IMG/VR virus record: IMGVR_UViG_3300019877_000084
Coordinates: 1 to 54,236 of that record
Source of the DNA: a virus
Lineage: Duplodnaviria > Caudoviricetes
Strand: one strand, 5' to 3'
Length of the DNA stretch: 54,236 nucleotides
Shown: piece by piece, positions 1-54,236 of the stretch
How the letters are laid out: each line of letters opens with the position of its first letter
Numbering within the stretch: the stretch's first letter is position 1
Position numbers and translations under genes: made by a program
Notes under the pieces: generated by a model
What the model was told of the DNA's origin: nothing
The model's database searches: none
Seen by the model: the letters and a program-made list of their open reading frames with translations, nothing else

Positions 1-2
1 CT

Positions 3-209
3 TTGAATATTACCTCAAGCGAACAGGTGATACTGTCATTCTCAGAGGACGGAAAATCATGGACCACATTTAAAATGTCGGGAAAAATATTACACAAGAT
101 ATTAGTCGATGCCCAGGAATACCGGGAAAACATTAATGATCCCGACCTGAAATTCACAAAATTGAATGGTCACAGCTTTTTAGTGGGTCCGGAGGAACCA
201 GGGGAATGA
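3..209 (+). CDS. hypothetical protein (possibly 5'-truncated)
   Basis: ORF at window edge; stop overlaps next start (ATGA at 206-209). Confidence 0.55.
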   Translation: MNITSSEQVILSFSEDGKSWTTFKMSGKILHKILVDAQEYRENINDPDLKFTKLNGHSFLVGPEEPGE

Positions 210-871
210 AAGGGGTTTGGAAAAATTTCCGTGCTACCAAAGAGGTTTATGATGACCTTGTTCAATATCCATTTGATGGCGTTATTCTTTTACGAAAATA
301 TTGGATTCGAGTCCGAGAGGATTGGAAAGATATTCCTGGATTTGATGGCTATCAAGCTAGTACAATTGGAAGGATACGGGGAGTTGATAGAGTAGTGCCT
401 CACATAAAAAACGGACCATCAAGAATTAAAAAAAGAATCCTTAAACAACACTTAACTGGTAAAAAAAGAAATTATCTGTGTGTCGGATTAAGTCCTCTAA
501 GCTCAGGGAAAGGACTATTTTTAGTTCATAGATTAGTTGCTTTCACTTTTCTTCCAAATTCTGAAAACAAGCCATTTATAAATCACAAAACCGGAATAAC
601 AGTTGATAATCCACCATTAAATATTGAGTGGTGTACTAATCAGGAAAATATTCGTCATTCATTTGATTCACTCGGCAGGATACATCACATGTCAAAGGTC
701 ATTTATCAATTCAGTAGTATGGGTAAATACATTGCAAAATTTCAAAGCACAAGGGAGGCAGCTAAAAGAATAGGAAAGGACACAGGGTATAGTTCAATTT
801 CATCCTGCGCCAGGGGTGAACGATCAATAGCTTATGGTTACAAATGGTCTTACAAACAACCGAAAATATGA
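206..871 (+). CDS. NUMOD4-HNH homing endonuclease with C-terminal NUMOD1/IENR1-like domain
   Basis: EDWKDIPGFDGYQASTIGRIR (NUMOD4); VHRLVAFTF...INHK...DN...NIEWCT..EN (HNH_3); IYQFS..GKYIAKFQSTREAA...ISSCARG...GYKW (NUMOD1). Confidence 0.9.
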   Translation: MKGVWKNFRATKEVYDDLVQYPFDGVILLRKYWIRVREDWKDIPGFDGYQASTIGRIRGVDRVVPHIKNGPSRIKKRILKQHLTGKKRNYLCVGLSPLSSGKGLFLVHRLVAFTFLPNSENKPFINHKTGITVDNPPLNIEWCTNQENIRHSFDSLGRIHHMSKVIYQFSSMGKYIAKFQSTREAAKRIGKDTGYSSISSCARGERSIAYGYKWSYKQPKI

Positions 872-1605
872 TGATTTATTTGGATATAGAAACATGTTCC
901 GGATTCAAGGACTACTATTTAGCGGACAAACGTACACAAGACCTTTGGTATTTGAAATTCCGTCACTTGGTCTTAGAGGCTCTGGCGAAAAACCCTATAA
1001 TAAACGAGTCTGAGTTTGTGAATGTGATGTACAAAGATAAAGCGGCATTGTATTCTGAATTCAATAAAATTGTTTGCGTGTCATTAGGTATGGTGGTCCA
1101 GGATAAGGAGACAAAGACTGACAAGCTGCACATTAAATCCTCATCTAGCGATAATGAAATTGATATTCTCCGGGATATAGCCACAGCCATAAAGAGTGCG
1201 GATACCTTGGTGGGACATAATGGAAAGGCTTTTGACTTTCCCATGCTATCGCGTAAATATCTTATACACGGCCTCCAATTGCCTGTATTACTTCAAAACT
1301 CGGGACGTAAGCCGTGGGAGGTGCCCCTGATCGATACCCAAGAAATGTGGAAGTTCGGAGATCTGCGATATACCGTATCTTTAGATCAACTCGCGATGGT
1401 GTTCAATCTCCCTTCCCCTAAGGCGAACATGCACGGCTCCCAGGTGTCAGAATATTATTACGCTGGGCGCCTGAAGGAAATAGTCCAGTATTGTGAGTTA
1501 GATGTAGCAACTTTGATAAACGTCCACCGTAAGATGATTGGTCAGCCAATTGTCACAGAGTTACACGGTGGAGAGCCAGAGAAACAGGAGGAACTATTCA
1601 AATAA
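868..1605 (+). CDS. PolB-like DEDD 3'-5' exonuclease (stand-alone)
   Basis: ExoI YLDIET, ExoII GHNGKAFDFPML, ExoIII YCELDV; start moved to ATG 868, which overlaps the upstream stop. Confidence 0.85.
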   Translation: MMIYLDIETCSGFKDYYLADKRTQDLWYLKFRHLVLEALAKNPIINESEFVNVMYKDKAALYSEFNKIVCVSLGMVVQDKETKTDKLHIKSSSSDNEIDILRDIATAIKSADTLVGHNGKAFDFPMLSRKYLIHGLQLPVLLQNSGRKPWEVPLIDTQEMWKFGDLRYTVSLDQLAMVFNLPSPKANMHGSQVSEYYYAGRLKEIVQYCELDVATLINVHRKMIGQPIVTELHGGEPEKQEELFK

Positions 1606-1626
1606 TCAAAATTATTTGGTAGGCAA

Positions 1627-1887
1627 ATGGAGATCACCAGAAAACAATATTTGGAGGCAAAGAAGATGGTAGAAGAGTACCAAATTAGACAATATCAAAG
1701 AGCCCTAAAAGAATTAAAGCCAGTCAGACTTTCAAAATATGGAAGGGAAATGCAGACGCCTCATAACAAAACAGGTGTAGTTATTCATAGGCGTCTTGCT
1801 GGAATGACGGACTATACAGTAGAAGTTCTATGGGAAGATGGCAAAAGAGAAGAGATGGACGAAAGTCAAACTGAAATCATAAAATGA
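1627..1887 (+). CDS. hypothetical protein (possible SH3-like C-terminus)
   Basis: co-oriented ORF; GVVI...VEVLWEDG pattern; ATGA coupling to next gene. Confidence 0.65.
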   Translation: MEITRKQYLEAKKMVEEYQIRQYQRALKELKPVRLSKYGREMQTPHNKTGVVIHRRLAGMTDYTVEVLWEDGKREEMDESQTEIIK

Positions 1888-2075
1888 AACGCTTCGAACG
1901 CAGCATTAAAGTGTTGCAAGCTGAAATGCACCGGATAACCGGGAAGGAAGTGTTTAATTACGTTGAGAACAATAGAAAAATGGATCTCAACTATACAACC
2001 AAGGGTATAATGGTGCAAAGTCTCGCTAAAGCTATCAAAATTTTGGATGAACATCCAGACAATAAGTACGTATGA
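1884..2075 (+). CDS. hypothetical protein
   Basis: ATGA overlaps on both sides. Confidence 0.6.
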   Translation: MKRFERSIKVLQAEMHRITGKEVFNYVENNRKMDLNYTTKGIMVQSLAKAIKILDEHPDNKYV

Positions 2076-2227
2076 CCCGCTTCCTCTTTTACCGTATTGC
2101 CTTGTCTTACCTGGTTGTGCCCTGGTGGGTGATGTTTATAATCGTTTGCCTGTTAGGCTTAGGCGTGGCCTTAGCTGTTTTTTGTCTTATAACTTACTTC
2201 ATATCTCAAACCTTTAGTTATGCCTGA
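2072..2227 (+). CDS. small hydrophobic membrane protein (51 aa, not in ORF track)
   Basis: manual translation MTRFLFYRIALSYLVVPWWVMFIIVCLLGLGVALAVFCLITYFISQTFSYA; ATGA overlap upstream; fills the gap to groES. Confidence 0.55.
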   Translation: MTRFLFYRIALSYLVVPWWVMFIIVCLLGLGVALAVFCLITYFISQTFSYA

Positions 2228-2654
2228 AATAAATTTTAATTGTCCTTTACAGCCAGTTGGTGATAGGATTATTGTTCAACAAGATGCGGCTGAAGAAGTT
2301 ACCAAGGGGGGGTTGATTATACCCGACACAGCCCAGGAAAAACCACAATTTGCGACTATTATCCGTGTTGGTGCCGGCAGGGGTATTGACAACGACATCC
2401 TTAAAATGCTTACCTCTTTGATTAAGGGTTTACGTTGGATAATTTCAAAACTTGGCCTCGATACTGATGTCATTCGTCAATGGTGCGATGAACACTTGCC
2501 TTTGAATGAAAAATCGGTGATAATTTATAAGCCAGGGATGCGAGTCTTGATTGGACGTTATGCTGGAACCGAGATCGAGTACAAAGAAGTCAAGTACCTT
2601 ATGATTAGAATGTCTGACATTGCCGCTATTGTAGAAGAAGATGGGATACAGTGA
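2220..2654 (+). CDS. groES: GroES co-chaperonin with ~40-aa insertion
   Basis: LQPVGDRIIVQ, EEVTKGGLIIPDTAQEKPQ mobile loop, GRYAGTEIEY...YLMIRMSDIAAIV. Confidence 0.9.
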   Translation: MPEINFNCPLQPVGDRIIVQQDAAEEVTKGGLIIPDTAQEKPQFATIIRVGAGRGIDNDILKMLTSLIKGLRWIISKLGLDTDVIRQWCDEHLPLNEKSVIIYKPGMRVLIGRYAGTEIEYKEVKYLMIRMSDIAAIVEEDGIQ

Positions 2655-3153
2655 TCCAGCAAAACAGCGGGAGTATCAGCGCAAATGGATGGCAAATAAA
2701 TTGGCTACCAAAAAACAAGACCCGGAAGCTCATAAACGTCATCTTGCGACAAGAAAAGCTTGGAGGGAACTGAACAAGGAACGCTTAAAACAAAAAGAAA
2801 TAGAATACAAGGCAAGTCCCTCATACAAAGAAAAGAAGCGTAAATGGGCTCAGACCTACAGAGACCGGAATCGTGAAAAACTTGTTGACAGCAACAGAGA
2901 ATATCGACAACGCCTTAAATCACTTGATCCCGTGATCCCAGTATCAAATAAAGCCGCTATCGATAAAGTGGTTTTTAGAAAAAGGGATGAAGAAAAAAAG
3001 CATGCCGAGCGCCATAAGAAAAGACAATCCAAAAGAGATAAAATGCTTAATTGCTCTCATCAATCAGGATTCACATTTGAGCCCCATCTATTAGGCGGAG
3101 TGGTCCGAAAATGCAAAATTTGTGGAAAAAAATTCAGACAAATAGGGAGATGA
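2641..3153 (+). CDS. basic helical protein with C-terminal Zn-binding motif
   Basis: K/R-rich REYQRKW-type repeats; CSH...CKICG. Confidence 0.65.
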   Translation: MGYSDPAKQREYQRKWMANKLATKKQDPEAHKRHLATRKAWRELNKERLKQKEIEYKASPSYKEKKRKWAQTYRDRNREKLVDSNREYRQRLKSLDPVIPVSNKAAIDKVVFRKRDEEKKHAERHKKRQSKRDKMLNCSHQSGFTFEPHLLGGVVRKCKICGKKFRQIGR

Positions 3154-3180
3154 TACGTCAACTTAACTGGAGGCAACCCT

Positions 3181-6100
3181 TCAATTCAGCACATTACTAA
3201 AACTTTCCTGCTGAACCCTCAATATTTCCTTGCGCTTTCGGTTCCAGTCATCTGGCTTTATGTTGCCTTCACGGGTTAATCTGTCCCCAAGTTCTTTCCA
3301 GAAATTAAACTGCTCCTGACTTAGGCGCCGCCTACTGAGTTCGGTATATAGTTTGTAGAATGCAACCTTGGTACGCCATTCCTGTGTGGATAAATCAGTT
3401 ACAAACCTCCGGACCACTGGCATTTTGTTGTAGTCTATTTGTTGCTTGTCAATGACATTGTACATCTGGTCACCAAGTTTATACCAAGACTTCAATCCGC
3501 CTAAGGTATAATCCATTCCATATTCCATTGTTGCTGGACTGATCTCCAGTACATCGTCATTGCCTTGGAATGTTTCGCTTAGTATCCCCGATAGTTTAAT
3601 GAAGGGTTTGTCCGTGGACTTGAAATAGAGTTCAGAGTCTTTTTGATACAAGTGTTTCTTCTCCGGATAAATAGGCTGTTGGTTATAGAACTTTTCGTTT
3701 TGAGATAATTCTACGAGTGGCTGCACAATGGATGGGTAAAAATTGTTCTCTGCCATGGGAAATATGCCATTCATGAAATTCTTAAAAACATAACCTATGG
3801 CTTGGCCATAATCTTTGTTATTCCGGTATAGGTCATATAAAGCATCGCCTACGGCTTTAAATGGACGGATGTTGTAGGCAACCGGAACCGTAACTACCTG
3901 GTGTTTGGACCACGGTGCCCACAGAACGAAATTTTTGTTGTGGTCGGATTCCGTGAGTAACTTCTTTAAGTCGTCATCGTCGTCGGCTAAGGCGTCCAGC
4001 AAGAATCTATTGGCAATCTGTCCAATAATTAATCCCACCATCATAGCCCGTACCTTGGGGCTCTTGATTAAGGCCGTCATCATTTGGTTAGCGCCCTGGA
4101 TGCCGGCATTAGCAAATAACCACGCCATGTTCAGAAAAGGACCCCAAGAACCTTTCTTATTGAAGTTTACGGTTACATTCTTTGCAGCTTTTGCAGCTTT
4201 GTGTCGTGATACGCCAGCTTCTCTAAGGTTCACATAAGTACTTAGGCGAATGGCTTGTTCTGTTACTTTATTGATTAGGACCACTCCACGCATGACCTTC
4301 CGTGTGGGATACAGCATTACATTGCCAAGACGTTGTGCTGGATTCAGTGTCTTGAATCTATCAATCTCCTGTTCGACTTCTTTCAGAATTTCTTCGTGAC
4401 CAGCTACATCAAGCCAACTAATCTCTCCTCCTTCTGCTTTCATCTCATCCATGTACTGAGAATACATGGGGTCTGGCTTTCCTTTACCGATGTTCTTTTT
4501 GAAAATTGTAGACATCGCCGTAGGTATCCCGCCTATGACACTGCGACCGATCTTCTTGACTTCAAGTGATTGAAGATTCACAGCTGCGTCCTGGATATCA
4601 CGGACTAAATTGGGGAGAGGAAAATCAAGGTTTAATCCGATGTATGTAGCGCGTTGATAGTTTTGAATAGATCGAATAACCTGCATTGTGCTGATAACCC
4701 ACTTTTTAGTAGGCCGTGGCTTTTTATCCACAAATACCTCTCTCAGATCCGGATCTTTAAGCCAGATGAAATATTGCTTTCCTCCAATCCTTACACCTAC
4801 AGATTCTTTCTCGATGGCTCGTTTTTCTTCAGGCGAAGTAAAATCCTGAACCACGGTTTTGATTTCGCCTACGTCGTTACCTTCTTCTTCCTGTCCCTCT
4901 TGAACTACTTCAGTGACTACTTTTTTAGGCCGAATGATCTTCCACACTTGTTCATTAGGATGTTGCACTACAAGTTTGTGGAACTTCTTCATGACTTCAT
5001 TAGACTCTACTTTTGCTATAGTGGCTTCATAGTTATTGATCAGGTGAACAATTGGATTCACCCGGTCCCAATACTTGTTTTGTTCTGAACCGTGACTGGC
5101 TTTTATTCCGGTGCCAAATATGCCTTTACTCAGTTGGCCCTGCTGTCCTCCTTTTTGATACTGTTGGACTTTTAATGGCACATAATTGGCATAATAATTC
5201 AATAACTGATTATAATCCTTCTGGTTAATGATGCCGGCTTGATGTTGGAAATTCAGGGGCTCAACTACAAGTTTCTCCCGGATCTCAGCGGCAAAAGTTT
5301 TTAAGTCGTCTTCTTTGCCACTTTTCTTTATTTCAACCAAGAATACATTTGCCTCGGTATCCGTCATCCCGGAACCCGCCTGGGTCTCCCCCTTGGTTAG
5401 TTTACGGTTGTATTCATTGCGCTCCAGGCTATGAACTACCTGCATATAAAACCCTAGGTCTAAAAGCGTTAATCCTTTGGCTTGGACGCGACCAGCAAAA
5501 CTATTGGGATCCAATACGTTATTACCCTTAAAAGTCGTTGCCTTGGTTAAAAACTCCATTATAGATCCGTATCCACTTTCTGAAGTAGTCTCCCCAAATA
5601 ACCATTTGCGCATGCTCTTGATCTGATACTCAGCCTTGCCGGTCATCAAATCCATAAGCCCATGTATGTCTTTGGTATCTCCTATTAGGCGCTCGGTCAG
5701 CATATTCCTGCTGGCCTTTAGTTCTTTACTGAATTGTTTTTTAGTCTCCTTGGAGGCAGTTAGTTTGTCGATCTCGTCCTGCGCCTTAGCGATGTAGGAA
5801 TCCACGATTTCGTTTTGGACTTCGTGCATTGTGCGCGTCCAGTCCTGGGTAGTACTGAGAAACGAGCTCATAATTATCTGCCGGAGGCTCTTTACTCCCC
5901 GTGTCCAGGTCTCAGGCGCCAGATTCAGAATTCTATCGGCTTCTACACGCTTATTCCAGTCTTCCCAGGCTTCTGAACTCATTTTGAATCCTTTTAGGCG
6001 GAAACTGGCAGTTTCTGGAAGATGGAGATTTGATATCCGGCCTATCTCGCCTGGTGTCATAAGTTCGCGGGCTGCCATTAAAACCAAGTCATTAAGAGTC

Positions 6101-9100
6101 ATTGTACTCATGTCGACGTTCTGCTTGATCCCCAGCCGCTGTTTTAGGCGTGACCATAGGTCGGTCCAGAATCGACGCCATGCCGATTTATCCGCAATCC
6201 CTGCCCCTTTCTCGCCAATGGCTATAACTACGGCCTCATCGGATTTCTCTGCTTCTGAGAGGCTGGAATAGGCTGGATTGGCGTCTACCTCTTCCTTGTA
6301 CTTAGATCCTTTGATTAGACGTTGTCCAGCGGCATACAGGACCGGATATTTATGCCGGACGATATTCCACCATAAATGGCCGAATTCGTGGATAACCGTG
6401 TCCAACCTAACTGTTTCTGGGTTCAGGTAGATTTTATCTCCGTAGATGAATCCGTTGGGGATACCACCGGTAGGATTTTGGGCGAAGAATTCTGGTAATT
6501 CTCCTTTTGTGAATGGTGGCACTTTTGCCCGTTCTTCGGCATTGAATTCTGACCGTTCTTCGGCTTTTCTTGATTCGAGTTCCTCATGCTGATCTCGGTA
6601 TTCTTCGAATGCTTGACGCCTAAGCTGGATATCAGTGATTGGATTGCGGCCCGTTTCTTTGGCAAGTCGATTAAGAATTTCATCAAATCCTCGTCCAGCA
6701 GAAAGTCCGGCGGTTCGCTGTAACTGATGTTGCAACTCATGTAAAACCTTGCCTTTGAGATATGTTCTACGCTCATTTTCGTTTTTATTATTTGTGAAGT
6801 ACTTATCGATGTTTATAAAAATTGTATTGCTTTCATGTTGGTAAGCGGCATTAGGATGTCCTTTTTCTGGGCCGGAAAAAAATCTAACTTTTGTATCTTT
6901 AGCTTCTGGTACTAAATTAAAGAATTCTGGGTAATCAATAACTTCTGATAATTTAAGATCATTTTCAGTGTTAATTTCCCACTCTTCATTGTCAGGAGAC
7001 TCAGATGTATTTTTCTTAGCCTTTATCAGATGAGTATCCCCAATTTTTATTTTAGCTTTTGACCCATCAAGTTCATATCTCCATTTACCATCTTTATACT
7101 TAAACCAGCCTGTTTTTTGCCAAATTTCAAAAGGTTTAGATCCCTTGCGGTCCATTGCCTCGGCTTGACTCAACTTACTTGCCATCTCAGGCGTGATTTT
7201 ATTGCCCGGACTAGCAAAACTTGCAAACATCCCACTTCCGCGATTCAAAAAATCCTGCCATGCCTGTTGAACTCGCTTACGATCGGTTACGACTTCTGAA
7301 ATACCGGGAAATTTGCTCATTAGGCGCCGTACCAGTGCTTTCAATTGGATCTGACCTATACGCTTAGACGCGGTTTCCACTTGTTTGACCGTGCGGCCAT
7401 CAAAGCGTTGGCCAGCAAATTGTGCCTGTGGATTCTTTCCTTCGACGGATTCCAGTAATTTTTCGACTTCAGGCCGGGCTGAATTATTGAATAGGTATCG
7501 CTGTGTCTTTTTATCCCAAATCCCTCCTAAGGCCACAATACGGTTCTTGATCGAATAGGTATCGCCTGTGACCGCAAATTGGTCTTTGCCCACATTCCTT
7601 AGGCGTGTGGTGATTGGCAGTGTACTATCGGTGTTCTCCGGAAGCCCTTTGTCTACAAAGACTTTCTGAAACGCCTCTTTGGCTTTAAGTCCTTTTGATG
7701 GTCCGATGAACATATCACCTTCCTTGTCAGCCATGTAGGCCGCTACCTCTTTGATTTTACCCAAGATCTCACCCTGCTTCTTGGTGTCAAATAGCCGAAT
7801 CAGATTCAATTCCTCAGGCGAGTAGATCTGTTTAGGCGAAAGGCCGTCGTTGAATATGTCGGCTTGATTCTCCCATACATTCAGGTCGTCCATTCCCGAA
7901 TTCTGAAACTCGCGGTAGCCCACCAAGGCGTTGTTCATGGTCTTATTCAGGCCCTTGGTACGGATGATCGCAGGTATAGCCTTATCTATTCCTTTTTGAA
8001 CCGAGTCTGGTAGGTGTTCGAAGATCTCCGCCAGATTGGTGTCTCCGCCTTCAAACATCATGTGCCGGAACACCCGGGCTAAGTCTTCAACGCCTTCTTT
8101 ATTGATTTCGCCCGTCCTGGGGTTGTGAACGGTTTCAAGCTGCGTTTCCGTGATTGCACCCCTCTTGTACAAAATGTCCAGAATTTTGTCAGTATTGGCA
8201 CGTATGATTTCAGATAAGGTCTCTCCTTCACTTTGGGCTATGGTGTTTGCAAGTTTTGTCCTGTCCTCAGGCGTGAGCTTGTTAACGGTGTGTACCGGTT
8301 CAATTCTGCGCTTGCCCCCGGTTTCAATGTCTGAAGCTGTGTACTGCCCCAATTCAATAGCGCGGGCATCACCGGCCTTGACCATGCGGGTCAGCACCGG
8401 ATTCTTCATTGCCGCTACCTTTACGGGATCTAACCCAAACTTCTCCGCATTTTTGACAAGATACTCTTTATAGCCTGCCGGGTCTTTTTCTTGGTTGTTT
8501 GCCCAATACTGTTGCAGGGCATCGGCCCTAGCATTGCCTTGGATTACTTCTCCACGCGAGTTGACCGTAGGTGCGCCCGAATACGGATTGGGGCTCTCTC
8601 CCACTTTTGTTGGATCCAATTTGGCAGCAATGTCTTGTGCTCCTTTGACCCCGGCCTGACCGAAAGCCTGATCGCGTGATTTTGGCTGACTTTCAGGTAA
8701 AAAGTGTAATGGATTTTTGATGCCCTTTTTGTGGCTAGGCTGGATTTTGTCAGCCTCGATAACCGCATATTCACCTTCTTCATTGACTTTGTTTGCAAAT
8801 TCAAGTTTTACAGGACCTCCTTTTACTACTTGGTCGCCTTCAAGTGGAGCTTGACGTTCGTATGTTACTCCGTCTTTGATGAGCTTACCTTCTTTACGGG
8901 CTTTCTCAGGGGTTTGATCTTCCTTAGGCGCTGGTGTTTCAATGTAGTCTTTGATCTTAGCTAATTCCTCTGGAGACATAGAATCCAAATGCTCTTTGCC
9001 GGTGAGCTCTTTGGACTTGTCCATGAATTCCTTGGATTCGTAATCAATGCCCGCTTTTTTGGCAGCGGTATGAATATCCTTGGGGGTGATAGGAGTTGGT

Positions 9101-10998
9101 ATTTTAACTTTTGCCACGGCCAATTCCTTTCCGTCCCGCGTGAGGAACCGGTCACCCTCAACGCGAAATACTTCCTCCCCATCAGGTGTGGATTCAACTT
9201 GTTCTAGAACCTTAAAGCCTTTTATTTCTTTCGGAATAGGCTCTGGTGTTACGGCTGGTACTTGTTCTTTCTTCTCTTCCTTGACGGGAACGACTGGTGT
9301 TTCTTTTGTTTTACCAGCTTTTGGAACTTTGGATTGTTTTCGTTTTCCAGTTCCTTTGGGTTTAGTTTTTTCATTTTCTTTTTTGGGATACGCTAATAAT
9401 TGATCAGAAGTAAATTTATCCATCTGCTCCACACTGGTCAATTCCAACGGCGTTTCGCTTTGTTCATGGAAACCAAATATTCTTTCTCCATCGCCGAATC
9501 TGGCCTTGGCATCATCAGGGGAAGCTACCGGTTCTCCCCTCTTCTTTAAATCAGAAGGGATTACCGTTTTTTCTTCTTTTGATACCGGTACTTTTTTGAT
9601 GCTGGTTGGCTGTCCCCCTTGTGCATTGGTAGGTTCTTTGGTCCCTGGCCCGGATACTCGTGGGCCCATTTGCGCGCCACCTCCGGATGCTTCATCCAAA
9701 GGTACCGCCTCTGCTTTTCTGATTGGAAGGGCATGGTCTTGCTTTTTAAATGTTTGTGTTACTATATGGGCACCCTGACCACCAACACCACCTTGCGCTA
9801 AAGATTCAATTCTGTCCCGTGCGGCTTGATCGGTATTGGCTAGATCCCAGGTCTTTCCAAATTCATCTCCTGCTGCCTGTGAGGCCCCTATTTGTTCAAT
9901 CCATTGTTGCGCATATTCCGTGCTGGATTCAATCACGGCAGGAGACTTTACTATTTCTAAGGCGCGTGATTGTAGACTTTTCTTTATCGCTTGTTTTCCA
10001 AGACCACCGGTTGCGCCCTTAGCTCCTAAATAATCTAAGGCGCCGGCTACTGTACCGTATGCAAGTGCAAGCGCTGGTTTGTCAAGGTCTTGCTTAATAA
10101 CTTCATCAATCGATAATTTTTTGTCTTTGGCAATTTTTTGCACTGATTCCAAATAAATAGAACCAACCTCTTGTCCGATCGATGTCGCACCAAAACTGGC
10201 AATTGAAGCCGGTATCTGACCAGCGGCTTGGCCTCCGGCATAGGATATCCAATTCAGGATATCAATGGGATCATGAATCTTATCCAGTGAGCTGACAAGA
10301 TTGGTAGTGAGTTCAGAGCCTTCGCCTTGGCGTTGCTCCGCCCACTTCAATAAATCGCTCTTGATCTCCCGGTTTTTGTCTTCGGCGTATGCTAACTTGC
10401 CCTCGTCATAATTCTCCGGATTGGCTGCACTTGGGCGAGATGCTGCGGCAAGCCCTGCCGCAATTCCTGAAGGTAGTTGGTACGCAAGTGTGTTCCACGC
10501 TGACTTGCCGAACGTGACTACGGGATCGAACTCTGGTTCTTTACGATCTATTCCAAGATTCTCACGTAAGAGCCTTTCGTCTTTCTTGGCTTTGTAGTAA
10601 TCCAGACTTTGTTGCTCAGGCGAAACCTGTTTGAATAATTGAGCCCTGGCCTCGGCCTCATCTGCATTGGTCTTTTCGTTGAGAGCCGATAATTGGGTTC
10701 TGTTGGAGTCATTTGGATCTTCTACCGGTAAAGGCTTGCCTAAATCTACCGTGCCAGGAATTTGTAAAGAAGTTTCTTGCCCATTCTCGAAAGGAATGCC
10801 AGAAGCCGGTGAAGTATCTTCTTTTTTTTTTAATGGTTCGACTGTATCGGAATACGCTGGATATTTGGCTACGATCTTGTCAATGAGTTCGTCATCCGCT
10901 ATATCTTTGTATTGCGGATACTTAGATTTGATCTTGGCCGCAAACTCCTTGCGCGAAATCTTTGGTTTGGGATCGGCTATGATTTGGTCTTCGATCAT
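3181..10998 (-). CDS. giant polyvalent protein, probable virion ejection/cargo protein (DdrB-ParB-like, LPD23-like, two zincin HExxH motifs, C-terminal LPD38-like)
   Basis: 2605 aa; YAVIEAD..QPSH...GAPTV....VIQGNAR (ParB-like); EIWQKTGWF...DGKWRYE (LPD23-like); HELQH and HEFGH; AKNVTVNFNKKG...LFANAGIQG and PLVELSQNEKFY.QPIYP (LPD38 region); last gene of the structural operon. Confidence 0.8.
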   Translation of the reverse strand: MIEDQIIADPKPKISRKEFAAKIKSKYPQYKDIADDELIDKIVAKYPAYSDTVEPLKKKEDTSPASGIPFENGQETSLQIPGTVDLGKPLPVEDPNDSNRTQLSALNEKTNADEAEARAQLFKQVSPEQQSLDYYKAKKDERLLRENLGIDRKEPEFDPVVTFGKSAWNTLAYQLPSGIAAGLAAASRPSAANPENYDEGKLAYAEDKNREIKSDLLKWAEQRQGEGSELTTNLVSSLDKIHDPIDILNWISYAGGQAAGQIPASIASFGATSIGQEVGSIYLESVQKIAKDKKLSIDEVIKQDLDKPALALAYGTVAGALDYLGAKGATGGLGKQAIKKSLQSRALEIVKSPAVIESSTEYAQQWIEQIGASQAAGDEFGKTWDLANTDQAARDRIESLAQGGVGGQGAHIVTQTFKKQDHALPIRKAEAVPLDEASGGGAQMGPRVSGPGTKEPTNAQGGQPTSIKKVPVSKEEKTVIPSDLKKRGEPVASPDDAKARFGDGERIFGFHEQSETPLELTSVEQMDKFTSDQLLAYPKKENEKTKPKGTGKRKQSKVPKAGKTKETPVVPVKEEKKEQVPAVTPEPIPKEIKGFKVLEQVESTPDGEEVFRVEGDRFLTRDGKELAVAKVKIPTPITPKDIHTAAKKAGIDYESKEFMDKSKELTGKEHLDSMSPEELAKIKDYIETPAPKEDQTPEKARKEGKLIKDGVTYERQAPLEGDQVVKGGPVKLEFANKVNEEGEYAVIEADKIQPSHKKGIKNPLHFLPESQPKSRDQAFGQAGVKGAQDIAAKLDPTKVGESPNPYSGAPTVNSRGEVIQGNARADALQQYWANNQEKDPAGYKEYLVKNAEKFGLDPVKVAAMKNPVLTRMVKAGDARAIELGQYTASDIETGGKRRIEPVHTVNKLTPEDRTKLANTIAQSEGETLSEIIRANTDKILDILYKRGAITETQLETVHNPRTGEINKEGVEDLARVFRHMMFEGGDTNLAEIFEHLPDSVQKGIDKAIPAIIRTKGLNKTMNNALVGYREFQNSGMDDLNVWENQADIFNDGLSPKQIYSPEELNLIRLFDTKKQGEILGKIKEVAAYMADKEGDMFIGPSKGLKAKEAFQKVFVDKGLPENTDSTLPITTRLRNVGKDQFAVTGDTYSIKNRIVALGGIWDKKTQRYLFNNSARPEVEKLLESVEGKNPQAQFAGQRFDGRTVKQVETASKRIGQIQLKALVRRLMSKFPGISEVVTDRKRVQQAWQDFLNRGSGMFASFASPGNKITPEMASKLSQAEAMDRKGSKPFEIWQKTGWFKYKDGKWRYELDGSKAKIKIGDTHLIKAKKNTSESPDNEEWEINTENDLKLSEVIDYPEFFNLVPEAKDTKVRFFSGPEKGHPNAAYQHESNTIFINIDKYFTNNKNENERRTYLKGKVLHELQHQLQRTAGLSAGRGFDEILNRLAKETGRNPITDIQLRRQAFEEYRDQHEELESRKAEERSEFNAEERAKVPPFTKGELPEFFAQNPTGGIPNGFIYGDKIYLNPETVRLDTVIHEFGHLWWNIVRHKYPVLYAAGQRLIKGSKYKEEVDANPAYSSLSEAEKSDEAVVIAIGEKGAGIADKSAWRRFWTDLWSRLKQRLGIKQNVDMSTMTLNDLVLMAARELMTPGEIGRISNLHLPETASFRLKGFKMSSEAWEDWNKRVEADRILNLAPETWTRGVKSLRQIIMSSFLSTTQDWTRTMHEVQNEIVDSYIAKAQDEIDKLTASKETKKQFSKELKASRNMLTERLIGDTKDIHGLMDLMTGKAEYQIKSMRKWLFGETTSESGYGSIMEFLTKATTFKGNNVLDPNSFAGRVQAKGLTLLDLGFYMQVVHSLERNEYNRKLTKGETQAGSGMTDTEANVFLVEIKKSGKEDDLKTFAAEIREKLVVEPLNFQHQAGIINQKDYNQLLNYYANYVPLKVQQYQKGGQQGQLSKGIFGTGIKASHGSEQNKYWDRVNPIVHLINNYEATIAKVESNEVMKKFHKLVVQHPNEQVWKIIRPKKVVTEVVQEGQEEEGNDVGEIKTVVQDFTSPEEKRAIEKESVGVRIGGKQYFIWLKDPDLREVFVDKKPRPTKKWVISTMQVIRSIQNYQRATYIGLNLDFPLPNLVRDIQDAAVNLQSLEVKKIGRSVIGGIPTAMSTIFKKNIGKGKPDPMYSQYMDEMKAEGGEISWLDVAGHEEILKEVEQEIDRFKTLNPAQRLGNVMLYPTRKVMRGVVLINKVTEQAIRLSTYVNLREAGVSRHKAAKAAKNVTVNFNKKGSWGPFLNMAWLFANAGIQGANQMMTALIKSPKVRAMMVGLIIGQIANRFLLDALADDDDDLKKLLTESDHNKNFVLWAPWSKHQVVTVPVAYNIRPFKAVGDALYDLYRNNKDYGQAIGYVFKNFMNGIFPMAENNFYPSIVQPLVELSQNEKFYNQQPIYPEKKHLYQKDSELYFKSTDKPFIKLSGILSETFQGNDDVLEISPATMEYGMDYTLGGLKSWYKLGDQMYNVIDKQQIDYNKMPVVRRFVTDLSTQEWRTKVAFYKLYTELSRRRLSQEQFNFWKELGDRLTREGNIKPDDWNRKRKEILRVQQESFSNVLN

Positions 10999-12485
10999 TT
11001 TAGTAGTCCTAGTGGATCATCTTCATCATCAGGTGGGGCCTCAGTAAGCCCACTGCCATTGTATCCCATTTGTTTGGCTTTCTTTTCCGGGTGATTGTAT
11101 TTCAATAGGTCAAATAAAGCTGACTTGTTCTTTGGATCAAGATATACGGTTTCAGTGGAATTTGCCTTTGTTGGAGTATTATAATCTATTAACGGCAGAT
11201 TGCTCTGTGGATCTGTTATAACATTGCCATTGCTGTCTTTACGAAAGGCATACCCACCAGAAGTGCCTACTTTTAGTGAGAGTTTAATCCTGCGTTTATC
11301 TGGCCCTTTGGCATTGGTTTCAATTGAGGGTTCAGCATCCATGACATACATACCATTCCATTTTTTATTTACTAGGTTGCGAAGCAAATCGTGTGTTCCG
11401 GTTACATCACCTTTGGCAAAAGAGTTGCTAATGGAATTAACCTGATCCCTGGTGATTTTGTAATCATCTTCTGTAGGCGCGGCCTTTTGTGTTTCACTAA
11501 ACTTTCCAATATTCGTGTACTTATTTACTGAACTTACTCGTTGTAGTTGCTCTAAATCCAGTTTTGTTTTATCGTAAACCTGTTTCAAAAAAGAAGGGTC
11601 ATCGGTATGCCTTATATAGTCATACTTTTCTTGAACCACATCCAGGTCGCGTGGATCACCACCTGACGCTTTAACATTATTCTGCGCTATCTCCCAAAAG
11701 AACTTATCCTCAATAGCCGGATTTGTATCCAAGACGTGGGCAATGAGCTTTTTAGAAATACCTGGCTTTCCATCATCTTGAACAAACCTGATTTTATTGG
11801 TTGCCCCTTCTTTCATTATCCCTAAGCCTGTATTAATATCCTTTCCGGCCTCACTCATTTCTAATTGTTGCTTTATGGGAGCAACTGCGTCTACAATAGC
11901 CGTATGTGCGTTAATAGCAGATGGATGGTTTAGCATTGATTCTACGGCACTGGGATCAATGTTCTGTACATTCTTAGGCGAGAGCTTCCCGTTTTTATGA
12001 TCAATATCGGATAGCACGTAATCATGCAGAAGAGACACTGCCTCGGGATCAAATCTTTTGAAGTCTTTTTTAAGGATAGCCTGGTGACCTTTTAATTTGT
12101 CTTGTATTTCGGTTCGGCGCGCAATATTGGCTTGTACTTGATTCTTTTGATCTTGAACAGCACTAGCAATATCCATACGGGAGGCATACGGATTTTCTTT
12201 TGCAAATTTTTGTGTCATTGTCTCAACATCGCCGATCTCCTTCATGCTTTGCTCCTGCTGGAAGGTACCCGGCTTACTGAAGTCCGACTTCATAAGCTGA
12301 TTATCCCGCTGATTGCGCTGCTGCTGCATCTGGTAGGCCATGCGTTGTTGGGACATTTGCTGCTGCTGCTGATATTGTTGATTTCTCAACAATTGCGCAA
12401 GCCCGGCATTGCCCTGAAATACCTGTGCTTCTCCACTGCCCTCACGGCCACGGTATACTGCCTCACTTGCGTTTGTGGTTGCCAT
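10995..12485 (-). CDS. putative internal virion/ejection protein
   Basis: Q-rich N-terminus, C-terminal DDPLGLL; lies between tail genes and the giant cargo protein. Confidence 0.6.
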   Translation of the reverse strand: MATTNASEAVYRGREGSGEAQVFQGNAGLAQLLRNQQYQQQQQMSQQRMAYQMQQQRNQRDNQLMKSDFSKPGTFQQEQSMKEIGDVETMTQKFAKENPYASRMDIASAVQDQKNQVQANIARRTEIQDKLKGHQAILKKDFKRFDPEAVSLLHDYVLSDIDHKNGKLSPKNVQNIDPSAVESMLNHPSAINAHTAIVDAVAPIKQQLEMSEAGKDINTGLGIMKEGATNKIRFVQDDGKPGISKKLIAHVLDTNPAIEDKFFWEIAQNNVKASGGDPRDLDVVQEKYDYIRHTDDPSFLKQVYDKTKLDLEQLQRVSSVNKYTNIGKFSETQKAAPTEDDYKITRDQVNSISNSFAKGDVTGTHDLLRNLVNKKWNGMYVMDAEPSIETNAKGPDKRRIKLSLKVGTSGGYAFRKDSNGNVITDPQSNLPLIDYNTPTKANSTETVYLDPKNKSALFDLLKYNHPEKKAKQMGYNGSGLTEAPPDDEDDPLGLLK

Positions 12486-12490
12486 TGTAT

Positions 12491-13216
12491 TTAGGCGAAT
12501 CCTTGTTCAGTTGGTTGATACATTCCGCCCATAGCGTTATTTCCCCACTGCCCATATCCACGCCAGCCTCCACCGTAACCACCACCACCACCCATTGGAC
12601 CATAGCCAGCGTATTGTGGTCTTGAGGCCGCAGCAATACCGCCACCGATGTCATTAATACCGCCATAGATATTCTGTAATCCGGCTCCCAGTAAAGCAGA
12701 TTTAGCCGCAAGATATTGCTGTTGATTTTGATTTTGATAACCCGCGAGTTGTTGATTGCTTCCCATTAGGCGACTAAGTGCCCCTTGTTTGAACTGTTGA
12801 TACCGTTGAGCAATATCATTATTAGATTTGGTTCCCCTCGCCTGAATCAGGGCCGCACTATTGAGTATATCGGTTCCGGATTTCGCATTTTTTTGAAGTT
12901 GTCCTACGGCATTTGCTGTGGTTTGGTCGTTACGAGCCTGATCTTGTTCTTGTCCGGGATAAGTAGTGGCATTGAGCATATACCTGGCCAAGATATTGTT
13001 TTCTAGTGCACCTGGCGGCAGATAGTCATTGGGTTTGAGTTTTTTGGCTTGGGCACGTTGATTGGCTCCCATGATCAATTTAGCTCCGGCTCCAATACCA
13101 GCGCCAATCAGTGCTCCCCACGGTCCAAATGCAGCCCCTGTTGCTGCTCCAGCTCCTGCACCTGAGAGTGCATCTTGTCCAGCATCTCTTGGTATTCTAT
13201 CGGGTGAAATGATCAT
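12491..13216 (-). CDS. putative ejection/pilot (DNA-transfer) protein
   Basis: Gly/Ala-rich hydrophobic N-terminus GAATGAAFGPWGALIGAGIGAG, Q-rich helical core, typical of podovirus ejection proteins. Confidence 0.65.
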   Translation of the reverse strand: MIISPDRIPRDAGQDALSGAGAGAATGAAFGPWGALIGAGIGAGAKLIMGANQRAQAKKLKPNDYLPPGALENNILARYMLNATTYPGQEQDQARNDQTTANAVGQLQKNAKSGTDILNSAALIQARGTKSNNDIAQRYQQFKQGALSRLMGSNQQLAGYQNQNQQQYLAAKSALLGAGLQNIYGGINDIGGGIAAASRPQYAGYGPMGGGGGYGGGWRGYGQWGNNAMGGMYQPTEQGFA

Positions 13217-13223
13217 GATATTT

Positions 13224-13231
13224 CAAATTTA
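13224..13231 (-). promoter_or_regulatory. Bacteroidota sigma-A -7 element (TAAATTTG) upstream of ejection genes
   Basis: exact TAnnTTTG just upstream of the start at 13216; partly overlaps a CGCCTAA motif. Confidence 0.35.
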
Positions 13232-13236
13232 GGCGT

Positions 13237-16200
13237 TTACAGAGAATATTCACTCATGACGTAGTTGAAATTTAATTGCTGAATCAGGTTTCTAGTGATG
13301 GCATTATCATTTATTTTGACTTTGAAATAGCGTGATTGGATATCATCTCCGTCTCTTAAAGCAAGTAAACGAGGAACTGAGATCGGTATCCACCAAAATA
13401 AATTAGGGGGTTGACGGTTGGTATTGGTAACGAGACAATTATAAAAAAAATGATTATTATATACGTTATCCCCTGGGTGATAAGTCGTGACATTATTCCA
13501 GTTTGTATATAAAAAAGGAATTTTATCGAAATCTATTAACACATTAGGATCCGTGTTAACATCTTTGAGTACGTCGGCATAAAACACATTTTCTTTCTTA
13601 TCGAATTCATCTGTTTTTAAGTAGGATTCTTGACCCTCATCGGTGAAGATTTCAATCTGTTTGTAATCAACATCTGCTCCTATGGCCTCAATACCGATAT
13701 CGACACCAACAGCATTTTTAATCCTGGTCGGATGAGGATTAACGGCAATATTAATGAATGACGCGTACTGAACCCCATAGAAATTGTTGTGGGTTTCACT
13801 GTCATTATGTAGCCATAACGCTCCGGCATTGAATGAAATCAGTTTATTATTGATCTTGCCATAGCACTCCGGTATAAATGAATAACGAGTAGTCCATACT
13901 TTTTTAACGTAATTGAATGCAATGGTTTCGCTATCACCTGTGCCATCGTTGAAAGTGATGATGTATTCTTTATGAAATGGATCGTGACCTCCTATGATTT
14001 TAACCCCGTTTTTATTACCGATGTAAGCATTGGCCTTGTCTCTGAAGTACTGTTTGCGCCCATAATTTGAAACCGGAAACTGACCTTCAAGAGTATAACG
14101 CCATACCACGCCTTTATAAATATCGAATCCAAAGACGGCATTCACATCTTCTTCTACCTTAACAATTGATTCTGGGTGATAGCATCCAAAGTTGCCTTCA
14201 AGTTGAGAATCATACCCTATAGTGTCTCCGGTAGCTATGAGCTGATCTTGGCCATCGGCATTTTTGATCATTTTTTCATTGAGATACAGAACCGTGGTGG
14301 CGCGTTCATGGATAGCCAGCATGCGGTTAGCAATTGGTTGTAATTTTGTTATTGGCCCACGATCATAAGACAAGGTATATTGGTTACCGGCATCAAATGA
14401 ACTCATGCCGTTGATGTTGGTGTCCTGGACGTATTTATTGCTGAACCGGATTACACTGGTACGTGATAATGCCTTTTTATCCGGTATCTCGACAATGGCT
14501 TTACCTTGATTGTAGGCGATTTTTTCGTAGTCTTGGATTAATAGTTTATATGAAACACCAAGAATACCTCCTATTGTTGGATCAAATATTATTGGATCTT
14601 TCCCTGACGCCTTAGTTGTAGGACTTGGTAATTCTGGATTATAAATAGCAAAATTAGTTCTGTCACTAAAATATGTTGGTTTTGTTTTTAATCCTCTGAA
14701 TGTCAGGCTGGATGATTCTATTAGATTTATTTCAGGGCCAGAAGTAGGATAATCTGCGGCAAATGATGGTCTATAGTTTTCACCAAAAATACTATCTATC
14801 GTTGGTTGACTTAAAATTCCAGATCCGTCTACTGAATATCGTTCAGAAATTTCATAGAACAGTCCATCATTTGCGATCTTTGGTTGGAATATCTCCACAT
14901 AAAGAATATCCTCTGTGATTATAAATTGTGGTACACCCCAATCGGCAATGATAATATAATCACCAATTACATCCATTATTTTATTAACAGACGCAACTGT
15001 GCCTTGGGAGTCTAAAAGCCTTACAAAAAACGTGTTGTCTGGCACAAAAGGCATTTCCTTTGGCATTTGTAGAAAAATTCTATTATATGAATTGATTGTT
15101 GGATCTTTTGCAAAGATTCTCCCTTCAAGTTCAAATTCAGTAGATGTTGGTGTATACCCCACAACTTTATCAAATAAATAAAACAATGGCCTAACTAAGC
15201 ACTGGGTGTATTGTTGATATACTTGCTCTTTGCTAATTGCAAGGCTATAGTATTTTATTTTAGGCGATAGCAAAAAATTTCCAGATATAGTTACCTTTAA
15301 AAAAATATCCACATTTCTTACTCTCTCAATACTGGATCCCACGACTACCCTACTTACTGTTGATGGACTTGCATTATATTGAATTTTTGAGATAATCCCC
15401 ATGCTGCGTTGATCAGCATCAAATATAGCTAAGCTAAAAATGTATGTTCCGTTGGTCTTGAAATACGTTTTATAAATATCTGCCCCTAACATTGATCCGA
15501 TGCCAGTCTGAATTTTTATTTGGTAAATATTCCAACTTGATACAACCGAACCACTTGTTACTGTGTCAACATAAAACGTGATGCTGGTTCCGCTAATGGC
15601 TGTTACTATTCCGGTGATAGATCTGGCTGTATTCGTCGAACTTACAAGCCTGATTCGCTCTCCAATGGTATATGTTCTGCCCCCTGAATCTATAAATGTT
15701 TTTGATCCTACAGTCATTATAATTGTTGACGTACTAGTGGATGAAGGGGGATTAATTGGTTTTTCCGTTATCGTTATTACTGGAGAACTATTAACATCAA
15801 AACCTTCTTGATCTGCTGTTATAAACAGACGATTCTTTGTAACGGTTAACGCCTTAGAATAATTTGATATCGCTTCAAATAACTTTGATGTCTCCGTTTG
15901 ATCTACGGCAATTACCGCCTCACTGCCAGTAAAATAAATATCTATATTAGCAGTGATATCAGCAATAGTCTTCCAAATCTGCCAATTACCGGTATTGTTT
16001 TCCCTAAATAAAAGTTCAATATTTTTTATGAAAGCAGCGGGTGTAATTGGTACTGTAAGTCTAACGCGAATCTTATTGTTATAAATGTAAGTCATTAATC
16101 CAAACCATGTAATGGTTGGATTAAATTGATCTGGATCGTAATCAGCAAAAGAAAGAACAGAATAAGGAGCTATAACCGAATATTCGTTGTCCAAAAATTT

Positions 16201-16848
16201 ATACCGGTAGCTAAACTGAAAATTTTTATCCGTTATTTTATTAGTCTTAATAGTGGAATCATACGTGCGATCAAGTCGTGGGGCCTCGTAATAATCATTC
16301 TCCCCAACTCTTATCTTAGTGATAGGATGAGGTTTGATTACTGAAATATGAGTCAAACTGAATGTCCCATAAGTATAACTCCTGGTCATGTTTATGACGC
16401 GTTGTGGGTTGATCCCATCACTCCAATACAATAGATCCCCGATGGATCCAGCGCCAGTGATTAAATACCTGCGGTCATTCACAAATCCAAGCCCAGCTAC
16501 TTGTAACAATGTTGTAATAGTTCCAGTCTCAGGCGAATATGCATAGACCCCGTGATTCAAATCACTATTGAAATTCCAAAAAATAAGTTTATTGTTGAGT
16601 GTGTCTTCATAGGTCCCAATACATACATTGGTACCCGAAGGCAAAGAATTACTGATCTCTGTTGTGCCCCGGATGTTTTCAATCTCCATGGACATACTGT
16701 TCTCAGAGGTGTGGTAGTGTTTATTCAGACAATCCAGGACCGGATTAATGACGGCACGATTGCCTTCATTACCGGATTCAATCGCCTTAGGTGAGATGTC
16801 GGTATTGATCCCAAGTGGCCGTACTTTTTCAGTTAGAATCGTTGTCAT
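13237..16848 (-). CDS. tail tubular/stabilization ('muzzle'-like) protein
   Basis: 1203 aa; propeller-like N-terminus (LLYWSDGINPQRVIN; FQFSYRYKFLDNEYSVIAPYS) and C-terminus (FGCYHPES...IIGGHDPFHKEY...WTTRYSF.PE...NNFYG) like crAss/P22 gp10-type tail proteins. Confidence 0.75.
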   Translation of the reverse strand: MTTILTEKVRPLGINTDISPKAIESGNEGNRAVINPVLDCLNKHYHTSENSMSMEIENIRGTTEISNSLPSGTNVCIGTYEDTLNNKLIFWNFNSDLNHGVYAYSPETGTITTLLQVAGLGFVNDRRYLITGAGSIGDLLYWSDGINPQRVINMTRSYTYGTFSLTHISVIKPHPITKIRVGENDYYEAPRLDRTYDSTIKTNKITDKNFQFSYRYKFLDNEYSVIAPYSVLSFADYDPDQFNPTITWFGLMTYIYNNKIRVRLTVPITPAAFIKNIELLFRENNTGNWQIWKTIADITANIDIYFTGSEAVIAVDQTETSKLFEAISNYSKALTVTKNRLFITADQEGFDVNSSPVITITEKPINPPSSTSTSTIIMTVGSKTFIDSGGRTYTIGERIRLVSSTNTARSITGIVTAISGTSITFYVDTVTSGSVVSSWNIYQIKIQTGIGSMLGADIYKTYFKTNGTYIFSLAIFDADQRSMGIISKIQYNASPSTVSRVVVGSSIERVRNVDIFLKVTISGNFLLSPKIKYYSLAISKEQVYQQYTQCLVRPLFYLFDKVVGYTPTSTEFELEGRIFAKDPTINSYNRIFLQMPKEMPFVPDNTFFVRLLDSQGTVASVNKIMDVIGDYIIIADWGVPQFIITEDILYVEIFQPKIANDGLFYEISERYSVDGSGILSQPTIDSIFGENYRPSFAADYPTSGPEINLIESSSLTFRGLKTKPTYFSDRTNFAIYNPELPSPTTKASGKDPIIFDPTIGGILGVSYKLLIQDYEKIAYNQGKAIVEIPDKKALSRTSVIRFSNKYVQDTNINGMSSFDAGNQYTLSYDRGPITKLQPIANRMLAIHERATTVLYLNEKMIKNADGQDQLIATGDTIGYDSQLEGNFGCYHPESIVKVEEDVNAVFGFDIYKGVVWRYTLEGQFPVSNYGRKQYFRDKANAYIGNKNGVKIIGGHDPFHKEYIITFNDGTGDSETIAFNYVKKVWTTRYSFIPECYGKINNKLISFNAGALWLHNDSETHNNFYGVQYASFINIAVNPHPTRIKNAVGVDIGIEAIGADVDYKQIEIFTDEGQESYLKTDEFDKKENVFYADVLKDVNTDPNVLIDFDKIPFLYTNWNNVTTYHPGDNVYNNHFFYNCLVTNTNRQPPNLFWWIPISVPRLLALRDGDDIQSRYFKVKINDNAITRNLIQQLNFNYVMSEYSL

Positions 16849-16851
16849 GGG

Positions 16852-17637
16852 CTACGGAATCTTAGGCGTCATCGTCCATTGACCTTTAATCGAATCCAAG
16901 ACATCTTCTACCGTGAGATCCCAGGCATGGTCAATAAGTCTGAGGTATTGACGATCGAATTCCGCCTGAGCAAAGGCTAGCAATTGTCCTTCCCCTGGAC
17001 GGTGCCCGTAATATTCTCGTTTGGTGCCGGCTACGATATATTCTGCAAATACGGGGTGGATCAGGGTTTCTTCAGTGGGATCCCAGAGATTGGAGATATA
17101 GGTTAGATAGATTGGACCAACTGTTGATGGCAAAGTGAACTTGAACTGAAGTTCATTACTGTCTTTGTTCCGATTCTCCGTCACGTATCCCAGCCCATTG
17201 TTATGCGCCCGGAGTCCAAATATCTTTCCAGAGCCTGTGGCATAATTCAAATACGGGAAACTAAACCCGGATTCAATGGGAATGTCCGCAAGGTTACAAC
17301 CATATGTGGGTTCGGCATTAGGTTGTTTTACGCCGTCGACTTCACTAAAAACAAGCGCTTGTTTCTTGTCATTAATAAAAGTCATGATGTCATTGCCGTT
17401 CTGAATACCGCAAGAGACCCATGATACACAATCAGGCGGAAGTACTATTGATTTCCATTGAGTTAGATTAATGTTGATAGTTCTGACATCTTTAGCATGA
17501 TCAAAATGACATTCCTCAGCTATTTTCATACTCCATCTAAGGAACTGGAATTGCTTATGTTGCGATTCGCCGACGTCAGAAAGAGCGTCATTTACAATTT
17601 CTATCAGCGGTCGGTATGTCTCGACGTTGCCTTTCAT
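16852..17637 (-). CDS. putative tail ring/adaptor protein
   Basis: position; LPPDCVSW...IYLTYIS...IHPVFAEYI pattern typical of ring proteins. Confidence 0.6.
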   Translation of the reverse strand: MKGNVETYRPLIEIVNDALSDVGESQHKQFQFLRWSMKIAEECHFDHAKDVRTININLTQWKSIVLPPDCVSWVSCGIQNGNDIMTFINDKKQALVFSEVDGVKQPNAEPTYGCNLADIPIESGFSFPYLNYATGSGKIFGLRAHNNGLGYVTENRNKDSNELQFKFTLPSTVGPIYLTYISNLWDPTEETLIHPVFAEYIVAGTKREYYGHRPGEGQLLAFAQAEFDRQYLRLIDHAWDLTVEDVLDSIKGQWTMTPKIP

Positions 17638-18254
17638 TTCATCATGGTTTGAACCGTGAGCGGAGGATTAAGTTCTTGCTGCACAAGTCTATCCAATATC
17701 TTAGAAGACCACTCAGGCGGAATAGGTAGGGGATCGTCTTCACCGATACTGGATGGAGCCGCAACAATGATTTGAGCAATAATCTTACTATTTTCTCCGG
17801 GTTCAGCAAATAAATCAAAAAATTTTATTTTAAAACTTTCTTGCCAGCATATATTTATTCCCGGGTATCGCGCCGTGCGTGTCTTGAGACCAATTGCGGG
17901 CTGATGAGACAAGGTGAATTCTTTGTCTGTTGGATCTCCTGATAAATGATACGCCCTCTGAAATATTCTATGAATTGACCTATTCCAGGGTAAGTTGATT
18001 GGGATTTCAGGCAGTGTCACAAAAGCACAGTCGGGATCGTTTTCAAGTTCCAGTTCGTATGACGCTATGCACTGCGCAATTGCCCCCCGGTCGGAATCCG
18101 AGTATTTTGTTATGTAATCCGCCTTCAAAAACTCATTACAGATCCCCCTGAGCTTAAATACAATGTCCTGGACGCTGTATTCACTGGTGGTCTTGCGATC
18201 ACCGCCCTGTAATCTCCCTATTGCTGTGTATGCGAGCTGACGTAGTGTCTCCAT
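17634..18254 (-). CDS. putative tail ring protein
   Basis: position; FVTLPEIPINLP...DPLPIP. Confidence 0.55.
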   Translation of the reverse strand: METLRQLAYTAIGRLQGGDRKTTSEYSVQDIVFKLRGICNEFLKADYITKYSDSDRGAIAQCIASYELELENDPDCAFVTLPEIPINLPWNRSIHRIFQRAYHLSGDPTDKEFTLSHQPAIGLKTRTARYPGINICWQESFKIKFFDLFAEPGENSKIIAQIIVAAPSSIGEDDPLPIPPEWSSKILDRLVQQELNPPLTVQTMMK

Positions 18255-18256
18255 GT

Positions 18257-18901
18257 TTAGGCGTGATTATCAAGTACCTGTTGCTCTTTAGAAAACTGTA
18301 TCATTTCACCTGATCTCATATTAATACCGAGCTTAGCCAGGGTTTTGTCGATGATGATGTCCGCTATGGTTTGATGCCATTCCCAATCCACACTACTGCC
18401 ATCGTTATAAATATACCTGTCTCCCACGGTATCGATAGCATATACCGGTAAATTAGGTTTCTTTAAAAACGACACAATCACTTTTGGAAATGCGTCTATG
18501 GGCATGACTTTTAGTTCTTGTTTATTATGGGTGCATACCGGGTATGTCGCTGTAGGAATCTTTACGGGATCATTTATCCTGGCATTCCACTTGGTGCTGT
18601 CGACATCATGTACTTCGGTTTTTACCGTCGAACTGACATAGCCTTCATACAAATATAGATAATCCAGGCTCACAATTGTGCCAACGCCATCTGTTAGTAT
18701 CACTTCCTCACTGGCTTGAAAAGGACGTAAATACGGATCCATACTCTTGGTCTTTTCGAAATCTTTAATGTATTGCCGCCACACATTCATGCTTTCGGCA
18801 TGAAGTTCGTCACATATTTGCTTAGGCGTGTGGTAGCCAGTAAGCCCTTTTTTAGTGGCAAAGTTTACCCGATTTACAACACTAAATATCAACTTAGACA
18901 T
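18257..18901 (-). CDS. putative tail ring/neck protein
   Basis: GYHTPKQI...FLKKPNLP.YA...YND.SSVDWEW...LGINMR resembles crAss-type ring proteins. Confidence 0.6.
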   Translation of the reverse strand: MSKLIFSVVNRVNFATKKGLTGYHTPKQICDELHAESMNVWRQYIKDFEKTKSMDPYLRPFQASEEVILTDGVGTIVSLDYLYLYEGYVSSTVKTEVHDVDSTKWNARINDPVKIPTATYPVCTHNKQELKVMPIDAFPKVIVSFLKKPNLPVYAIDTVGDRYIYNDGSSVDWEWHQTIADIIIDKTLAKLGINMRSGEMIQFSKEQQVLDNHA

Positions 18902-18906
18902 ATAGA

Positions 18907-19500
18907 TTAAAGTAAGGGTAAGAAGTTTACCTGCATAGACTCCAAAGTATTTCCTCCGAAAAAGTTAGTGCCCGGACAGCTTTTTGTAACCGGGTTAGGA
19001 TATTTTTCGGGATCGTCAACCCATCTCACGCCCGTAACTATATCGTAGAAATGATGATATACGATTGACTCCGTTGATGGTAAAAGTTGAAACTTCCGCA
19101 GTAAAGCAGTATTCATTTTAATAATGGTTTCACGGTGGACATCCGTCATGCCATCCCCACCTATATCAAAATTTCCCAAATGCTCAATGCAGATTCCGTA
19201 TTGATTCGCGCCCTTGATTCCCGCTGGTATGGTATCAAATGGTCGGCCCAGCGCTATGGCTCCATCTGGGAACGAAGTCAAATTTTGCGCTATTTGCGCA
19301 AATCCGTTTTGCATCTGAAACGCTTCCATGCTTTCCAGCCAATGAAAATGATCGGGTAACTTTTGCCAGTTTTCATAGTCTGGTTTCCATGTATGATGTT
19401 GTTGGACTAATCCGATTCTACGGGTAACATTTAACGTCGTTAACCACGTCTCGAAAGCCGGGAAATCAAATAGAGTGAATTTACCTTTTACTGTTTTCAT
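18907..19500 (-). CDS. endolysin, N-acetylmuramoyl-L-alanine amidase (Amidase_2)
   Basis: QQHHTW, GRP.....AGIKGAN..GICIEHLGNFD, IVYHH, KSCPG zinc-amidase motifs. Confidence 0.9.
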   Translation of the reverse strand: MKTVKGKFTLFDFPAFETWLTTLNVTRRIGLVQQHHTWKPDYENWQKLPDHFHWLESMEAFQMQNGFAQIAQNLTSFPDGAIALGRPFDTIPAGIKGANQYGICIEHLGNFDIGGDGMTDVHRETIIKMNTALLRKFQLLPSTESIVYHHFYDIVTGVRWVDDPEKYPNPVTKSCPGTNFFGGNTLESMQVNFLPLL

Positions 19501-19550
19501 TTTTTTAGGCGTTTGGATTTCATTAAATCTAGTAAAAAAAGTAACAATAC

Positions 19551-19919
19551 CTATTCACTTACCCTCAAAAAGTCCAGCACCTCGCTTACAATGCCCTGCA
19601 CACCAGCTTTCATTACATAACTATCTACCCCCGAGTTTCGAGCCAGTTCCAAGTCCTCGTCATCGGGTGGAAACTTAGACGAGTACAACAGGAATGGAAT
19701 ATGTCTCTTTTTTTCTCCGTGCCTAATAAGTTTCGCGAGTTCAAAACCACTTATCTTAGGCATATTAACATCCGATATGATCAATGAGAATTCAAAATCT
19801 CCCATCATCTTTAACGCTTGTTGGCCGTTTGACGCACTCATGGTCTTGAACCCCTTTTGCTTGAAGTTCTCCTCCAGAAGTTTGCGTTGCAGTTCATTAT
19901 CTTCTACGATTAACATCAT
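19551..19919 (-). CDS. single-domain response regulator receiver (CheY-like)
   Basis: LIVEDN acidic pocket, LIISDVNMPKISGFEL phospho-Asp, LLYSS, GVDSYVMK Lys. Confidence 0.9.
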   Translation of the reverse strand: MMLIVEDNELQRKLLEENFKQKGFKTMSASNGQQALKMMGDFEFSLIISDVNMPKISGFELAKLIRHGEKKRHIPFLLYSSKFPPDDEDLELARNSGVDSYVMKAGVQGIVSEVLDFLRVSE

Positions 19920-20154
19920 TTCCTGAGAATGCTTTTATCGCGTCTTGAATGTTATCCGCTATTGACTTTAGTTCTGTAATCTCGCTTTTGATAAAGTTGT
20001 CAAGCCTTTTTGTAACTGAATTCATGCTTGTAATTAATTTCTCTACGTCTTTTTGCATTCCAGATATTTTTATAATTGAAAAACTTACCCACGACAACCA
20101 TCCAGCAAAAGCCAGTAAAGCTATACCGAAAACGAAATCAGTTGACGCCGGCAT
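19897..20154 (-). CDS. small membrane-anchored coiled-coil protein (holin/spanin-like)
   Basis: one N-terminal TM helix then heptad repeats; in the lysis region. Confidence 0.55.
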   Translation of the reverse strand: MPASTDFVFGIALLAFAGWLSWVSFSIIKISGMQKDVEKLITSMNSVTKRLDNFIKSEITELKSIADNIQDAIKAFSGNDVNRRR

Positions 20155-20157
20155 CCT

Positions 20158-20673
20158 TTATGGTACTTTAGGCGAATCAACAGTTGTTTTTGTTTCCGTT
20201 GTAACCGTTGTTGCTTCCTGTTGTTTTACTGGCGGCACGGATGACAGGCCTCCCTTAAACGCCAATGCCCAATCGAAAATGTATCGTCCAAATACCTGGT
20301 AGGCAATTAACCCGGTAATGATATATAGCGCAATTACTTGCGTGTTTGAGCTATTCGTAAAAAAGGCAACACGGCCAATTATTGGTGGAAAAATAAGTAT
20401 TGAATAAAATGTCACTTGTTCCCCTCCCTCCCATGCTTCGTTTTTACCTGTCATTCTCAGGCCTGCGATCATTTCTTTTTTGTAGTAAAGAAACAAAGCC
20501 CAAAAGAACAAAGTCACCCCACCCCACATTAAAAGACTGTCAATCCGCTCAGGGTTTTTTGCCAGGTGAAAGAAGTAACTTTCAAACACATTGAACTTTC
20601 CATGGGTGATATTTTGTACCCTTGCCATGGTGTTATGAATTATTGAATCCGGCAATGTTTGAAATAAGGTCAT
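20158..20673 (-). CDS. 3-TM membrane protein, putative holin
   Basis: three hydrophobic segments; upstream of the endolysin. Confidence 0.5.
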   Translation of the reverse strand: MTLFQTLPDSIIHNTMARVQNITHGKFNVFESYFFHLAKNPERIDSLLMWGGVTLFFWALFLYYKKEMIAGLRMTGKNEAWEGGEQVTFYSILIFPPIIGRVAFFTNSSNTQVIALYIITGLIAYQVFGRYIFDWALAFKGGLSSVPPVKQQEATTVTTETKTTVDSPKVP

Positions 20674-20691
20674 GATTTATTTGTTTATGTT

Positions 20692-22131
20692 TTAAGGTAT
20701 AAAAAGTGGTGCCCTGTATCCGTACCCCTCTATATACCAAGTATCCGTTGTAGTGATCAAACCTTGTAAAAGATAATTATCAGGATCGTTATACCCGATA
20801 ACAAATGTCGGAGTGGGGCAAGTACCGATGACGTTGCCATGATTCCCAACCTGGCCCGTGATCGTATTAGTATAACCTATTGCTCTGTTGTCAAGATACA
20901 TTGTCGTAGAGCCATCGAGCGTATTGTTTCTGAAAACGATTGGCGCCATCCTTTCTTCAACCTTCACGGCATAGCTATCGGATCCTCCAAGTTTCTTGAA
21001 GCAGTTGTTTTCCACTATGATCGAATCTCCGGTGAGCCGATTGGCGAATGCCGCAAAGTATTGGTTATCGGTGCGAAGGATCTGCCCGGGAAATGCCGTC
21101 CAGCTTATGTAGTTATGATGAAGGCGTAAACCATGCGAGGCAATGGAGAATCCGTCCTTTGCCCCGGAAAAAACATTATACCTGACCTGGCTTCCCGGCC
21201 CGTTGTCGTGATACTGAAAATTATTACTTTGGCCACTGGTAGTAGTCTGCCCGGCGAGGATACTGGTATTATATTCAACGGTGACAAAGTTTGCATGTTC
21301 TATTTGGATGAACTCCCGTTGGAGGTTGTACCCAAAACAATTACTGACTACCGATACGTTTATGTAGTTGGTTCCGTTGTAACTCGCCCCGGTGTTGCCC
21401 TCATAAATACATTCTTGGCCAGTGTTGAAACATCTGAGATTTTTTACCGTAATATTTTTGTAATAGTTGGTCCCCGATATTCCAAAGTTTGCGGTAAAAC
21501 CGGACGCATTAGGATTTTTGGCTACGGCATCCTGAACTAAAATAGTTGACCCACCACTGGCCGATGGCATTTGAAATCCGTTTTCGCCGGTGACAACAAG
21601 GGGATATGTGGCAAGGCCGTAAAATGAAAGATCATAAGCCCCGGCCCCGTTGGTGCTTATGCCGTGATTCTGCCCCACTCCTTGCGTGCCGTAAACCGCC
21701 CCAGCCGTAGTAACGAATCTGTAGTCCCCACTTGCTTGTCTGATGGAGAATCCATTTACAAAGGCCCCATTTGGTTTATAGTCTCCAGGAGATCGTCCCG
21801 AGGCGAAGTCAAATAATCCTGGCGAGGTGCAACAAAAATTACTTGGTGCAATCGCTGTCCCTGCTGTGAATGGAGGTAACGGAATGTCAGAGTATTTCTT
21901 TACGGGCAATGGAGGAACAGCCCTTAACAACGAATCAAACGAAGCCTTAAGTTTTAGGATGGAAGCCTCCAAAGCGTTTACTCTTTTTTCATTCACAAAA
22001 AACAGGCTATCTGTCGTCGCCCTTAATGCAAAAATTTTAGCAATACTAATCGTTCCGGTAGAACTGTACGGGATAGACTGAGCCGAAGCAGTGGAGTAAA
22101 CGAAAGCGAGGATGAATAAAAGTTTTTTCAT
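20692..22131 (-). CDS. secreted right-handed beta-helix (pectin-lyase-like) protein
   Basis: signal peptide MKKLLFILAFVYSTASA|Q; short coiled coil; Asn-ladder repeats (VEYNT, VRYNVF, LHHNYI, IVENNCF, VFRNNTL). Confidence 0.75.
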   Translation of the reverse strand: MKKLLFILAFVYSTASAQSIPYSSTGTISIAKIFALRATTDSLFFVNEKRVNALEASILKLKASFDSLLRAVPPLPVKKYSDIPLPPFTAGTAIAPSNFCCTSPGLFDFASGRSPGDYKPNGAFVNGFSIRQASGDYRFVTTAGAVYGTQGVGQNHGISTNGAGAYDLSFYGLATYPLVVTGENGFQMPSASGGSTILVQDAVAKNPNASGFTANFGISGTNYYKNITVKNLRCFNTGQECIYEGNTGASYNGTNYINVSVVSNCFGYNLQREFIQIEHANFVTVEYNTSILAGQTTTSGQSNNFQYHDNGPGSQVRYNVFSGAKDGFSIASHGLRLHHNYISWTAFPGQILRTDNQYFAAFANRLTGDSIIVENNCFKKLGGSDSYAVKVEERMAPIVFRNNTLDGSTTMYLDNRAIGYTNTITGQVGNHGNVIGTCPTPTFVIGYNDPDNYLLQGLITTTDTWYIEGYGYRAPLFIP

Positions 22132-22439
22132 TTTTTACAAGCAATTTCTTTCAACTGATCAAAGGTCAAATGTACTTTTACTTTTCCCGGGTATACAATC
22201 GTAACCTCATTCCATTCTTTTGCCTTGGATTTAAGTTCGCTGTGCCTTTTTTTCAACGCGCTCCAATCCAGTTTGGCAAAATCTTCACACCTTGGAAATG
22301 GATGGTCCTTATCCACTATAATGTACATACCTGCAAACGGGATACGTTCGGTAGATTGCTGTACTATGGAAGCAGGTCGTACAACCTGCCCCATAGACCC
22401 AAAAGAAACCAACGCCAACAAGAATATTAATGTTTTCAT
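22128..22439 (-). CDS. secreted hypothetical protein
   Basis: start at ATG 22439 (ATGA overlap); signal peptide MKTLIFLLALVSFGSMG|Q. Confidence 0.65.
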   Translation of the reverse strand: MKTLIFLLALVSFGSMGQVVRPASIVQQSTERIPFAGMYIIVDKDHPFPRCEDFAKLDWSALKKRHSELKSKAKEWNEVTIVYPGKVKVHLTFDQLKEIACKK

Positions 22440-22915
22440 AGGCTTAAAGTTATCAATTGAAACACACCCATCACAATAAATGTAAAATCTGCGATCTCTA
22501 CCCACCACGTGGAGTTTTCTACTTTAAACCGGTCCAACAATATGGAGCCAACCAGGCAGCAAATAGTAGGAAAATAAATTCCGTGTGTAAGTAACGCGTA
22601 ACACGCAAACGCAATCCCGCCTATTGTTCCCGCGGAATGAAGTATGCCCACTATTTTCTTATCGCTCCGGAAGGCCGGTGCAAAGGTAACAATAAGCAAC
22701 GATCCGCCAGAAGCGAGGAACCAGAGGCTTTTTGAAAATAAGAGCATTGTTGGAATGCTAATTGAAATGATAAATGCGATGAACATAAATTTTTTCTTTG
22801 TTAGCCCTTCACTATACCATGACTCGCTGATTGACGGCAAGATGCCGTACAAAGAAACCACAATCCATAGATAGGTAAGGAAACAAATGGCTTGAATGAT
22901 TGGTAGCGTTATCAT
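22436..22915 (-). CDS. multi-pass membrane protein
   Basis: 5-6 hydrophobic helices; LPSISESWY motif. Confidence 0.7.
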   Translation of the reverse strand: MITLPIIQAICFLTYLWIVVSLYGILPSISESWYSEGLTKKKFMFIAFIISISIPTMLLFSKSLWFLASGGSLLIVTFAPAFRSDKKIVGILHSAGTIGGIAFACYALLTHGIYFPTICCLVGSILLDRFKVENSTWWVEIADFTFIVMGVFQLITLSL

Positions 22916-23025
22916 ATTTTATAAGTTACATTTTCAAAATCAACAAGGGCCGCCTTACTTCCCTTGTCGTATTAAGCTCTAACCATTCGAAGTTAACTAT
23001 AAGAACGTCAGGCAATGTTTTCAAA

Positions 23026-23412
23026 TCACTTAATCCGTTCAATTTTTAGCGTCCCCTTACTCAAATCTCCCCCTGAAATCCGATATTTCTTAGGATCAAT
23101 TCCTTGCGCATCCAAAATCAATTCCTGTGCCTGTCTAGACTGTTCTTGGATAGCTGCCGACCGCTGCATTAATGTATTGAAGGTAGCAATCACTTCCTTG
23201 TTTTTCTCCACGTCTGATGCAAATGCTTTTTGAACCGAATCTAGTTTCGTCAAGATTTGCTTTTGATAGGTACGCAATTCAATAGTTAGCGTATCCTTGG
23301 GCGAAGACTTGGCTTGAAGGGTCGGTTTCCCTGCCTTAGCCACAACGCCAGTCTGGGCGATGGACACGATGGAGAACAAAATAAAGGTTAGAGTCAAAAG
23401 TTTAGTTTTCAT
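23026..23412 (-). CDS. secreted coiled-coil protein
   Basis: signal peptide MKTKLLTLTFILFSIVSIA|Q followed by a long helix. Confidence 0.7.
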   Translation of the reverse strand: MKTKLLTLTFILFSIVSIAQTGVVAKAGKPTLQAKSSPKDTLTIELRTYQKQILTKLDSVQKAFASDVEKNKEVIATFNTLMQRSAAIQEQSRQAQELILDAQGIDPKKYRISGGDLSKGTLKIERIK

Positions 23413-23415
23413 GGG

Positions 23416-23940
23416 TTACCAGTTTTTATTTGTGTTAAGTTTATTTATGAGCGCGGCCACGATTAAATACACTTCATCCAGGGCACCTTGTGTGCTGAGT
23501 GTACCGGTTCCAGCGATTTGGTTCAACTTGAACTGTTGCCAATAAGCTAACTCGGTGATAGCTCCGGGGGTGCCGCTTGCAACTATGTTACCGTTCACAT
23601 CTACCCAGTGTCCGGCTGTACCATAACGAATATACTTATCGCCATAAGTTTGTAACAGAACGTCTTTTTGAGCCTGTGTCAAAACGCCATCAGCGGCTAT
23701 GGTCGTCATAATGTAATTCCCATAAGCCCCGGCAACACTCTCGTAGGATTGTATCTGAACTTCGAGTTGCCATTCTTTAGTATTGAAAATTATGAAGCTG
23801 GTTACTACGGCCTTTTGTTTCACCGGATTACCATTGAACTGCAATCTTAGGTTATCACTAAGATTGACGACAGCCCAGGTATTGTTGGCTACTTGTGCTG
23901 AAGCGCAAAAACTGATTAGAAGAAAGATTATTGTTTTCAT
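23416..23940 (-). CDS. secreted hypothetical protein
   Basis: signal peptide MKTIIFLLISFCASA|Q. Confidence 0.7.
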   Translation of the reverse strand: MKTIIFLLISFCASAQVANNTWAVVNLSDNLRLQFNGNPVKQKAVVTSFIIFNTKEWQLEVQIQSYESVAGAYGNYIMTTIAADGVLTQAQKDVLLQTYGDKYIRYGTAGHWVDVNGNIVASGTPGAITELAYWQQFKLNQIAGTGTLSTQGALDEVYLIVAALINKLNTNKNW

Positions 23941-23969
23941 CTTTTTAAGATTATGTTGAGTTAAGAATT

Positions 23970-26900
23970 TTACATTGCTGTTGTTCTTGATTGCTCATTC
24001 CAGTTGGTCCCATCATACACAAAATTCACCGTGAACACTTTTGCGGTTACCGTTCCCGTGGAGAGTGTACCAATCGTCTTATAGTTTGTTCCCCAGGTTA
24101 GTACAAATGCGGTCGTTCCTGAAGTAGTTACCACGAATGAGCATTGTTGTCCTGCAATTCCACCAGAGGCATTGAATGTACACGCACCAGTTGGGGTGAT
24201 GGTCATCACGGTGAGGTTAGTTAGCGTAGTAGTCATCGTTCCGGTTGTAGCTGGAGCAGCCACACTTGCATTAATACCTATGGCTAGCCGTGTGGCAACT
24301 GGAGTGAAAAATAGATTTGTACCATTGTTTTCAACCGCTCCAGCTAGTGGAGTGGTTAGGTTTGTTCCAGATGGGAGAAGCAGTGGAGCATACGTAGTTG
24401 TACCAGCAGCTAGTAACCAAGACCCACCAATTACCTGGCCTGCATAGTTATTTGTTGCTCCTGTAGCAGCATTTACTGTAATTCCATAGCTATTGGTAAC
24501 AGCACCAGTGCCAGCAATTACACTTCTTGATCCAATATATAGTGCGTGTGAATTTGTAATAGTGGCATTATTACCAGCTTGAGAATAACTAATATACATG
24601 AACTCAGCATCTGTAATAGTGCTAGCTCCAACAAACTCATACCGTGGTGGTTGAAACAGAATACTTCTTAATAGTGTTTGTGCTCCAGTATTAAATTGTA
24701 CAATTCTATTAAGAGCAAAATTAACATCATTAGACTCTACACTTGCTGTTAAGGTTACGTGTGGAGCACCACTTAAAATGAGCGCTGTAGGCGTTCCGCT
24801 TGATAATGTACCTTGCGTAATTTGTAATTGCACAGCCGTTGTGCCACTAGAAATTTTAACTGCGCCAAGTAAGTTTGCAGAGTAATTATTTGTTGCGCCC
24901 GTCATCGCGTTAGCAGTAATACCATAACTATTGGTACCACTTCCTACAGATGCAGATTGAATTAAAATACCGTGAGAATCAGTTATGATTGCATTAGTAC
25001 TAGTAACGGGTGCACCTAAAACGTTTATGGATGCGGCAGAGGTAATTGTTCCTCCAGCAGTAACAAAGGCATATTGCGTTGGTCGTATATCAAGACCAAA
25101 TGCAGTAGAAACGGTGGTGTTGGAGGCAAATTGAACAGTTTGTGCTAAATTAAATTGAACTGCAGCATAACTAGTACCAGCAGCTAATGTGGTATGAGCC
25201 GCTCCTATAAAGCTAGCAAGAAGTGGGGTGCCTCCATTATGGGCACTTTGAGTGAAAGAAATAAAAGTATGAGTAGTTGATTGAGCCACTTGACTAAACG
25301 TGACCCCAATGCCCCCTAAAAATTGTGCAGAGTAGTTAAGCGTTCCCCCTGTAGGCGCATTAGACGTCAATCCAAATGCCGCTCCTGCACTCGTTACCGC
25401 TCCGGCTTGAATAAGTAGCCCATGAGCGTTGGTCTGAGTTGTGTTGGTTCCGGCCTTGGGCGCACCGCTGATGGTGAACGTTGCGTTATCTGTGATCACA
25501 GAAGCTCCAGTGAATCTAATAGTGGGTGCTTGAACAAGTGCGTTACGGAGAATGGTCTGCGCTCCGGCAGCGTATTGGACGGTAGCGGAAGAATTGAAGT
25601 TGGCAAAAAGTACTTCGGTGGAAGCCGTAAGACTCGTATGGGCACCGCCATCTACCTGGAAAGCGGGAAGACCATTAGCAGAAATTAAGGCTGGTTGTAG
25701 GACATATAATCGTGCGAGATTATTTCCTGTAGCTACCCCGATATTAAAATTTTGTAGAGAGGTAAATGAACCAGCAATTGTAGATCCATTAGTCCGTAAA
25801 TTAATTCCTCCTGCTGCGAGAGGAGCGTCAAAATAAACATCCTGTCCAGCAACCTGCATACTCATTCCCATCACACCACTTGATGAGTTGATCGCAATAT
25901 TCCCAAGTACTTGTAGAAAATTACTTGCTCCTGATGAAGCCCCGGTGGCAATTAATAATTGCCCCGTAGATGTAAAATTGGCAATTTGTGTATAAGCTGC
26001 CCCATTAATACTCGATCTTAATCTCCATAACCCCGTTGGGTTTGCTGCCCCTTGTACTGGAAGAACATCGGCCATGAACTTAACTGATTGATTAGCTACT
26101 GGCGTAGTTGCCCATCCTTGCCCTTCCCATAGTACCCCACCTGATATTTGTTGCGCTCCTGCCGCTGCGGCCGTAGCATTTTGAATCCATAATCCCTTTC
26201 CGTCAACCGAGGTTACTCCCAATGTTGGAGTAAGAAATTTCAATGTATTGGCTCCCGTTGTGGTTTGATCAATTACGACCGCTCCAGTAAGCGTGGAGGT
26301 TCCGGTAAGTAGCCAACTTAATCCCGCGGTTTGTACCGTAAGCCAATTTGTTCCATTATAAAACTTCAAAACATGAGAAGTAGTATTATAAGATAATTCT
26401 GCTTCCAATCCTACAGAAGGGTCCGAAGCAAAACCACCAAGATTAATAGGGGATGTTGTAGTAGTCTGAATAAAAGTTTGCTTATCAGTAAATGTCTTAA
26501 CTCCAAGAACCGATCCCCAACTAGGCAATGATAAAGTAGTATATGCACTAGAAACATCAACACTATATTTTAATCCCCCAGCACTCCCAAGTCTTACATT
26601 ATAATCAATAGGGATATTACTATCCTGATAACGAAGCATTACTCCATTTATATCAGAAGTTACTGTCATGTATTTACCAACTAAATTCCCGAAAGCCATT
26701 ACTATAGAGTTTTGATCGGCATCTACCGTATTGTTCAATGCCCCACTCTGCCAACCAAACCTAGCAAGCTCAAATGCTGTTGTAGTTGAAGTTACTATCT
26801 TTATTGAATTATTCTGAAATAGATTTACACCTAATCCACTCAATGTTAAATTTGAAGTAAGAGTATTGCTACCCTGCTTTATAAAAGTGGATTGAGCAAC

Positions 26901-28523
26901 TTTAGTTAGTATTTTACTTGTAGAATTCCAAGTGATAATGTCATCAGTACTCCCCGCAGAAGGTGTGGTAAATATTGCTAACGATGGAACTGCCACCACG
27001 TCGATATAGGTTGTACCAGTAAGATTGATGCCACTCCCACCAATAATGGCGGCTCTCACATTGCCTGACGCTATGTTGTGGTTTAGCCCTCCTAAGATCA
27101 CACAATTGTTAGCCAGGGCACCATTACCGGCAGTCTGTGAAGCATTGTTTTCAGACCAGATAAAAGCTCTATTGCCTGAAGCAATAATACTTTTGTTAAA
27201 GCTGGAGCCACCTCCGCCAAGAGAATTCCCCTGACCACCAGCAAACGCTACGTTTCCAATGTTACTAATTGCGAAACCTAAACTAAATGATAATGTACCT
27301 CCAGAATAGACACTGCTGCCAAAAGCAAATGAATTTTGACCAACAGCAATGTTATTACCTCCAAAGGCCACACTATAATTGTTTGCAATGTTGTGTGAGC
27401 CAAACGCTAACCCATATTTATCACTAAAAGTTTGAACAATGTACCAGTCATAAGTCCCACTCACACCGGGAAACGTTGTACTAGCAGTAGCTACATATCC
27501 GCCATTGACATTGTTCGTAGCCGTTATTGTGCTATAGGTGTACCACAAATTAAAAGCTATGTGTGTGTCGTCTGTAAAGACATGAGCAGCACCTCGATAC
27601 CAGTTTCCACCGCTATCTTTCACCCAAAAGTCTGTCCAAAAACTCTCCCCAAAAAATGTGGCATTATTAAAATCTGTCCCAATCCCAGTTATCGAAGCTG
27701 ACCCATTAGTCATGACCACCTGGCCGTTGCCCTTTATGCCAGGTGACCTGGCTGATAAGTTGCTATAATCAATTAACGGAATGCGTCGGTAGTTTGCTAC
27801 TCCGGTGGACAAGAAGCTGACATAATTAATATCATTAATTGAATTTGTTATGGCATCGCTAGTGGCAACAGGTAGATTAAATGCCGTTCCTGTACTAAAT
27901 AACTTATTTGTCAATGTCTGCGCTCCGCTATCCGCATATTCCTTATCCACCAACGAGTGAGTCTGCGTTACATACCCTGTAGCTGCGTATTCCAATCCTT
28001 TTAATGATGTACGAGTATCAGTGAATAGTGCAGAGGTTCCGGTCAAGTCTATACTTGTATGTGGTGATCCACCGCCTATTCCACCGGTAAGATGTACACC
28101 GGTAGCATCAAGAAGTACCTCTGCTATTACACTGCTAGCCTGTATATGGGTAAGATCGAGAGAGTTAATATTTAGAAGTGCCTTAGAAAATTGTGTGTAG
28201 CCCGAGTTGCCGGCTACGACATCGAAGATTCCGAGCGGCACCGTAGTGTCTCCCCAGCGAACATTAAAGGCACCGTCAAAGGTTAGGTTTTGAGTAAGGA
28301 TGTTGGTGCCTTGAGTTAAGGCATTGCTTTGTCCCAATATATTCCAACCCCCATTTTGCCTGAATCTGAATTTATTAAGTACGCGATCGTAATAAATTGT
28401 CCCATTATTTGATCCCGACAAAACAGAGTCTCCATTAATCAGGCGTATATCAGTGAAGTTACCGTGTTGAGCGGAGGCCACAATAGAAATAAACAGACCG
28501 AGTAAAAGAAATATTTTTTTCAT
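23970..28523 (-). CDS. large fibre/adhesin-like protein with signal peptide
   Basis: MKKIFLLLGLFISIVASA|Q; GTIYYDRVLNKFRFRQNGGW and YNTTSHVLKFYNGTNW fibre motifs; YadA-head-like repeats (SVAFGGNNIAVGQNSFAFG); three ~145-aa repeats; T/G/A-rich. Confidence 0.75.
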   Translation of the reverse strand: MKKIFLLLGLFISIVASAQHGNFTDIRLINGDSVLSGSNNGTIYYDRVLNKFRFRQNGGWNILGQSNALTQGTNILTQNLTFDGAFNVRWGDTTVPLGIFDVVAGNSGYTQFSKALLNINSLDLTHIQASSVIAEVLLDATGVHLTGGIGGGSPHTSIDLTGTSALFTDTRTSLKGLEYAATGYVTQTHSLVDKEYADSGAQTLTNKLFSTGTAFNLPVATSDAITNSINDINYVSFLSTGVANYRRIPLIDYSNLSARSPGIKGNGQVVMTNGSASITGIGTDFNNATFFGESFWTDFWVKDSGGNWYRGAAHVFTDDTHIAFNLWYTYSTITATNNVNGGYVATASTTFPGVSGTYDWYIVQTFSDKYGLAFGSHNIANNYSVAFGGNNIAVGQNSFAFGSSVYSGGTLSFSLGFAISNIGNVAFAGGQGNSLGGGGSSFNKSIIASGNRAFIWSENNASQTAGNGALANNCVILGGLNHNIASGNVRAAIIGGSGINLTGTTYIDVVAVPSLAIFTTPSAGSTDDIITWNSTSKILTKVAQSTFIKQGSNTLTSNLTLSGLGVNLFQNNSIKIVTSTTTAFELARFGWQSGALNNTVDADQNSIVMAFGNLVGKYMTVTSDINGVMLRYQDSNIPIDYNVRLGSAGGLKYSVDVSSAYTTLSLPSWGSVLGVKTFTDKQTFIQTTTTSPINLGGFASDPSVGLEAELSYNTTSHVLKFYNGTNWLTVQTAGLSWLLTGTSTLTGAVVIDQTTTGANTLKFLTPTLGVTSVDGKGLWIQNATAAAAGAQQISGGVLWEGQGWATTPVANQSVKFMADVLPVQGAANPTGLWRLRSSINGAAYTQIANFTSTGQLLIATGASSGASNFLQVLGNIAINSSSGVMGMSMQVAGQDVYFDAPLAAGGINLRTNGSTIAGSFTSLQNFNIGVATGNNLARLYVLQPALISANGLPAFQVDGGAHTSLTASTEVLFANFNSSATVQYAAGAQTILRNALVQAPTIRFTGASVITDNATFTISGAPKAGTNTTQTNAHGLLIQAGAVTSAGAAFGLTSNAPTGGTLNYSAQFLGGIGVTFSQVAQSTTHTFISFTQSAHNGGTPLLASFIGAAHTTLAAGTSYAAVQFNLAQTVQFASNTTVSTAFGLDIRPTQYAFVTAGGTITSAASINVLGAPVTSTNAIITDSHGILIQSASVGSGTNSYGITANAMTGATNNYSANLLGAVKISSGTTAVQLQITQGTLSSGTPTALILSGAPHVTLTASVESNDVNFALNRIVQFNTGAQTLLRSILFQPPRYEFVGASTITDAEFMYISYSQAGNNATITNSHALYIGSRSVIAGTGAVTNSYGITVNAATGATNNYAGQVIGGSWLLAAGTTTYAPLLLPSGTNLTTPLAGAVENNGTNLFFTPVATRLAIGINASVAAPATTGTMTTTLTNLTVMTITPTGACTFNASGGIAGQQCSFVVTTSGTTAFVLTWGTNYKTIGTLSTGTVTAKVFTVNFVYDGTNWNEQSRTTAM
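24440..25680 (-). repeat. three ~145-aa tandem protein repeats in the fibre protein
   Basis: GGAHTSLTASTE / GAAHTTLAAGTS / GAPHVTLTASVE, ending TGGTLNYSA / TGATNNYSA / TGATNNYAG; boundaries approximate. Confidence 0.8.
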
Positions 28524-28530
28524 AAATATT

Positions 28531-30150
28531 TTAAGTATAAGGTCCACCAAGGCAAGTCATAAGCCACTCTGTTCCATCATAACTTAGGCTAAATTCATAG
28601 GTTCCGGTGTCCAATGGGGTCCAGGTGTGTGCTACAGTATCCCATCTTGCATCACTCATTTTAAAATTTGATGGAAATGTCTGTATATCCAATGTGGTCA
28701 TCGTAAACTTTAATGATGGAATCAAAAGTGCTAACCCCACATTTGTTATACTCCATGTTTTAGCTGATCCAATATTTGATGAGCCCACAAACATGACCTC
28801 TTCAAGACTATTCATGTCAATAACAATGGGGGCCGTAGTGGTTACAACTGAAAGTCTTATAAGTGAACTGCCGCCTCCACCGCCAGGAGCGCCTTGAATA
28901 GAAACAGACCAACTTCCATAGGTTCCAGATCCAAAAATTGTATCAATAGAAACAGTAAGTTGTCCTGTGGATTGATTATATGAATCAACCACACCTTCCA
29001 TTCTTTTTGTCGGGTCACCAGGAACCGATATAACAGTAGCCTGGCCCGTGGAATAAGCCAGGTCTTTCTCCACAATTAAGGTTTGTGTTCCTATCGCAAT
29101 AGTTAATGATGTAGAACTACTCGTCGTCCATTGATCACCGGTACCACGATATTTTGCCCATAACCCAACGAAGTCACCCACAACCGGAGACACAATTACC
29201 ACGGTGCTCTCAAGGAACGCCACCCACTGTTTTGATGAATCAAATGTGGTTGTAAATCCTGTTCCTGAGGCGTCGTCTGCGTAGGCGGTGTATAGATAGG
29301 CATTAGCTCCATCAGTGCCAGCCGCGCCATCAGCACCATCGGCACCAGACGCTCCGGTATCGCCTATATTGCCCTTGATTGAATATCCACTACCCCAAGA
29401 CCCAGCGGTTTTGGGTCCATACATTAGGCGGGGATCGCTGGAAAGATCTATGTAAAAGTCGCCGTTGACGCCAAGCCCGGAACTAGGTACGCCGGCACCG
29501 CTTAATATGCTGTATCCATTGATTCCGGCTGCACCTGTCGCACCAGTGGCGCCGGCTGCACCAGTGGCCCCGATGGTGCCAGTGGCCCCGGTGGTGCCTG
29601 TAGCTCCTGCTGGTCCGGTGTCGCCTACGTATTTACGCCACAGTCCAGCAAATATCCCCACCACGACCGTAAGTGGTGATGTGCTTTGCCGGACAGCTAG
29701 GTAAGTATGAGATCCTGGAGTGGTGCTGAATCCTGTCCCGGTGTTGTCATCGGCATAGCCAACATATACATAGGCGTTGATTCCGTTTTCACCAGCGGGA
29801 CCCTGGCCTCCGGCATTGATTACGTTTGGCACACCGCGAAACAGAAGTTTAGGCGATACCGGAACTGTTTTTAAATCCGCGACCTTGATCAGGTCCCTTA
29901 ACAGTTTATTGAATTGTTCGTCTGTGATCCGCCCATTATTGCCGATAAAGTTTCCACTTTCATTATATTCGGTATAGCGTTTGAGGTTTCTAAAACGCTT
30001 TACCGCGCGAATGAGTTGTACTTTTGTGGTTTTCTGCTTTATTGAATTAGTGTATCCATTCGTATCGTTTCTGGAAACGTCAAGGCCAAGCTCTGCTATC
30101 CTGTTATACACAGAGGCTATTTTGAATCCACTATTGGCAAAAAGTGACAT
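28531..30150 (-). CDS. collagen-like tail fibre protein
   Basis: GXY runs (GDTGPAGATGTTGATG), two AYxYxxYADDxxGTGF repeats, GVPSSGLGVNGDFYID motif; no signal peptide. Confidence 0.8.
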   Translation of the reverse strand: MSLFANSGFKIASVYNRIAELGLDVSRNDTNGYTNSIKQKTTKVQLIRAVKRFRNLKRYTEYNESGNFIGNNGRITDEQFNKLLRDLIKVADLKTVPVSPKLLFRGVPNVINAGGQGPAGENGINAYVYVGYADDNTGTGFSTTPGSHTYLAVRQSTSPLTVVVGIFAGLWRKYVGDTGPAGATGTTGATGTIGATGAAGATGATGAAGINGYSILSGAGVPSSGLGVNGDFYIDLSSDPRLMYGPKTAGSWGSGYSIKGNIGDTGASGADGADGAAGTDGANAYLYTAYADDASGTGFTTTFDSSKQWVAFLESTVVIVSPVVGDFVGLWAKYRGTGDQWTTSSSTSLTIAIGTQTLIVEKDLAYSTGQATVISVPGDPTKRMEGVVDSYNQSTGQLTVSIDTIFGSGTYGSWSVSIQGAPGGGGGSSLIRLSVVTTTAPIVIDMNSLEEVMFVGSSNIGSAKTWSITNVGLALLIPSLKFTMTTLDIQTFPSNFKMSDARWDTVAHTWTPLDTGTYEFSLSYDGTEWLMTCLGGPYT

Positions 30151-30154
30151 ATCT

Positions 30155-30835
30155 TTAAGACGCCCCGTAATTTAATCCGTAATTAGTAAGTGCTTGTATT
30201 TGTTCATCGGCATCATTAGCCCGGTCATTGTCCAGCGCTGAATACGCTGCCTGAAGCCTGGCATCGATTTCATCAGCCTGATTAAAACCTTTGGCTTTTT
30301 GTGTACCATTATCTAAGCCATCTGCCCCTCTTTCATATTCAGATTCAAGCCGGATTTCTATTTTTCCAGTGACTAAATCATTCATAAACACAACTTCCAT
30401 TTGGGTGCTGGCATAAGCAAGTTCGCCGTATAGTTGCGCCTGAGGAATCATAGTCCAATACGTTGCATTAGGCGGTTGATGACCTGTGTGCCCTACGGAA
30501 CATTTGTAAAAATTTGAATCCGTGGTATTATATATAATATCGCCAAATACATAGGCTTGCGCATTGCTCCATAATTTGATACTTAAAAGAATTTTTTCAA
30601 TCCAACCATCGGTAGTATATGTGACTATCCACTCCGATACAACCAATGGGTCGGCTGAGTTCGTAGTCAACACTTGAAGTGTCCTGATCCCATTCTTATC
30701 GGTTCGGGTTACAAATAATACTAAGGCGCGTTGATTACGTGCCGGGTTTGCCCCCAATGCCCAAGGTGACCGGTCTGCAAGCGTATAACTGGTGTTTCCA
30801 GACGCAATAGCTTTGATTATAACAGAATAGTCCAT
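30155..30835 (-). CDS. structural (tail hub-like) protein with CBM5/12-like insert
   Basis: position; WSNAQAYVFGDIIY....FYKC...HTGHQPPNATYW. Confidence 0.6.
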   Translation of the reverse strand: MDYSVIIKAIASGNTSYTLADRSPWALGANPARNQRALVLFVTRTDKNGIRTLQVLTTNSADPLVVSEWIVTYTTDGWIEKILLSIKLWSNAQAYVFGDIIYNTTDSNFYKCSVGHTGHQPPNATYWTMIPQAQLYGELAYASTQMEVVFMNDLVTGKIEIRLESEYERGADGLDNGTQKAKGFNQADEIDARLQAAYSALDNDRANDADEQIQALTNYGLNYGAS

Positions 30836-30859
30836 TGGTCAATATTTTTAGTCAAAAAC

Positions 30860-30890
30860 AAAAAAAGCCATCTATTTCAGATAGCTTTTA
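30860..30890 (-). terminator. rho-independent terminator
   Basis: AAAAGCTATCT-GAAAT-AGATGGCTTTTTTT on minus strand. Confidence 0.7.
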
Positions 30891-30912
30891 TTTGAAAATA
30901 CTTTTGTTCCGA

Positions 30913-31878
30913 TCATGCCGGTACCGTTGCTTTTGGTTGGAAAATTTTTCTCAGTTTTTCAGCCATTTGTTGATACGCCGTATGTCCTATTTTACGGATC
31001 TCATCGCGTTCTTCTGGCTTCATTTTCTTTTCTTCAATTCCTACTGAGAACATATAATTAAGAAGTCCATCGAACCTGTTAACGTCAATAGGTACATCGC
31101 AGATATCTTCATCTTTGTCAACAAACACCCATCGTCTATTAATACCAGGATTTTCTTCGTCGGATTCAAGAAATTGAATGATGTTGTAGTATTCGGCATC
31201 CATGATCTGAAGTTTGGCCTTCATCATCTTGTTTGACGACGCCTTCATCACGACATCAGGCTTCTTTTTGGCGAGTTCAAAAGTATCGCGTTTAAATTGC
31301 TCAAACGTACCTTCGGGGTTGATGTCTTTTCTTGATGTTGGGTCCAGATTCTTCCATATCAAGGCGAGTTCAACCTTGTCAGCCTGAGATACGTGTGTCA
31401 AAGCGTCAGCCAAAATATAATTATACTCCATTTCCTGGATAGCTTTCTTTTTGGCGTTGACTCGATAAAATTTCGCTTTAGGACGGCTTTTGTCCCGATA
31501 TGGATTGTCCCGGTTGTGGGGATGGCGCTCCATGAATAAATACGTGCCTTGATCGTCAGGGCCAATACTGATGGTGCTGTTGTGATCAAATTGCACCCTT
31601 TTTACTTCGGGTTCGTCGATCAATTGCCCATTACGCTCAACTGTTTTGTACCCAACGATATTTCTTAGTTTAACTCTCTTCTTTGTGAATGGGTCCACTA
31701 TCATAATTTCGCCCTTCATATTTAGGCGAGGTTGATTGTTCCGTGGTTTCCCAGTGCCTTCATCTACTCTGGCCCGGTCTACCAAGTCGGCATCACATAA
31801 TTTGTAAATTGCAACTTGGTTTTCACCAAGTTCTTTTACTTTGAGATTTTCACTGATTTGATCGTTGATCTGCAACAT
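30913..31878 (-). CDS. conserved capsid-adjacent protein (crAss gene75-like position)
   Basis: directly downstream of MCP; FMERHPHN motif. Confidence 0.6.
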   Translation of the reverse strand: MLQINDQISENLKVKELGENQVAIYKLCDADLVDRARVDEGTGKPRNNQPRLNMKGEIMIVDPFTKKRVKLRNIVGYKTVERNGQLIDEPEVKRVQFDHNSTISIGPDDQGTYLFMERHPHNRDNPYRDKSRPKAKFYRVNAKKKAIQEMEYNYILADALTHVSQADKVELALIWKNLDPTSRKDINPEGTFEQFKRDTFELAKKKPDVVMKASSNKMMKAKLQIMDAEYYNIIQFLESDEENPGINRRWVFVDKDEDICDVPIDVNRFDGLLNYMFSVGIEEKKMKPEERDEIRKIGHTAYQQMAEKLRKIFQPKATVPA

Positions 31879-31904
31879 AGGAATGCGTTTTTAGAAGCCA
31901 GAGG

Positions 31905-31935
31905 GAAAACTAATCCCCTCTGACTTGATTTTACT
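31905..31935 (-). terminator. stem-loop after the major capsid gene
   Basis: CAGAGGG...CCCTCTG inverted repeat; weak U-tract. Confidence 0.45.
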
Positions 31936-33301
31936 AAGGTTTACGAACCATGATAAACTTCTCACGATTCCGCACTTGCAGCGATTTATAGCTGACCATG
32001 TGGATATACCGTGCTTCTTCATCGGAAGTGGGTCCCGATTTTGCGTCTCCACCAGTCTCATACACCTTGATGTCACCCTGAATTGTATGGGCAGCACCTT
32101 GAGGCGGAGCATAAGCGAGTTGCAAATAAGGAACGCTTGATTGCCTATCCGGATCTTTTGTAATCCCACAAGGGATACAAATTCCCATATAACGAAAAGG
32201 CATGTTTCCAGCACCAAGAGAACCTGCATGTGAGAAAATAGGCCATACGTTCATGTGGAAGGTGACGCCACCGATCATAATTGTGGTGAAGTTAAAGGCT
32301 AAAGCCTGTTCCTTGCGACCATCGAAATAATCGAAACTGACACCGGAATTCTGATACTTAGAGAAATCCGTCAACCAGTTCAAAAGCGATAAATTCAGAT
32401 TCTTGCCCTGACTGAACATATACTCGTCATCGCCATAATTGTCATCGATAACCAGTACGAGATCCTGAAAGTCCATAAGGGTGAAGTCGCCGTCCCACTC
32501 AAAATTTTGACCATTAGTTGATACCTGAGGAATCAAACCGGTTGCGCCGTTAAGCACAACTGAGCCCGCATCCTGAAGTGTGCCATCGTTAGCCGGAGTC
32601 AAAAGAAGATTCATTTCTTCCTGCATTGCAAACCTGTCTGAGGTTTCTGCTATCCCTTTAGGATACAACCATTTTTGACCATCATATTCAAATTCTACTT
32701 CATTTTGGGCGGCAAAATCAGTCACAGCATATTTCTCCCGTGTTTCATGGATGTAATTGGTGATCTTAGAGATGTTCACAACCCGCATTTCCGTGCCGAC
32801 GGAAGCCTCTTTCTGAATGTTACCGTAGAAACATATCGCCTGACCAACGACTGCGGCCGTTTGCACGGTTTGAGCGGCGTTATAAGGCGCGACTGTTACC
32901 ACATGGGCATTTGCCACTGCGCGGTTGATCGACAATACGTATCCCACGATCTCATTTTCAAAATTACAAAGCTGACCTATAACCGGGTATGAGTGCGTTC
33001 CGGAATCGTAGTGATCGCCTGCGGACAGCGTCACCAGAACATTGGAGCCCGAGTTTACTGCTGCCGCGATAGTACAGCTTGCGTTAAACCAGTCGCCTTC
33101 TTCGTAGAAGTAAAACTGGTGCCGTTTTACTTGCTTGATCGGCTCCATTTTGCCGTCAAGCTCCCGGAGAATGGACAGTGCCTTCCATTTTGGCACTTTC
33201 ATCCCGAGTTCTTTGCGGAAATCCCTGTCGAGGATCCCATATCCTGTGGCTATAGCGAGGTTTTCAATGGATGCCTGCCTTGAGCCTTGTTGTGTTAACA
33301 T
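31934..33301 (-). CDS. major capsid protein (HK97 fold, crAss-like)
   Basis: 455 aa; FYFYEEG, ITNYIHETREKYAVTD, ATGLIPQV, terminal LQVRNREKF; follows an acidic scaffold-like gene. Confidence 0.75.
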   Translation of the reverse strand: MLTQQGSRQASIENLAIATGYGILDRDFRKELGMKVPKWKALSILRELDGKMEPIKQVKRHQFYFYEEGDWFNASCTIAAAVNSGSNVLVTLSAGDHYDSGTHSYPVIGQLCNFENEIVGYVLSINRAVANAHVVTVAPYNAAQTVQTAAVVGQAICFYGNIQKEASVGTEMRVVNISKITNYIHETREKYAVTDFAAQNEVEFEYDGQKWLYPKGIAETSDRFAMQEEMNLLLTPANDGTLQDAGSVVLNGATGLIPQVSTNGQNFEWDGDFTLMDFQDLVLVIDDNYGDDEYMFSQGKNLNLSLLNWLTDFSKYQNSGVSFDYFDGRKEQALAFNFTTIMIGGVTFHMNVWPIFSHAGSLGAGNMPFRYMGICIPCGITKDPDRQSSVPYLQLAYAPPQGAAHTIQGDIKVYETGGDAKSGPTSDEEARYIHMVSYKSLQVRNREKFIMVRKP

Positions 33302-33325
33302 TTAAAGGGGGGTTTGATTTTTTCG

Positions 33326-34531
33326 TTAGCGTTTGTTTGCTGCTTGTACAGCTTCTTTCATGGTATCATTATAAGATTTCTTAGGCGGCGCAGCAGTGCC
33401 AGACTGACCCTTGGGGGCAACGGTGTTTTTGTTGTCCTGTACGATCTTGATCTGACCAGTGGTGAATCCATTTGATCGAGCCTCAGTTACGATCCGGTCG
33501 AAGTTCAAAAGCCGGAACATCGTGTCCCTGTAGGCTTCATTTGAGAACTTACCATCAACCATACTTGAGTCCATAATCCGTTCGAGGAGTTTGTTTGGAT
33601 TGATCAGGGTCTCTCTGAATGCCGAAGCGTCTTCAGCTGTCATAGGTACCCTGACTTGTTCCTCTAGACTATCACCAAACTGCATAACAATACCTCCAAA
33701 GTCAGAAAGTGACCGATCAATTCCGGTCGTTATTTTCTGGATTTCCTCAGGCGAAGGTTGTTGTGGCCCGTTGGCAGTACGCTCCGGGGCCTTTGAATAC
33801 TCCTCCTGAAGAGCCAGAATTTTCTTTTCTGCCTCACTTGTACGTTTATCGTGTTGGTACTTTGCGACTACGTCGGTTTCGACGTCAGTAAACTCTTTTG
33901 AATACATAGCCTCGAAAACTTCCTTCGCTGATTCGCGAGGCATTTCGGGGTTGTTCAATGCAAAAAGCTCAAATTGCTTGTCTTTAGGCGAGAGTTTAGC
34001 CAAATCAAGTCCTTGTACCCGGAGATATTGCCCGGCCGCCGCGAGCTCATTACCATCATTTTTTACGGCAAAGTCATATACTTTTTTAGCCCGTTCTGAA
34101 GGGAATTCAAGCTGTTTGTTCTTCAGTTGCTCTTTGAGAGAGTCATTTTCCTGTAATATTGCAGTGATTTGATCCGGAGTTGTCAGCCGGCCGCCAGAGG
34201 TTTCTTGTAGGCGTGTGGAAAAATCGGCTTCAAAATCTTCTTGGGTGTAGTCGCCTGGGGTTTGATCTTCAGGTGCGACTGATTCCGCATCCGGGGTTAC
34301 TACTTCATCCGGATCGATATTATTGGTTGTGGGTTCAGTCTCTTTGGTTGTCGCCTGAGTGGTGGCTTTGGACTCATCGGTATCCACTACGGGATCGGGA
34401 TCAAGTTCAACTACCTCTGTGTCTACCTCTGGTGTATCTCGGGCTGGTTGTCCCCCACTCCTTGGAGTCATTACCAACTTTGATTTATCGAAATTTTGGA
34501 ATGGGTGCTGTTTATCGCCTGATTCTGCCAT
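33326..34531 (-). CDS. putative capsid scaffolding protein
   Basis: acidic disordered N-terminus, helical core, immediately upstream of MCP. Confidence 0.6.
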   Translation of the reverse strand: MAESGDKQHPFQNFDKSKLVMTPRSGGQPARDTPEVDTEVVELDPDPVVDTDESKATTQATTKETEPTTNNIDPDEVVTPDAESVAPEDQTPGDYTQEDFEADFSTRLQETSGGRLTTPDQITAILQENDSLKEQLKNKQLEFPSERAKKVYDFAVKNDGNELAAAGQYLRVQGLDLAKLSPKDKQFELFALNNPEMPRESAKEVFEAMYSKEFTDVETDVVAKYQHDKRTSEAEKKILALQEEYSKAPERTANGPQQPSPEEIQKITTGIDRSLSDFGGIVMQFGDSLEEQVRVPMTAEDASAFRETLINPNKLLERIMDSSMVDGKFSNEAYRDTMFRLLNFDRIVTEARSNGFTTGQIKIVQDNKNTVAPKGQSGTAAPPKKSYNDTMKEAVQAANKR

Positions 34532-34604
34532 TTCTTTGAGCGTTTCTCAAATCTGGACAAAATCCCAACATAAAACAAGAGTCTCACGTGGTAAAATTTT
34601 TCTA

Positions 34605-35294
34605 CTATTGAGGTTGATTACCAAGTTGGCCATCAAACCATCCCTTGTATTGACCGTCCATCTCCATGTAATGACATGGTCCGTAAAGGTCAAAAAGTTG
34701 CTTAAATAGTGCGGAATCAAGATTTCTAGTCTGAGGCGAAGGGAACCGGCATCCTCCCTTTTTGAAACATTCCGTCCTAAAAACCACCTGGGAACTATCA
34801 ATTCGGTTAACCGGATGGACCGTTTCGGTTAAATTGGTCCAATGGGGCCGTTTTTTGATCCCAAATGGACTTTCCTTGGTGGGGTCGAATATCCTGACGT
34901 GGGAATATCCGTATTTCTTGTCGGGATTGGCCCGGAACCATTGATCCAGGTTGGTGAGGTAGTCTGGGAGAATGGAATCGTCGTCACAAAGTATCAGTGC
35001 TACCTCGGCACTCGACGCCAAAATAATCTCGTTTAGAAATTGTCCGTGCCGGCTGCCGCCTTGCTCTTTCTTACTTTTAGGCGTGTCTCCTGTGAAGTAA
35101 AACCCTATTTTTGAATAGGCTTCATCGCCTAAGATTTCTGTTGCAATTTCGTCGATGTGCGGCTTGGTTTGACTGCCATCGTCTATGATGAATAGATCAA
35201 AATTGGCGTACTCCAACTCTTTAATACTTCGTAAAGCGTTCTTTACAAGCAAAGTTCTTTCAAAATAACATAAGCAAATTAGGATTCTAAGCAT
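34605..35294 (-). CDS. glycosyltransferase family 2 (GT-A)
   Basis: ICLCYFER...FIIDDGS...LCDDDS (DxD). Confidence 0.85.
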   Translation of the reverse strand: MLRILICLCYFERTLLVKNALRSIKELEYANFDLFIIDDGSQTKPHIDEIATEILGDEAYSKIGFYFTGDTPKSKKEQGGSRHGQFLNEIILASSAEVALILCDDDSILPDYLTNLDQWFRANPDKKYGYSHVRIFDPTKESPFGIKKRPHWTNLTETVHPVNRIDSSQVVFRTECFKKGGCRFPSPQTRNLDSALFKQLFDLYGPCHYMEMDGQYKGWFDGQLGNQPQ

Positions 35295-35296
35295 AA

Positions 35297-35938
35297 CTAT
35301 ACCAATGATACCCCTCCGTCAATCACCAGGTTGGTACCGGTGACGTAATCGTTGTTCAGAAGGAACTTTATTGCGTCGGCAAGTTCCTCTACTTCTCCGA
35401 TCCTTCCAACCGGAATAATGTTTGGTAGCGATTCTTTCATACCTACTGGTAGGCGATCAGTCATTCCTCCATTCATAAATCCGCATTGCACACTGTTAAT
35501 CAAAATACCATGCTTAGCATTTTCTATGGCTGCTACCTTTGTAATCGCGTCTACAAACGATTTTGAAGCACAATAAATTCCAGCGCCCCTCTCTGGTCTT
35601 ATTGAAAGAAATGAACTCATCATCACAATCTTACCAGGTTTTTTCTGTTCACGAAAATACTTTACGTATTCCCTGATGACATTCACGGCTCCGAAGCAAT
35701 TAATATTGATCATCCGGCAAATATGAATGTCAGATGCCTTGTGAATTACATCGTCATAATTCCATCCAGCGCAATTAACAACGTAGTCCACGCCTGAGCG
35801 CACAATGTTGGAATACCCAGTGACATCACAATCTTTTGATGACATAGAAAGCACGGTATAGTCACGGTTAAATATTTCCGTGAGTTGGCTGCCAAGCCCA
35901 CCACTACCCCCGAGTAAAATTATTGTGCGTTTTTCCAT
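35297..35938 (-). CDS. short-chain dehydrogenase/reductase (FabG-like SDR)
   Basis: GGSGGLG, VNCAG, SS, YCASK, YVTGTNLVIDGG. Confidence 0.9.
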   Translation of the reverse strand: MEKRTIILLGGSGGLGSQLTEIFNRDYTVLSMSSKDCDVTGYSNIVRSGVDYVVNCAGWNYDDVIHKASDIHICRMININCFGAVNVIREYVKYFREQKKPGKIVMMSSFLSIRPERGAGIYCASKSFVDAITKVAAIENAKHGILINSVQCGFMNGGMTDRLPVGMKESLPNIIPVGRIGEVEELADAIKFLLNNDYVTGTNLVIDGGVSLV

Positions 35939-36471
35939 TTATCCTTGATTTTAATGATTGGTCTTTGTCTGGTGGCTTTGAACGCTAGCGGTATTCCCCA
36001 CCATACTGACCAAGGTGTTAAATGCTGCTTTGTCATCACTAAACTTTTAGCACCTATGCAGCATCCCTCAGGAAATGTTACACCCGGAAAACACATGACA
36101 TCACTTGCTATGCCAGAGTATTCTTTGAATTCAATATCTCCTTTTTCTGCTTCATTCTCAAACCAAAAATCACCAACGGCTCCCCTCCCGGAATAATCCT
36201 CTGAGGCGCAGAATAGTTTACTACCATATCCTATGAACGCTCCTTTTCCTAAAGTTATTTTATGGCTCGGTCCCCCCGATAAAACAGCGCCAGCACATAT
36301 CTGATTGTATCCATGTAACTCAAGTTGTGTTGTCACAAGGCAGTATGGATCAATACGGCAGAAATCATGCAGAACTACCTCTGATGGATTGGTGAAAATG
36401 CAGTATTGGCCAATAAAAACGTTTTGACCTACGTGCTTAAATTGCTTCTTGATTGACTCGTCCCAAGCCAT
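35920..36471 (-). CDS. hexapeptide-repeat (LbH) sugar O-acyltransferase
   Basis: start MAWDES at 36471; FKHVGQNVFIG...SEDYSG...PGVTFPEGCCIGAKSLV...PWSVWWGIP. Confidence 0.85.
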   Translation of the reverse strand: MAWDESIKKQFKHVGQNVFIGQYCIFTNPSEVVLHDFCRIDPYCLVTTQLELHGYNQICAGAVLSGGPSHKITLGKGAFIGYGSKLFCASEDYSGRGAVGDFWFENEAEKGDIEFKEYSGIASDVMCFPGVTFPEGCCIGAKSLVMTKQHLTPWSVWWGIPLAFKATRQRPIIKIKDKWKNAQ

Positions 36472-36473
36472 GA

Positions 36474-36683
36474 CTAAAACTTTGAATCCTCCGGCCACTT
36501 CTGCATCAAGTATCCAATAAAAAGGCCAAAAACAAATAGACCAAGAAGCGCCCAAAATCCTGCATACCTAATGACTAATTCTAAAAGCCAATCCACGAAG
36601 TGAACAAGTAAATGAAATAGCGTTAGGCCCACTACAAAGCAGGCTCCGACGATAATGATTTCTTTTATGTTTATGTTCATCAC
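36474..36683 (-). CDS. small 2-TM membrane protein
   Basis: two hydrophobic helices; ATGA overlap. Confidence 0.6.
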   Translation of the reverse strand: MMNINIKEIIIVGACFVVGLTLFHLLVHFVDWLLELVIRYAGFWALLGLFVFGLFIGYLMQKWPEDSKF

Positions 36684-38353
36684 TCCAAAACCCTCATGTT
36701 TGATTCATCCTCAGGCACTATGGTATACGATTGAAAAAGTAGATCATAGTGCGCGATTTGCTTCGGGTTCTCTAAAAATCTCCAGCCATTGGCTTCAAAT
36801 AGTTCCTTCCACTTCTCAAACCTGCGAATGTTCACATTGTTCTGACGCTGATCATTGCGGTCGCCTAAGTAGAACGGACTCGACGCAAAATAAAAGTACT
36901 TGAACTTAGTTGCTAATAATGCAATGAAGCCATTCCACCATTCGTCTGACTTGTTAATGCTTTCAAATACATTGATTGAAATAGCCAAGTCAAAAGGCTG
37001 GTCCATCGTTAATTCTTCGGTAATGTCGGCTTGGTTTACCCAGATTTCATTCACTGGATTACGCATCTTGAAATATTCGATAAAATGCTCGTTTTTGTCC
37101 ATCCCCCAGCATTTGACGTTTTGTTGTAGTAGGCGCTCAACCACGGCGCCGGGGCCACATCCAAAGTCTACAGCAGAATCCGGATCTAAGCGTTTAATCA
37201 AGTAGTCCGCTAAGGCGTGGTGTTTCTTAGCAAATTCATCGTTTTCCTGAATAAGCCCACGTTTAAGACAATGCTCGTAGTACTCACGATCGGTCATGGG
37301 CTTTTTAGTCATGATCGTAGGCGAAAACTTTGTGTTCTTGTTTTGAGCCAGAAGTTCTTTGATGATGTCGTACCGCTGTTTGTTGATTTCTAACAGAGAG
37401 TATTTTTTAATAAATCCTAATACGTTTTGATACACTGCTTTTTTATCTTTGATCTCAATGGTGGCCGTAACCGTCTTTTCGAAGTCATCCTGATCTGTGT
37501 ATGTTATGCAGCCGGAATCAATAAACTTGTCCCACTTAGGCGCGATGGTCAGAGCGCCAGCTAATGTAAATTCAAGGGAACTGATATTGCTTTTTGAAAA
37601 ATTAAACTGATTGCTTTCTAGTGGAACAATAGCAATCTCTGGCCGCATAGAAACTAGGGTATCAAAATATTGATAAATATCCTGGAAGGTAAAAAGTAAT
37701 AATTGCTCTTTTGGGATTTCAAGATCTTTTGTGATCCACTCAGGCGTATAGCCCATGAAAGCCCATTTGTAGTCAGAAAATTTCTTTATCAGCCGCACGA
37801 TCTGATCCTTAACCGTGAGTAAGTCAGCTTCATGGGTGTCGCCGCCGCGCCAACAAATGATTTTCTGCCGTGGTCCCAGGTATGGTTCATCGCTGAATAG
37901 AAAATCATCATACCCATTTGGAACTATTTTTATTTTGTCTTTGGATACAATTTGTCCATAGACTTCTAAGAGTGCCGGGGTAGAAACAGTAATGCAGTCA
38001 GCGCGTTCCAAGCATTCCCGAATAATAGCCTGACGGGTTTCGTTCATGTATAAAAATGATCTTGGATTCGTCTTGGGGATGTTTATATAATCATCATCAT
38101 AGTCGATGATCACCGGAATCTTAGCATAGTTAGCTAGTTTCATGATCGTCACATCGTGTTCTTGACTTGGTCTCTGCATGAATAATACATCAACCTGTGC
38201 GAGTGCGGCCCAATCAAATACTTTGCCATCAAAACTTCCATCTATTATTTCAATGTCTGGGTACTGCTTACGAAGATGAGAGAATGGACCATGAGAACGA
38301 TAAAAACTCGTTCCATCAAAATATATTTTGGCTAAAAGTAAAATTCTGATCAT
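36680..38353 (-). CDS. GT-B glycosyltransferase fused to class I SAM methyltransferase
   Basis: FYR..GP, MQRP, IIDYDD, ITVSTPAL, IVPLESNQFNFSKSN (phage GT4-like); C-terminal VDFGCGPG, FDLAISINVFE. Confidence 0.85.
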   Translation of the reverse strand: MIRILLLAKIYFDGTSFYRSHGPFSHLRKQYPDIEIIDGSFDGKVFDWAALAQVDVLFMQRPSQEHDVTIMKLANYAKIPVIIDYDDDYINIPKTNPRSFLYMNETRQAIIRECLERADCITVSTPALLEVYGQIVSKDKIKIVPNGYDDFLFSDEPYLGPRQKIICWRGGDTHEADLLTVKDQIVRLIKKFSDYKWAFMGYTPEWITKDLEIPKEQLLLFTFQDIYQYFDTLVSMRPEIAIVPLESNQFNFSKSNISSLEFTLAGALTIAPKWDKFIDSGCITYTDQDDFEKTVTATIEIKDKKAVYQNVLGFIKKYSLLEINKQRYDIIKELLAQNKNTKFSPTIMTKKPMTDREYYEHCLKRGLIQENDEFAKKHHALADYLIKRLDPDSAVDFGCGPGAVVERLLQQNVKCWGMDKNEHFIEYFKMRNPVNEIWVNQADITEELTMDQPFDLAISINVFESINKSDEWWNGFIALLATKFKYFYFASSPFYLGDRNDQRQNNVNIRRFEKWKELFEANGWRFLENPKQIAHYDLLFQSYTIVPEDESNMRVLE

Positions 38354-38502
38354 GATTTATTTTCTACGTTTTTAAGGAATTTACGTACACAACTCCGATG
38401 TCCAAAATAGACTATGTTCTGAACGGAAATTTCGGTCATGTTGATTTGTTGTTTGGGTTTTATGGGTCGACAACAGAGAATGCAGGGTATCACCACACTC
38501 AT
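38350..38502 (-). CDS. small zinc-finger protein (50 aa, not in ORF track)
   Basis: MSVVIPCILCCRPIKPKQQINMTEISVQNIVYFGHRSCVRKFLKNVENKS; CxxC...HxxC; ATGA overlaps on both ends. Confidence 0.65.
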   Translation of the reverse strand: MSVVIPCILCCRPIKPKQQINMTEISVQNIVYFGHRSCVRKFLKNVENKS

Positions 38503-38996
38503 AATCCGAGTTCCTCCGCTTCTTTGATGGCTTCTAAAATCTGGTAGTGGCCACCATGCACGTAGGGATCAATGTCTCCGACATTCACAGCCTTTAAAGC
38601 CGCCAGCATCTTATCGAAGACTGGTTTGATAGCAGATATTGTCTCGGCAGACCCGTTCGCAAAAGAATTTCTCTTCTCTTCTTCCAAACTTTTGGCTTTG
38701 GTTATTTCGTGGGACTCAGTAATAATTTTTAGAAGGCTTTCGTTTTTGATCATGCCAAAAATCATTGTCTGATATATAAGTCTCTTGCATGCCTCTTCTT
38801 CGGCGGTCATGCTTCCTGAGTCTGAAAATGTTTCTGAATGGACTTGACCCCCGGTCATTTCAATTCTCACATTACCCCATCCCTTTAAGGCGATGTCAGG
38901 AGTGAAATCAACTTTTACTACAATATTTGGAGGTAAAAATCGCTTGCTTTCGTGTGCAAACTCCAAAATAATATCCCGATAGGTCCTTGTCTGCAT
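38499..38996 (-). CDS. hypothetical protein
   Basis: ORF; start uncertain (ATG 38996 or TTG 39023). Confidence 0.6.
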   Translation of the reverse strand: MQTRTYRDIILEFAHESKRFLPPNIVVKVDFTPDIALKGWGNVRIEMTGGQVHSETFSDSGSMTAEEEACKRLIYQTMIFGMIKNESLLKIITESHEITKAKSLEEEKRNSFANGSAETISAIKPVFDKMLAALKAVNVGDIDPYVHGGHYQILEAIKEAEELGL

Positions 38997-39040
38997 GCCC
39001 ACAAGGTAAAGATTTTTTACCAATCACAAAATAAGGGCAT

Positions 39041-39070
39041 AAAAAAACCGGGAAGCAAATCCCGGTTTTT
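39041..39070 (-). terminator. rho-independent terminator (possibly bidirectional)
   Basis: AAAAAAACCGGGA-AGCAAA-TCCCGGTTTTT. Confidence 0.8.
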
Positions 39071-39093
39071 GACGTTTTGAGTCTTAGAAGGGT

Positions 39094-39699
39094 TTATTCT
39101 CCTGATTCCGTGGCCGTCTTCCAGTTTGTGGATGAAGCCATTAGGAAGTGCATGCGTCCACCGGATGCGATAGAAACAGCAACATTGGAAGCTCCAGCGC
39201 CTGCCGAGGCCCCACTTTTGTTGATGAACTCCGAAGCTGCCGGGAAGACCGAAATCGGCACGGATGACGCGTTGATGATGACTCGAACACCACCGTTGAT
39301 GTTAACTGAAGGCGCAACGAATGTCGAAGCCGAAGGCAATTTAACCGAGTTGACTGAAGCCGCTCCGCCTGTGATCACGGTGAGATAGGTAGATACCGCT
39401 GAGGCTGCCGCCTGGGTGCTTCCTGATGGCACCACGCCTAAGTTGGCATCTTGTGCATACGGGCTTGCTGAAAGAGAGGCTCCTGCTCCTACGATTGTGG
39501 CTACGGCTACATTAGCAGAGGATTCCGCTACCCGATACTTTTTGTAGGGACGGACTGATGTTCCATACAGAATGGATGTTCCGCCACGATAGGGCTTGGG
39601 TTTAACGATTTGAGAGCTTTCCAGCACAATAACCTTAGGCGTGGTAAGGTTTCCAATTGCTGGTGAAATTTTAACCGCCGTGAGAAACACGAGTGACAT
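39094..39699 (-). CDS. Ala/Ser-rich putative capsid decoration/head-fibre protein
   Basis: own promoter and terminator; VKLPSA...VIINAS...VFPA...IN motif seen in phage structural proteins. Confidence 0.55.
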   Translation of the reverse strand: MSLVFLTAVKISPAIGNLTTPKVIVLESSQIVKPKPYRGGTSILYGTSVRPYKKYRVAESSANVAVATIVGAGASLSASPYAQDANLGVVPSGSTQAAASAVSTYLTVITGGAASVNSVKLPSASTFVAPSVNINGGVRVIINASSVPISVFPAASEFINKSGASAGAGASNVAVSIASGGRMHFLMASSTNWKTATESGE

Positions 39700-39731
39700 A
39701 GTCCGGGGGGTTTGTGGTTTACTACGTTTAC

Positions 39732-39796
39732 AGGCCGACACTATCGGCCTTGGGGTAAAGATAAAACCTATTTTGGGAAAACCTACTATAGTGGGA
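39732..39796 (-). promoter_or_regulatory. promoter with direct repeats and 5' hairpin
   Basis: -7-like TATCTTTA (39756-39763), TAGGTTTT twice (39763-70, 39778-85), downstream hairpin AGGCCGA/TCGGCCT (39732-39750). Confidence 0.5.
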
Positions 39797-39808
39797 CGAT
39801 TTCTCTTT

Positions 39809-40387
39809 TTAGGCCATTACTCCCGTTTTACGCTTGGCATCGGTGATTCTTTGCTCAGACCGGGCGCAGTGTTGTTTCAGATCCCAGATACGCATGCAGC
39901 CCAACGACATGAACTTCCGTATTGTCGCAGGTGATGGCTTTTCGGCATGTTTGTAATGTTTGACTCGGCGTTCCCATTTGGCTTTAAAGTTTCCGATGAC
40001 GGCCCCGGTGCTATCGATTTGGGGGTTGCCTACACGGACTCCGTGATAATAAATAGCGGGCGTGAATTCTATAACTATAACTCCGAATTCTTTTGGAATT
40101 AAGTCCGCGTGCTTGGCATACAATCGTGCCGGAAGCGCGTACACTAGCCGCGAAATAAATTTTGAAAAATGTTTGTGTGTTTTTTTAAAGTCGGCTTTGA
40201 GATCGGAAAGCGAGACCTTGATTTCAACCTCAGTGAATCGGTCCTGGTCGTCGAGTGCCAGTAGATCACATTCGTGACTCAAGCCCAGTCCCCAACTCAC
40301 ATTCGGAACTATGGTGTACTGCCGGTAATTCAACAGCTTAGCAACCGCTATCTCAACAATGCCGGCGTGGCAACGTGGTTCCTTCAC
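39809..40387 (-). CDS. MmcB-like PD-(D/E)xK nuclease
   Basis: HECDLLAL...EVEIKVSLSDLKADFKK...YALP...FGVI; GTG start overlapping the upstream TGA. Confidence 0.75.
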   Translation of the reverse strand: MKEPRCHAGIVEIAVAKLLNYRQYTIVPNVSWGLGLSHECDLLALDDQDRFTEVEIKVSLSDLKADFKKTHKHFSKFISRLVYALPARLYAKHADLIPKEFGVIVIEFTPAIYYHGVRVGNPQIDSTGAVIGNFKAKWERRVKHYKHAEKPSPATIRKFMSLGCMRIWDLKQHCARSEQRITDAKRKTGVMA

Positions 40388-40707
40388 TTGAAATTCTTTT
40401 CTACTTTCTTCAACGCGTTTTTGAAGTTGAGCGCCTGAAAATACGCACATCCTTTATTCCGGATGACTTTCTTCACCGTGACCAGGCCGTTGTTGTCCAT
40501 CAACTTAGGTGTGATGAATCCGTGATTGACATCGATCTGTTTCTGAATCAGGTCAAAGGTTGCCGCCTGAAGGATCTTGGTCTCCGGATCGTATTCAAAC
40601 AGCGTGAGCCCTGGAAAGCTGTGCATGAGATCGGTCTGCATCTCCTTCCGATGTTCCTTGACCTCTTGGATTTCAATAGTGGTGGGTTTGTCGTCGAAGT
40701 CTTTCAT
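40384..40707 (-). CDS. hypothetical phage protein
   Basis: PGLTLFEY...ALNFKNA motif; co-oriented. Confidence 0.65.
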   Translation of the reverse strand: MKDFDDKPTTIEIQEVKEHRKEMQTDLMHSFPGLTLFEYDPETKILQAATFDLIQKQIDVNHGFITPKLMDNNGLVTVKKVIRNKGCAYFQALNFKNALKKVEKNFK

Positions 40708-40715
40708 ACCTATTA

Positions 40716-41258
40716 TTATCCAAAAATTTTCTTCACCACACTTGCGTACTTGGCTTCGATTTCTATTTGAATAGTCTCCACAGGGGAAACCCAGAAGTGT
40801 CGAATTATTCCGGACTCCCTGGATTCATACAGCACTAAGGCGCGTTTACGCCGTTTGTACCACATCGACGCCTGAGCCTGCATCCAGACTTTCTTCGGTA
40901 ACTTAGTTACTGGGATATAAGAATCCAGAGGTACTGATTTGCAATCACATGGATCTCCTTCGAAATCAAAATCGGGATGCCCTAACACCTTGCCTCCGAA
41001 TGCGCTGATCTCCTGCGCTGGAATCTGAACTCGATCGCCAAATACGGTTTTAATGCGCCTGAGTAAATCGGCTTCCATTTGGTAGCCTTTGTAGCATTTC
41101 AGCTTTGCTCGATCACTTATCTCCGGAAAGCCATCCTTGTAATTTGCAATAATCTCTTCTTCGGTGAGTGACGCCTGAGAAAGCCCAATGTAGTCCCGCT
41201 TTTCTTCGTACTTGCTATTGGCAAGTGTCCATTTTTCAAGTTCTACTGCGATGTTCAT
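40716..41258 (-). CDS. Cas4/RecB-like PD-(D/E)xK nuclease
   Basis: GHPDF...DCKS...WMQAQASM (motif II/III and QxxxY-like). Confidence 0.6.
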   Translation of the reverse strand: MNIAVELEKWTLANSKYEEKRDYIGLSQASLTEEEIIANYKDGFPEISDRAKLKCYKGYQMEADLLRRIKTVFGDRVQIPAQEISAFGGKVLGHPDFDFEGDPCDCKSVPLDSYIPVTKLPKKVWMQAQASMWYKRRKRALVLYESRESGIIRHFWVSPVETIQIEIEAKYASVVKKIFG

Positions 41259-41261
41259 AAC

Positions 41262-41759
41262 TTATTTGAGGTCTATGTGGCTTAGCCATTTCAGCCGAAC
41301 TGCTGTGTTAAAAAATATTTCAATGACTTGGTCACTGATTCTGAATCTGGTCTTGTTGATCCCGAATGACTTGTAGATGTCGCCGTCAGCATGCCGTTCG
41401 GTCGCCGCCTTCCAGTCAAAAAACATCTCTAGCAAGTCAAACAAATCCATTCCGTTCACGCCGTTGGAATAATGCTCTGGATGGTGACTGTTGTTGGCAT
41501 AGTGATGGTCTAGTCCAACCTTCAACTGTTTCATGAATTCAGCATACTCAGGACTGCCATAAGTCGTGCCTTTCAACTTAGGCGTGAATTCGTCAAAGAA
41601 TTCTTTTTCCGGACTGTTGAGTTTGGATTCGTCGTGAATGTTGGCGCGTCGAATTAACTCCGCCGCTGCCTCGGTGAGTAATTGTGCCACACGTTTGATG
41701 TGAACCAATGTTTCGGCTTTGCTATCGTATGGCTCCGCCTTAATTAAAAAGTGTTCCAT
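41262..41759 (-). CDS. DUF5662 family HD-like protein
   Basis: HIKRV...HDESK...HHYANNSHHPEHY...EMFFDWKAA. Confidence 0.8.
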   Translation of the reverse strand: MEHFLIKAEPYDSKAETLVHIKRVAQLLTEAAAELIRRANIHDESKLNSPEKEFFDEFTPKLKGTTYGSPEYAEFMKQLKVGLDHHYANNSHHPEHYSNGVNGMDLFDLLEMFFDWKAATERHADGDIYKSFGINKTRFRISDQVIEIFFNTAVRLKWLSHIDLK

Positions 41760-41761
41760 AA

Positions 41762-42118
41762 TTAAAAAGGTAATTGCGAGTTATCGGTATCGTCTTTTGG
41801 TCCATCTGAAACATGATGTTCCGACCGTTGCGCATTCTTTGTTGGACTGGCAAACTTTTGGTGCTCACATTTCCATCCACGAACCTCAGTGTACCATTTT
41901 GAATTATACTCTTTGGATTCGAGTTCAACAGAGACAGTGACTTCGTCGCCTAAGCTAATGTTTAACTTATCGATGTTATCTCCCCAAACCCCGAAACAGA
42001 TCTTCTTAGGATATTGGGATTGAGTTTCTAGGATGTATTCCTGTTTAGTCCATTGTCCTTTTTTTCCCATACCGGTAACCAGTTCGAGTTCTTGAATGAT
42101 TTTGCCTTTGAGTTCCAT
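41762..42118 (-). CDS. DUF3127 family single-stranded DNA-binding protein
   Basis: MELKGKII...W.KQEYILET..QYPKKICF...S.EYN.KWYT; acidic tail ending LPF. Confidence 0.85.
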   Translation of the reverse strand: MELKGKIIQELELVTGMGKKGQWTKQEYILETQSQYPKKICFGVWGDNIDKLNISLGDEVTVSVELESKEYNSKWYTEVRGWKCEHQKFASPTKNAQRSEHHVSDGPKDDTDNSQLPF

Positions 42119-42121
42119 AAC

Positions 42122-42400
42122 TTATTTTTTTATAAATTTTAAATCGTCTTCATGCACATACCATTGTAAGGGTGTTTTTATTTTTCTATTTGAAAAGAAT
42201 TTTATTTTTTTAATAGGTTCAAATATGTTTTCAAATTCAATCAGTCTATATCCATCAGATAGGCTTTAAACTATTCTTCCTTCCTCTCCATTTATTTTTA
42301 AACCATGTTCTGATGGCTGCCTTGTTTCAAATAACTCATCGTTCACTGTTATTCTTAGTTTTAGGCTCCTGTTATAATAATCAACTTTCTCGTTCGTAAA
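42122..42400 (-). pseudogene. interrupted small SH3-like gene
   Basis: frame open except for one TAA at 42266-42268: ...NGEEGRIV*SLSDGYRLIEF...WYVHEDDLKFIKK. Confidence 0.45.
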
Positions 42401-44143
42401 TCAAAAGGGGGCTGACTCTAAATCGTTACTGTCTTTGTATGGATCTCGATACCCACTATCAAGAACTTTATCGAAAACAATTTGTTGGGGTTCAATTTTT
42501 GGATTAAGCCAGTTAGATACATCTATACCACTGTTGTCATATCTACCATTGTCGTGATTCCATGTATAATCCATCTGCCCAGTGTTTCCCCAATATTTGA
42601 ATTTTACTTTTTGAACATAGACTGTATTTTTAAAAACATCACCAGACCTCTCTTTATAAATTGTTAATCCGATATCAGCCTTATTAAAAAAATTTGAGGA
42701 TCCGCTTATGTCATATAGTCCAGGTACTTCATATTGCCCGGTATCATAGTTGAATTTCATTTTTGTTGGGTGGGCAACAATAAACCCATGGGTGCCATTC
42801 TTGTGATTAAAATTAGCAATTTTATCCAGACTTTCACTTATATATTTAGTTTCACTTATACCGGTATATAGATGCTCAATTTTATTCCACGGATCAAGTA
42901 CAAACCAATTTATACCATATCTTAACACCGCCTGTCTGATTTTTTCCAGAATATTATCGAGATCGTAGCCTTCTTCAGGATAAATCCAATATACATGGTC
43001 ATTCAGAAATTCCCTTGCTTTATCCAACTCCATTTCGTTTGCCTTCCATGCTGACTTCCCTAAAATTTTTTCAACCAGTTTTATTACATGAAGTTCAGTT
43101 GGTCTATTCTCAGGCGAGAAGTATCCGCCTCTCAAATTATAATCTACACATAATTGCATAAGTATTTGATCAAGGTATTCAGACTTACCATGACCAGGAA
43201 TTCCAGTAATTATACTCGTATATCCGGGGTGAATTTGGATTAATTCACCAAGTGGCGGTCTAGGTTTCCATCCCTTTGGAAAACCATTTTTAAGAATGTA
43301 TTTGACTTTATCCCAATGACTATTTACTTCAAATACTCCTTCAATTGGAAATGGAGTTGATTCATTCAAATCAATTTTACCAGTTTGGCAGTACATCTCA
43401 TTGATATCTTTGTAGATACCAAGATTAACACGAAAACATTTTTCAATACCTAATCGTCGGGCCAACTCTTGACCTAATTTTTCTCCAGGTTCATCATTAT
43501 CAGTCAAAATAAAAACCTTCTCAATTAATTCAAAGTACTGATAGCAATTATCAAGATATTGAAGATTATTTAGTCCCTTGGTCGCTCCATTTGGAACTGA
43601 TATGGTATTAATGTGTCCTAACTGAATCATGGTTAGGCAATCTATCTCACCCTCGACGATGTAAATTTCTTTATGGTTCTTAATTCCGTCCAGGTTGTAG
43701 AATATCAATTCTGCATCCTTAAACAATTTAAAATTCTTTTCGGCGTCCCTAAACTTAGTATTAACGATCTTATCGTCACGGAAGTAGTTAAAACAAATAA
43801 CATTCCGTTCGGCTTCTACCTGTGGCATCCATTCTTTTTTTTCTGTCACCCTCATTTTAACGAGCGTATCCTGACTAATATTCCTTTTTAAGAACCATTC
43901 AACAATTTTATCAGAGATACTTGTTGTGTTTTCCCACTTAGGAACTTGATATTGTTTTTTATTCAATGATCCCGTCCATCCACAAGTAGCATGATGACAG
44001 TGCCACATTCCCTTATCCAAATTAACTGATAAACACTTTGCGTGTTTCTTTTTTCTGTCCTGACTACATTTAGGACAAATTGTGTAGACCTGACCGGTTG
44101 TTTTTCCGCGAGGAATATCTATGTCGTAATCAGAATACGTCAT
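42401..44143 (-). CDS. T7 gp4/Twinkle-like primase-helicase
   Basis: Zn finger CPKC...CHHATC, TOPRIM IVEGEID and DNDEPG, Walker A GIPGHGKS, LDPW, VAHPTK, YDISGS. Confidence 0.93.
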   Translation of the reverse strand: MTYSDYDIDIPRGKTTGQVYTICPKCSQDRKKKHAKCLSVNLDKGMWHCHHATCGWTGSLNKKQYQVPKWENTTSISDKIVEWFLKRNISQDTLVKMRVTEKKEWMPQVEAERNVICFNYFRDDKIVNTKFRDAEKNFKLFKDAELIFYNLDGIKNHKEIYIVEGEIDCLTMIQLGHINTISVPNGATKGLNNLQYLDNCYQYFELIEKVFILTDNDEPGEKLGQELARRLGIEKCFRVNLGIYKDINEMYCQTGKIDLNESTPFPIEGVFEVNSHWDKVKYILKNGFPKGWKPRPPLGELIQIHPGYTSIITGIPGHGKSEYLDQILMQLCVDYNLRGGYFSPENRPTELHVIKLVEKILGKSAWKANEMELDKAREFLNDHVYWIYPEEGYDLDNILEKIRQAVLRYGINWFVLDPWNKIEHLYTGISETKYISESLDKIANFNHKNGTHGFIVAHPTKMKFNYDTGQYEVPGLYDISGSSNFFNKADIGLTIYKERSGDVFKNTVYVQKVKFKYWGNTGQMDYTWNHDNGRYDNSGIDVSNWLNPKIEPQQIVFDKVLDSGYRDPYKDSNDLESAPF

Positions 44144-44796
44144 CCTATTTTTCCTTTGTTTATTGGTTCCTTAAATCTCCTGGATTCTGATATTTTTTTC
44201 CACGTTGTAAGGCGTTTTTTTAAGCTAAAAAATTTCTCAGCCTCGAAGCGCATTTTATATCCATTTTCGTTATGCTCAGTCCAATGGTCACTGAAATTAT
44301 TGACCATCTCTTTTCCAAAAGTAAAAATGTATGGTTCAAGTTTTTGAATAAAAACTTGCTTTCTCTGATCAATAGTATTCTTTTCATTAATGGTATTCTT
44401 ATATGTCGGATTTTTTTCCGAGTCATTTTCGGAAATTTTTCCGAGTTTACTCGGATTTTTTTCCGAGTGCTCGGATTTTTTTCCGAGTGAACGACCCCAT
44501 TTTGAGCCCTTTTCTGTAAGCCTAATACAGTCTTTTCCGTCAATCTTTTTGAGTATAATCAGACCAAACTCTTCGAGTGATTTATACTGCCGATAAACTG
44601 TATCATGCTTATCACTTAAAAGAGGAAGTTCCTCACTGGCTCTTGACCGACTTGCAAAATAATACACTTCATTTTCTAAATGCACAGACTCAGCCCAAGA
44701 TGGTAGATTGAACACCCAATCAAAAAGATAAGCTAGTTGAACATTTAATCCCCATTCCTTAGCTGTGATATTATCTATGTAAATTGAATATTTCAT
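44140..44796 (-). CDS. phage replication initiator (lambda O-like: N-terminal wHTH, internal iterons)
   Basis: wHTH-like N-terminus (TVYRQYKSLEEFGLI), SEKNP repeats encoded by iterons, C-terminal F.DHWTE...KMRFE.EK.F...RL.TW; upstream of the helicase. Confidence 0.75.
   Translation of the reverse strand: MKYSIYIDNITAKEWGLNVQLAYLFDWVFNLPSWAESVHLENEVYYFASRSRASEELPLLSDKHDTVYRQYKSLEEFGLIILKKIDGKDCIRLTEKGSKWGRSLGKKSEHSEKNPSKLGKISENDSEKNPTYKNTINEKNTIDQRKQVFIQKLEPYIFTFGKEMVNNFSDHWTEHNENGYKMRFEAEKFFSLKKRLTTWKKISESRRFKEPINKGKIG
44406..44488. repeat. four palindromic iterons, probable replication origin
   Basis: TCGGA(W7)CCGAGT at 44406-23, 44429-46, 44451-68, 44471-88; adjacent AT-rich tract ~44320-44405. 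Confidence 0.85.
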
Positions 44797-44798
44797 AT

Positions 44799-45392
44799 TT
44801 AGGCGTAATGGAATGAAGATAGAACCCCAGCCTGAAGCCAAATAGATTTTATGAGTTGGCTATCTCGACCTGCCTCAACAAAATACTTTCTGTGTTCTTC
44901 ATCATTCCACAGAAGGCCGTCATAACCATAACAAGTTGATCCAATGTCCCACGCGGTCCCATCACCCCATTGACAGTCTTTCCAATGAACCGGAAATGGT
45001 TCATTAAATTCAAATACTCTGACAGAGGAAATATTAACTCTACCAGCAATTTGAATTCCAACTTTTATTCCAGAATAATTGTGATCTTCTTCAAAATTAT
45101 TATCCAGAATAATACAATTAACTTGATCTGGCATTTTAGATACTGAAGATTCAATTTTAATACGATACTCCTCTATGAGACCATCATCTAAAAAGGGCTT
45201 TACCTCGAAAAGTATGTATCTATTTTTAGAACCATACACAATAAAATCAGGAGTCCATCCATTGAGATCGTATGGCTCGTACTGCCAGCGCCAACCTAGT
45301 AAATCAAAAAATGCGGCCCATCGCGCCTCTAGCCTTGATCTAAATTCTGTATTTTTATAAACAGTTGGTTTTGCGGGTATATTGTATTCCAT
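44799..45392 (-). CDS. PD-(D/E)xK-like nuclease
   Basis: FRSRLEARWAAFFD..GW.WQYEP.....WTPDF......FEVKP. Confidence 0.8.
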   Translation of the reverse strand: MEYNIPAKPTVYKNTEFRSRLEARWAAFFDLLGWRWQYEPYDLNGWTPDFIVYGSKNRYILFEVKPFLDDGLIEEYRIKIESSVSKMPDQVNCIILDNNFEEDHNYSGIKVGIQIAGRVNISSVRVFEFNEPFPVHWKDCQWGDGTAWDIGSTCYGYDGLLWNDEEHRKYFVEAGRDSQLIKSIWLQAGVLSSFHYA

Positions 45393-45406
45393 GTCTACAA
45401 ATTAAA

Positions 45407-45525
45407 AGAACCTCCGCCGAATCTTCTCACCCAGGGATAAGCTAGGCTCAAAAATCCAACGAAGGTTCTACTAACAAAATTTCTTTTCTCTGCCTTATCC
45501 ACAGTGACCACGTATTGAAGTGGTC
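45407..45525 (-). ncRNA. structured cis-regulatory leader (19-bp stem plus pseudoknot)
   Basis: 45469-45451 pairs with 45425-45407 (5 G-U pairs); loop CUUAUCC (45441-35) complements upstream GGAUAAG (45500-494); 5' hairpin GACCAC/GUGGUC. Confidence 0.6.
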
Positions 45526-45585
45526 CTGCGAACTAAAGCAAAATAGTTTGAAGTTCCTAACTTTATTTATTCTCAGGCGCGAACT

Positions 45586-45852
45586 TCAAACCAGAACCGC
45601 GTAGAATGCTTCAATATTGCACGTAAAGGTTCGTTGCTTCTGTTCTCCACCAGTGGAGTAGCCATGACCATTTGCGGTAATTTTTATCATTGCGGTGTCT
45701 CCGTTTCCAAAATTCTCTTTTACAAGTGCTACCATGTGAGGTAATGCCGAATCATATTCGGCCTTGGATTGATCTGCTAACTTTGCACTGTTGGCCTCAA
45801 GGGCTTCAGCTACTTTTTCAGGTTTACCAATTAATGTAATTGACCAGCTCAT
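45586..45852 (-). CDS. hypothetical protein
   Basis: ORF with A-rich start; MSWS N-terminus. Confidence 0.65.
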   Translation of the reverse strand: MSWSITLIGKPEKVAEALEANSAKLADQSKAEYDSALPHMVALVKENFGNGDTAMIKITANGHGYSTGGEQKQRTFTCNIEAFYAVLV

Positions 45853-45864
45853 AATTTTGTTTGT

Positions 45865-46059
45865 TTAAGTTGTTAAGATTATTTTTTCTGCGTCTCGTTC
45901 TGATTGAATCGACTTTAAAATAAATTCTCGTCTAACTTCCTCCATGTGCTTATTGATTGCACGGATAGCAGTAAAATCATATGGCGTATTCATTACCCGC
46001 ACCTTGCCCTCGGCTTTTAGTTTTGCAATAATGTCGGATCTGTGGTCAATTACTGTCAT
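45865..46059 (-). CDS. hypothetical protein
   Basis: ATGA overlap with the portal stop. Confidence 0.55.
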   Translation of the reverse strand: MTVIDHRSDIIAKLKAEGKVRVMNTPYDFTAIRAINKHMEEVRREFILKSIQSERDAEKIILTT

Positions 46060-48476
46060 GCCACTACCGCTTCCTTTTTCTTTGCCTTTGCGGCTTCGGC
46101 TTGGATCTCTGCGACCTTTAGATCTACATGGCCTTTAAGCTCAGTATCAGTGAGTTTGGCAACTAATTCCTCCTGCTTTTCATCGAGTGACGCCTTAGCC
46201 TGGATACGTGCAATAATAACATCCCATGACGCTCCATGGTCTTTAATTTTGATTGCCATCTCGGCGTCAAAAGCTGCTTTTTCTTTATATGCCTCGACGT
46301 CCATCATCATTGATCGTTGTTTCTCTTGTTCAATAGCAAGAGCGGTTTGCTTGTTGCCTTCGGCTTGGGCATTCATAGATTCTATATTGCGTTGCTGTGC
46401 TTCGGCTTCGCGTTGCATTCTCTTTTGTGACAGAAGTTGATAAGCTCTGTAAATATTTTTTTCGTTCTCAATTATGAAAGCATCTTCTGGCAGGATACCA
46501 CTTGGATTCTCAGGCGTCCTCAGCGCCGATGCAATAAATCCTCTCAGAACTTGTCTTACTTCGTCTGAAATTCCAGCATCTACACTCAATGCAAAATCCA
46601 TGAGTGAAAAATTACGGTTATCCAACATGAAGTCGTGCGCATCTTTACCCAATGCGGTTTCTTTACCGGCACTACGTCCTCTGCCTTCGGCATCGGGGAC
46701 AAGCATGCACACTTTTTTAGCCGTGTTTTCGTACAGGTTTATGAAGGCGTGATAAAGGTCTCCAAGTGCGTTGTCGGTGTTAGAAATAGCGATTTCCGCT
46801 AGTTTTTTGCCCATTTCCGGGTCTGGATTACTGGCATCGGTGGCGTCATTCAGTCCTAAAATATTGCGCAACATCTCTATGTCGGAGATAATAAACTGAA
46901 GATATTTTTCAGCGGCATCACTAATGCCTCCACTTAATTCTTCAATGGGCTTGAATGGATATGGGCGACCGTGTTGATCTGTTCCGACGTAAATAAATGA
47001 TCCGGTTTCGGCATACATTTGCAAGATGTCATCAATCTCTAATTTACGAGTACCGACTTGCACCGCCGCAAGAGCACGGCGTTCAATTGCAATACCTCTG
47101 GGTTTCGCCTGAGACAATTGATGTTGAAAGTTCAACCAGTTTATTTGGATGTTATGTAGTAATGGTTCACACTGTCTCATGTAAGAGTCGAAACCAGTGG
47201 TGTACATCGTGGTACCTAGCTTACAGTCATTGATAGAATTAATAGCTCTGATCATATTGGACTGCCGGCCATAGTCATAAATGTAATCGGTCCCCACTAT
47301 CCAGTTGCCCTGGTAGACATTATTTACTGTGTCGCGAATAATCTCACGTTTCTCTCCACGTTCTTTATAGAAGCTGACGTACTCCTGATCGGTCAAACCT
47401 TTCTTGTCCAGCCAGTATGGATTGTCACGCTTTGAAAAGCTGGTGTTGCCGTCACTATTTTGTCCCATTACATAGGCGGCGTCATCAGCACTATACCATT
47501 CAGCCATGAGCACAGTGACTTTTTCGTGATCCCATTCATACCGTAGGTGATCAGACATATATTTCTGCGCATAAATAGCACTATAGGTTTTATGACTCGC
47601 CCTGGTGGCAATGTCAGCCAACTCTTTATCAGTGAATGTACCCTTTGGTACAGAGGCGCGAAGCTCTGACATCGTCATTTGGACGTATTCGCCTACACGA
47701 ATCAAGTCACTGAAATCATTGTGTATACAGGGGTTACATATAGTTTGTTCAGGTATGCGTTTATGTATGCGTATCCGGCCTAAATTGTCGATGTACGCCC
47801 TGGTAGAAGTCACACCTACGTCGATGAGGTCATCAAGTATTTCGTCCTCCATTTGTTTCCAGTCCGACTGTAAAAAACTCATGTCGATCTGATCGAGCAT
47901 GTACATGATGTATTTGTTTTTGGGATACATCTGCATGTACATCTGGATCTGATTGCTGTTCTCAGGCGCCGGTTCCCCTTTTTCAAAAGGTGATTTGGAT
48001 TTATACCCCGTAACACTTTCCTCCATCGCGGAATGGAATTCCCGGTTGATCAGGTGCTCCATGATTTGGGCATAACGTACTCCATCTTGTTCAATAGAAG
48101 TGGCATCAATAGCCGACAATATGATCTCTCTTGGAAGTTTTTTCAGGCGATTCTTGATTACTTTTTTGAAACGTGGAAATATTGGAAGGATTGACCAGTC
48201 TAGATTCTTCCAGCTTTGATCTCGCTTTCCATGACGTTTCTTCACGCCTAATTGATCCTTATATTGATCTATCGGCTGGTTGCCCGCAGCCAGGAGTCTC
48301 CAGTCCAGATATTGCTGGTAAGCCCAGCGCAATATCTGGCTGTTACCCGTAGTGAACTCACGGTCGAATGCCTTTATGTACTGAAGGCACCACTTCTTAT
48401 TTTTTTGAGTCGATGGAATTTGATGGGAAGGAAACCCATAATTCTGACCTGGCTCTGACTTAGGTGTTGTTCCCAT
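46056..48476 (-). CDS. portal protein (crAss-like)
   Basis: 806 aa directly after terminase; FPSH...K...W; NLDWSILPIFPRF; GLNDATDASNP; coiled-coil C-terminus. Confidence 0.8.
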   Translation of the reverse strand: MGTTPKSEPGQNYGFPSHQIPSTQKNKKWCLQYIKAFDREFTTGNSQILRWAYQQYLDWRLLAAGNQPIDQYKDQLGVKKRHGKRDQSWKNLDWSILPIFPRFKKVIKNRLKKLPREIILSAIDATSIEQDGVRYAQIMEHLINREFHSAMEESVTGYKSKSPFEKGEPAPENSNQIQMYMQMYPKNKYIMYMLDQIDMSFLQSDWKQMEDEILDDLIDVGVTSTRAYIDNLGRIRIHKRIPEQTICNPCIHNDFSDLIRVGEYVQMTMSELRASVPKGTFTDKELADIATRASHKTYSAIYAQKYMSDHLRYEWDHEKVTVLMAEWYSADDAAYVMGQNSDGNTSFSKRDNPYWLDKKGLTDQEYVSFYKERGEKREIIRDTVNNVYQGNWIVGTDYIYDYGRQSNMIRAINSINDCKLGTTMYTTGFDSYMRQCEPLLHNIQINWLNFQHQLSQAKPRGIAIERRALAAVQVGTRKLEIDDILQMYAETGSFIYVGTDQHGRPYPFKPIEELSGGISDAAEKYLQFIISDIEMLRNILGLNDATDASNPDPEMGKKLAEIAISNTDNALGDLYHAFINLYENTAKKVCMLVPDAEGRGRSAGKETALGKDAHDFMLDNRNFSLMDFALSVDAGISDEVRQVLRGFIASALRTPENPSGILPEDAFIIENEKNIYRAYQLLSQKRMQREAEAQQRNIESMNAQAEGNKQTALAIEQEKQRSMMMDVEAYKEKAAFDAEMAIKIKDHGASWDVIIARIQAKASLDEKQEELVAKLTDTELKGHVDLKVAEIQAEAAKAKKKEAVVA

Positions 48477-50761
48477 TACGCGCTTTGTTTACTTCTGACT
48501 CCGTCCTGATTATACATTGGAAATACTATTCCGATATCGGTGTTGTCTTCATCTGCTACAAATTCCTTCACGTTAGCCTCAGCGGCTAATATCGCAAAAT
48601 AGGCGGCTACAACAGCATCGAACTTTGTCCGGTCTTTGATACGGAAGGCAATCATTTGCTTGACAAGATTAGGAAATAGCAACCGGTGGCCATCATGCAG
48701 CACTATAGAGACTAAGCGTTGGATACCAGCACTCACGACATCGTCTACACTCGACAATGCCTTGTAGGCGTCACTCAATGTATCGCTTTGTTTAATGACG
48801 TTCTTATCGAAGTCGCCTTTAAATAAAATAAATTGTCCATAGCCTCGTCCTTCAAGGTACTGCCGTAAATTATTGACATTGTCTTCAGCATTTATCGAAC
48901 ATCCAAAGTACCGGATCGCCTTAATAATATCTTCCCCAAACATGGAGAATTCATCGGGACGATTGAAGTATTCCGCTATGAAATTAGCGCTCTTCCAATC
49001 CTTTCTGGCTTTGCCCATATCTAAATTAGGATCAAACATGCTCCAGATATAACATGCTGCTTTTGAGGCTCTTGGGTCATCGGTTTTAACCCATCTAATG
49101 GGGTCAGAGCCCGCTCGAAACAACTTATTATTCTTAGGAAAGAATATTTTTTTTGTTTCCCCGGTCGTGGGGTCTGAATAGTAATCAAATCCAACACGGT
49201 TCGCCTGACGGGTATCACTATCCAATGATGGTGCATCTACATCTAAGGCGCGACCCAGGCTCCATCTCCCCCCTTTGTCATTCCGAATGAATTCAACATC
49301 GCCATCTACTATACCGCCTACCCATTCAAAGTTTCCGTTAACAAAAGGATATCCACGACCAGACTCGAGAATTTCAAGACAATTGATAAGGATCTCGGTA
49401 TTAAACGGACTCTCACCGGTGGCCATCATCTTGGCTTCATCCCAACTCATGGGATACTTCCTGACCTCTTCGGTATAGAGTTGGAAAGATTTCAACTTCT
49501 TAGGCGCCCGCTCCTTCATGATGATACTCTTTGAGCCCTCAAATATCCGGATGCCCTTCTCGCTGATCACTACTTCATTCGGCGCTGGGTCATCAATTAC
49601 CGAGCGACCGTACTCGTCGAACAATATTCCTTCTGCCGCACTGATGAATAAACTGATTAGTCCACTAGTGGTTTTATGGTTCTCATTTATTTTCATCGAC
49701 GACGGCTTACCATGCTCGAACATCTCAATAAATTTTTCACCACCGCTATCCAGGTCTTCAATAGTCGTAGGCGCAAATATGAATCCTATTTTTTCAAATC
49801 CGTCCCGAGTAGAAGGAATGACTACCCGGAGGGTCTGATACACATCTACCTTTTCCCACTTACCAGGTTCTTCCATGGAATAGTTATGCAGCTTATATCC
49901 GTCATAAGATGTGGTCTTGGTTTCACGGTAGTCAATGATATTATTCAATGCTCCCGTGTCGTCGTCTTCATCGACATCCATGAGTTGAGTCTTGCCCTTG
50001 GCTACATATTTGACGAATCTTACCTCACTTTGTTGACTGGATCCGTAGTCAAAAGCGGCCGGTTTGAAGAACGGTGGCTGATTGCGCCATCCATATAGGA
50101 ACGATTCCCGGAACTTGTCTTCTGCATCCTGGCGGGTTTGCGCCTGAAGGCCGGCCCGGTGGTTGGGTTTGAAACTCTGGTCATACCAGAGATTGTGCAT
50201 AGAAATAGATGTTTTTCCGAAGCGTCGACATGTACTCAGGGCGACGCCATGCACGAGTTGGTGATCTTTGGCATACTGTATACACCAAAACACCTTCATA
50301 AGTACCATGCGTAGAAGAGGATATCCAAAGTCCTGTTTCCACCAGTTAAAGTAGTCGTATGCCTGGCCAGTGAGGTAGACGTATTCCGTGGGCTTTCCAT
50401 TCCGGTTTCCTATCGCTACCCAAACCCCGTTTACTTTTCTATTCCATTCCTGTAGGCGGAACTGGTCGGCAAGTATATTGGTGTAATGTTTGTTCTGGTA
50501 CTTTCCTTTTTTTTCGTCCACCATCCATTTTTTCCAATCCGGAGGCAATGGTGTGCGTTCCCATTTCTGGGCTTCAATTGGTAGGTGTTCGCCTAATATT
50601 TCACATTTAACGAGTTCATAGGTGGGTTTTCCTGTTTTTAGATCTGGAATTCGGTCTATAGTATAGCCAACCGGCGGTAGTTGTACCGTGATTACCTCAT
50701 CATCCCAGCAGATATCTACCGCGGTGCCTCCTGGGATTGGGTTGACAAGGCTATTTTTCAT
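48476..50761 (-). CDS. terL: terminase large subunit
   Basis: Walker A CRRFGKTS, SYDG.KL...MEEPGKW Walker B, nuclease AGSDP, EY..RP, INAEDN, KFDAVVA. Confidence 0.9.
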   Translation of the reverse strand: MKNSLVNPIPGGTAVDICWDDEVITVQLPPVGYTIDRIPDLKTGKPTYELVKCEILGEHLPIEAQKWERTPLPPDWKKWMVDEKKGKYQNKHYTNILADQFRLQEWNRKVNGVWVAIGNRNGKPTEYVYLTGQAYDYFNWWKQDFGYPLLRMVLMKVFWCIQYAKDHQLVHGVALSTCRRFGKTSISMHNLWYDQSFKPNHRAGLQAQTRQDAEDKFRESFLYGWRNQPPFFKPAAFDYGSSQQSEVRFVKYVAKGKTQLMDVDEDDDTGALNNIIDYRETKTTSYDGYKLHNYSMEEPGKWEKVDVYQTLRVVIPSTRDGFEKIGFIFAPTTIEDLDSGGEKFIEMFEHGKPSSMKINENHKTTSGLISLFISAAEGILFDEYGRSVIDDPAPNEVVISEKGIRIFEGSKSIIMKERAPKKLKSFQLYTEEVRKYPMSWDEAKMMATGESPFNTEILINCLEILESGRGYPFVNGNFEWVGGIVDGDVEFIRNDKGGRWSLGRALDVDAPSLDSDTRQANRVGFDYYSDPTTGETKKIFFPKNNKLFRAGSDPIRWVKTDDPRASKAACYIWSMFDPNLDMGKARKDWKSANFIAEYFNRPDEFSMFGEDIIKAIRYFGCSINAEDNVNNLRQYLEGRGYGQFILFKGDFDKNVIKQSDTLSDAYKALSSVDDVVSAGIQRLVSIVLHDGHRLLFPNLVKQMIAFRIKDRTKFDAVVAAYFAILAAEANVKEFVADEDNTDIGIVFPMYNQDGVRSKQSA

Positions 50762-51387
50762 TCGGCTGCCTCGATGACACCGGCAAAGTTCTCTGGACTA
50801 AGGAACCTGGAACGGATGGCCACGTCTTTTACATCTTCATTATCGCCAAATACCTCTTTTTCAATGGAATCAAGTTGTTTATGGATGTCCTGACATTGAA
50901 CTCTGAGCTTTGATTTCAGTTCTGCTGATTTGAAAACATCGATTTCTTCAATGTCTTCTTCCCCTCCTTTTTTGCTCTTAGCTGTGGTGATGGGGTCTAG
51001 TCTCAGGCGAGTGTATTCGTCGAGCTCCTGTGATAACGTCACCCATTCTCGGTACTTTCGGTTGTGAAATACTTGAGTAAGGAGAACAAATAAGAATTCC
51101 AGTGTGGTTTTATCCCTGAGTTCAAATATTTCAGTGAGGTAATCGCTTTCTTTTTCGAAACCAGCGAGTTCTGCCGCCCGAACCTTGCGCTTGTCTAATT
51201 CAGTAATCTCTTTTCGTAAATCGCTTTCGGGGTCGTACATAAACAACAAATACCGAAGGAGTAAATTTTTCTGAGGCGCCTTAGATTTGTCCAGTACTTT
51301 AAATCGACTTAGTTCCGGAAAGGCTTCCAGTACATCTTTATCAGGCGATAGGTTAAATACATTGAATTTCAGTTTCTGGAATCTCAT
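50758..51387 (-). CDS. hypothetical protein, candidate terminase small subunit
   Basis: immediately upstream of and overlapping terL; helical. Confidence 0.55.
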   Translation of the reverse strand: MRFQKLKFNVFNLSPDKDVLEAFPELSRFKVLDKSKAPQKNLLLRYLLFMYDPESDLRKEITELDKRKVRAAELAGFEKESDYLTEIFELRDKTTLEFLFVLLTQVFHNRKYREWVTLSQELDEYTRLRLDPITTAKSKKGGEEDIEEIDVFKSAELKSKLRVQCQDIHKQLDSIEKEVFGDNEDVKDVAIRSRFLSPENFAGVIEAAE

Positions 51388-51388
51388 T

Positions 51389-51643
51389 TTATTTTATGGC
51401 CACCAGCGAATGTGGTTTGATGATGAATAAAAACTGTCCATTGACCTCAATGCCGTTGTCCTGGTATTTGTAGAACAGGATGACGTCACCGACGTTGATC
51501 TTGCCTTCCGGACCCATTGCTATCACCACGCCTAAGAGAGATTCTTGGTTTTTACGCTGAAACACCGGTGGAACATACACTTTACCTTCTTCTGCCGGCA
51601 GCGGGTGGACGAAAATATTGTCCTCAGTGGCGATGATTTTCAT
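51389..51643 (-). CDS. GroES-like co-chaperonin (compact)
   Basis: DNIFVHP...VYVP...GVVIAMGP...INVGDVILF...IEVNGQFLFII...LVAI. Confidence 0.75.
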   Translation of the reverse strand: MKIIATEDNIFVHPLPAEEGKVYVPPVFQRKNQESLLGVVIAMGPEGKINVGDVILFYKYQDNGIEVNGQFLFIIKPHSLVAIK

Positions 51644-51654
51644 TTTATGTGTTA

Positions 51655-51730
51655 ATTATGGGAATTTAGTCCCAATTAATTATTATTTCCCCAAATTAGG
51701 AATTTTCCCAATATTTATTCTACTTTCATG
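51655..51730. promoter_or_regulatory. divergent promoter region with TGGGA/TCCCA inverted repeats
   Basis: TGGGAATTTAGTCCCA (51659-74) and TAGGAATTTTCCCAA (51697-711) between divergent genes. Confidence 0.5.
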
Positions 51731-51747
51731 GTCAAATTCCATTACCA

Positions 51748-51972
51748 ATGGCTACATACCGATATAAAAGTTCTGAACCAGGTCCAAAAAAGACACCATT
51801 GAAAGAACGGATTCAGTCCGCTTATCCAAAAACCACACTGGAATCCAGAATCATGACAAAGCCCGCTACTGAGGCGCCTAAGAAGAAACCAACCTGGAAA
51901 TCTTATGGTAGTGTTCCTGTAGGCGGTGCTGGTGGGAAAGCAAAACTTTTACAAGCAGGAGGAAAATTCTAA
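51748..51972 (+). CDS. small basic protein
   Basis: K-rich ORF; TAATG coupling to next gene. Confidence 0.55.
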   Translation: MATYRYKSSEPGPKKTPLKERIQSAYPKTTLESRIMTKPATEAPKKKPTWKSYGSVPVGGAGGKAKLLQAGGKF

Positions 51973-52214
51973 TGAAAGTAACCTACAAAGCCATGTCCAA
52001 GGGCAAGTTTGGGCCACAGAATCGAATCACTATTCAGCCTGTAGTGAAGACAAAAGCTATGGCAGGCGTTAAATTTCAGGAACAGGTGAGGGCTAAAACA
52101 GCGGCAGAAATAGTCCTGGCTCAAAAAGATAATACTGTCGGCTCAAAGCGATCAATTGCTATGTCAGGGGTAAAAACCAGCCCGTACAGATTTAAGAACG
52201 GGACAAAGTGTTGA
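51972..52214 (+). CDS. small basic protein
   Basis: K-rich ORF translationally coupled to the previous gene. Confidence 0.55.
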   Translation: MKVTYKAMSKGKFGPQNRITIQPVVKTKAMAGVKFQEQVRAKTAAEIVLAQKDNTVGSKRSIAMSGVKTSPYRFKNGTKC

Positions 52215-52334
52215 TTGCTTTCCTGAGGACTGGTTAAGTGAATGCCCTTTCTGGTGTCCATCCCTTGGTTATTCTACTGGATACAATCGTCTACTCATGA
52301 CGGGGTAAATTACCAATAATTCTTAACTTTACAT

Positions 52335-52405
52335 CGCAGGGTAGATTAATGGTAGATCATTGGGCCCATAACCCAACCGTGAGGGTTCAACTCCCTTCCC
52401 TGCTA
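52335..52405 (+). tRNA. initiator tRNA-fMet (CAT)
   Basis: cloverleaf: acceptor CGCAGGG/CCCTGCT with C1:U72 mismatch, A11:U24, anticodon stem TTGGG/CCCAA (3 G-C), loop CC-CAT-AA, T-loop TTCAACT; no encoded CCA; TAACTTTA promoter-like element at 52324. Confidence 0.85.
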
Positions 52406-52411
52406 CTAAAT

Positions 52412-52442
52412 AAAAAAAGCCGGTCAATCGATCGGCTTTTTA
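52412..52442. terminator. bidirectional rho-independent terminator
   Basis: AAAAAAAGCCG-GTCAATCGAT-CGGCTTTTT between the convergent tRNA and ORF 52462-52878. Confidence 0.8.
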
Positions 52443-52461
52443 CGTGGCAAAAAAATGCTTT

Positions 52462-52878
52462 TCAGGCTGTAGGTGTTGCCTCGATGTCGGTTTTAGCTGC
52501 GTCCAGAGCCGTGTTGGTCTGATCCAACGTGTCTGCAATTGGTTGCAGGGCCTCAGGCGTGATGGTTCCGCCCGCGTCAATGATTGCTTGAAGGTCCGCA
52601 ATCGTCTTTTCAAACGCTGCCACTGCTGTTCCAATAGCTGCCTGAACAGCATCAATGGAGGTTTGTAATGCGCTTGCTTTGGCTAATGAAGCATCAGCCT
52701 TGTCTTGAAGTTCTTTTAAGGTTGCCATAATGGTTTTTTGGTTTTGTTCGAGTTGATTTATTTTTTCAAGTTCTTTTTCGTGATGCTTAATCATTAATTC
52801 CTTCAGTTCATGGAAATGATGATCCTCATGCCGATGAGGTCTGCGCTTGGGCTTGCGCTTTGAAAGTTTCTTAGCCAT
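52462..52878 (-). CDS. coiled-coil protein (alternative internal start at 52728)
   Basis: basic His-rich leader then Ala-rich heptads; the second ATG has an A-rich initiation context. Confidence 0.65.
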   Translation of the reverse strand: MAKKLSKRKPKRRPHRHEDHHFHELKELMIKHHEKELEKINQLEQNQKTIMATLKELQDKADASLAKASALQTSIDAVQAAIGTAVAAFEKTIADLQAIIDAGGTITPEALQPIADTLDQTNTALDAAKTDIEATPTA

Positions 52879-52880
52879 TG

Positions 52881-53066
52881 TTAGCGCCTAATAGGAGCAT
52901 TGAAATTCATACCATCAAATGCTCCAATAAGAGAGAGCAAATATATGACAAGAAGAATTCCAACCACAACCCTCACCCAAGTTTGGTAAGGCTGAGGAAT
53001 CTGACCCGTCACCCAAAAGATGACAGCAACGATAATGATAAGAATTAAAACTCCAAGAAGTGTCAT
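52881..53066 (-). CDS. small 2-TM membrane protein (Thivi_2564-like)
   Basis: LILIIIVAVIFW...IPQPY...VVVGILLVIYLLSLIG. Confidence 0.65.
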   Translation of the reverse strand: MTLLGVLILIIIVAVIFWVTGQIPQPYQTWVRVVVGILLVIYLLSLIGAFDGMNFNAPIRR

Positions 53067-53077
53067 GGCCTATTGGT

Positions 53078-53260
53078 TTATTGATGATCTCTGTTTGCGG
53101 ACTCTTGACCTGGTTCCGGGGTTGGATCAGCAACTTCCTTAGGCGCTTCGGCCTCAGGTTCCGGGGTTACTATCTTCTTGGCTACTGGTCTCGCCTTAGA
53201 AATGGGCTTGGTGGCCTTTTTGATAGCCTTTTTAGGGGCTGACTTCTTTTTATGCTTCAT
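53078..53260 (-). CDS. small K/P-rich (histone H1-like) protein
   Basis: MKHKKKSAPKKAIKKATKP...PEPEAEAPKE. Confidence 0.55.
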   Translation of the reverse strand: MKHKKKSAPKKAIKKATKPISKARPVAKKIVTPEPEAEAPKEVADPTPEPGQESANRDHQ

Positions 53261-53339
53261 ACCGGGTATGCAACAATAATTATACCCCGCCAATTTATGA
53301 TATTTTCGAATATTTATGAAACCGGGTGGGAAAATTACT

Positions 53340-53471
53340 CTACGTACGGTAGACCGGAGGACCGTAAACCAGCAGTCTCAGGCGTTCAATGGTCATCGCC
53401 TGAGTAGGCTTGGGCTCAAAAGAATGGCTGATAGGTATGGATAAGAGCAATACAAAAATGATTTTTTTCAT
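53340..53471 (-). CDS. small protein with signal-peptide-like N-terminus (43 aa, not in ORF track)
   Basis: MKKIIFVLLLSIPISHSFEPKPTQAMTIERLRLLVYGPPVYRT; perfect TACCTTTG -7 element at 53478-53485. Confidence 0.45.
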   Translation of the reverse strand: MKKIIFVLLLSIPISHSFEPKPTQAMTIERLRLLVYGPPVYRT

Positions 53472-53504
53472 ATATTACAAAGGTAATGGTTTTAGACGAA
53501 AGGG

Positions 53505-54236
53505 TTAAGGGGCTATCTTTGCAATAATCATGTCAGCGAGAACGATAAAATAACGCTTACCCTCGATGGTTAAGAGGCTTTTTAAGTTAGGCTTGTACAA
53601 GACACGGTCACCCTCATTTAGGTATCGGGTGTCCCCACGTAATGGTTTTCCAATGTGCCTGACTATTGCCTGTCTGTCCTTCTGTTGAGGCACAACTTTG
53701 GATTGGATCCAGAATTTTTTATCCTTCAGTATGAATTTCCCGTCTAGCCCCTTAACATTACTGTAGGTCTTAATAAGGATGTCATCAAATTCCTCCATGA
53801 CAGGCTCAAGAAATACGTGACTACCAATAGGTAATATTTTACCATCACGCATCGTGCAGTATATATGATCGTATGGGCAACGAAAAATGTACTCACGGTC
53901 ACCACTTTTATTTTTGGTCTCCGCTATTAAATTACGACGGTTGTGCAATACTCTCCATTTAAACCAAATTTTGTCATTCAGCCTAACCTCAGGCTCAATG
54001 TCGGACATTACCTTGTAATTGTAGTACCCCTGGCTGTAAAGCGAGGTTGATATCGTCTCATCAGAATCGTGGTCTGGAATATGTCTGATTGGGCCGTAAC
54101 CCGGAAACCCTATACTGGTTTGAAATATTGGCTGTCCACCCATAAATAACGGCTCCTGGATTACCGTCCCGCTAATCCTTGCGCGTTGCTCAGGCCGGTA
54201 TGTCACATCCGACACCAGTGGTATGTTATCAATACC
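53505..54236 (-). CDS. GroES-like protein with tandem domains (5'-truncated by the window)
   Basis: PEVRLNDKIWF...YDHIYC and PIGSHVFLEP...AIVRHIGKP...LNEGDRVLY...IEGKRYFIV...IIAKI; frame open to the window end. Confidence 0.7.
   Translation of the reverse strand, partial: GIDNIPLVSDVTYRPEQRARISGTVIQEPLFMGGQPIFQTSIGFPGYGPIRHIPDHDSDETISTSLYSQGYYNYKVMSDIEPEVRLNDKIWFKWRVLHNRRNLIAETKNKSGDREYIFRCPYDHIYCTMRDGKILPIGSHVFLEPVMEEFDDILIKTYSNVKGLDGKFILKDKKFWIQSKVVPQQKDRQAIVRHIGKPLRGDTRYLNEGDRVLYKPNLKSLLTIEGKRYFIVLADMIIAKIAP

Follow-up and report, generated by a model that had tools for sequence, protein, structure and literature searches.

The word CGCCTRA(G), or (C)TYAGGCG on the complementary strand, is a cis-acting DNA signal whose copies a phage lineage has accumulated by strong positive selection, for the most part by choosing among synonymous codons. 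In the window, that is, the whole 54,236-nucleotide stretch of viral DNA analysed here (GC content 42.6%), CGCCTRA occurs 83 times between 1468 and 53403, 28 times on the + strand and 55 times on the - strand, against 8.56 ± 3.01 in dinucleotide shuffles (maximum 17; none of 100 reached 83), which corresponds to an observed/expected ratio of about 10 and 1.5 copies per kb. A first-pass annotation of the same DNA had pointed out this excess, and its observation is confirmed: the 55 positions that it listed for TYAGGCG on + are all exact, its 27 copies of CGCCTRA on + and total of about 82 come close to the actual 28 and 83, and its estimates of about 42% GC and roughly 9 expected copies agree with the values above. 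Its interpretation is partly supported, as described below.

Abundance and selection at the DNA level

The 83 copies are followed on their 3' side by G 47 times, by A 21 times, by T 13 times and by C twice, in agreement with the earlier description of the word as mostly CGCCTRAR, and flanking positions beyond that base carry no information. The word family is slightly broader than CGCCTRA, since the window contains CGCCTAA 45, CGCCTGA 38, CGCCTTA 22, CGCCTAC 19, CGCCTCA 8 and CGCCTAG 0 times, and CGCCTRA together with CGCCTTA amounts to 105 copies. Under an order-3 Markov model the top two 8-mers are in strong excess, CGCCTAAG with 22 copies against 1.2 expected and CGCCTGAG with 25 against 1.5. 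In maximal-order models the signal resides in the sub-words CGCCT (174 against 103.6, the top 5-mer) and CGCCTA (72 against 43.8, the top 6-mer), so that most of the 7-mer excess disappears, as it should, under a fifth-order model, which had been proposed as a check.

For the division into coding and non-coding DNA the ORFs were called anew, which gave 53 ORFs and 95.1% coding DNA. Relative to these ORFs the copies fall in sense frames f0 (15), f1 (33) and f2 (2, stop codons) and in antisense frames f0 (12), f1 (2) and f2 (10), with 9 non-coding copies; the word thus occurs in several frames and on both strands, as noted before. The ORFs contain 75 copies, compared with 11.0 ± 3.2 in synonymous shuffles, 18.0 ± 3.5 in synonymous shuffles retaining codon-junction dinucleotides and 7.4 ± 2.7 in codon permutations (300 shuffles each). 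A codon-pair-preserving Euler shuffle, under which the excess might have vanished according to the first-pass annotation, gave 42.9 ± 3.9 with a maximum of 53 in 200, so that the excess persists under it. Furthermore, the 2,663 non-coding bases hold 9 copies against about 0.4 expected, a 21-fold enrichment. When a synonymous opportunity is defined as a place where the encoded protein permits CGCCTRA, 47 of the 96 such opportunities on the - strand of the window hold the word, against about 5% in the related phages G001 and G003. Because the shuffles are exceeded, non-coding DNA is enriched and relatives use different codons for the same peptides, selection on the DNA rather than on the protein, as had been argued earlier, is supported.

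Location of the copies

Below, AA and GA stand for CGCCTAA and CGCCTGA; in ORFs on the - strand, sense copies lie on - and antisense copies on +. One GA copy (1468-1474, +) lies in sense f0 of ORF 844-1605(+). From 2159 to 31728 a single orientation (-) prevails, with 35 copies on - and 5 on +. This domain begins with a non-coding AA (2159-2165, -) and an AA antisense in f0 (3091-3097, -) to ORF 2641-3153(+). ORF 3181-10998(-) contains AA in sense f0 (3321-3327, 4242-4248, 5685-5691, 5994-6000, 6144-6150, 7320-7326, 7599-7605) and sense f1 (7832-7838, 8924-8930), GA in sense f1 (4829-4835, 5912-5918, 7187-7193, 7814-7820, 8267-8273, 10616-10622) and AA in antisense f0 (3498-3504) and f1 (6617-6623). 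ORF 10995-12485(-) has AA in sense f1 (11974-11980), and 9 nt before its start lies an AA (12491-12497, -) whose TAA terminates ORF 12491-13216(-), itself containing AA in sense f0 (12766-12772) and GA in antisense f2 (12839-12845). A non-coding AA (13229-13235, -) sits within the 20-nt spacer 13217-13236. ORF 13237-16848(-) has AA (15260-15266) and GA (16529-16535) in sense f1, and ORF 16852-17637(-) has AA (16862-16868) and GA (17432-17438) in sense f1 and GA (16963-16969) in antisense f2; for the copies at 16529 and 16862, the related phage G002 has the word at the same aligned place. Next come GA in sense f1 (17713-17719) of ORF 17634-18254(-), an AA (18257-18263, -) whose TAA terminates ORF 18257-18901(-), AA in sense f1 (18822-18828) of the latter ORF, a non-coding AA (19505-19511, -) directly upstream of ORF 18907-19500 and AA in sense f1 (20168-20174) of ORF 20158-20673(-). 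The following 8.3 kb (20175-28438), with tail-fibre-like ORFs, are free of the word on both strands; here the favoured - orientation has just 5 synonymous opportunities, of which 1 is used, at 28439, and the + orientation uses 0 of 35. The domain ends with GA in sense f0 (28439-28445) of ORF 23970-28550(-), AA in sense f0 (29424-29430) and f1 (29849-29855) of ORF 28531-30150(-), GA in antisense f2 (30437-30443) and AA in sense f1 (30468-30474) of ORF 30155-30835(-), and AA in sense f0 (31722-31728) of ORF 30913-31878(-).

From 32837 to 53403, where the capsid, sugar genes, the replication module with ori, portal and terminase are located, both orientations are used (22 copies on +, 20 on -). 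GA is found in antisense f2 (32837-32843) of ORF 31934-33301(-); ORF 33326-34531(-) has AA (33381-33387, 33984-33990) and GA (33747-33753) in sense f1 and GA in antisense f2 (34352-34358) and f0 (34516-34522). AA occurs in sense f1 (35077-35083) and antisense f0 (35126-35132) of ORF 34605-35294(-), GA in antisense f0 (35791-35797) of ORF 35297-35938(-), and AA in antisense f0 (36862-36868) with AA (37536-37542) and GA (37740-37746) in sense f1 of ORF 36680-38353(-). ORF 39094-39741(-) has AA in antisense f0 (39435-39441) and sense f1 (39635-39641), and ORF 39809-40450(-) has GA in antisense f0 (40432-40438), followed by a non-coding GA (40564-40570, +). ORF 40716-41258(-) carries GA in antisense f2 (40869-40875, 41172-41178) and f1 (41056-41062), ORF 41262-41759(-) AA in sense f1 (41578-41584), ORF 41762-42118(-) AA in antisense f0 (41947-41953) and ORF 42401-44143(-) GA in sense f1 (43110-43116). 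AA in sense f0 (44799-44805) of ORF 44140-44841(-) provides a TAA that also terminates the overlapping ORF 44799-45392(-), and GA at 45573-45579(-) is non-coding; the first-pass annotation had correctly placed the copies at 13229, 19505 and 45573 in non-coding DNA and those at 12491, 18257 and 44799 across stop codons. ORF 46056-48476(-) has GA in sense f1 (46510-46516, 47962-47968), sense f0 (48143-48149) and antisense f2 (47106-47112) and AA in antisense f0 (48245-48251); ORF 48476-50761(-) has GA in antisense f2 (49202-49208, 50141-50147) and AA in sense f1 (49500-49506) and antisense f0 (50590-50596). ORF 50758-51387(-) has GA in sense f0 (51003-51009) and f1 (51341-51347), and for these two copies, as for those at 47962 and 48143, G002 has the word at the same aligned place. 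Finally, there are AA in antisense f0 (51529-51535) of ORF 51389-51643(-), AA in sense f1 (51875-51881, +) of ORF 51748-51972(+), GA in sense f1 (52553-52559) of ORF 52462-52878(-), non-coding AA at 52885-52891(+) and at 53139-53145(-), the latter in the 371-nt gap 53134-53504, and a non-coding inverted pair of GA (53378-53384, -, and 53397-53403, +) with 12 nt between the copies.

Strand polarity

The regional pattern persists when opportunities are considered: 19 of 54 + opportunities are used within 32-54.3 kb and 6 of 94 outside (p=1.5e-5), and the syntenic part of G002 has the same trend (11/43 against 9/70, p=0.13). In G002, genes on the - strand use 32/84 opportunities on - and 18/92 on + (Fisher p=0.008), and genes on the + strand use 9/22 on - and 2/21 on + (Fisher p=0.034); the orientation bias there tracks the DNA strand, whichever way the genes run. 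Of the non-coding copies in the window, 6 are on - and 3 on +. The C-rich form of the word sits on the G-rich strand, so that the bias is not accounted for by compositional skew. Since the bias follows the DNA strand, the reader of the word most likely moves one way along the DNA or sees one strand.

A target of a BREX or Type IIG/III system, where the word would be a self mark or decoy as proposed before, is not supported: avoidance or a single orientation would be expected, and a ten-fold rise with both orientations in 32-54 kb is seen. In addition, no depletion is seen among the single-step neighbour words of CGCCTRA, and this speaks against a repair drive.

Related phages and the probable host

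The enrichment is restricted to a lineage. G002, with 61% TerL identity to the window, has 70 copies against 8 in the control, and enrichment is absent from G001, G003 and 100 further related loci. The first-pass annotation would have given up its reading if the word were equally frequent in unrelated Bacteroidota phages and hosts of similar composition; it is not frequent in the related Bacteroidota phages examined. The window and G002 share the word at only about 40-60% protein identity, and 8 of 40 aligned motif windows are identical in G002 against a background of 3.3%, whereas G001, as distant as G002, keeps 0 of 39, though the same peptides are often encoded. Because of this difference between two equally distant relatives, the distribution of the word looks host-linked. 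The host is likely to be of a Bacteroidota type, because Shine-Dalgarno-like motifs precede only 6 of 51 window ORFs, the leaders are A-rich and a TerL match occurs in 87 GenBank phage records, 86 of which name Flavobacterium, Cellulophaga, Tenacibaculum or Maribacter.

The comparison with relatives also bears on phage-encoded readers. The suggestion of a loading site for a ParB-like protein was correct as to the domain, as a Pfam ddrB-ParB domain lies at aa 741-873 of the giant protein of the window. However, a link between the word and this domain is not supported: G002 is equally enriched, yet its giant protein shares only aa 58-501 with that of the window and has no Pfam match at all. Nor is the word tied to the primase module, and it does not correspond to the iteron of the initiator.

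A possible Chi-like signal and comparison with known Chi sites

Among the candidates of the first-pass annotation, a Chi-like recombination signal (proposed there as Chi/HIP1-like) is the best fit, given that the strand polarity of the word does not depend on gene direction. Our preferred but tentative reading is that CGCCTRA may act as a polar, Chi-like signal to a host enzyme of the AddAB/RecBCD type, although the balance of probability lies against it. Such a helicase-nuclease would load at free DNA ends, either on the injected genome or on concatemers from replication or packaging, and no more than a few hundred bases further on would run into a copy in the right orientation, where degradation would halt. 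The phage DNA would then be protected, recombination would be permitted and acquisition by CRISPR or Argonaute systems would be supplied with fewer fragments. The - copies, present throughout the genome, might guard ends that are reached from the same side every time, for instance rolling-circle tails, and the additional + copies at 32-54 kb, near terminase, portal and the ori region, might guard the other side, where virion ends would fall.

Several observations speak against a Chi-like signal. Among 413 Bacteroidota genomes searched, none comes near the phage density; the best, G193, has the 8-mer at 146 per Mb against 867 per Mb in the window. In the 396 kb of G193 examined, the word stands out only slightly (CGCCTAAG 37 against 12.2; CGCCTGA 109 against 67.3) and is scarcely skewed (101 against 74 by the sign of GC skew). 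Moreover, the palindromes avoided by the window differ from those avoided by G002, so that the two phages may lack a common host strain, G002 itself encodes RecT and a YqaJ-type exonuclease, and the spacing of copies is no more regular than a random draw among opportunities.

Known Chi sites are short and non-palindromic, with an invariant core and a degenerate extension. CGCCTRA shares this anatomy, its five-base invariant core being CGCCT/AGGCG, and this speaks for the Chi-like reading. A precedent is given by PMC3784561, which describes host Chi as over-represented in those lambdoid, T5-like and P1-like phages that lack RecBCD inhibitors, with observed/expected ratios of about 2.4-4.8. Against the reading, the abundance of CGCCTRA far exceeds that of Chi in coliphages, which is about 0.2 per kb according to the same source. 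In Bacteroides, a functional AddAB is described in PMC2887965, where its Chi is given as unknown as of 2010.

Abundance of the word

The word CGCCTRA (complement TYAGGCG) is present in 83 copies in the window, 28 on the '+' and 55 on the '-' strand, against 8.56 +/- 3.01 in dinucleotide shuffles, and it heads the order-3 Markov lists for the window with z = 15-19. All of the word coordinates in the first-pass annotation were exact on recount, and its description of the word as mostly the 8-mer CGCCTRAR also holds, 47 of the 83 copies being followed by G and 21 by A; the remaining flanks are uninformative. CGCCTTA (22 copies) and CGCCTAC (19 copies) are likewise raised, and CGCCTAG does not occur. 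In full, the word is a non-palindromic, asymmetric sequence of 7-8 nt, CGCCT[A/G>T]A[G>A]. In the 53 ORF calls made in this analysis it occupies five of the six frames, the sixth being closed because the word contains a stop codon there.

An artefact of protein composition, codon usage or codon-pair usage might be suspected, since 33 of the 83 copies code for S/T/A/P-P-K/E/N/D in a single frame. However, none of four codon-aware shuffles reproduces the 75 copies observed inside ORFs: a synonymous shuffle gives 11.0 +/- 3.2, the same with junction dinucleotides kept 18.0 +/- 3.5, codon permutation 7.4 +/- 2.7, and a codon-pair-preserving shuffle, which retains the word's own dicodon footprint, 42.9 +/- 3.9 with a maximum of 53 in 200 shuffles. 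The earlier proposal that selection acts on the DNA thus survives a dicodon-preserving shuffle. Moreover, the word is found not only in five frames but also in the 2,663 non-coding bases of the window, with 9 copies against about 0.4 expected.

Three copies lie in one non-coding gap of 371 nt (53134-53504), two of them forming the inverted pair CTCAGGCG-N12-CGCCTGAG at 53377-53404. This gap is flanked by an unassigned ORF of 72 aa (52915-53133) on one side and by a conserved one (53505-54215), whose Cpn10 match is below threshold, on the other, and the terminase genes are about 2 kb away. Paired or dimeric sites are otherwise not a feature of the window, where only a few close pairs occur and AGGCGCCT is found twice. 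In addition, CGCCTAA stands 5-20 nt upstream of seven start codons (ORFs starting at 12485, 13216, 16848, 18254, 19500, 20154 and 53133) and often provides the stop codon of the preceding ORF; at these gene junctions it could have a second, translational use, or the word could have been fitted into very short spacers.

Silent-site opportunities and related phages

An opportunity is defined here as a place where the encoded peptide permits the word through synonymous codons. The window was compared with three related phage genomes: G002 (68,332 bp, TerL 61% identical), G001 (68,688 bp with direct terminal repeats, TerL 57% identical) and G003 (TerL 43% identical). G002 has 70 copies, chiefly CGCCTGA, against 8 of a reversed control, G001 has 12 against 11, and G003 has 12 against 16; the word is accordingly not equally frequent in related Bacteroidota phages. 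The opportunities filled are 48/97 sense and 24/147 antisense in the window, 34/105 and 27/114 in G002, 5/91 and 6/147 in G001, and 5/103 and 6/112 in G003. Because the opportunity numbers are alike in the four phages, the proteins are not bent toward the word, and silent sites only are involved. Relatives with equal opportunities (91-105) fill only 5% of them, and with the shuffles and the non-coding copies this refutes the composition or codon-usage artefact, to which we attach practically no weight. Even spacing of the copies was not found in the window, the filled sites being a random subset of the opportunities.

Among 45 further IMG/VR loci of at least 12 kb the word is enriched only in the G002 locus, and it is enriched in none of 55 metagenome loci of at least 10 kb, nor in Flavobacterium phage elemoA and Maribacter phage Panino. 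When aligned motif windows were scored as the CGCCTDA class in 15 orthologue pairs, 8 of 40 were identical in G002, against 593 of 18,205 other 7-nt windows, and 0 of 39 in G001, against 539 of 17,841 others; the peptides SPET, TPKI and SPKE are often kept in G001 by other codons. From these identities the word is old in the lineage of the window and G002 and is kept partly site by site, and as an enriched word it is absent from G001, a sister equally distant to the window.

Common to the window and G002 only are the N-terminal part of the initiator, a mobile HNH gene, a receiver-domain protein (19551-19919 in the window, its counterpart at 64545-65009 in G002), residues 58-501 of a giant protein and a fibre fragment. 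No gene exclusive to these two word-bearing phages has a predicted function that fits the word, and residues 58-501 gave only unnamed viral clusters in the ESM Atlas. As a side observation, a close relative from another soil run (X2) has 523 nt of the joint 45543-46067 replaced by 29 other letters, which again contain TTAGGCG; this is a single anecdote. Separately, a relative with 43% TerL identity lies within a 186,311-bp contig (L136) and G003 is classed as a provirus, so the G003 branch, at least, may be temperate.

Strand polarity and regional pattern

In the '-' genes of G002 the word fills 32/84 opportunities on the '-' strand and 18/92 on the '+' strand (p=0.008), and in its '+' genes 2/21 on the '+' and 9/22 on the '-' strand (p=0.034), numbers which are small and based on ORF calls made in this analysis. 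This gene-direction contrast indicates that the preference belongs to the DNA strand and not to the sense strand. Across the window, a share of 0.38-0.59 of the opportunities for the '-' orientation is filled in all segments but 20.7-28.55 kb, where it is 1/5, while the '+' orientation fills 19/54 in 32-54.3 kb against 6/94 elsewhere (p=1.5e-5); beyond the 32-54 kb domain '+' copies are not selected anywhere in the window. The syntenic part of G002 has a '+' trend alike (11/43 against 9/70). The orientation does not flip along the window, and base skew does not explain the strand bias, since the C-rich form lies on the G-rich strand. The copy-free interval 20.2-28.4 kb is unremarkable because it holds only five opportunities in the favoured orientation, and recent horizontal transfer, once considered for it, is unneeded.

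A transcription-linked element, that is, stoperator-like repressor sites or pause or anti-termination signals on the non-template strand, would accord with the copies of the window being chiefly on the coding strand (about half of the sense and one sixth of the antisense opportunities filled) and with CGCCTAA ahead of the seven start codons in the structural operon. However, the '+' genes of G002 still favour the '-' strand, which is also at odds with a stoperator-like orientation along transcription, the antisense copies of the window are themselves about 4-fold enriched (24 against 5.9 in shuffles), and the majority of copies lie deep within ORFs. Such an element is therefore very improbable. 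Since the word is strand-polar and ignores transcription units, whatever reads it would move along DNA or see one strand, and the word is probably a positively selected, direction-sensitive cis-signal.

Genes of the window and the type of host

The window, a linear sequence of 54,236 bp, makes up an entire IMG/VR virus record with a CheckV completeness estimate of 54% and a GC content of 42.6%, and it is from a tailed phage. Nearly all ORFs from 3181 onwards are on the '-' strand. The main ORFs include an HNH endonuclease (206-871), a 3'-5' exonuclease (844-1605), a GroES-like ORF (2220-2654), a polyvalent giant protein of 2,605 aa (3181-10998) with ddrB-ParB (aa 741-873), LPD23 (1273-1317) and LPD38 (2348-2528) domains, virion proteins, tail-fibre-like ORFs, the portal (46056-48476) and the large terminase, TerL (48476-50761); a tRNA-Met (CAT) gene is on the '+' strand at 52335-52406. 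The receiver-domain protein at 19551-19919 is a stand-alone response-regulator receiver inside the structural gene block. A 1,526-aa ORF (23970-28550) has no PHROG match and a Pfam match at aa 299-358 to the heat-labile enterotoxin A chain (ADP-ribosyltransferase fold), which at E=7.7e-4 and 19.6 bits is under the 21-bit cut-off.

Shine-Dalgarno-like motifs precede only 6/51 ORFs of the window, the leaders being 40% A, and when GenBank phage records were matched by TerL, at 26-28% identity, 86 of the 87 so obtained had Flavobacterium, Cellulophaga, Tenacibaculum or Maribacter as the host genus. Cellulophaga belongs to the Flavobacteriaceae, Bacteroidota, and the other three genera we also take to be Bacteroidota. 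On these grounds, hosts of the Bacteroidota type are likely. Megablast of window 28000-48000 gave no near-identical cultured phage; Logan assemblies hold proteins 82-88% identical to its TerL (P0002-P0004), short fragments of relatives are present in runs X2 and X3, and none of the runs listed is an RNA dataset with such sequence.

Likely replication origin, and priming or packaging as possible roles

The lambda-O-like initiator gene (44140-44841) contains four iterons, TCGGATTTTTTTCCGA(GT), of 16-18 nt at 44406-44488; the 18-nt form is TCGGATTTTTTTCCGAGT, the copies are 20-23 nt apart, and the array is likely the replication origin. The initiator gene of G002 has iterons of exactly this pattern at 14221, 14244 and 14286 and a fourth from 14266 (14221-14301 in all), and G001 and G003 have no such iterons. 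As the origin carries its own, different word as iterons, CGCCTRA was rejected as the binding site of the initiator; it is not clustered in the origin but dispersed.

The word might still serve the replication or packaging machinery of the phage itself, either as a preferred lagging-strand priming site, where the primer would be a short copy of CGCCT and the next bases would be 'cryptic', like GGGTC of T7, or as a word scattered along the genome which the terminase would recognize or load on. The genome-long polarity would suit unidirectional replication or packaging, a Toprim primase-helicase is encoded at 42401-44143, and the window and G002 alone have the matching initiator N-terminal part and identical origin iterons. 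However, G002 carries the word with a DnaB-type helicase and no homologue of the primase-helicase, and elemoA has a primase-helicase and replication-protein module with no exceptional word (top z about 5-6), for which reasons the link to the primase was rejected. Nor does the orientation switch at the origin, with 13 '+' and 9 '-' copies to the left of it (32-44.4 kb) and 9 '+' and 11 '-' to the right (44.4-54 kb). As to packaging, the 209-aa protein of the window immediately upstream of TerL has 65% identity to its counterpart in G002 and 49% to that in G001, but it is without a family match, its identity as a small terminase being putative, and a single pac site is enough for known headful phages. 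A role in the phage's own machinery is, on balance, unlikely.

Duplex binding, modification and biased repair as less likely readings

The word could alternatively be a site on duplex DNA for a ParB-like coating protein, for a methyltransferase or base modification, or for a BREX/Type IIG/III system as a mark or decoy. A short asymmetric word is of a size typical for such enzymes, the giant protein of the window has its ddrB-ParB domain, G002 has a C5 cytosine methyltransferase, and genes for sugars and methyl transfer are clustered in the window at 34605-38353, namely those for a GT2 glycosyltransferase, a short-chain dehydrogenase, a hexapeptide acyltransferase and a glycosyltransferase-methyltransferase fusion. 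Duplex binders and methyltransferases, however, do not need a genome-wide strand polarity. The first-pass annotation had offered the ParB-like domain as a possible partner of the word, but this domain is not shared: the giant proteins align at aa 58-501 only, and that of G002, which carries the word, has no Pfam family (the scan of G002 for ParB covered the giant protein and not every small ORF). A ParB-parS type was also rejected because parS is a palindrome of about 16 bp in few copies near parB, whereas the word is an asymmetric 7-mer in 83 dispersed copies.

With regard to modification, no DNA methyltransferase was found in the window, from which about a fifth or more of the genome is missing, and the glycosyl/methyl-transferase ORF is present also in the word-free G001, while the GT2, short-chain dehydrogenase and hexapeptide acyltransferase have no homologue in G001-G003. 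An asymmetric site of 5-7 nt, as expected of a restriction-modification or BREX target, agrees with the word; for such a target, which the first-pass annotation had also named, avoidance or one orientation would be expected, and the finding is a ten-fold excess, with 32-54 kb carrying copies in either direction. Phages, as a rule, avoid restriction targets. A duplex site is hence unlikely as the function of the word.

A by-product of mutational or biased-repair drive, such as very-short-patch repair or a HIP1-like spread without benefit to the phage, would leave an excess at silent and non-coding positions and a random subset of filled opportunities, as seen here, and candidate agents exist in the C5 methyltransferase of G002 and an MmcB-like PD-(D/E)XK nuclease in the window (39809-40450). 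Against it, each of these enzymes is in one word-bearing phage only, and a duplex-based process would give neither strand polarity nor a regional second orientation. Furthermore, no single one-step neighbour of the word is erased, and neighbours overall are only slightly fewer; CGTCTRA, for example, occurs 9 times in the window and 5 times in G002, against 8 in G001 and 12 in G003. One-step repair drive was rejected on this ground, and drive in general seems highly unlikely.

The Chi-like reading and the search for the host

Among known systems, Chi is the best fit for a strand-polar word. The word is non-palindromic and of 7-8 nt, its about ten-fold excess passes the four codon-aware shuffles, and its strand bias is independent of gene direction and without a flip at the origin. 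A Chi-like polar signal for a helicase-nuclease of the AddAB/RecBCD type is put forward tentatively: a host AddAB-type nuclease would read the word while moving along phage DNA, and the phage would need protection within hundreds of bases and not kilobases, which is possibly the reason for the high density. According to PMC3784561, phages which do not inhibit RecBCD enrich the Chi of the host and may carry more Chi than composition predicts, while host Chi itself is possibly only 2-3-fold enriched; the enrichment of the word is far above published Chi cases. A broader and slightly less probable proposal is that the word is a 'self' barcode of the phage, of an as yet undescribed kind, a dense strand-polar heptamer at half of the silent opportunities, which would be read by a DNA translocase (a host AddAB-type nuclease or a phage or defence motor) and would halt degradation within a few hundred bases, starving CRISPR and Argonaute of fragments.

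The host was searched for by word density in 401 evenly drawn Bacteroidota genomes and the 12-genome family of the best one, and none of these 413 came near the density of the phage; five metagenome-assembled genomes with distant TerL relatives and the five top 7-mer genomes likewise lacked a phage-like density. The best candidate (G193), with the highest 8-mer density, was examined over 396 kb and dropped, its word signal being weak and unconvincing. Since the control, a reversed pattern, was crude and host Chi may be only 2-3-fold enriched, the host is to be regarded as not found rather than excluded. A search with the gene of the hexapeptide transferase (35920-36555), which is possibly derived from a host, gave 0/401 Bacteroidota genomes at E<=1e-20. 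The window and G002 avoid different palindromes, namely AAGCTT, ATGCAT, CTGCAG and CTTAAG in the window and TGATCA (0 against 24.6), GATATC (1 against 15.5) and CTGCAG (1 against 17.5), all near-absent, in G002; the counts of CCGG are 233 against 191 in the window, hence no avoidance, and 48 against 124 in G002, a strong avoidance. G002 encodes, besides the C5 cytosine DNA methyltransferase, RecT and a YqaJ-type exonuclease (loci L098:9364-10917 and L100:2815-6157).

Other exceptional words

The palindrome TACCGGTA occurs seven times in the window (9583, 10723, 15987, 16202, 18443, 42070 and 42859) against about 0.5 expected under an order-1 model. A distant relative, G005 (54,096 bp, L130-L132, TerL 28%), has a dispersed asymmetric word of its own, CYCCCGAACTG, which is also seen in locus L193. 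There are 39 copies of its core CCCGAAC where 3.6 would be expected, 26 on the '+' and 13 on the '-' strand, with 17-20% of silent opportunities filled and 12 copies non-coding, many of them ahead of small early ORFs; being weaker, though dispersed, and intergenic in one third of its copies, it was rejected as an analogue. The motifs of G004 and G006 were rejected as tandem or clustered coding repeats, the exceptional 8-mers of G004 being due to 60-nt tandem repeats, probably coding, at 29-450, 64516-64900 and 72333-72450, and CGCTGGC of G001 was rejected as weak and non-polar. In Maribacter phage Panino (L216, PP540027.1:1-50000), CACTATCA and CCACAGC have 23 copies each, where 1.9 and 4.0, respectively, are expected.

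Significance

If the word is Chi-like, it is a candidate Chi for a Bacteroidota AddAB; for the AddAB of Bacteroides, Chi was still unknown in 2010 according to PMC2887965. If an AddAB-type nuclease does read it, it would be the first Chi sequence of a Bacteroidota lineage, found via its phage, and a virulent-type phage would be able to mimic the 'self' marks of its host far above the density in any bacterial genome. Whatever its function, the word is among the strongest cases of silent-site selection on a viral DNA word, about 50% of its opportunities being taken while sister phages fill 5%, and the case is testable because of a clear contrast set of two word-bearing phages and two close relatives without the word. 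A cis-signal shapes the codon usage of such phages, a point to be heeded when they are recoded or when hosts are predicted from k-mers.

Comparison with known systems

Chi resembles the word in being short, non-palindromic, orientation-dependent, over-represented and lineage-specific and in occurring in several coding frames. In coliphages, as given in PMC3784561, Chi has an O/E of about 2-5 and 0.2 copies per kb, compared with an O/E of about 10 and 1.5 per kb for the word. The word differs also in its 22-kb domain with both orientations, and its recognition by a nuclease is putative. KOPS, the FtsK-orienting, architecture-imparting polar octamers, are likewise polar, skewed and over-represented, and they are read by a DNA translocase, as the word would be. 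However, they are sparse and flip at dif and the origin, whereas the word has one of its orientations present along the whole record without a flip at the origin, and a KOPS-like convergence on a resolution site is absent from its pattern in the window.

The uptake sequences DUS of Neisseria and USS of Haemophilus occur, like the word, at about 1 per kb, on both strands and in several gene frames. They are 9-12-mers of competent bacteria and common to the whole host genome, whereas no word-rich host genome was found here, and we know of no use of uptake signals to a phage. The stoperators of Cluster A mycobacteriophages (e.g., L5) are, like the word, asymmetric, scattered over a phage genome in dozens of copies and found preferentially in one orientation, but they are 13 bp long, mainly intergenic and oriented along transcription, while the word has 7-8 bp, lies largely in genes and is oriented by DNA strand.

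T7-type primase sites, a subject of PMC2910064 and PMC5517523, include GGGTC and TGGTC, and they are not known to be over-represented. They are short template words on one strand, with a copied part and then one or more non-copied bases; the word parts from them in that G002 has it without the primase and elemoA has the primase with no such word. HIP1 of cyanobacteria and cyanophages is, like the word, highly iterated and found in host-adapted phages. It is, however, a palindromic octamer abundant in the host, and the word is not its own complement.

In a literature search which left supplements and REBASE aside, no account of the word or of a comparably dense polar phage word was found, and the strings CGCCTRA, TYAGGCG, CGCCTRAG, CTYAGGCG, CGCCTDA and CGCCTNA gave no match. 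The word is best filed as an over-represented polar oligomer, alongside Chi, KOPS and the uptake sequences.

Follow-up and report, generated by a model that had tools for sequence, protein, structure and literature searches.

The lysis cassette of a tailed phage (Duplodnaviria; Caudoviricetes) contains a gene pair whose products, a bitopic helical protein (TM-CC) and a stand-alone receiver (REC), may act together as a membrane-tethered regulator of holin triggering that is phosphorylated by the host. The probability of this reading, judged from sequence, is estimated at about 40%. The window, i.e., the whole stretch of DNA that was analyzed, is 54,236 nt long and comprises positions 1 to 54,236 of IMG/VR record IMGVR_UViG_3300019877_000084. 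The genes of the cassette and its upstream neighbor are as follows:

20692..22131, minus strand: signal-peptide protein of 479 aa, neighbor upstream of the cassette (ORF)
20158..20673, minus strand: candidate holin of 171 aa with three transmembrane (TM) segments read by eye (ORF)
19897..20154, minus strand: TM-CC, bitopic protein of 85 aa with an N-terminal TM segment and a long helix (ORF)
19551..19919, minus strand: REC, stand-alone receiver of 122 aa (PF00072)
18907..19500, minus strand: Amidase_2 (N-acetylmuramoyl-L-alanine amidase) endolysin of 197 aa (PF01510)

The order given by the first-pass annotation, with a holin-like protein, a TM-coiled-coil protein, REC and an amidase, was reproduced together with its coordinates and the 23-nt gene overlap. 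In this overlap (19897-19919) the REC start lies over the end of the TM-CC gene, and the two genes are translationally coupled. The 171-aa gene is separated from the TM-CC gene by 3 nt, and REC from the amidase gene by 50 nt. On either side of the cassette, the same strand carries virion structural and tail genes (Pfam/PHROG-type annotation of the window), and the cassette is part of a late, structural-gene operon. The 479-aa protein is conserved upstream of the cassette, with 45% identity to its counterpart in a complete 45.7-kb relative (L004, genome G001). It had no match in Pfam, PHROG or NCBIfam and is not necessarily a member of the lysis module. The source phage is uncultured and has Bacteroidota-type bacteria as hosts.

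REC matched PF00072 with an E value of 2.5e-18 and 66.7 bits (cut-off 30.2), and the match was confirmed on the DNA. The top PDB match of the REC family profile was Vibrio cholerae CheY3 (1.7e-20). Alignment of the profile to CheY3, with the residues numbered by counting from the translation, gave the complete quintet of a receiver active site: the acidic pair E6-D7, the phospho-Asp D50, the Thr/Ser position S80 and the Lys K104. The acidic pocket, phospho-Asp, Ser and Lys that had been read from the sequence alone are all present in this alignment. REC also carries Y101, and its D-x-N-M-P loop is the same as that of CheY. The AF2 model (pLDDT 91.8) has a complete (beta-alpha)5 CheY fold with the elements E-H-E-H-E-H-E-H-(E)-H, and its last helix extends to residue 121 of the 122, in agreement with the earlier statement that the protein has no output domain. 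Foldseek TM-scores were 0.76 to 0.86 among the top matches listed, which include RR468, CheY, DivK and the receiver 3gt7. By its domain content and predicted fold, REC is a single-domain response regulator. It resembles CheY, DivK, Spo0F, CpdR and Thermotoga maritima RR468 in its length of about 120 aa, complete receiver, aromatic switch residue and lack of an output domain. Single-domain response regulators act by protein contact. Unlike these proteins, REC is encoded by a lytic-type phage without a cognate kinase, is cotranslated with a TM helix and lies in a lysis cassette.

Nine relatives from a protein search form a clade with REC (48 to 64% identity), all of them 120 to 123 aa long; the REC of L004 has 122 aa. 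All 10 members share E6/D7, D50 and S80 without exception. The position of K104 is occupied by K in five, Q in four and R in one, and the Pro that follows the Lys is missing from every member, its place at the start of helix 5 being taken by a family-specific (K/Q/R)(A/S)G-x-x-G-I motif instead of K-P. The variable Lys and the replaced Pro also set the clade apart from the known single-domain regulators. A strict, uniform classical phospho-switch appears less likely because only half of the 10 members have the Lys and none has the Pro. Within the clade, conservation is strong in helix 1, the usual kinase-docking helix of receivers (L10, Q11, K13, L14 and L15).

The earlier observation that the window has no kinase was borne out. 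HATPase_c, HisKA and Hpt domains were absent from all three viral records searched, namely the window, a 98% relative and the complete relative with direct terminal repeats. The search for longer proteins related to REC gave only generic receivers of ≤43% identity, mostly in hybrid kinases, and no fused close relative. No close cellular homologue was found either, the best matches being ≤40% identical in genome and metagenome contig scans and ≤43% among the longer proteins. In the contig scans generic receivers of ≤40% identity dominated, and no usable gene context was obtained.

TM-CC consists of a short acidic N terminus, a single TM helix that contains the motif GWxxW, and a long amphipathic helix, at the end of which lies the motif of the family, RLDxF(I/L)K(S/T)EIxELKxI. 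The AF2 model is one helix over residues 3 to 83 (pLDDT 86.7). The helical part of the earlier designation "coiled-coil" is reproduced by this model, and the coil itself is a heptad pattern read by eye. At E ≤ 1e-3 the family comprises 66 proteins, nearly all of them 70 to 110 aa long, with no TM-CC-REC fusion among the 66 matches. Two long matches, of 428 and 512 aa, are multirepeat coiled coils. Among the 30 members of alignment A6, inspected by eye, acidic residues (D/E) precede the TM segment in 28 and basic residues (K/R) in 1, and the approximately 8 residues after it include K/R in all 30. Under the positive-inside rule, these flanking charges predict that TM-CC is oriented N-out/C-in with its long helix in the cytoplasm. 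TM-CC may be the membrane anchor or partner of REC.

Searches against other collections gave weak matches for TM-CC. Six of 30 members matched phrog_739, "Rz-like spanin" (best E value, 2.7e-5), three matched phrog_1152 and two matched phrog_214. None of the 30 matched a Pfam holin or spanin family at E ≤ 1, and the nearest named Atlas clusters were Holin_BhlA, with scores of 0.82 to 0.84 that count as leads only. An Rz-like spanin, with N-in/C-out orientation and a lipoprotein partner, is very unlikely: the charges, read by eye, predict the opposite orientation, and the overlapping gene is REC and not a lipoprotein gene. The family was found in none of 401 sampled Bacteroidota genomes (positive control, 3 of 3 viral records), and four TM-CC proteins used as tblastn queries had no match among GenBank phages.

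The 171-aa protein has hydrophobic segments at about residues 45 to 65, 87 to 105 and 112 to 133 (by eye), preceded by a 44-aa N-terminal region and followed by a hydrophilic Thr/Lys-rich tail. It had no match in Pfam, PHROG or NCBIfam; the best Atlas score, 0.82, was at chance level, and there was no detectable similarity to the two small TM proteins in the corresponding slot of L004. The three TM segments, read by eye, and the position fit the earlier label "holin-like." The protein is a candidate holin by architecture and position only.

The 197-aa protein is, by family match, an Amidase_2 endolysin of the T7-lysozyme/PGRP type (PF01510; E value, 3.8e-8; 34.2 bits; cut-off, 26), with weak matches to PHROG endolysin/amidase families and none to PDB sequences at E ≤ 0.01. 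It shares 95% identity with its counterpart in L003. Its sequence shows neither a signal peptide nor a TM segment. Candidate zinc ligands picked by eye are H35/H36, H149/H150 and C175 in K173-x-C175-P, the putative equivalents of T7 lysozyme residues.

In L004 the corresponding region encodes TM proteins of 112 and 96 aa, an 80-aa TM-CC homologue (48% identity) and a REC with 49% identity to that of the window, whose gene overlaps the TM-CC homologue by 8 nt. These are followed by a 50-aa protein with one TM segment, a 58-aa protein with two, and a Peptidase_M15_3 endolysin, whose start is overlapped by the stop of the 58-aa gene. This M15 endolysin is nonorthologous to the Amidase_2 endolysin of the window, and the TM-CC and REC pair is retained. 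The sequence comparison indicates that TM-CC and REC are inherited together across about 50% sequence divergence. For another REC (P0006) and TM-CC (P0023), the longest contig is 34,297 nt for both, and they probably represent a third lineage with the pair; only one of the 30 TM-CC representatives looked up shares its longest-contig size with a member of the REC clade. The IMG/VR scans, with REC, the 479-aa neighbor and three TM-CC subalignments or proteins as queries, gave only the same two relatives and the lineage of P0080.

The TM-CC family extends beyond the REC clade. Its distant member P0080 is encoded in an 89.7-kb, 91%-complete phage (L174), among small TM genes between the portal and head-morphogenesis genes. 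No receiver was found anywhere in this phage and no recognizable lysin within 4 kb of TM-CC. TM-CC is therefore not dependent on REC, nor is a lysin always its neighbor.

A comparable arrangement is present in four cultured Alteromonas phages that belong to three lineages and carry a helical TM protein and REC in the lysis region. In the T7-like phages H4/4 and R8W, the order is holin, a 98-aa helical protein with an N-terminal TM segment, REC, a protein with two TM segments and TerS, and REC overlaps the helical gene by 4 nt. In R9Y2 (vB_AmaS), the helical gp13 with an N-terminal TM segment is followed by REC (gp12) and a GH108+PG_binding_3 lysin. In PB15, REC is preceded by a coiled-coil protein whose TM segment is C-terminal and is followed by Peptidase_M15_3 and then GTA_holin_3TM. 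This tail-anchored topology, predicted from sequence, would place the PB15 coiled coil in the cytoplasm too. As in the window, these phages encode a stand-alone receiver immediately behind a helical protein with one TM segment; start and stop overlap, or at most 17 nt lie between the two genes. H4/4 gp43 was aligned with the profile of the TM-CC family (probability, 88%; E value, 3.2e-6). The similarity between the receivers themselves is low, with only 27% identity over 86 residues. Unlike the window REC, the receivers of H4/4, R8W and R9Y2 contain the canonical K-P and extend beyond the domain by a helical tail of about 35 aa, and the hosts of the Alteromonas phages, unlike that of the window phage, are Gammaproteobacteria.

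Among the lineages examined, which were picked by REC similarity and DNA availability, a single-TM helical gene lies directly upstream of REC in all five. An endolysin gene lies directly downstream in four, and the fifth has REC at the T7-type holin locus. The placement of REC near lysis genes, noted in the window at first reading, is thus conserved in a relative with 49% REC identity and in four cultured Alteromonas phages from three lineages. Random positions of REC homologues, named at that stage as the finding that would speak against a role in lysis, were not observed in these lineages because the pair is kept in the lysis regions of L004 and of the Alteromonas phages. Among the other REC matches in the phage collection, 2 of 63 records and 2 more of 72 were inspected. 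The remaining REC records are unannotated, and many are probably bacterial contigs.

In the proposed mechanism, TM-CC would insert N-out/C-in, with its long helix in the cytoplasm together with REC. The docking site of REC would then be this helix or cytoplasmic portions of the adjacent holin candidates. Phosphorylation of D50 by a host histidine kinase, a phosphorelay or acetyl phosphate would set the state of REC, and this state would speed or delay holin triggering and thus the release of the cytoplasmic amidase. Such a module would act from the cytoplasm as an antiholin-like or co-holin factor that can be switched. A broader and more doubtful proposal is that many unrelated tailed phages share one previously unrecognized class of regulator, in which a one-TM coiled-coil partner would hold REC at the inner membrane and REC, phosphorylated by host kinases or acetyl phosphate, would gate the holin. 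The carriers of this class would be Bacteroidota podophages, Alteromonas T7-like phages and other phages.

The same arrangement could arise if REC were a phosphorylation-independent adaptor, i.e., a structural subunit similar to a pseudo-receiver and constitutively bound to TM-CC or the holin. The synteny suits such an adaptor as well as a regulator of holin triggering, the complete relative has no kinase or Hpt protein, and both the loss of the Pro throughout the clade and the presence of the phosphoryl-contacting Lys in only half of its members are in line with it. However, the invariant E6/D7, D50 and S80 and the CheY-like D-x-N-M-P loop remain, and full conservation of the acidic pocket is hard to account for without metal or phosphoryl chemistry. 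The Alteromonas phage receivers, moreover, retain the canonical K-P, and we regard the adaptor as unlikely. It is quite improbable that REC is a decoy or phosphate sink that drains or blocks a host two-component pathway (envelope stress or phosphate) and lies beside lysis genes because of late coexpression. A stand-alone REC whose pocket is intact, the lack of a phage kinase, a conserved helix 1 and hybrid-kinase receiver domains as the nearest longer relatives would be expected of a sink, and an Alteromonas counterpart has been annotated as a PhoB-like auxiliary gene (PMC8228385). However, a takeover factor is expected among the early genes, and a late membrane event agrees better than an early envelope-stress sink with the location of REC among the late structural genes. 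A soluble sink would also leave unexplained the coupling to a membrane helix in five of five lineages and the four different lysin/holin contexts, and the PhoB label does not apply to H4/4 gp44 (see below).

Two further explanations concern the membrane protein. TM-CC could be an Rz-like inner-membrane spanin or a BhlA-type one-TM holin, with REC as an unrelated passenger (moron). The weak matches to phrog_739, phrog_1152 and phrog_214, the lead-level Holin_BhlA scores and the occurrence of the family without a receiver in L174 are consistent with this. The charges of TM-CC, read by eye, predict the opposite orientation to Rz, however, and 70 to 110 aa is short for a periplasm-spanning subunit. 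There is no embedded or overlapping lipoprotein-type partner, the overlapping gene being REC, and the 30 members lack Pfam holin or spanin matches at E ≤ 1. A passenger would not remain coupled across lineages with swapped lysins, which makes this explanation very unlikely. The pair could also serve another late membrane role, such as superinfection exclusion, secondary-adsorption sensing apart from holin timing, or counterdefense. The membrane location and the signaling domain would suit such a role, as would the L174 helix protein, located among small TM genes away from a recognized lysin. No positive evidence for it was found, and the pair recurs directly upstream of three endolysin families and beside Pfam-recognized holins, so that the chance of such a role is likewise slight.

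A regulator of holin triggering built from TM-CC and REC would have functional parallels in known lysis systems. The T4 antiholin RI and the cytoplasmic co-antiholin RIII act on holin T, and lambda S107 and P1 LydB are also antiholins. All these factors are small, are encoded with lysis genes, bind the holin and shift its triggering time. RIII is cytoplasmic, as REC must be, but none of them is known to be a phospho-receiver or a reader of two-component signals, and no fold relation to REC is expected. Host two-component control of holin-like genes is exerted by LytSR with cid/lrg. The PhoB-like RoeA is described as controlling the lysis cassette of Yersinia entomophaga (PMC10101115). In both cases a response regulator governs a holin/endolysin-type cassette, as proposed for REC. 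These regulators, however, bind DNA and act transcriptionally on cellular cassettes, whereas REC has no DNA-binding domain and is likely to act by protein contact at the membrane.

The cassette of podophage N4 includes the lysis regulator gp62 and the pinholin gp63 (PMC12642591). As presented in that source, the cytoplasmic segment of the one-TM holin is proposed to receive a regulatory signal, and there is a small membrane regulator too. The "Receiver domain" of gp63 is not a precedent for REC, since this is the name of a mutation cluster and not a CheY-like receiver (PMC12642591). Two other candidates were rejected as well: the divergent cREC of jumbo phages, which is linked to NAD/ADP-ribose systems and has another context (PMC7824862), and the phage spo0A homologues, which have no receiver (PMC10294663). 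A full-text search of the freely accessible literature found no paper on a receiver as a component of a lysis cassette.

Among the life-history traits of a lytic phage, the timing of lysis is the main one, and no lysis regulator, antiholins and T4 RI/RIII included, is known to read host two-component signaling. If the proposed function is correct, REC in lysis cassettes with swapped lysins and holins would directly link host physiology to the decision to burst. The lysis clock would then follow the envelope or energy state of the host, as a phosphorelay analogue of T4 lysis inhibition. The labels "PhoB" and "DNA-binding response regulator," which have been read as auxiliary metabolic genes, would also be corrected. 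The Alteromonas counterpart was published as "PhoB," a phosphate-stress auxiliary gene and not a lysis gene (PMC8228385). This label was rejected for the Alteromonas genes, as H4/4 gp44 consists of PF00072 only and has no DNA-binding domain. Cultured carriers exist in the Alteromonas phages H4/4, R8W, R9Y2 and PB15, and the idea is therefore directly testable.

The first-pass annotation had described a lysis cassette of four genes with the response regulator in third place, and its order, coordinates and 23-nt overlap were recovered in four minus-strand ORFs:

20158-20673 (-): three-TM protein, 171 aa (ORF; TM segments read by eye)
19897-20154 (-): TM-CC protein, 85 aa (ORF)
19551-19919 (-): receiver, 122 aa (Pfam Response_reg, E 2.5e-18, above the curated cut-off)
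18907-19500 (-): amidase, 197 aa (Pfam Amidase_2, E 3.8e-8, above the curated cut-off)

The 171-aa and 85-aa genes are separated by 3 nt, the ATG-ATG start of the receiver falls within the final codons of the gene for the 85-aa protein, and the amidase is preceded by a 50-nt A/T-rich spacer. The 171-aa and 85-aa proteins had no match in Pfam, PHROGs or NCBIfam. Three hydrophobic segments seen by eye, together with its position, make the 171-aa protein a candidate holin-like protein.

The receiver-clade profile could be aligned with Vibrio CheY3 along the full length (E 1.7e-20). Residues E6-D7, D50, S80 and K104 of the window receiver occupy the acidic pair, phospho-Asp, Thr and Lys positions of this alignment, bearing out the active site proposed earlier (acidic pair, phospho-Asp, Ser and Lys), and Y101 occupies the aromatic switch position. 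AlphaFold2 modelled a complete receiver fold with confidence (pLDDT 91.8), the last helix spanning residues 106-121. The best structural matches among the matches listed were 3gt7, RR468, CheY4, DivK and CheY (TM 0.76-0.86), all stand-alone or excised receivers. The claim that the window encodes no kinase also held, as HATPase_c, HisKA and Hpt were absent from the window, its 98% relative and the complete relative, and the receiver does not belong to a two-component pair. By all tested sequence and fold criteria, it is a receiver-family member and a single-domain response regulator.

A protein search returned nine further stand-alone receivers of 120-123 aa that were 48-64% identical to the window receiver, plus one 38% outlier. 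The closest cellular sequences in genome and metagenome scans reached only about 40% identity, and longer proteins, mostly hybrid kinases, at most 43%. This is a phage clade and not a recent capture from the host.

The AlphaFold2 model of the TM-CC protein was one continuous helix (residues 3-83, pLDDT 86.7). With the TM-CC alignment as query, exhaustive HMMER searching recovered 66 family representatives at E<=1e-3, of which 17 reached E<=1e-10; almost all are 70-110 aa long. Across a 30-member alignment, the short N-terminus contains D/E in 28 members and K/R in one, the TM helix carries a GW..W(V/I)S motif, and K/R occurs within about 8 residues after the TM segment in all 30 (counted by eye); the conserved C-terminal motif is RLDxFLKTEIxELKxI. 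Under the positive-inside rule, this charge distribution would place the long helix in the cytoplasm, where the receiver also resides. The family was found neither in GenBank phages (tblastn with four TM-CC proteins) nor in any of 401 sampled Bacteroidota genomes (positive control, 3/3 viral records). The distant member P0080 is surrounded by small TM genes that are bounded by a portal gene and by a head-morphogenesis-like gene. It comes from an 89.7-kb phage (91% complete) with no receiver anywhere and no recognisable lysin within 4 kb of it. Only one of the 30 TM-CC representatives checked has a longest contig equal in size to that of a receiver-clade member. The TM-CC family is thus wider than the receiver clade, and the receiver is an accessory partner in a subset of its lineages.

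The same four genes are present in the 98% relative of the window (L002/L003; receiver 98% identical). The complete relative L004 (45,668 bp, direct terminal repeats, completeness rating 100%) has a receiver 49% identical to that of the window. Its genes are ordered as follows:

439-aa protein homologous to the secreted 479-aa protein of the window (45% identity)
112-aa TM protein
96-aa TM protein
80-aa TM-CC homologue (48% identity)
receiver, overlapping the 80-aa TM-CC homologue by 8 nt
50-aa one-TM ORF
58-aa two-TM ORF, whose stop overlaps the Peptidase_M15_3 start codon
133-aa multi-TM protein, after Peptidase_M15_3

This gene order indicates that, between L004 and the window, the TM-CC and receiver pair was kept while the endolysin (M15 for Amidase_2) and the nearby small membrane proteins were swapped. 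A third lineage with the pair is likely on circumstantial grounds, the longest contig being 34,297 nt for both receiver P0006 and TM-CC protein P0023.

The stretches following the endolysin were also compared (L003, 2015-3242; L004, 7338-8455; window, 18257-18906). In L003 and L004, homologous multi-TM proteins (148 versus 133 aa, 35% identity, E 4e-18) come next after the endolysin. Beyond the 148-aa protein of L003, on the opposite strand, a 132-aa N-TM coiled-coil protein overlaps a 136-aa protein that has a signal peptide and a hydrophobic C-terminus, and this pair looks spanin-like. The multi-TM gene is absent from the window, where the amidase directly adjoins virion structural genes. 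A recombination breakpoint thus lies just past the window amidase, though the lysis genes are 95-99% identical.

A tblastn search with the window receiver matched three Alteromonas phage records. The Autographiviridae phages H4/4 and R8W share the order tail fibre, class II holin (DUF7940), 98-aa protein, 153-aa receiver, two-TM protein and small terminase, and the receiver locus is a T7-type holin locus. The 98-aa protein has an acidic N-terminus, a TM segment and a long helix, and is overlapped by the receiver by 4 nt. In H4/4 this protein (gp43) gave a suggestive match to the profile of the TM-CC family (88% probability, E 3.2e-6, 62 columns), although TM and coiled-coil composition can inflate such scores. 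In R9Y2 (named vB_AmaS), gp13 (N-terminal TM plus helix), receiver gp12 and a GH108 + PG_binding_3 lysin follow one another, each overlap being 4 nt. In PB15, a 101-aa coiled-coil protein whose TM segment is C-terminal comes first, then the receiver, Peptidase_M15_3 and a GTA_holin_3TM holin.

The DNA was inspected for five lineages (window/L003; L004; H4/4 with R8W; R9Y2; PB15), all reached via receiver similarity, a selection bias under which a single-TM helical gene lies immediately upstream of the receiver in 5/5 and an endolysin immediately downstream in 4/5, the fifth (H4/4 with R8W) being at a holin locus. The adjacent endolysins belong to three families, Amidase_2, M15_3 (twice) and GH108. 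Inspection covered 2 of the 63 records in the first receiver-match set and 2 more among the 72 of another; those left out were mostly unannotated records, many probably bacterial contigs, as well as R9Y1/3, XX1924 and Pseudomonas phages Y1 and Y11. The receiver-in-lysis-cassette design is real and recurrent, and the existence of cultured carriers allows a decisive test of any role in lysis.

H4/4 gp44 (NC_047834.1) and R8W gp48 (MW043865.1) each consist of a receiver domain and a helical tail of about 35 aa with no other domain, and no DNA-binding domain was detected in either. In PMC8228385, R8W g48 is read as PhoB, a phosphate-stress auxiliary gene. This label and the GenBank label 'putative DNA-binding response regulator' are unsupported by domain content, because the Alteromonas phage receivers contain PF00072 only.

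The receiver is intact and has no phage kinase, is translationally coupled to and co-inherited with a one-TM helix protein, is embedded in lysis cassettes in which the remaining components can be exchanged, and is encoded in the late structural operon. In the reading preferred here (probability roughly 0.4), the helix protein would hold the receiver at the cytoplasmic membrane face, and the receiver, its state set by D50 phosphorylation from host kinases, phosphorelays or acetyl phosphate, would modulate holin triggering. The main internal objection to such a phospho-switch is the active site. The position of the Lys that normally contacts the phosphoryl group (window residue 104) is still K in just five of the ten clade members, being Gln in P0004, P0006, P0007 and P0008 and Arg in P0009. 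None of the ten has the usual Pro after it, a family-specific motif standing in its place; G-x-x-G-I is common to all ten at the start of helix 5. These replacements make a phosphorylation-independent adaptor a serious rival, but the whole clade keeps the acidic pocket, the Asp and the Ser unchanged, and such an adaptor is considered unlikely. A phosphate sink or decoy would fit the conserved helix 1 but leaves the membrane partner and the late position unexplained, and is quite improbable. Weak matches to phrog_739 (Rz-like spanins) were found for 6 of 30 TM-CC members (best E 2.7e-5), and BhlA-type holins had lead-level scores of 0.82-0.84 against TM-CC in the Atlas protein-cluster resource; no Pfam family is common to TM-CC members and spanins or holins. 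There is a slim chance that the helix protein is itself a spanin or holin and the receiver its passenger, and some other late membrane function is a similarly long shot.

T4 RIII and RI are cytoplasmic or membrane antiholins, and such antiholins are one of the two nearest functional analogies to the window receiver. The other is the transcriptional control of holin-like cassettes by two-component systems, as with LytSR-cid/lrg. Two-component transcriptional control of a holin-like cassette is also described for RoeA of Yersinia entomophaga in PMC10101115. None of these involves a receiver that works within a phage lysis cassette, and full-text searches yielded no paper proposing a lysis-cassette role for a receiver. 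The N4 'Receiver domain' was rejected as a precedent, the likeness being a coincidence of name only.

The window is a linear IMG/VR viral record with an estimated completeness of about 54% (CheckV) and almost all genes on the minus strand. PHROG matches include portal, large terminase, primase/helicase, SSB, tail-fibre and virion structural proteins. The host is most likely a member of Bacteroidota, because the terminase resembles those of Flavobacterium, Cellulophaga, Maribacter and Tenacibaculum phages (26-28% identity). Directly upstream of the cassette (20692-28550, minus strand) lies a series of proteins with Bacteroidota-style N-terminal signal peptides ending ...(S/A)AQ, accompanied by a multi-TM protein, all of them without a family match:

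20692-22131 (-): 479-aa signal-peptide protein
22128-22508 (-): 126-aa signal-peptide protein, if an internal Met is the start
22436-22915 (-): 159-aa multi-TM protein
23026-23412 (-): 128-aa protein with signal and coiled coil
23416-23940 (-): 174-aa signal-peptide protein
23970-28550 (-): 1526-aa signal-peptide protein

It is unusual for a virion/tail-gene block to contain secreted proteins; the 128-aa one is a possible spanin-like component. The C-terminal 700 residues of a 2605-aa protein (3181-10998, minus strand) matched phrog_14770 (E 3.3e-79) as well as other giant-protein PHROGs of unknown function; the protein may be an ejected or virion-borne giant protein as in crAss- and N4-like podophages. 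A single tRNA gene, tRNA-Met (CAT), lies at 52335-52406 on the plus strand, opposite nearly all protein genes. Morons or auxiliary genes occupy 35297-38353 (minus strand) in mid-phage, encoding a FabG-like reductase domain (phrog_3142, E 1.2e-30) as well as a 557-aa glycosyltransferase + methyltransferase protein.
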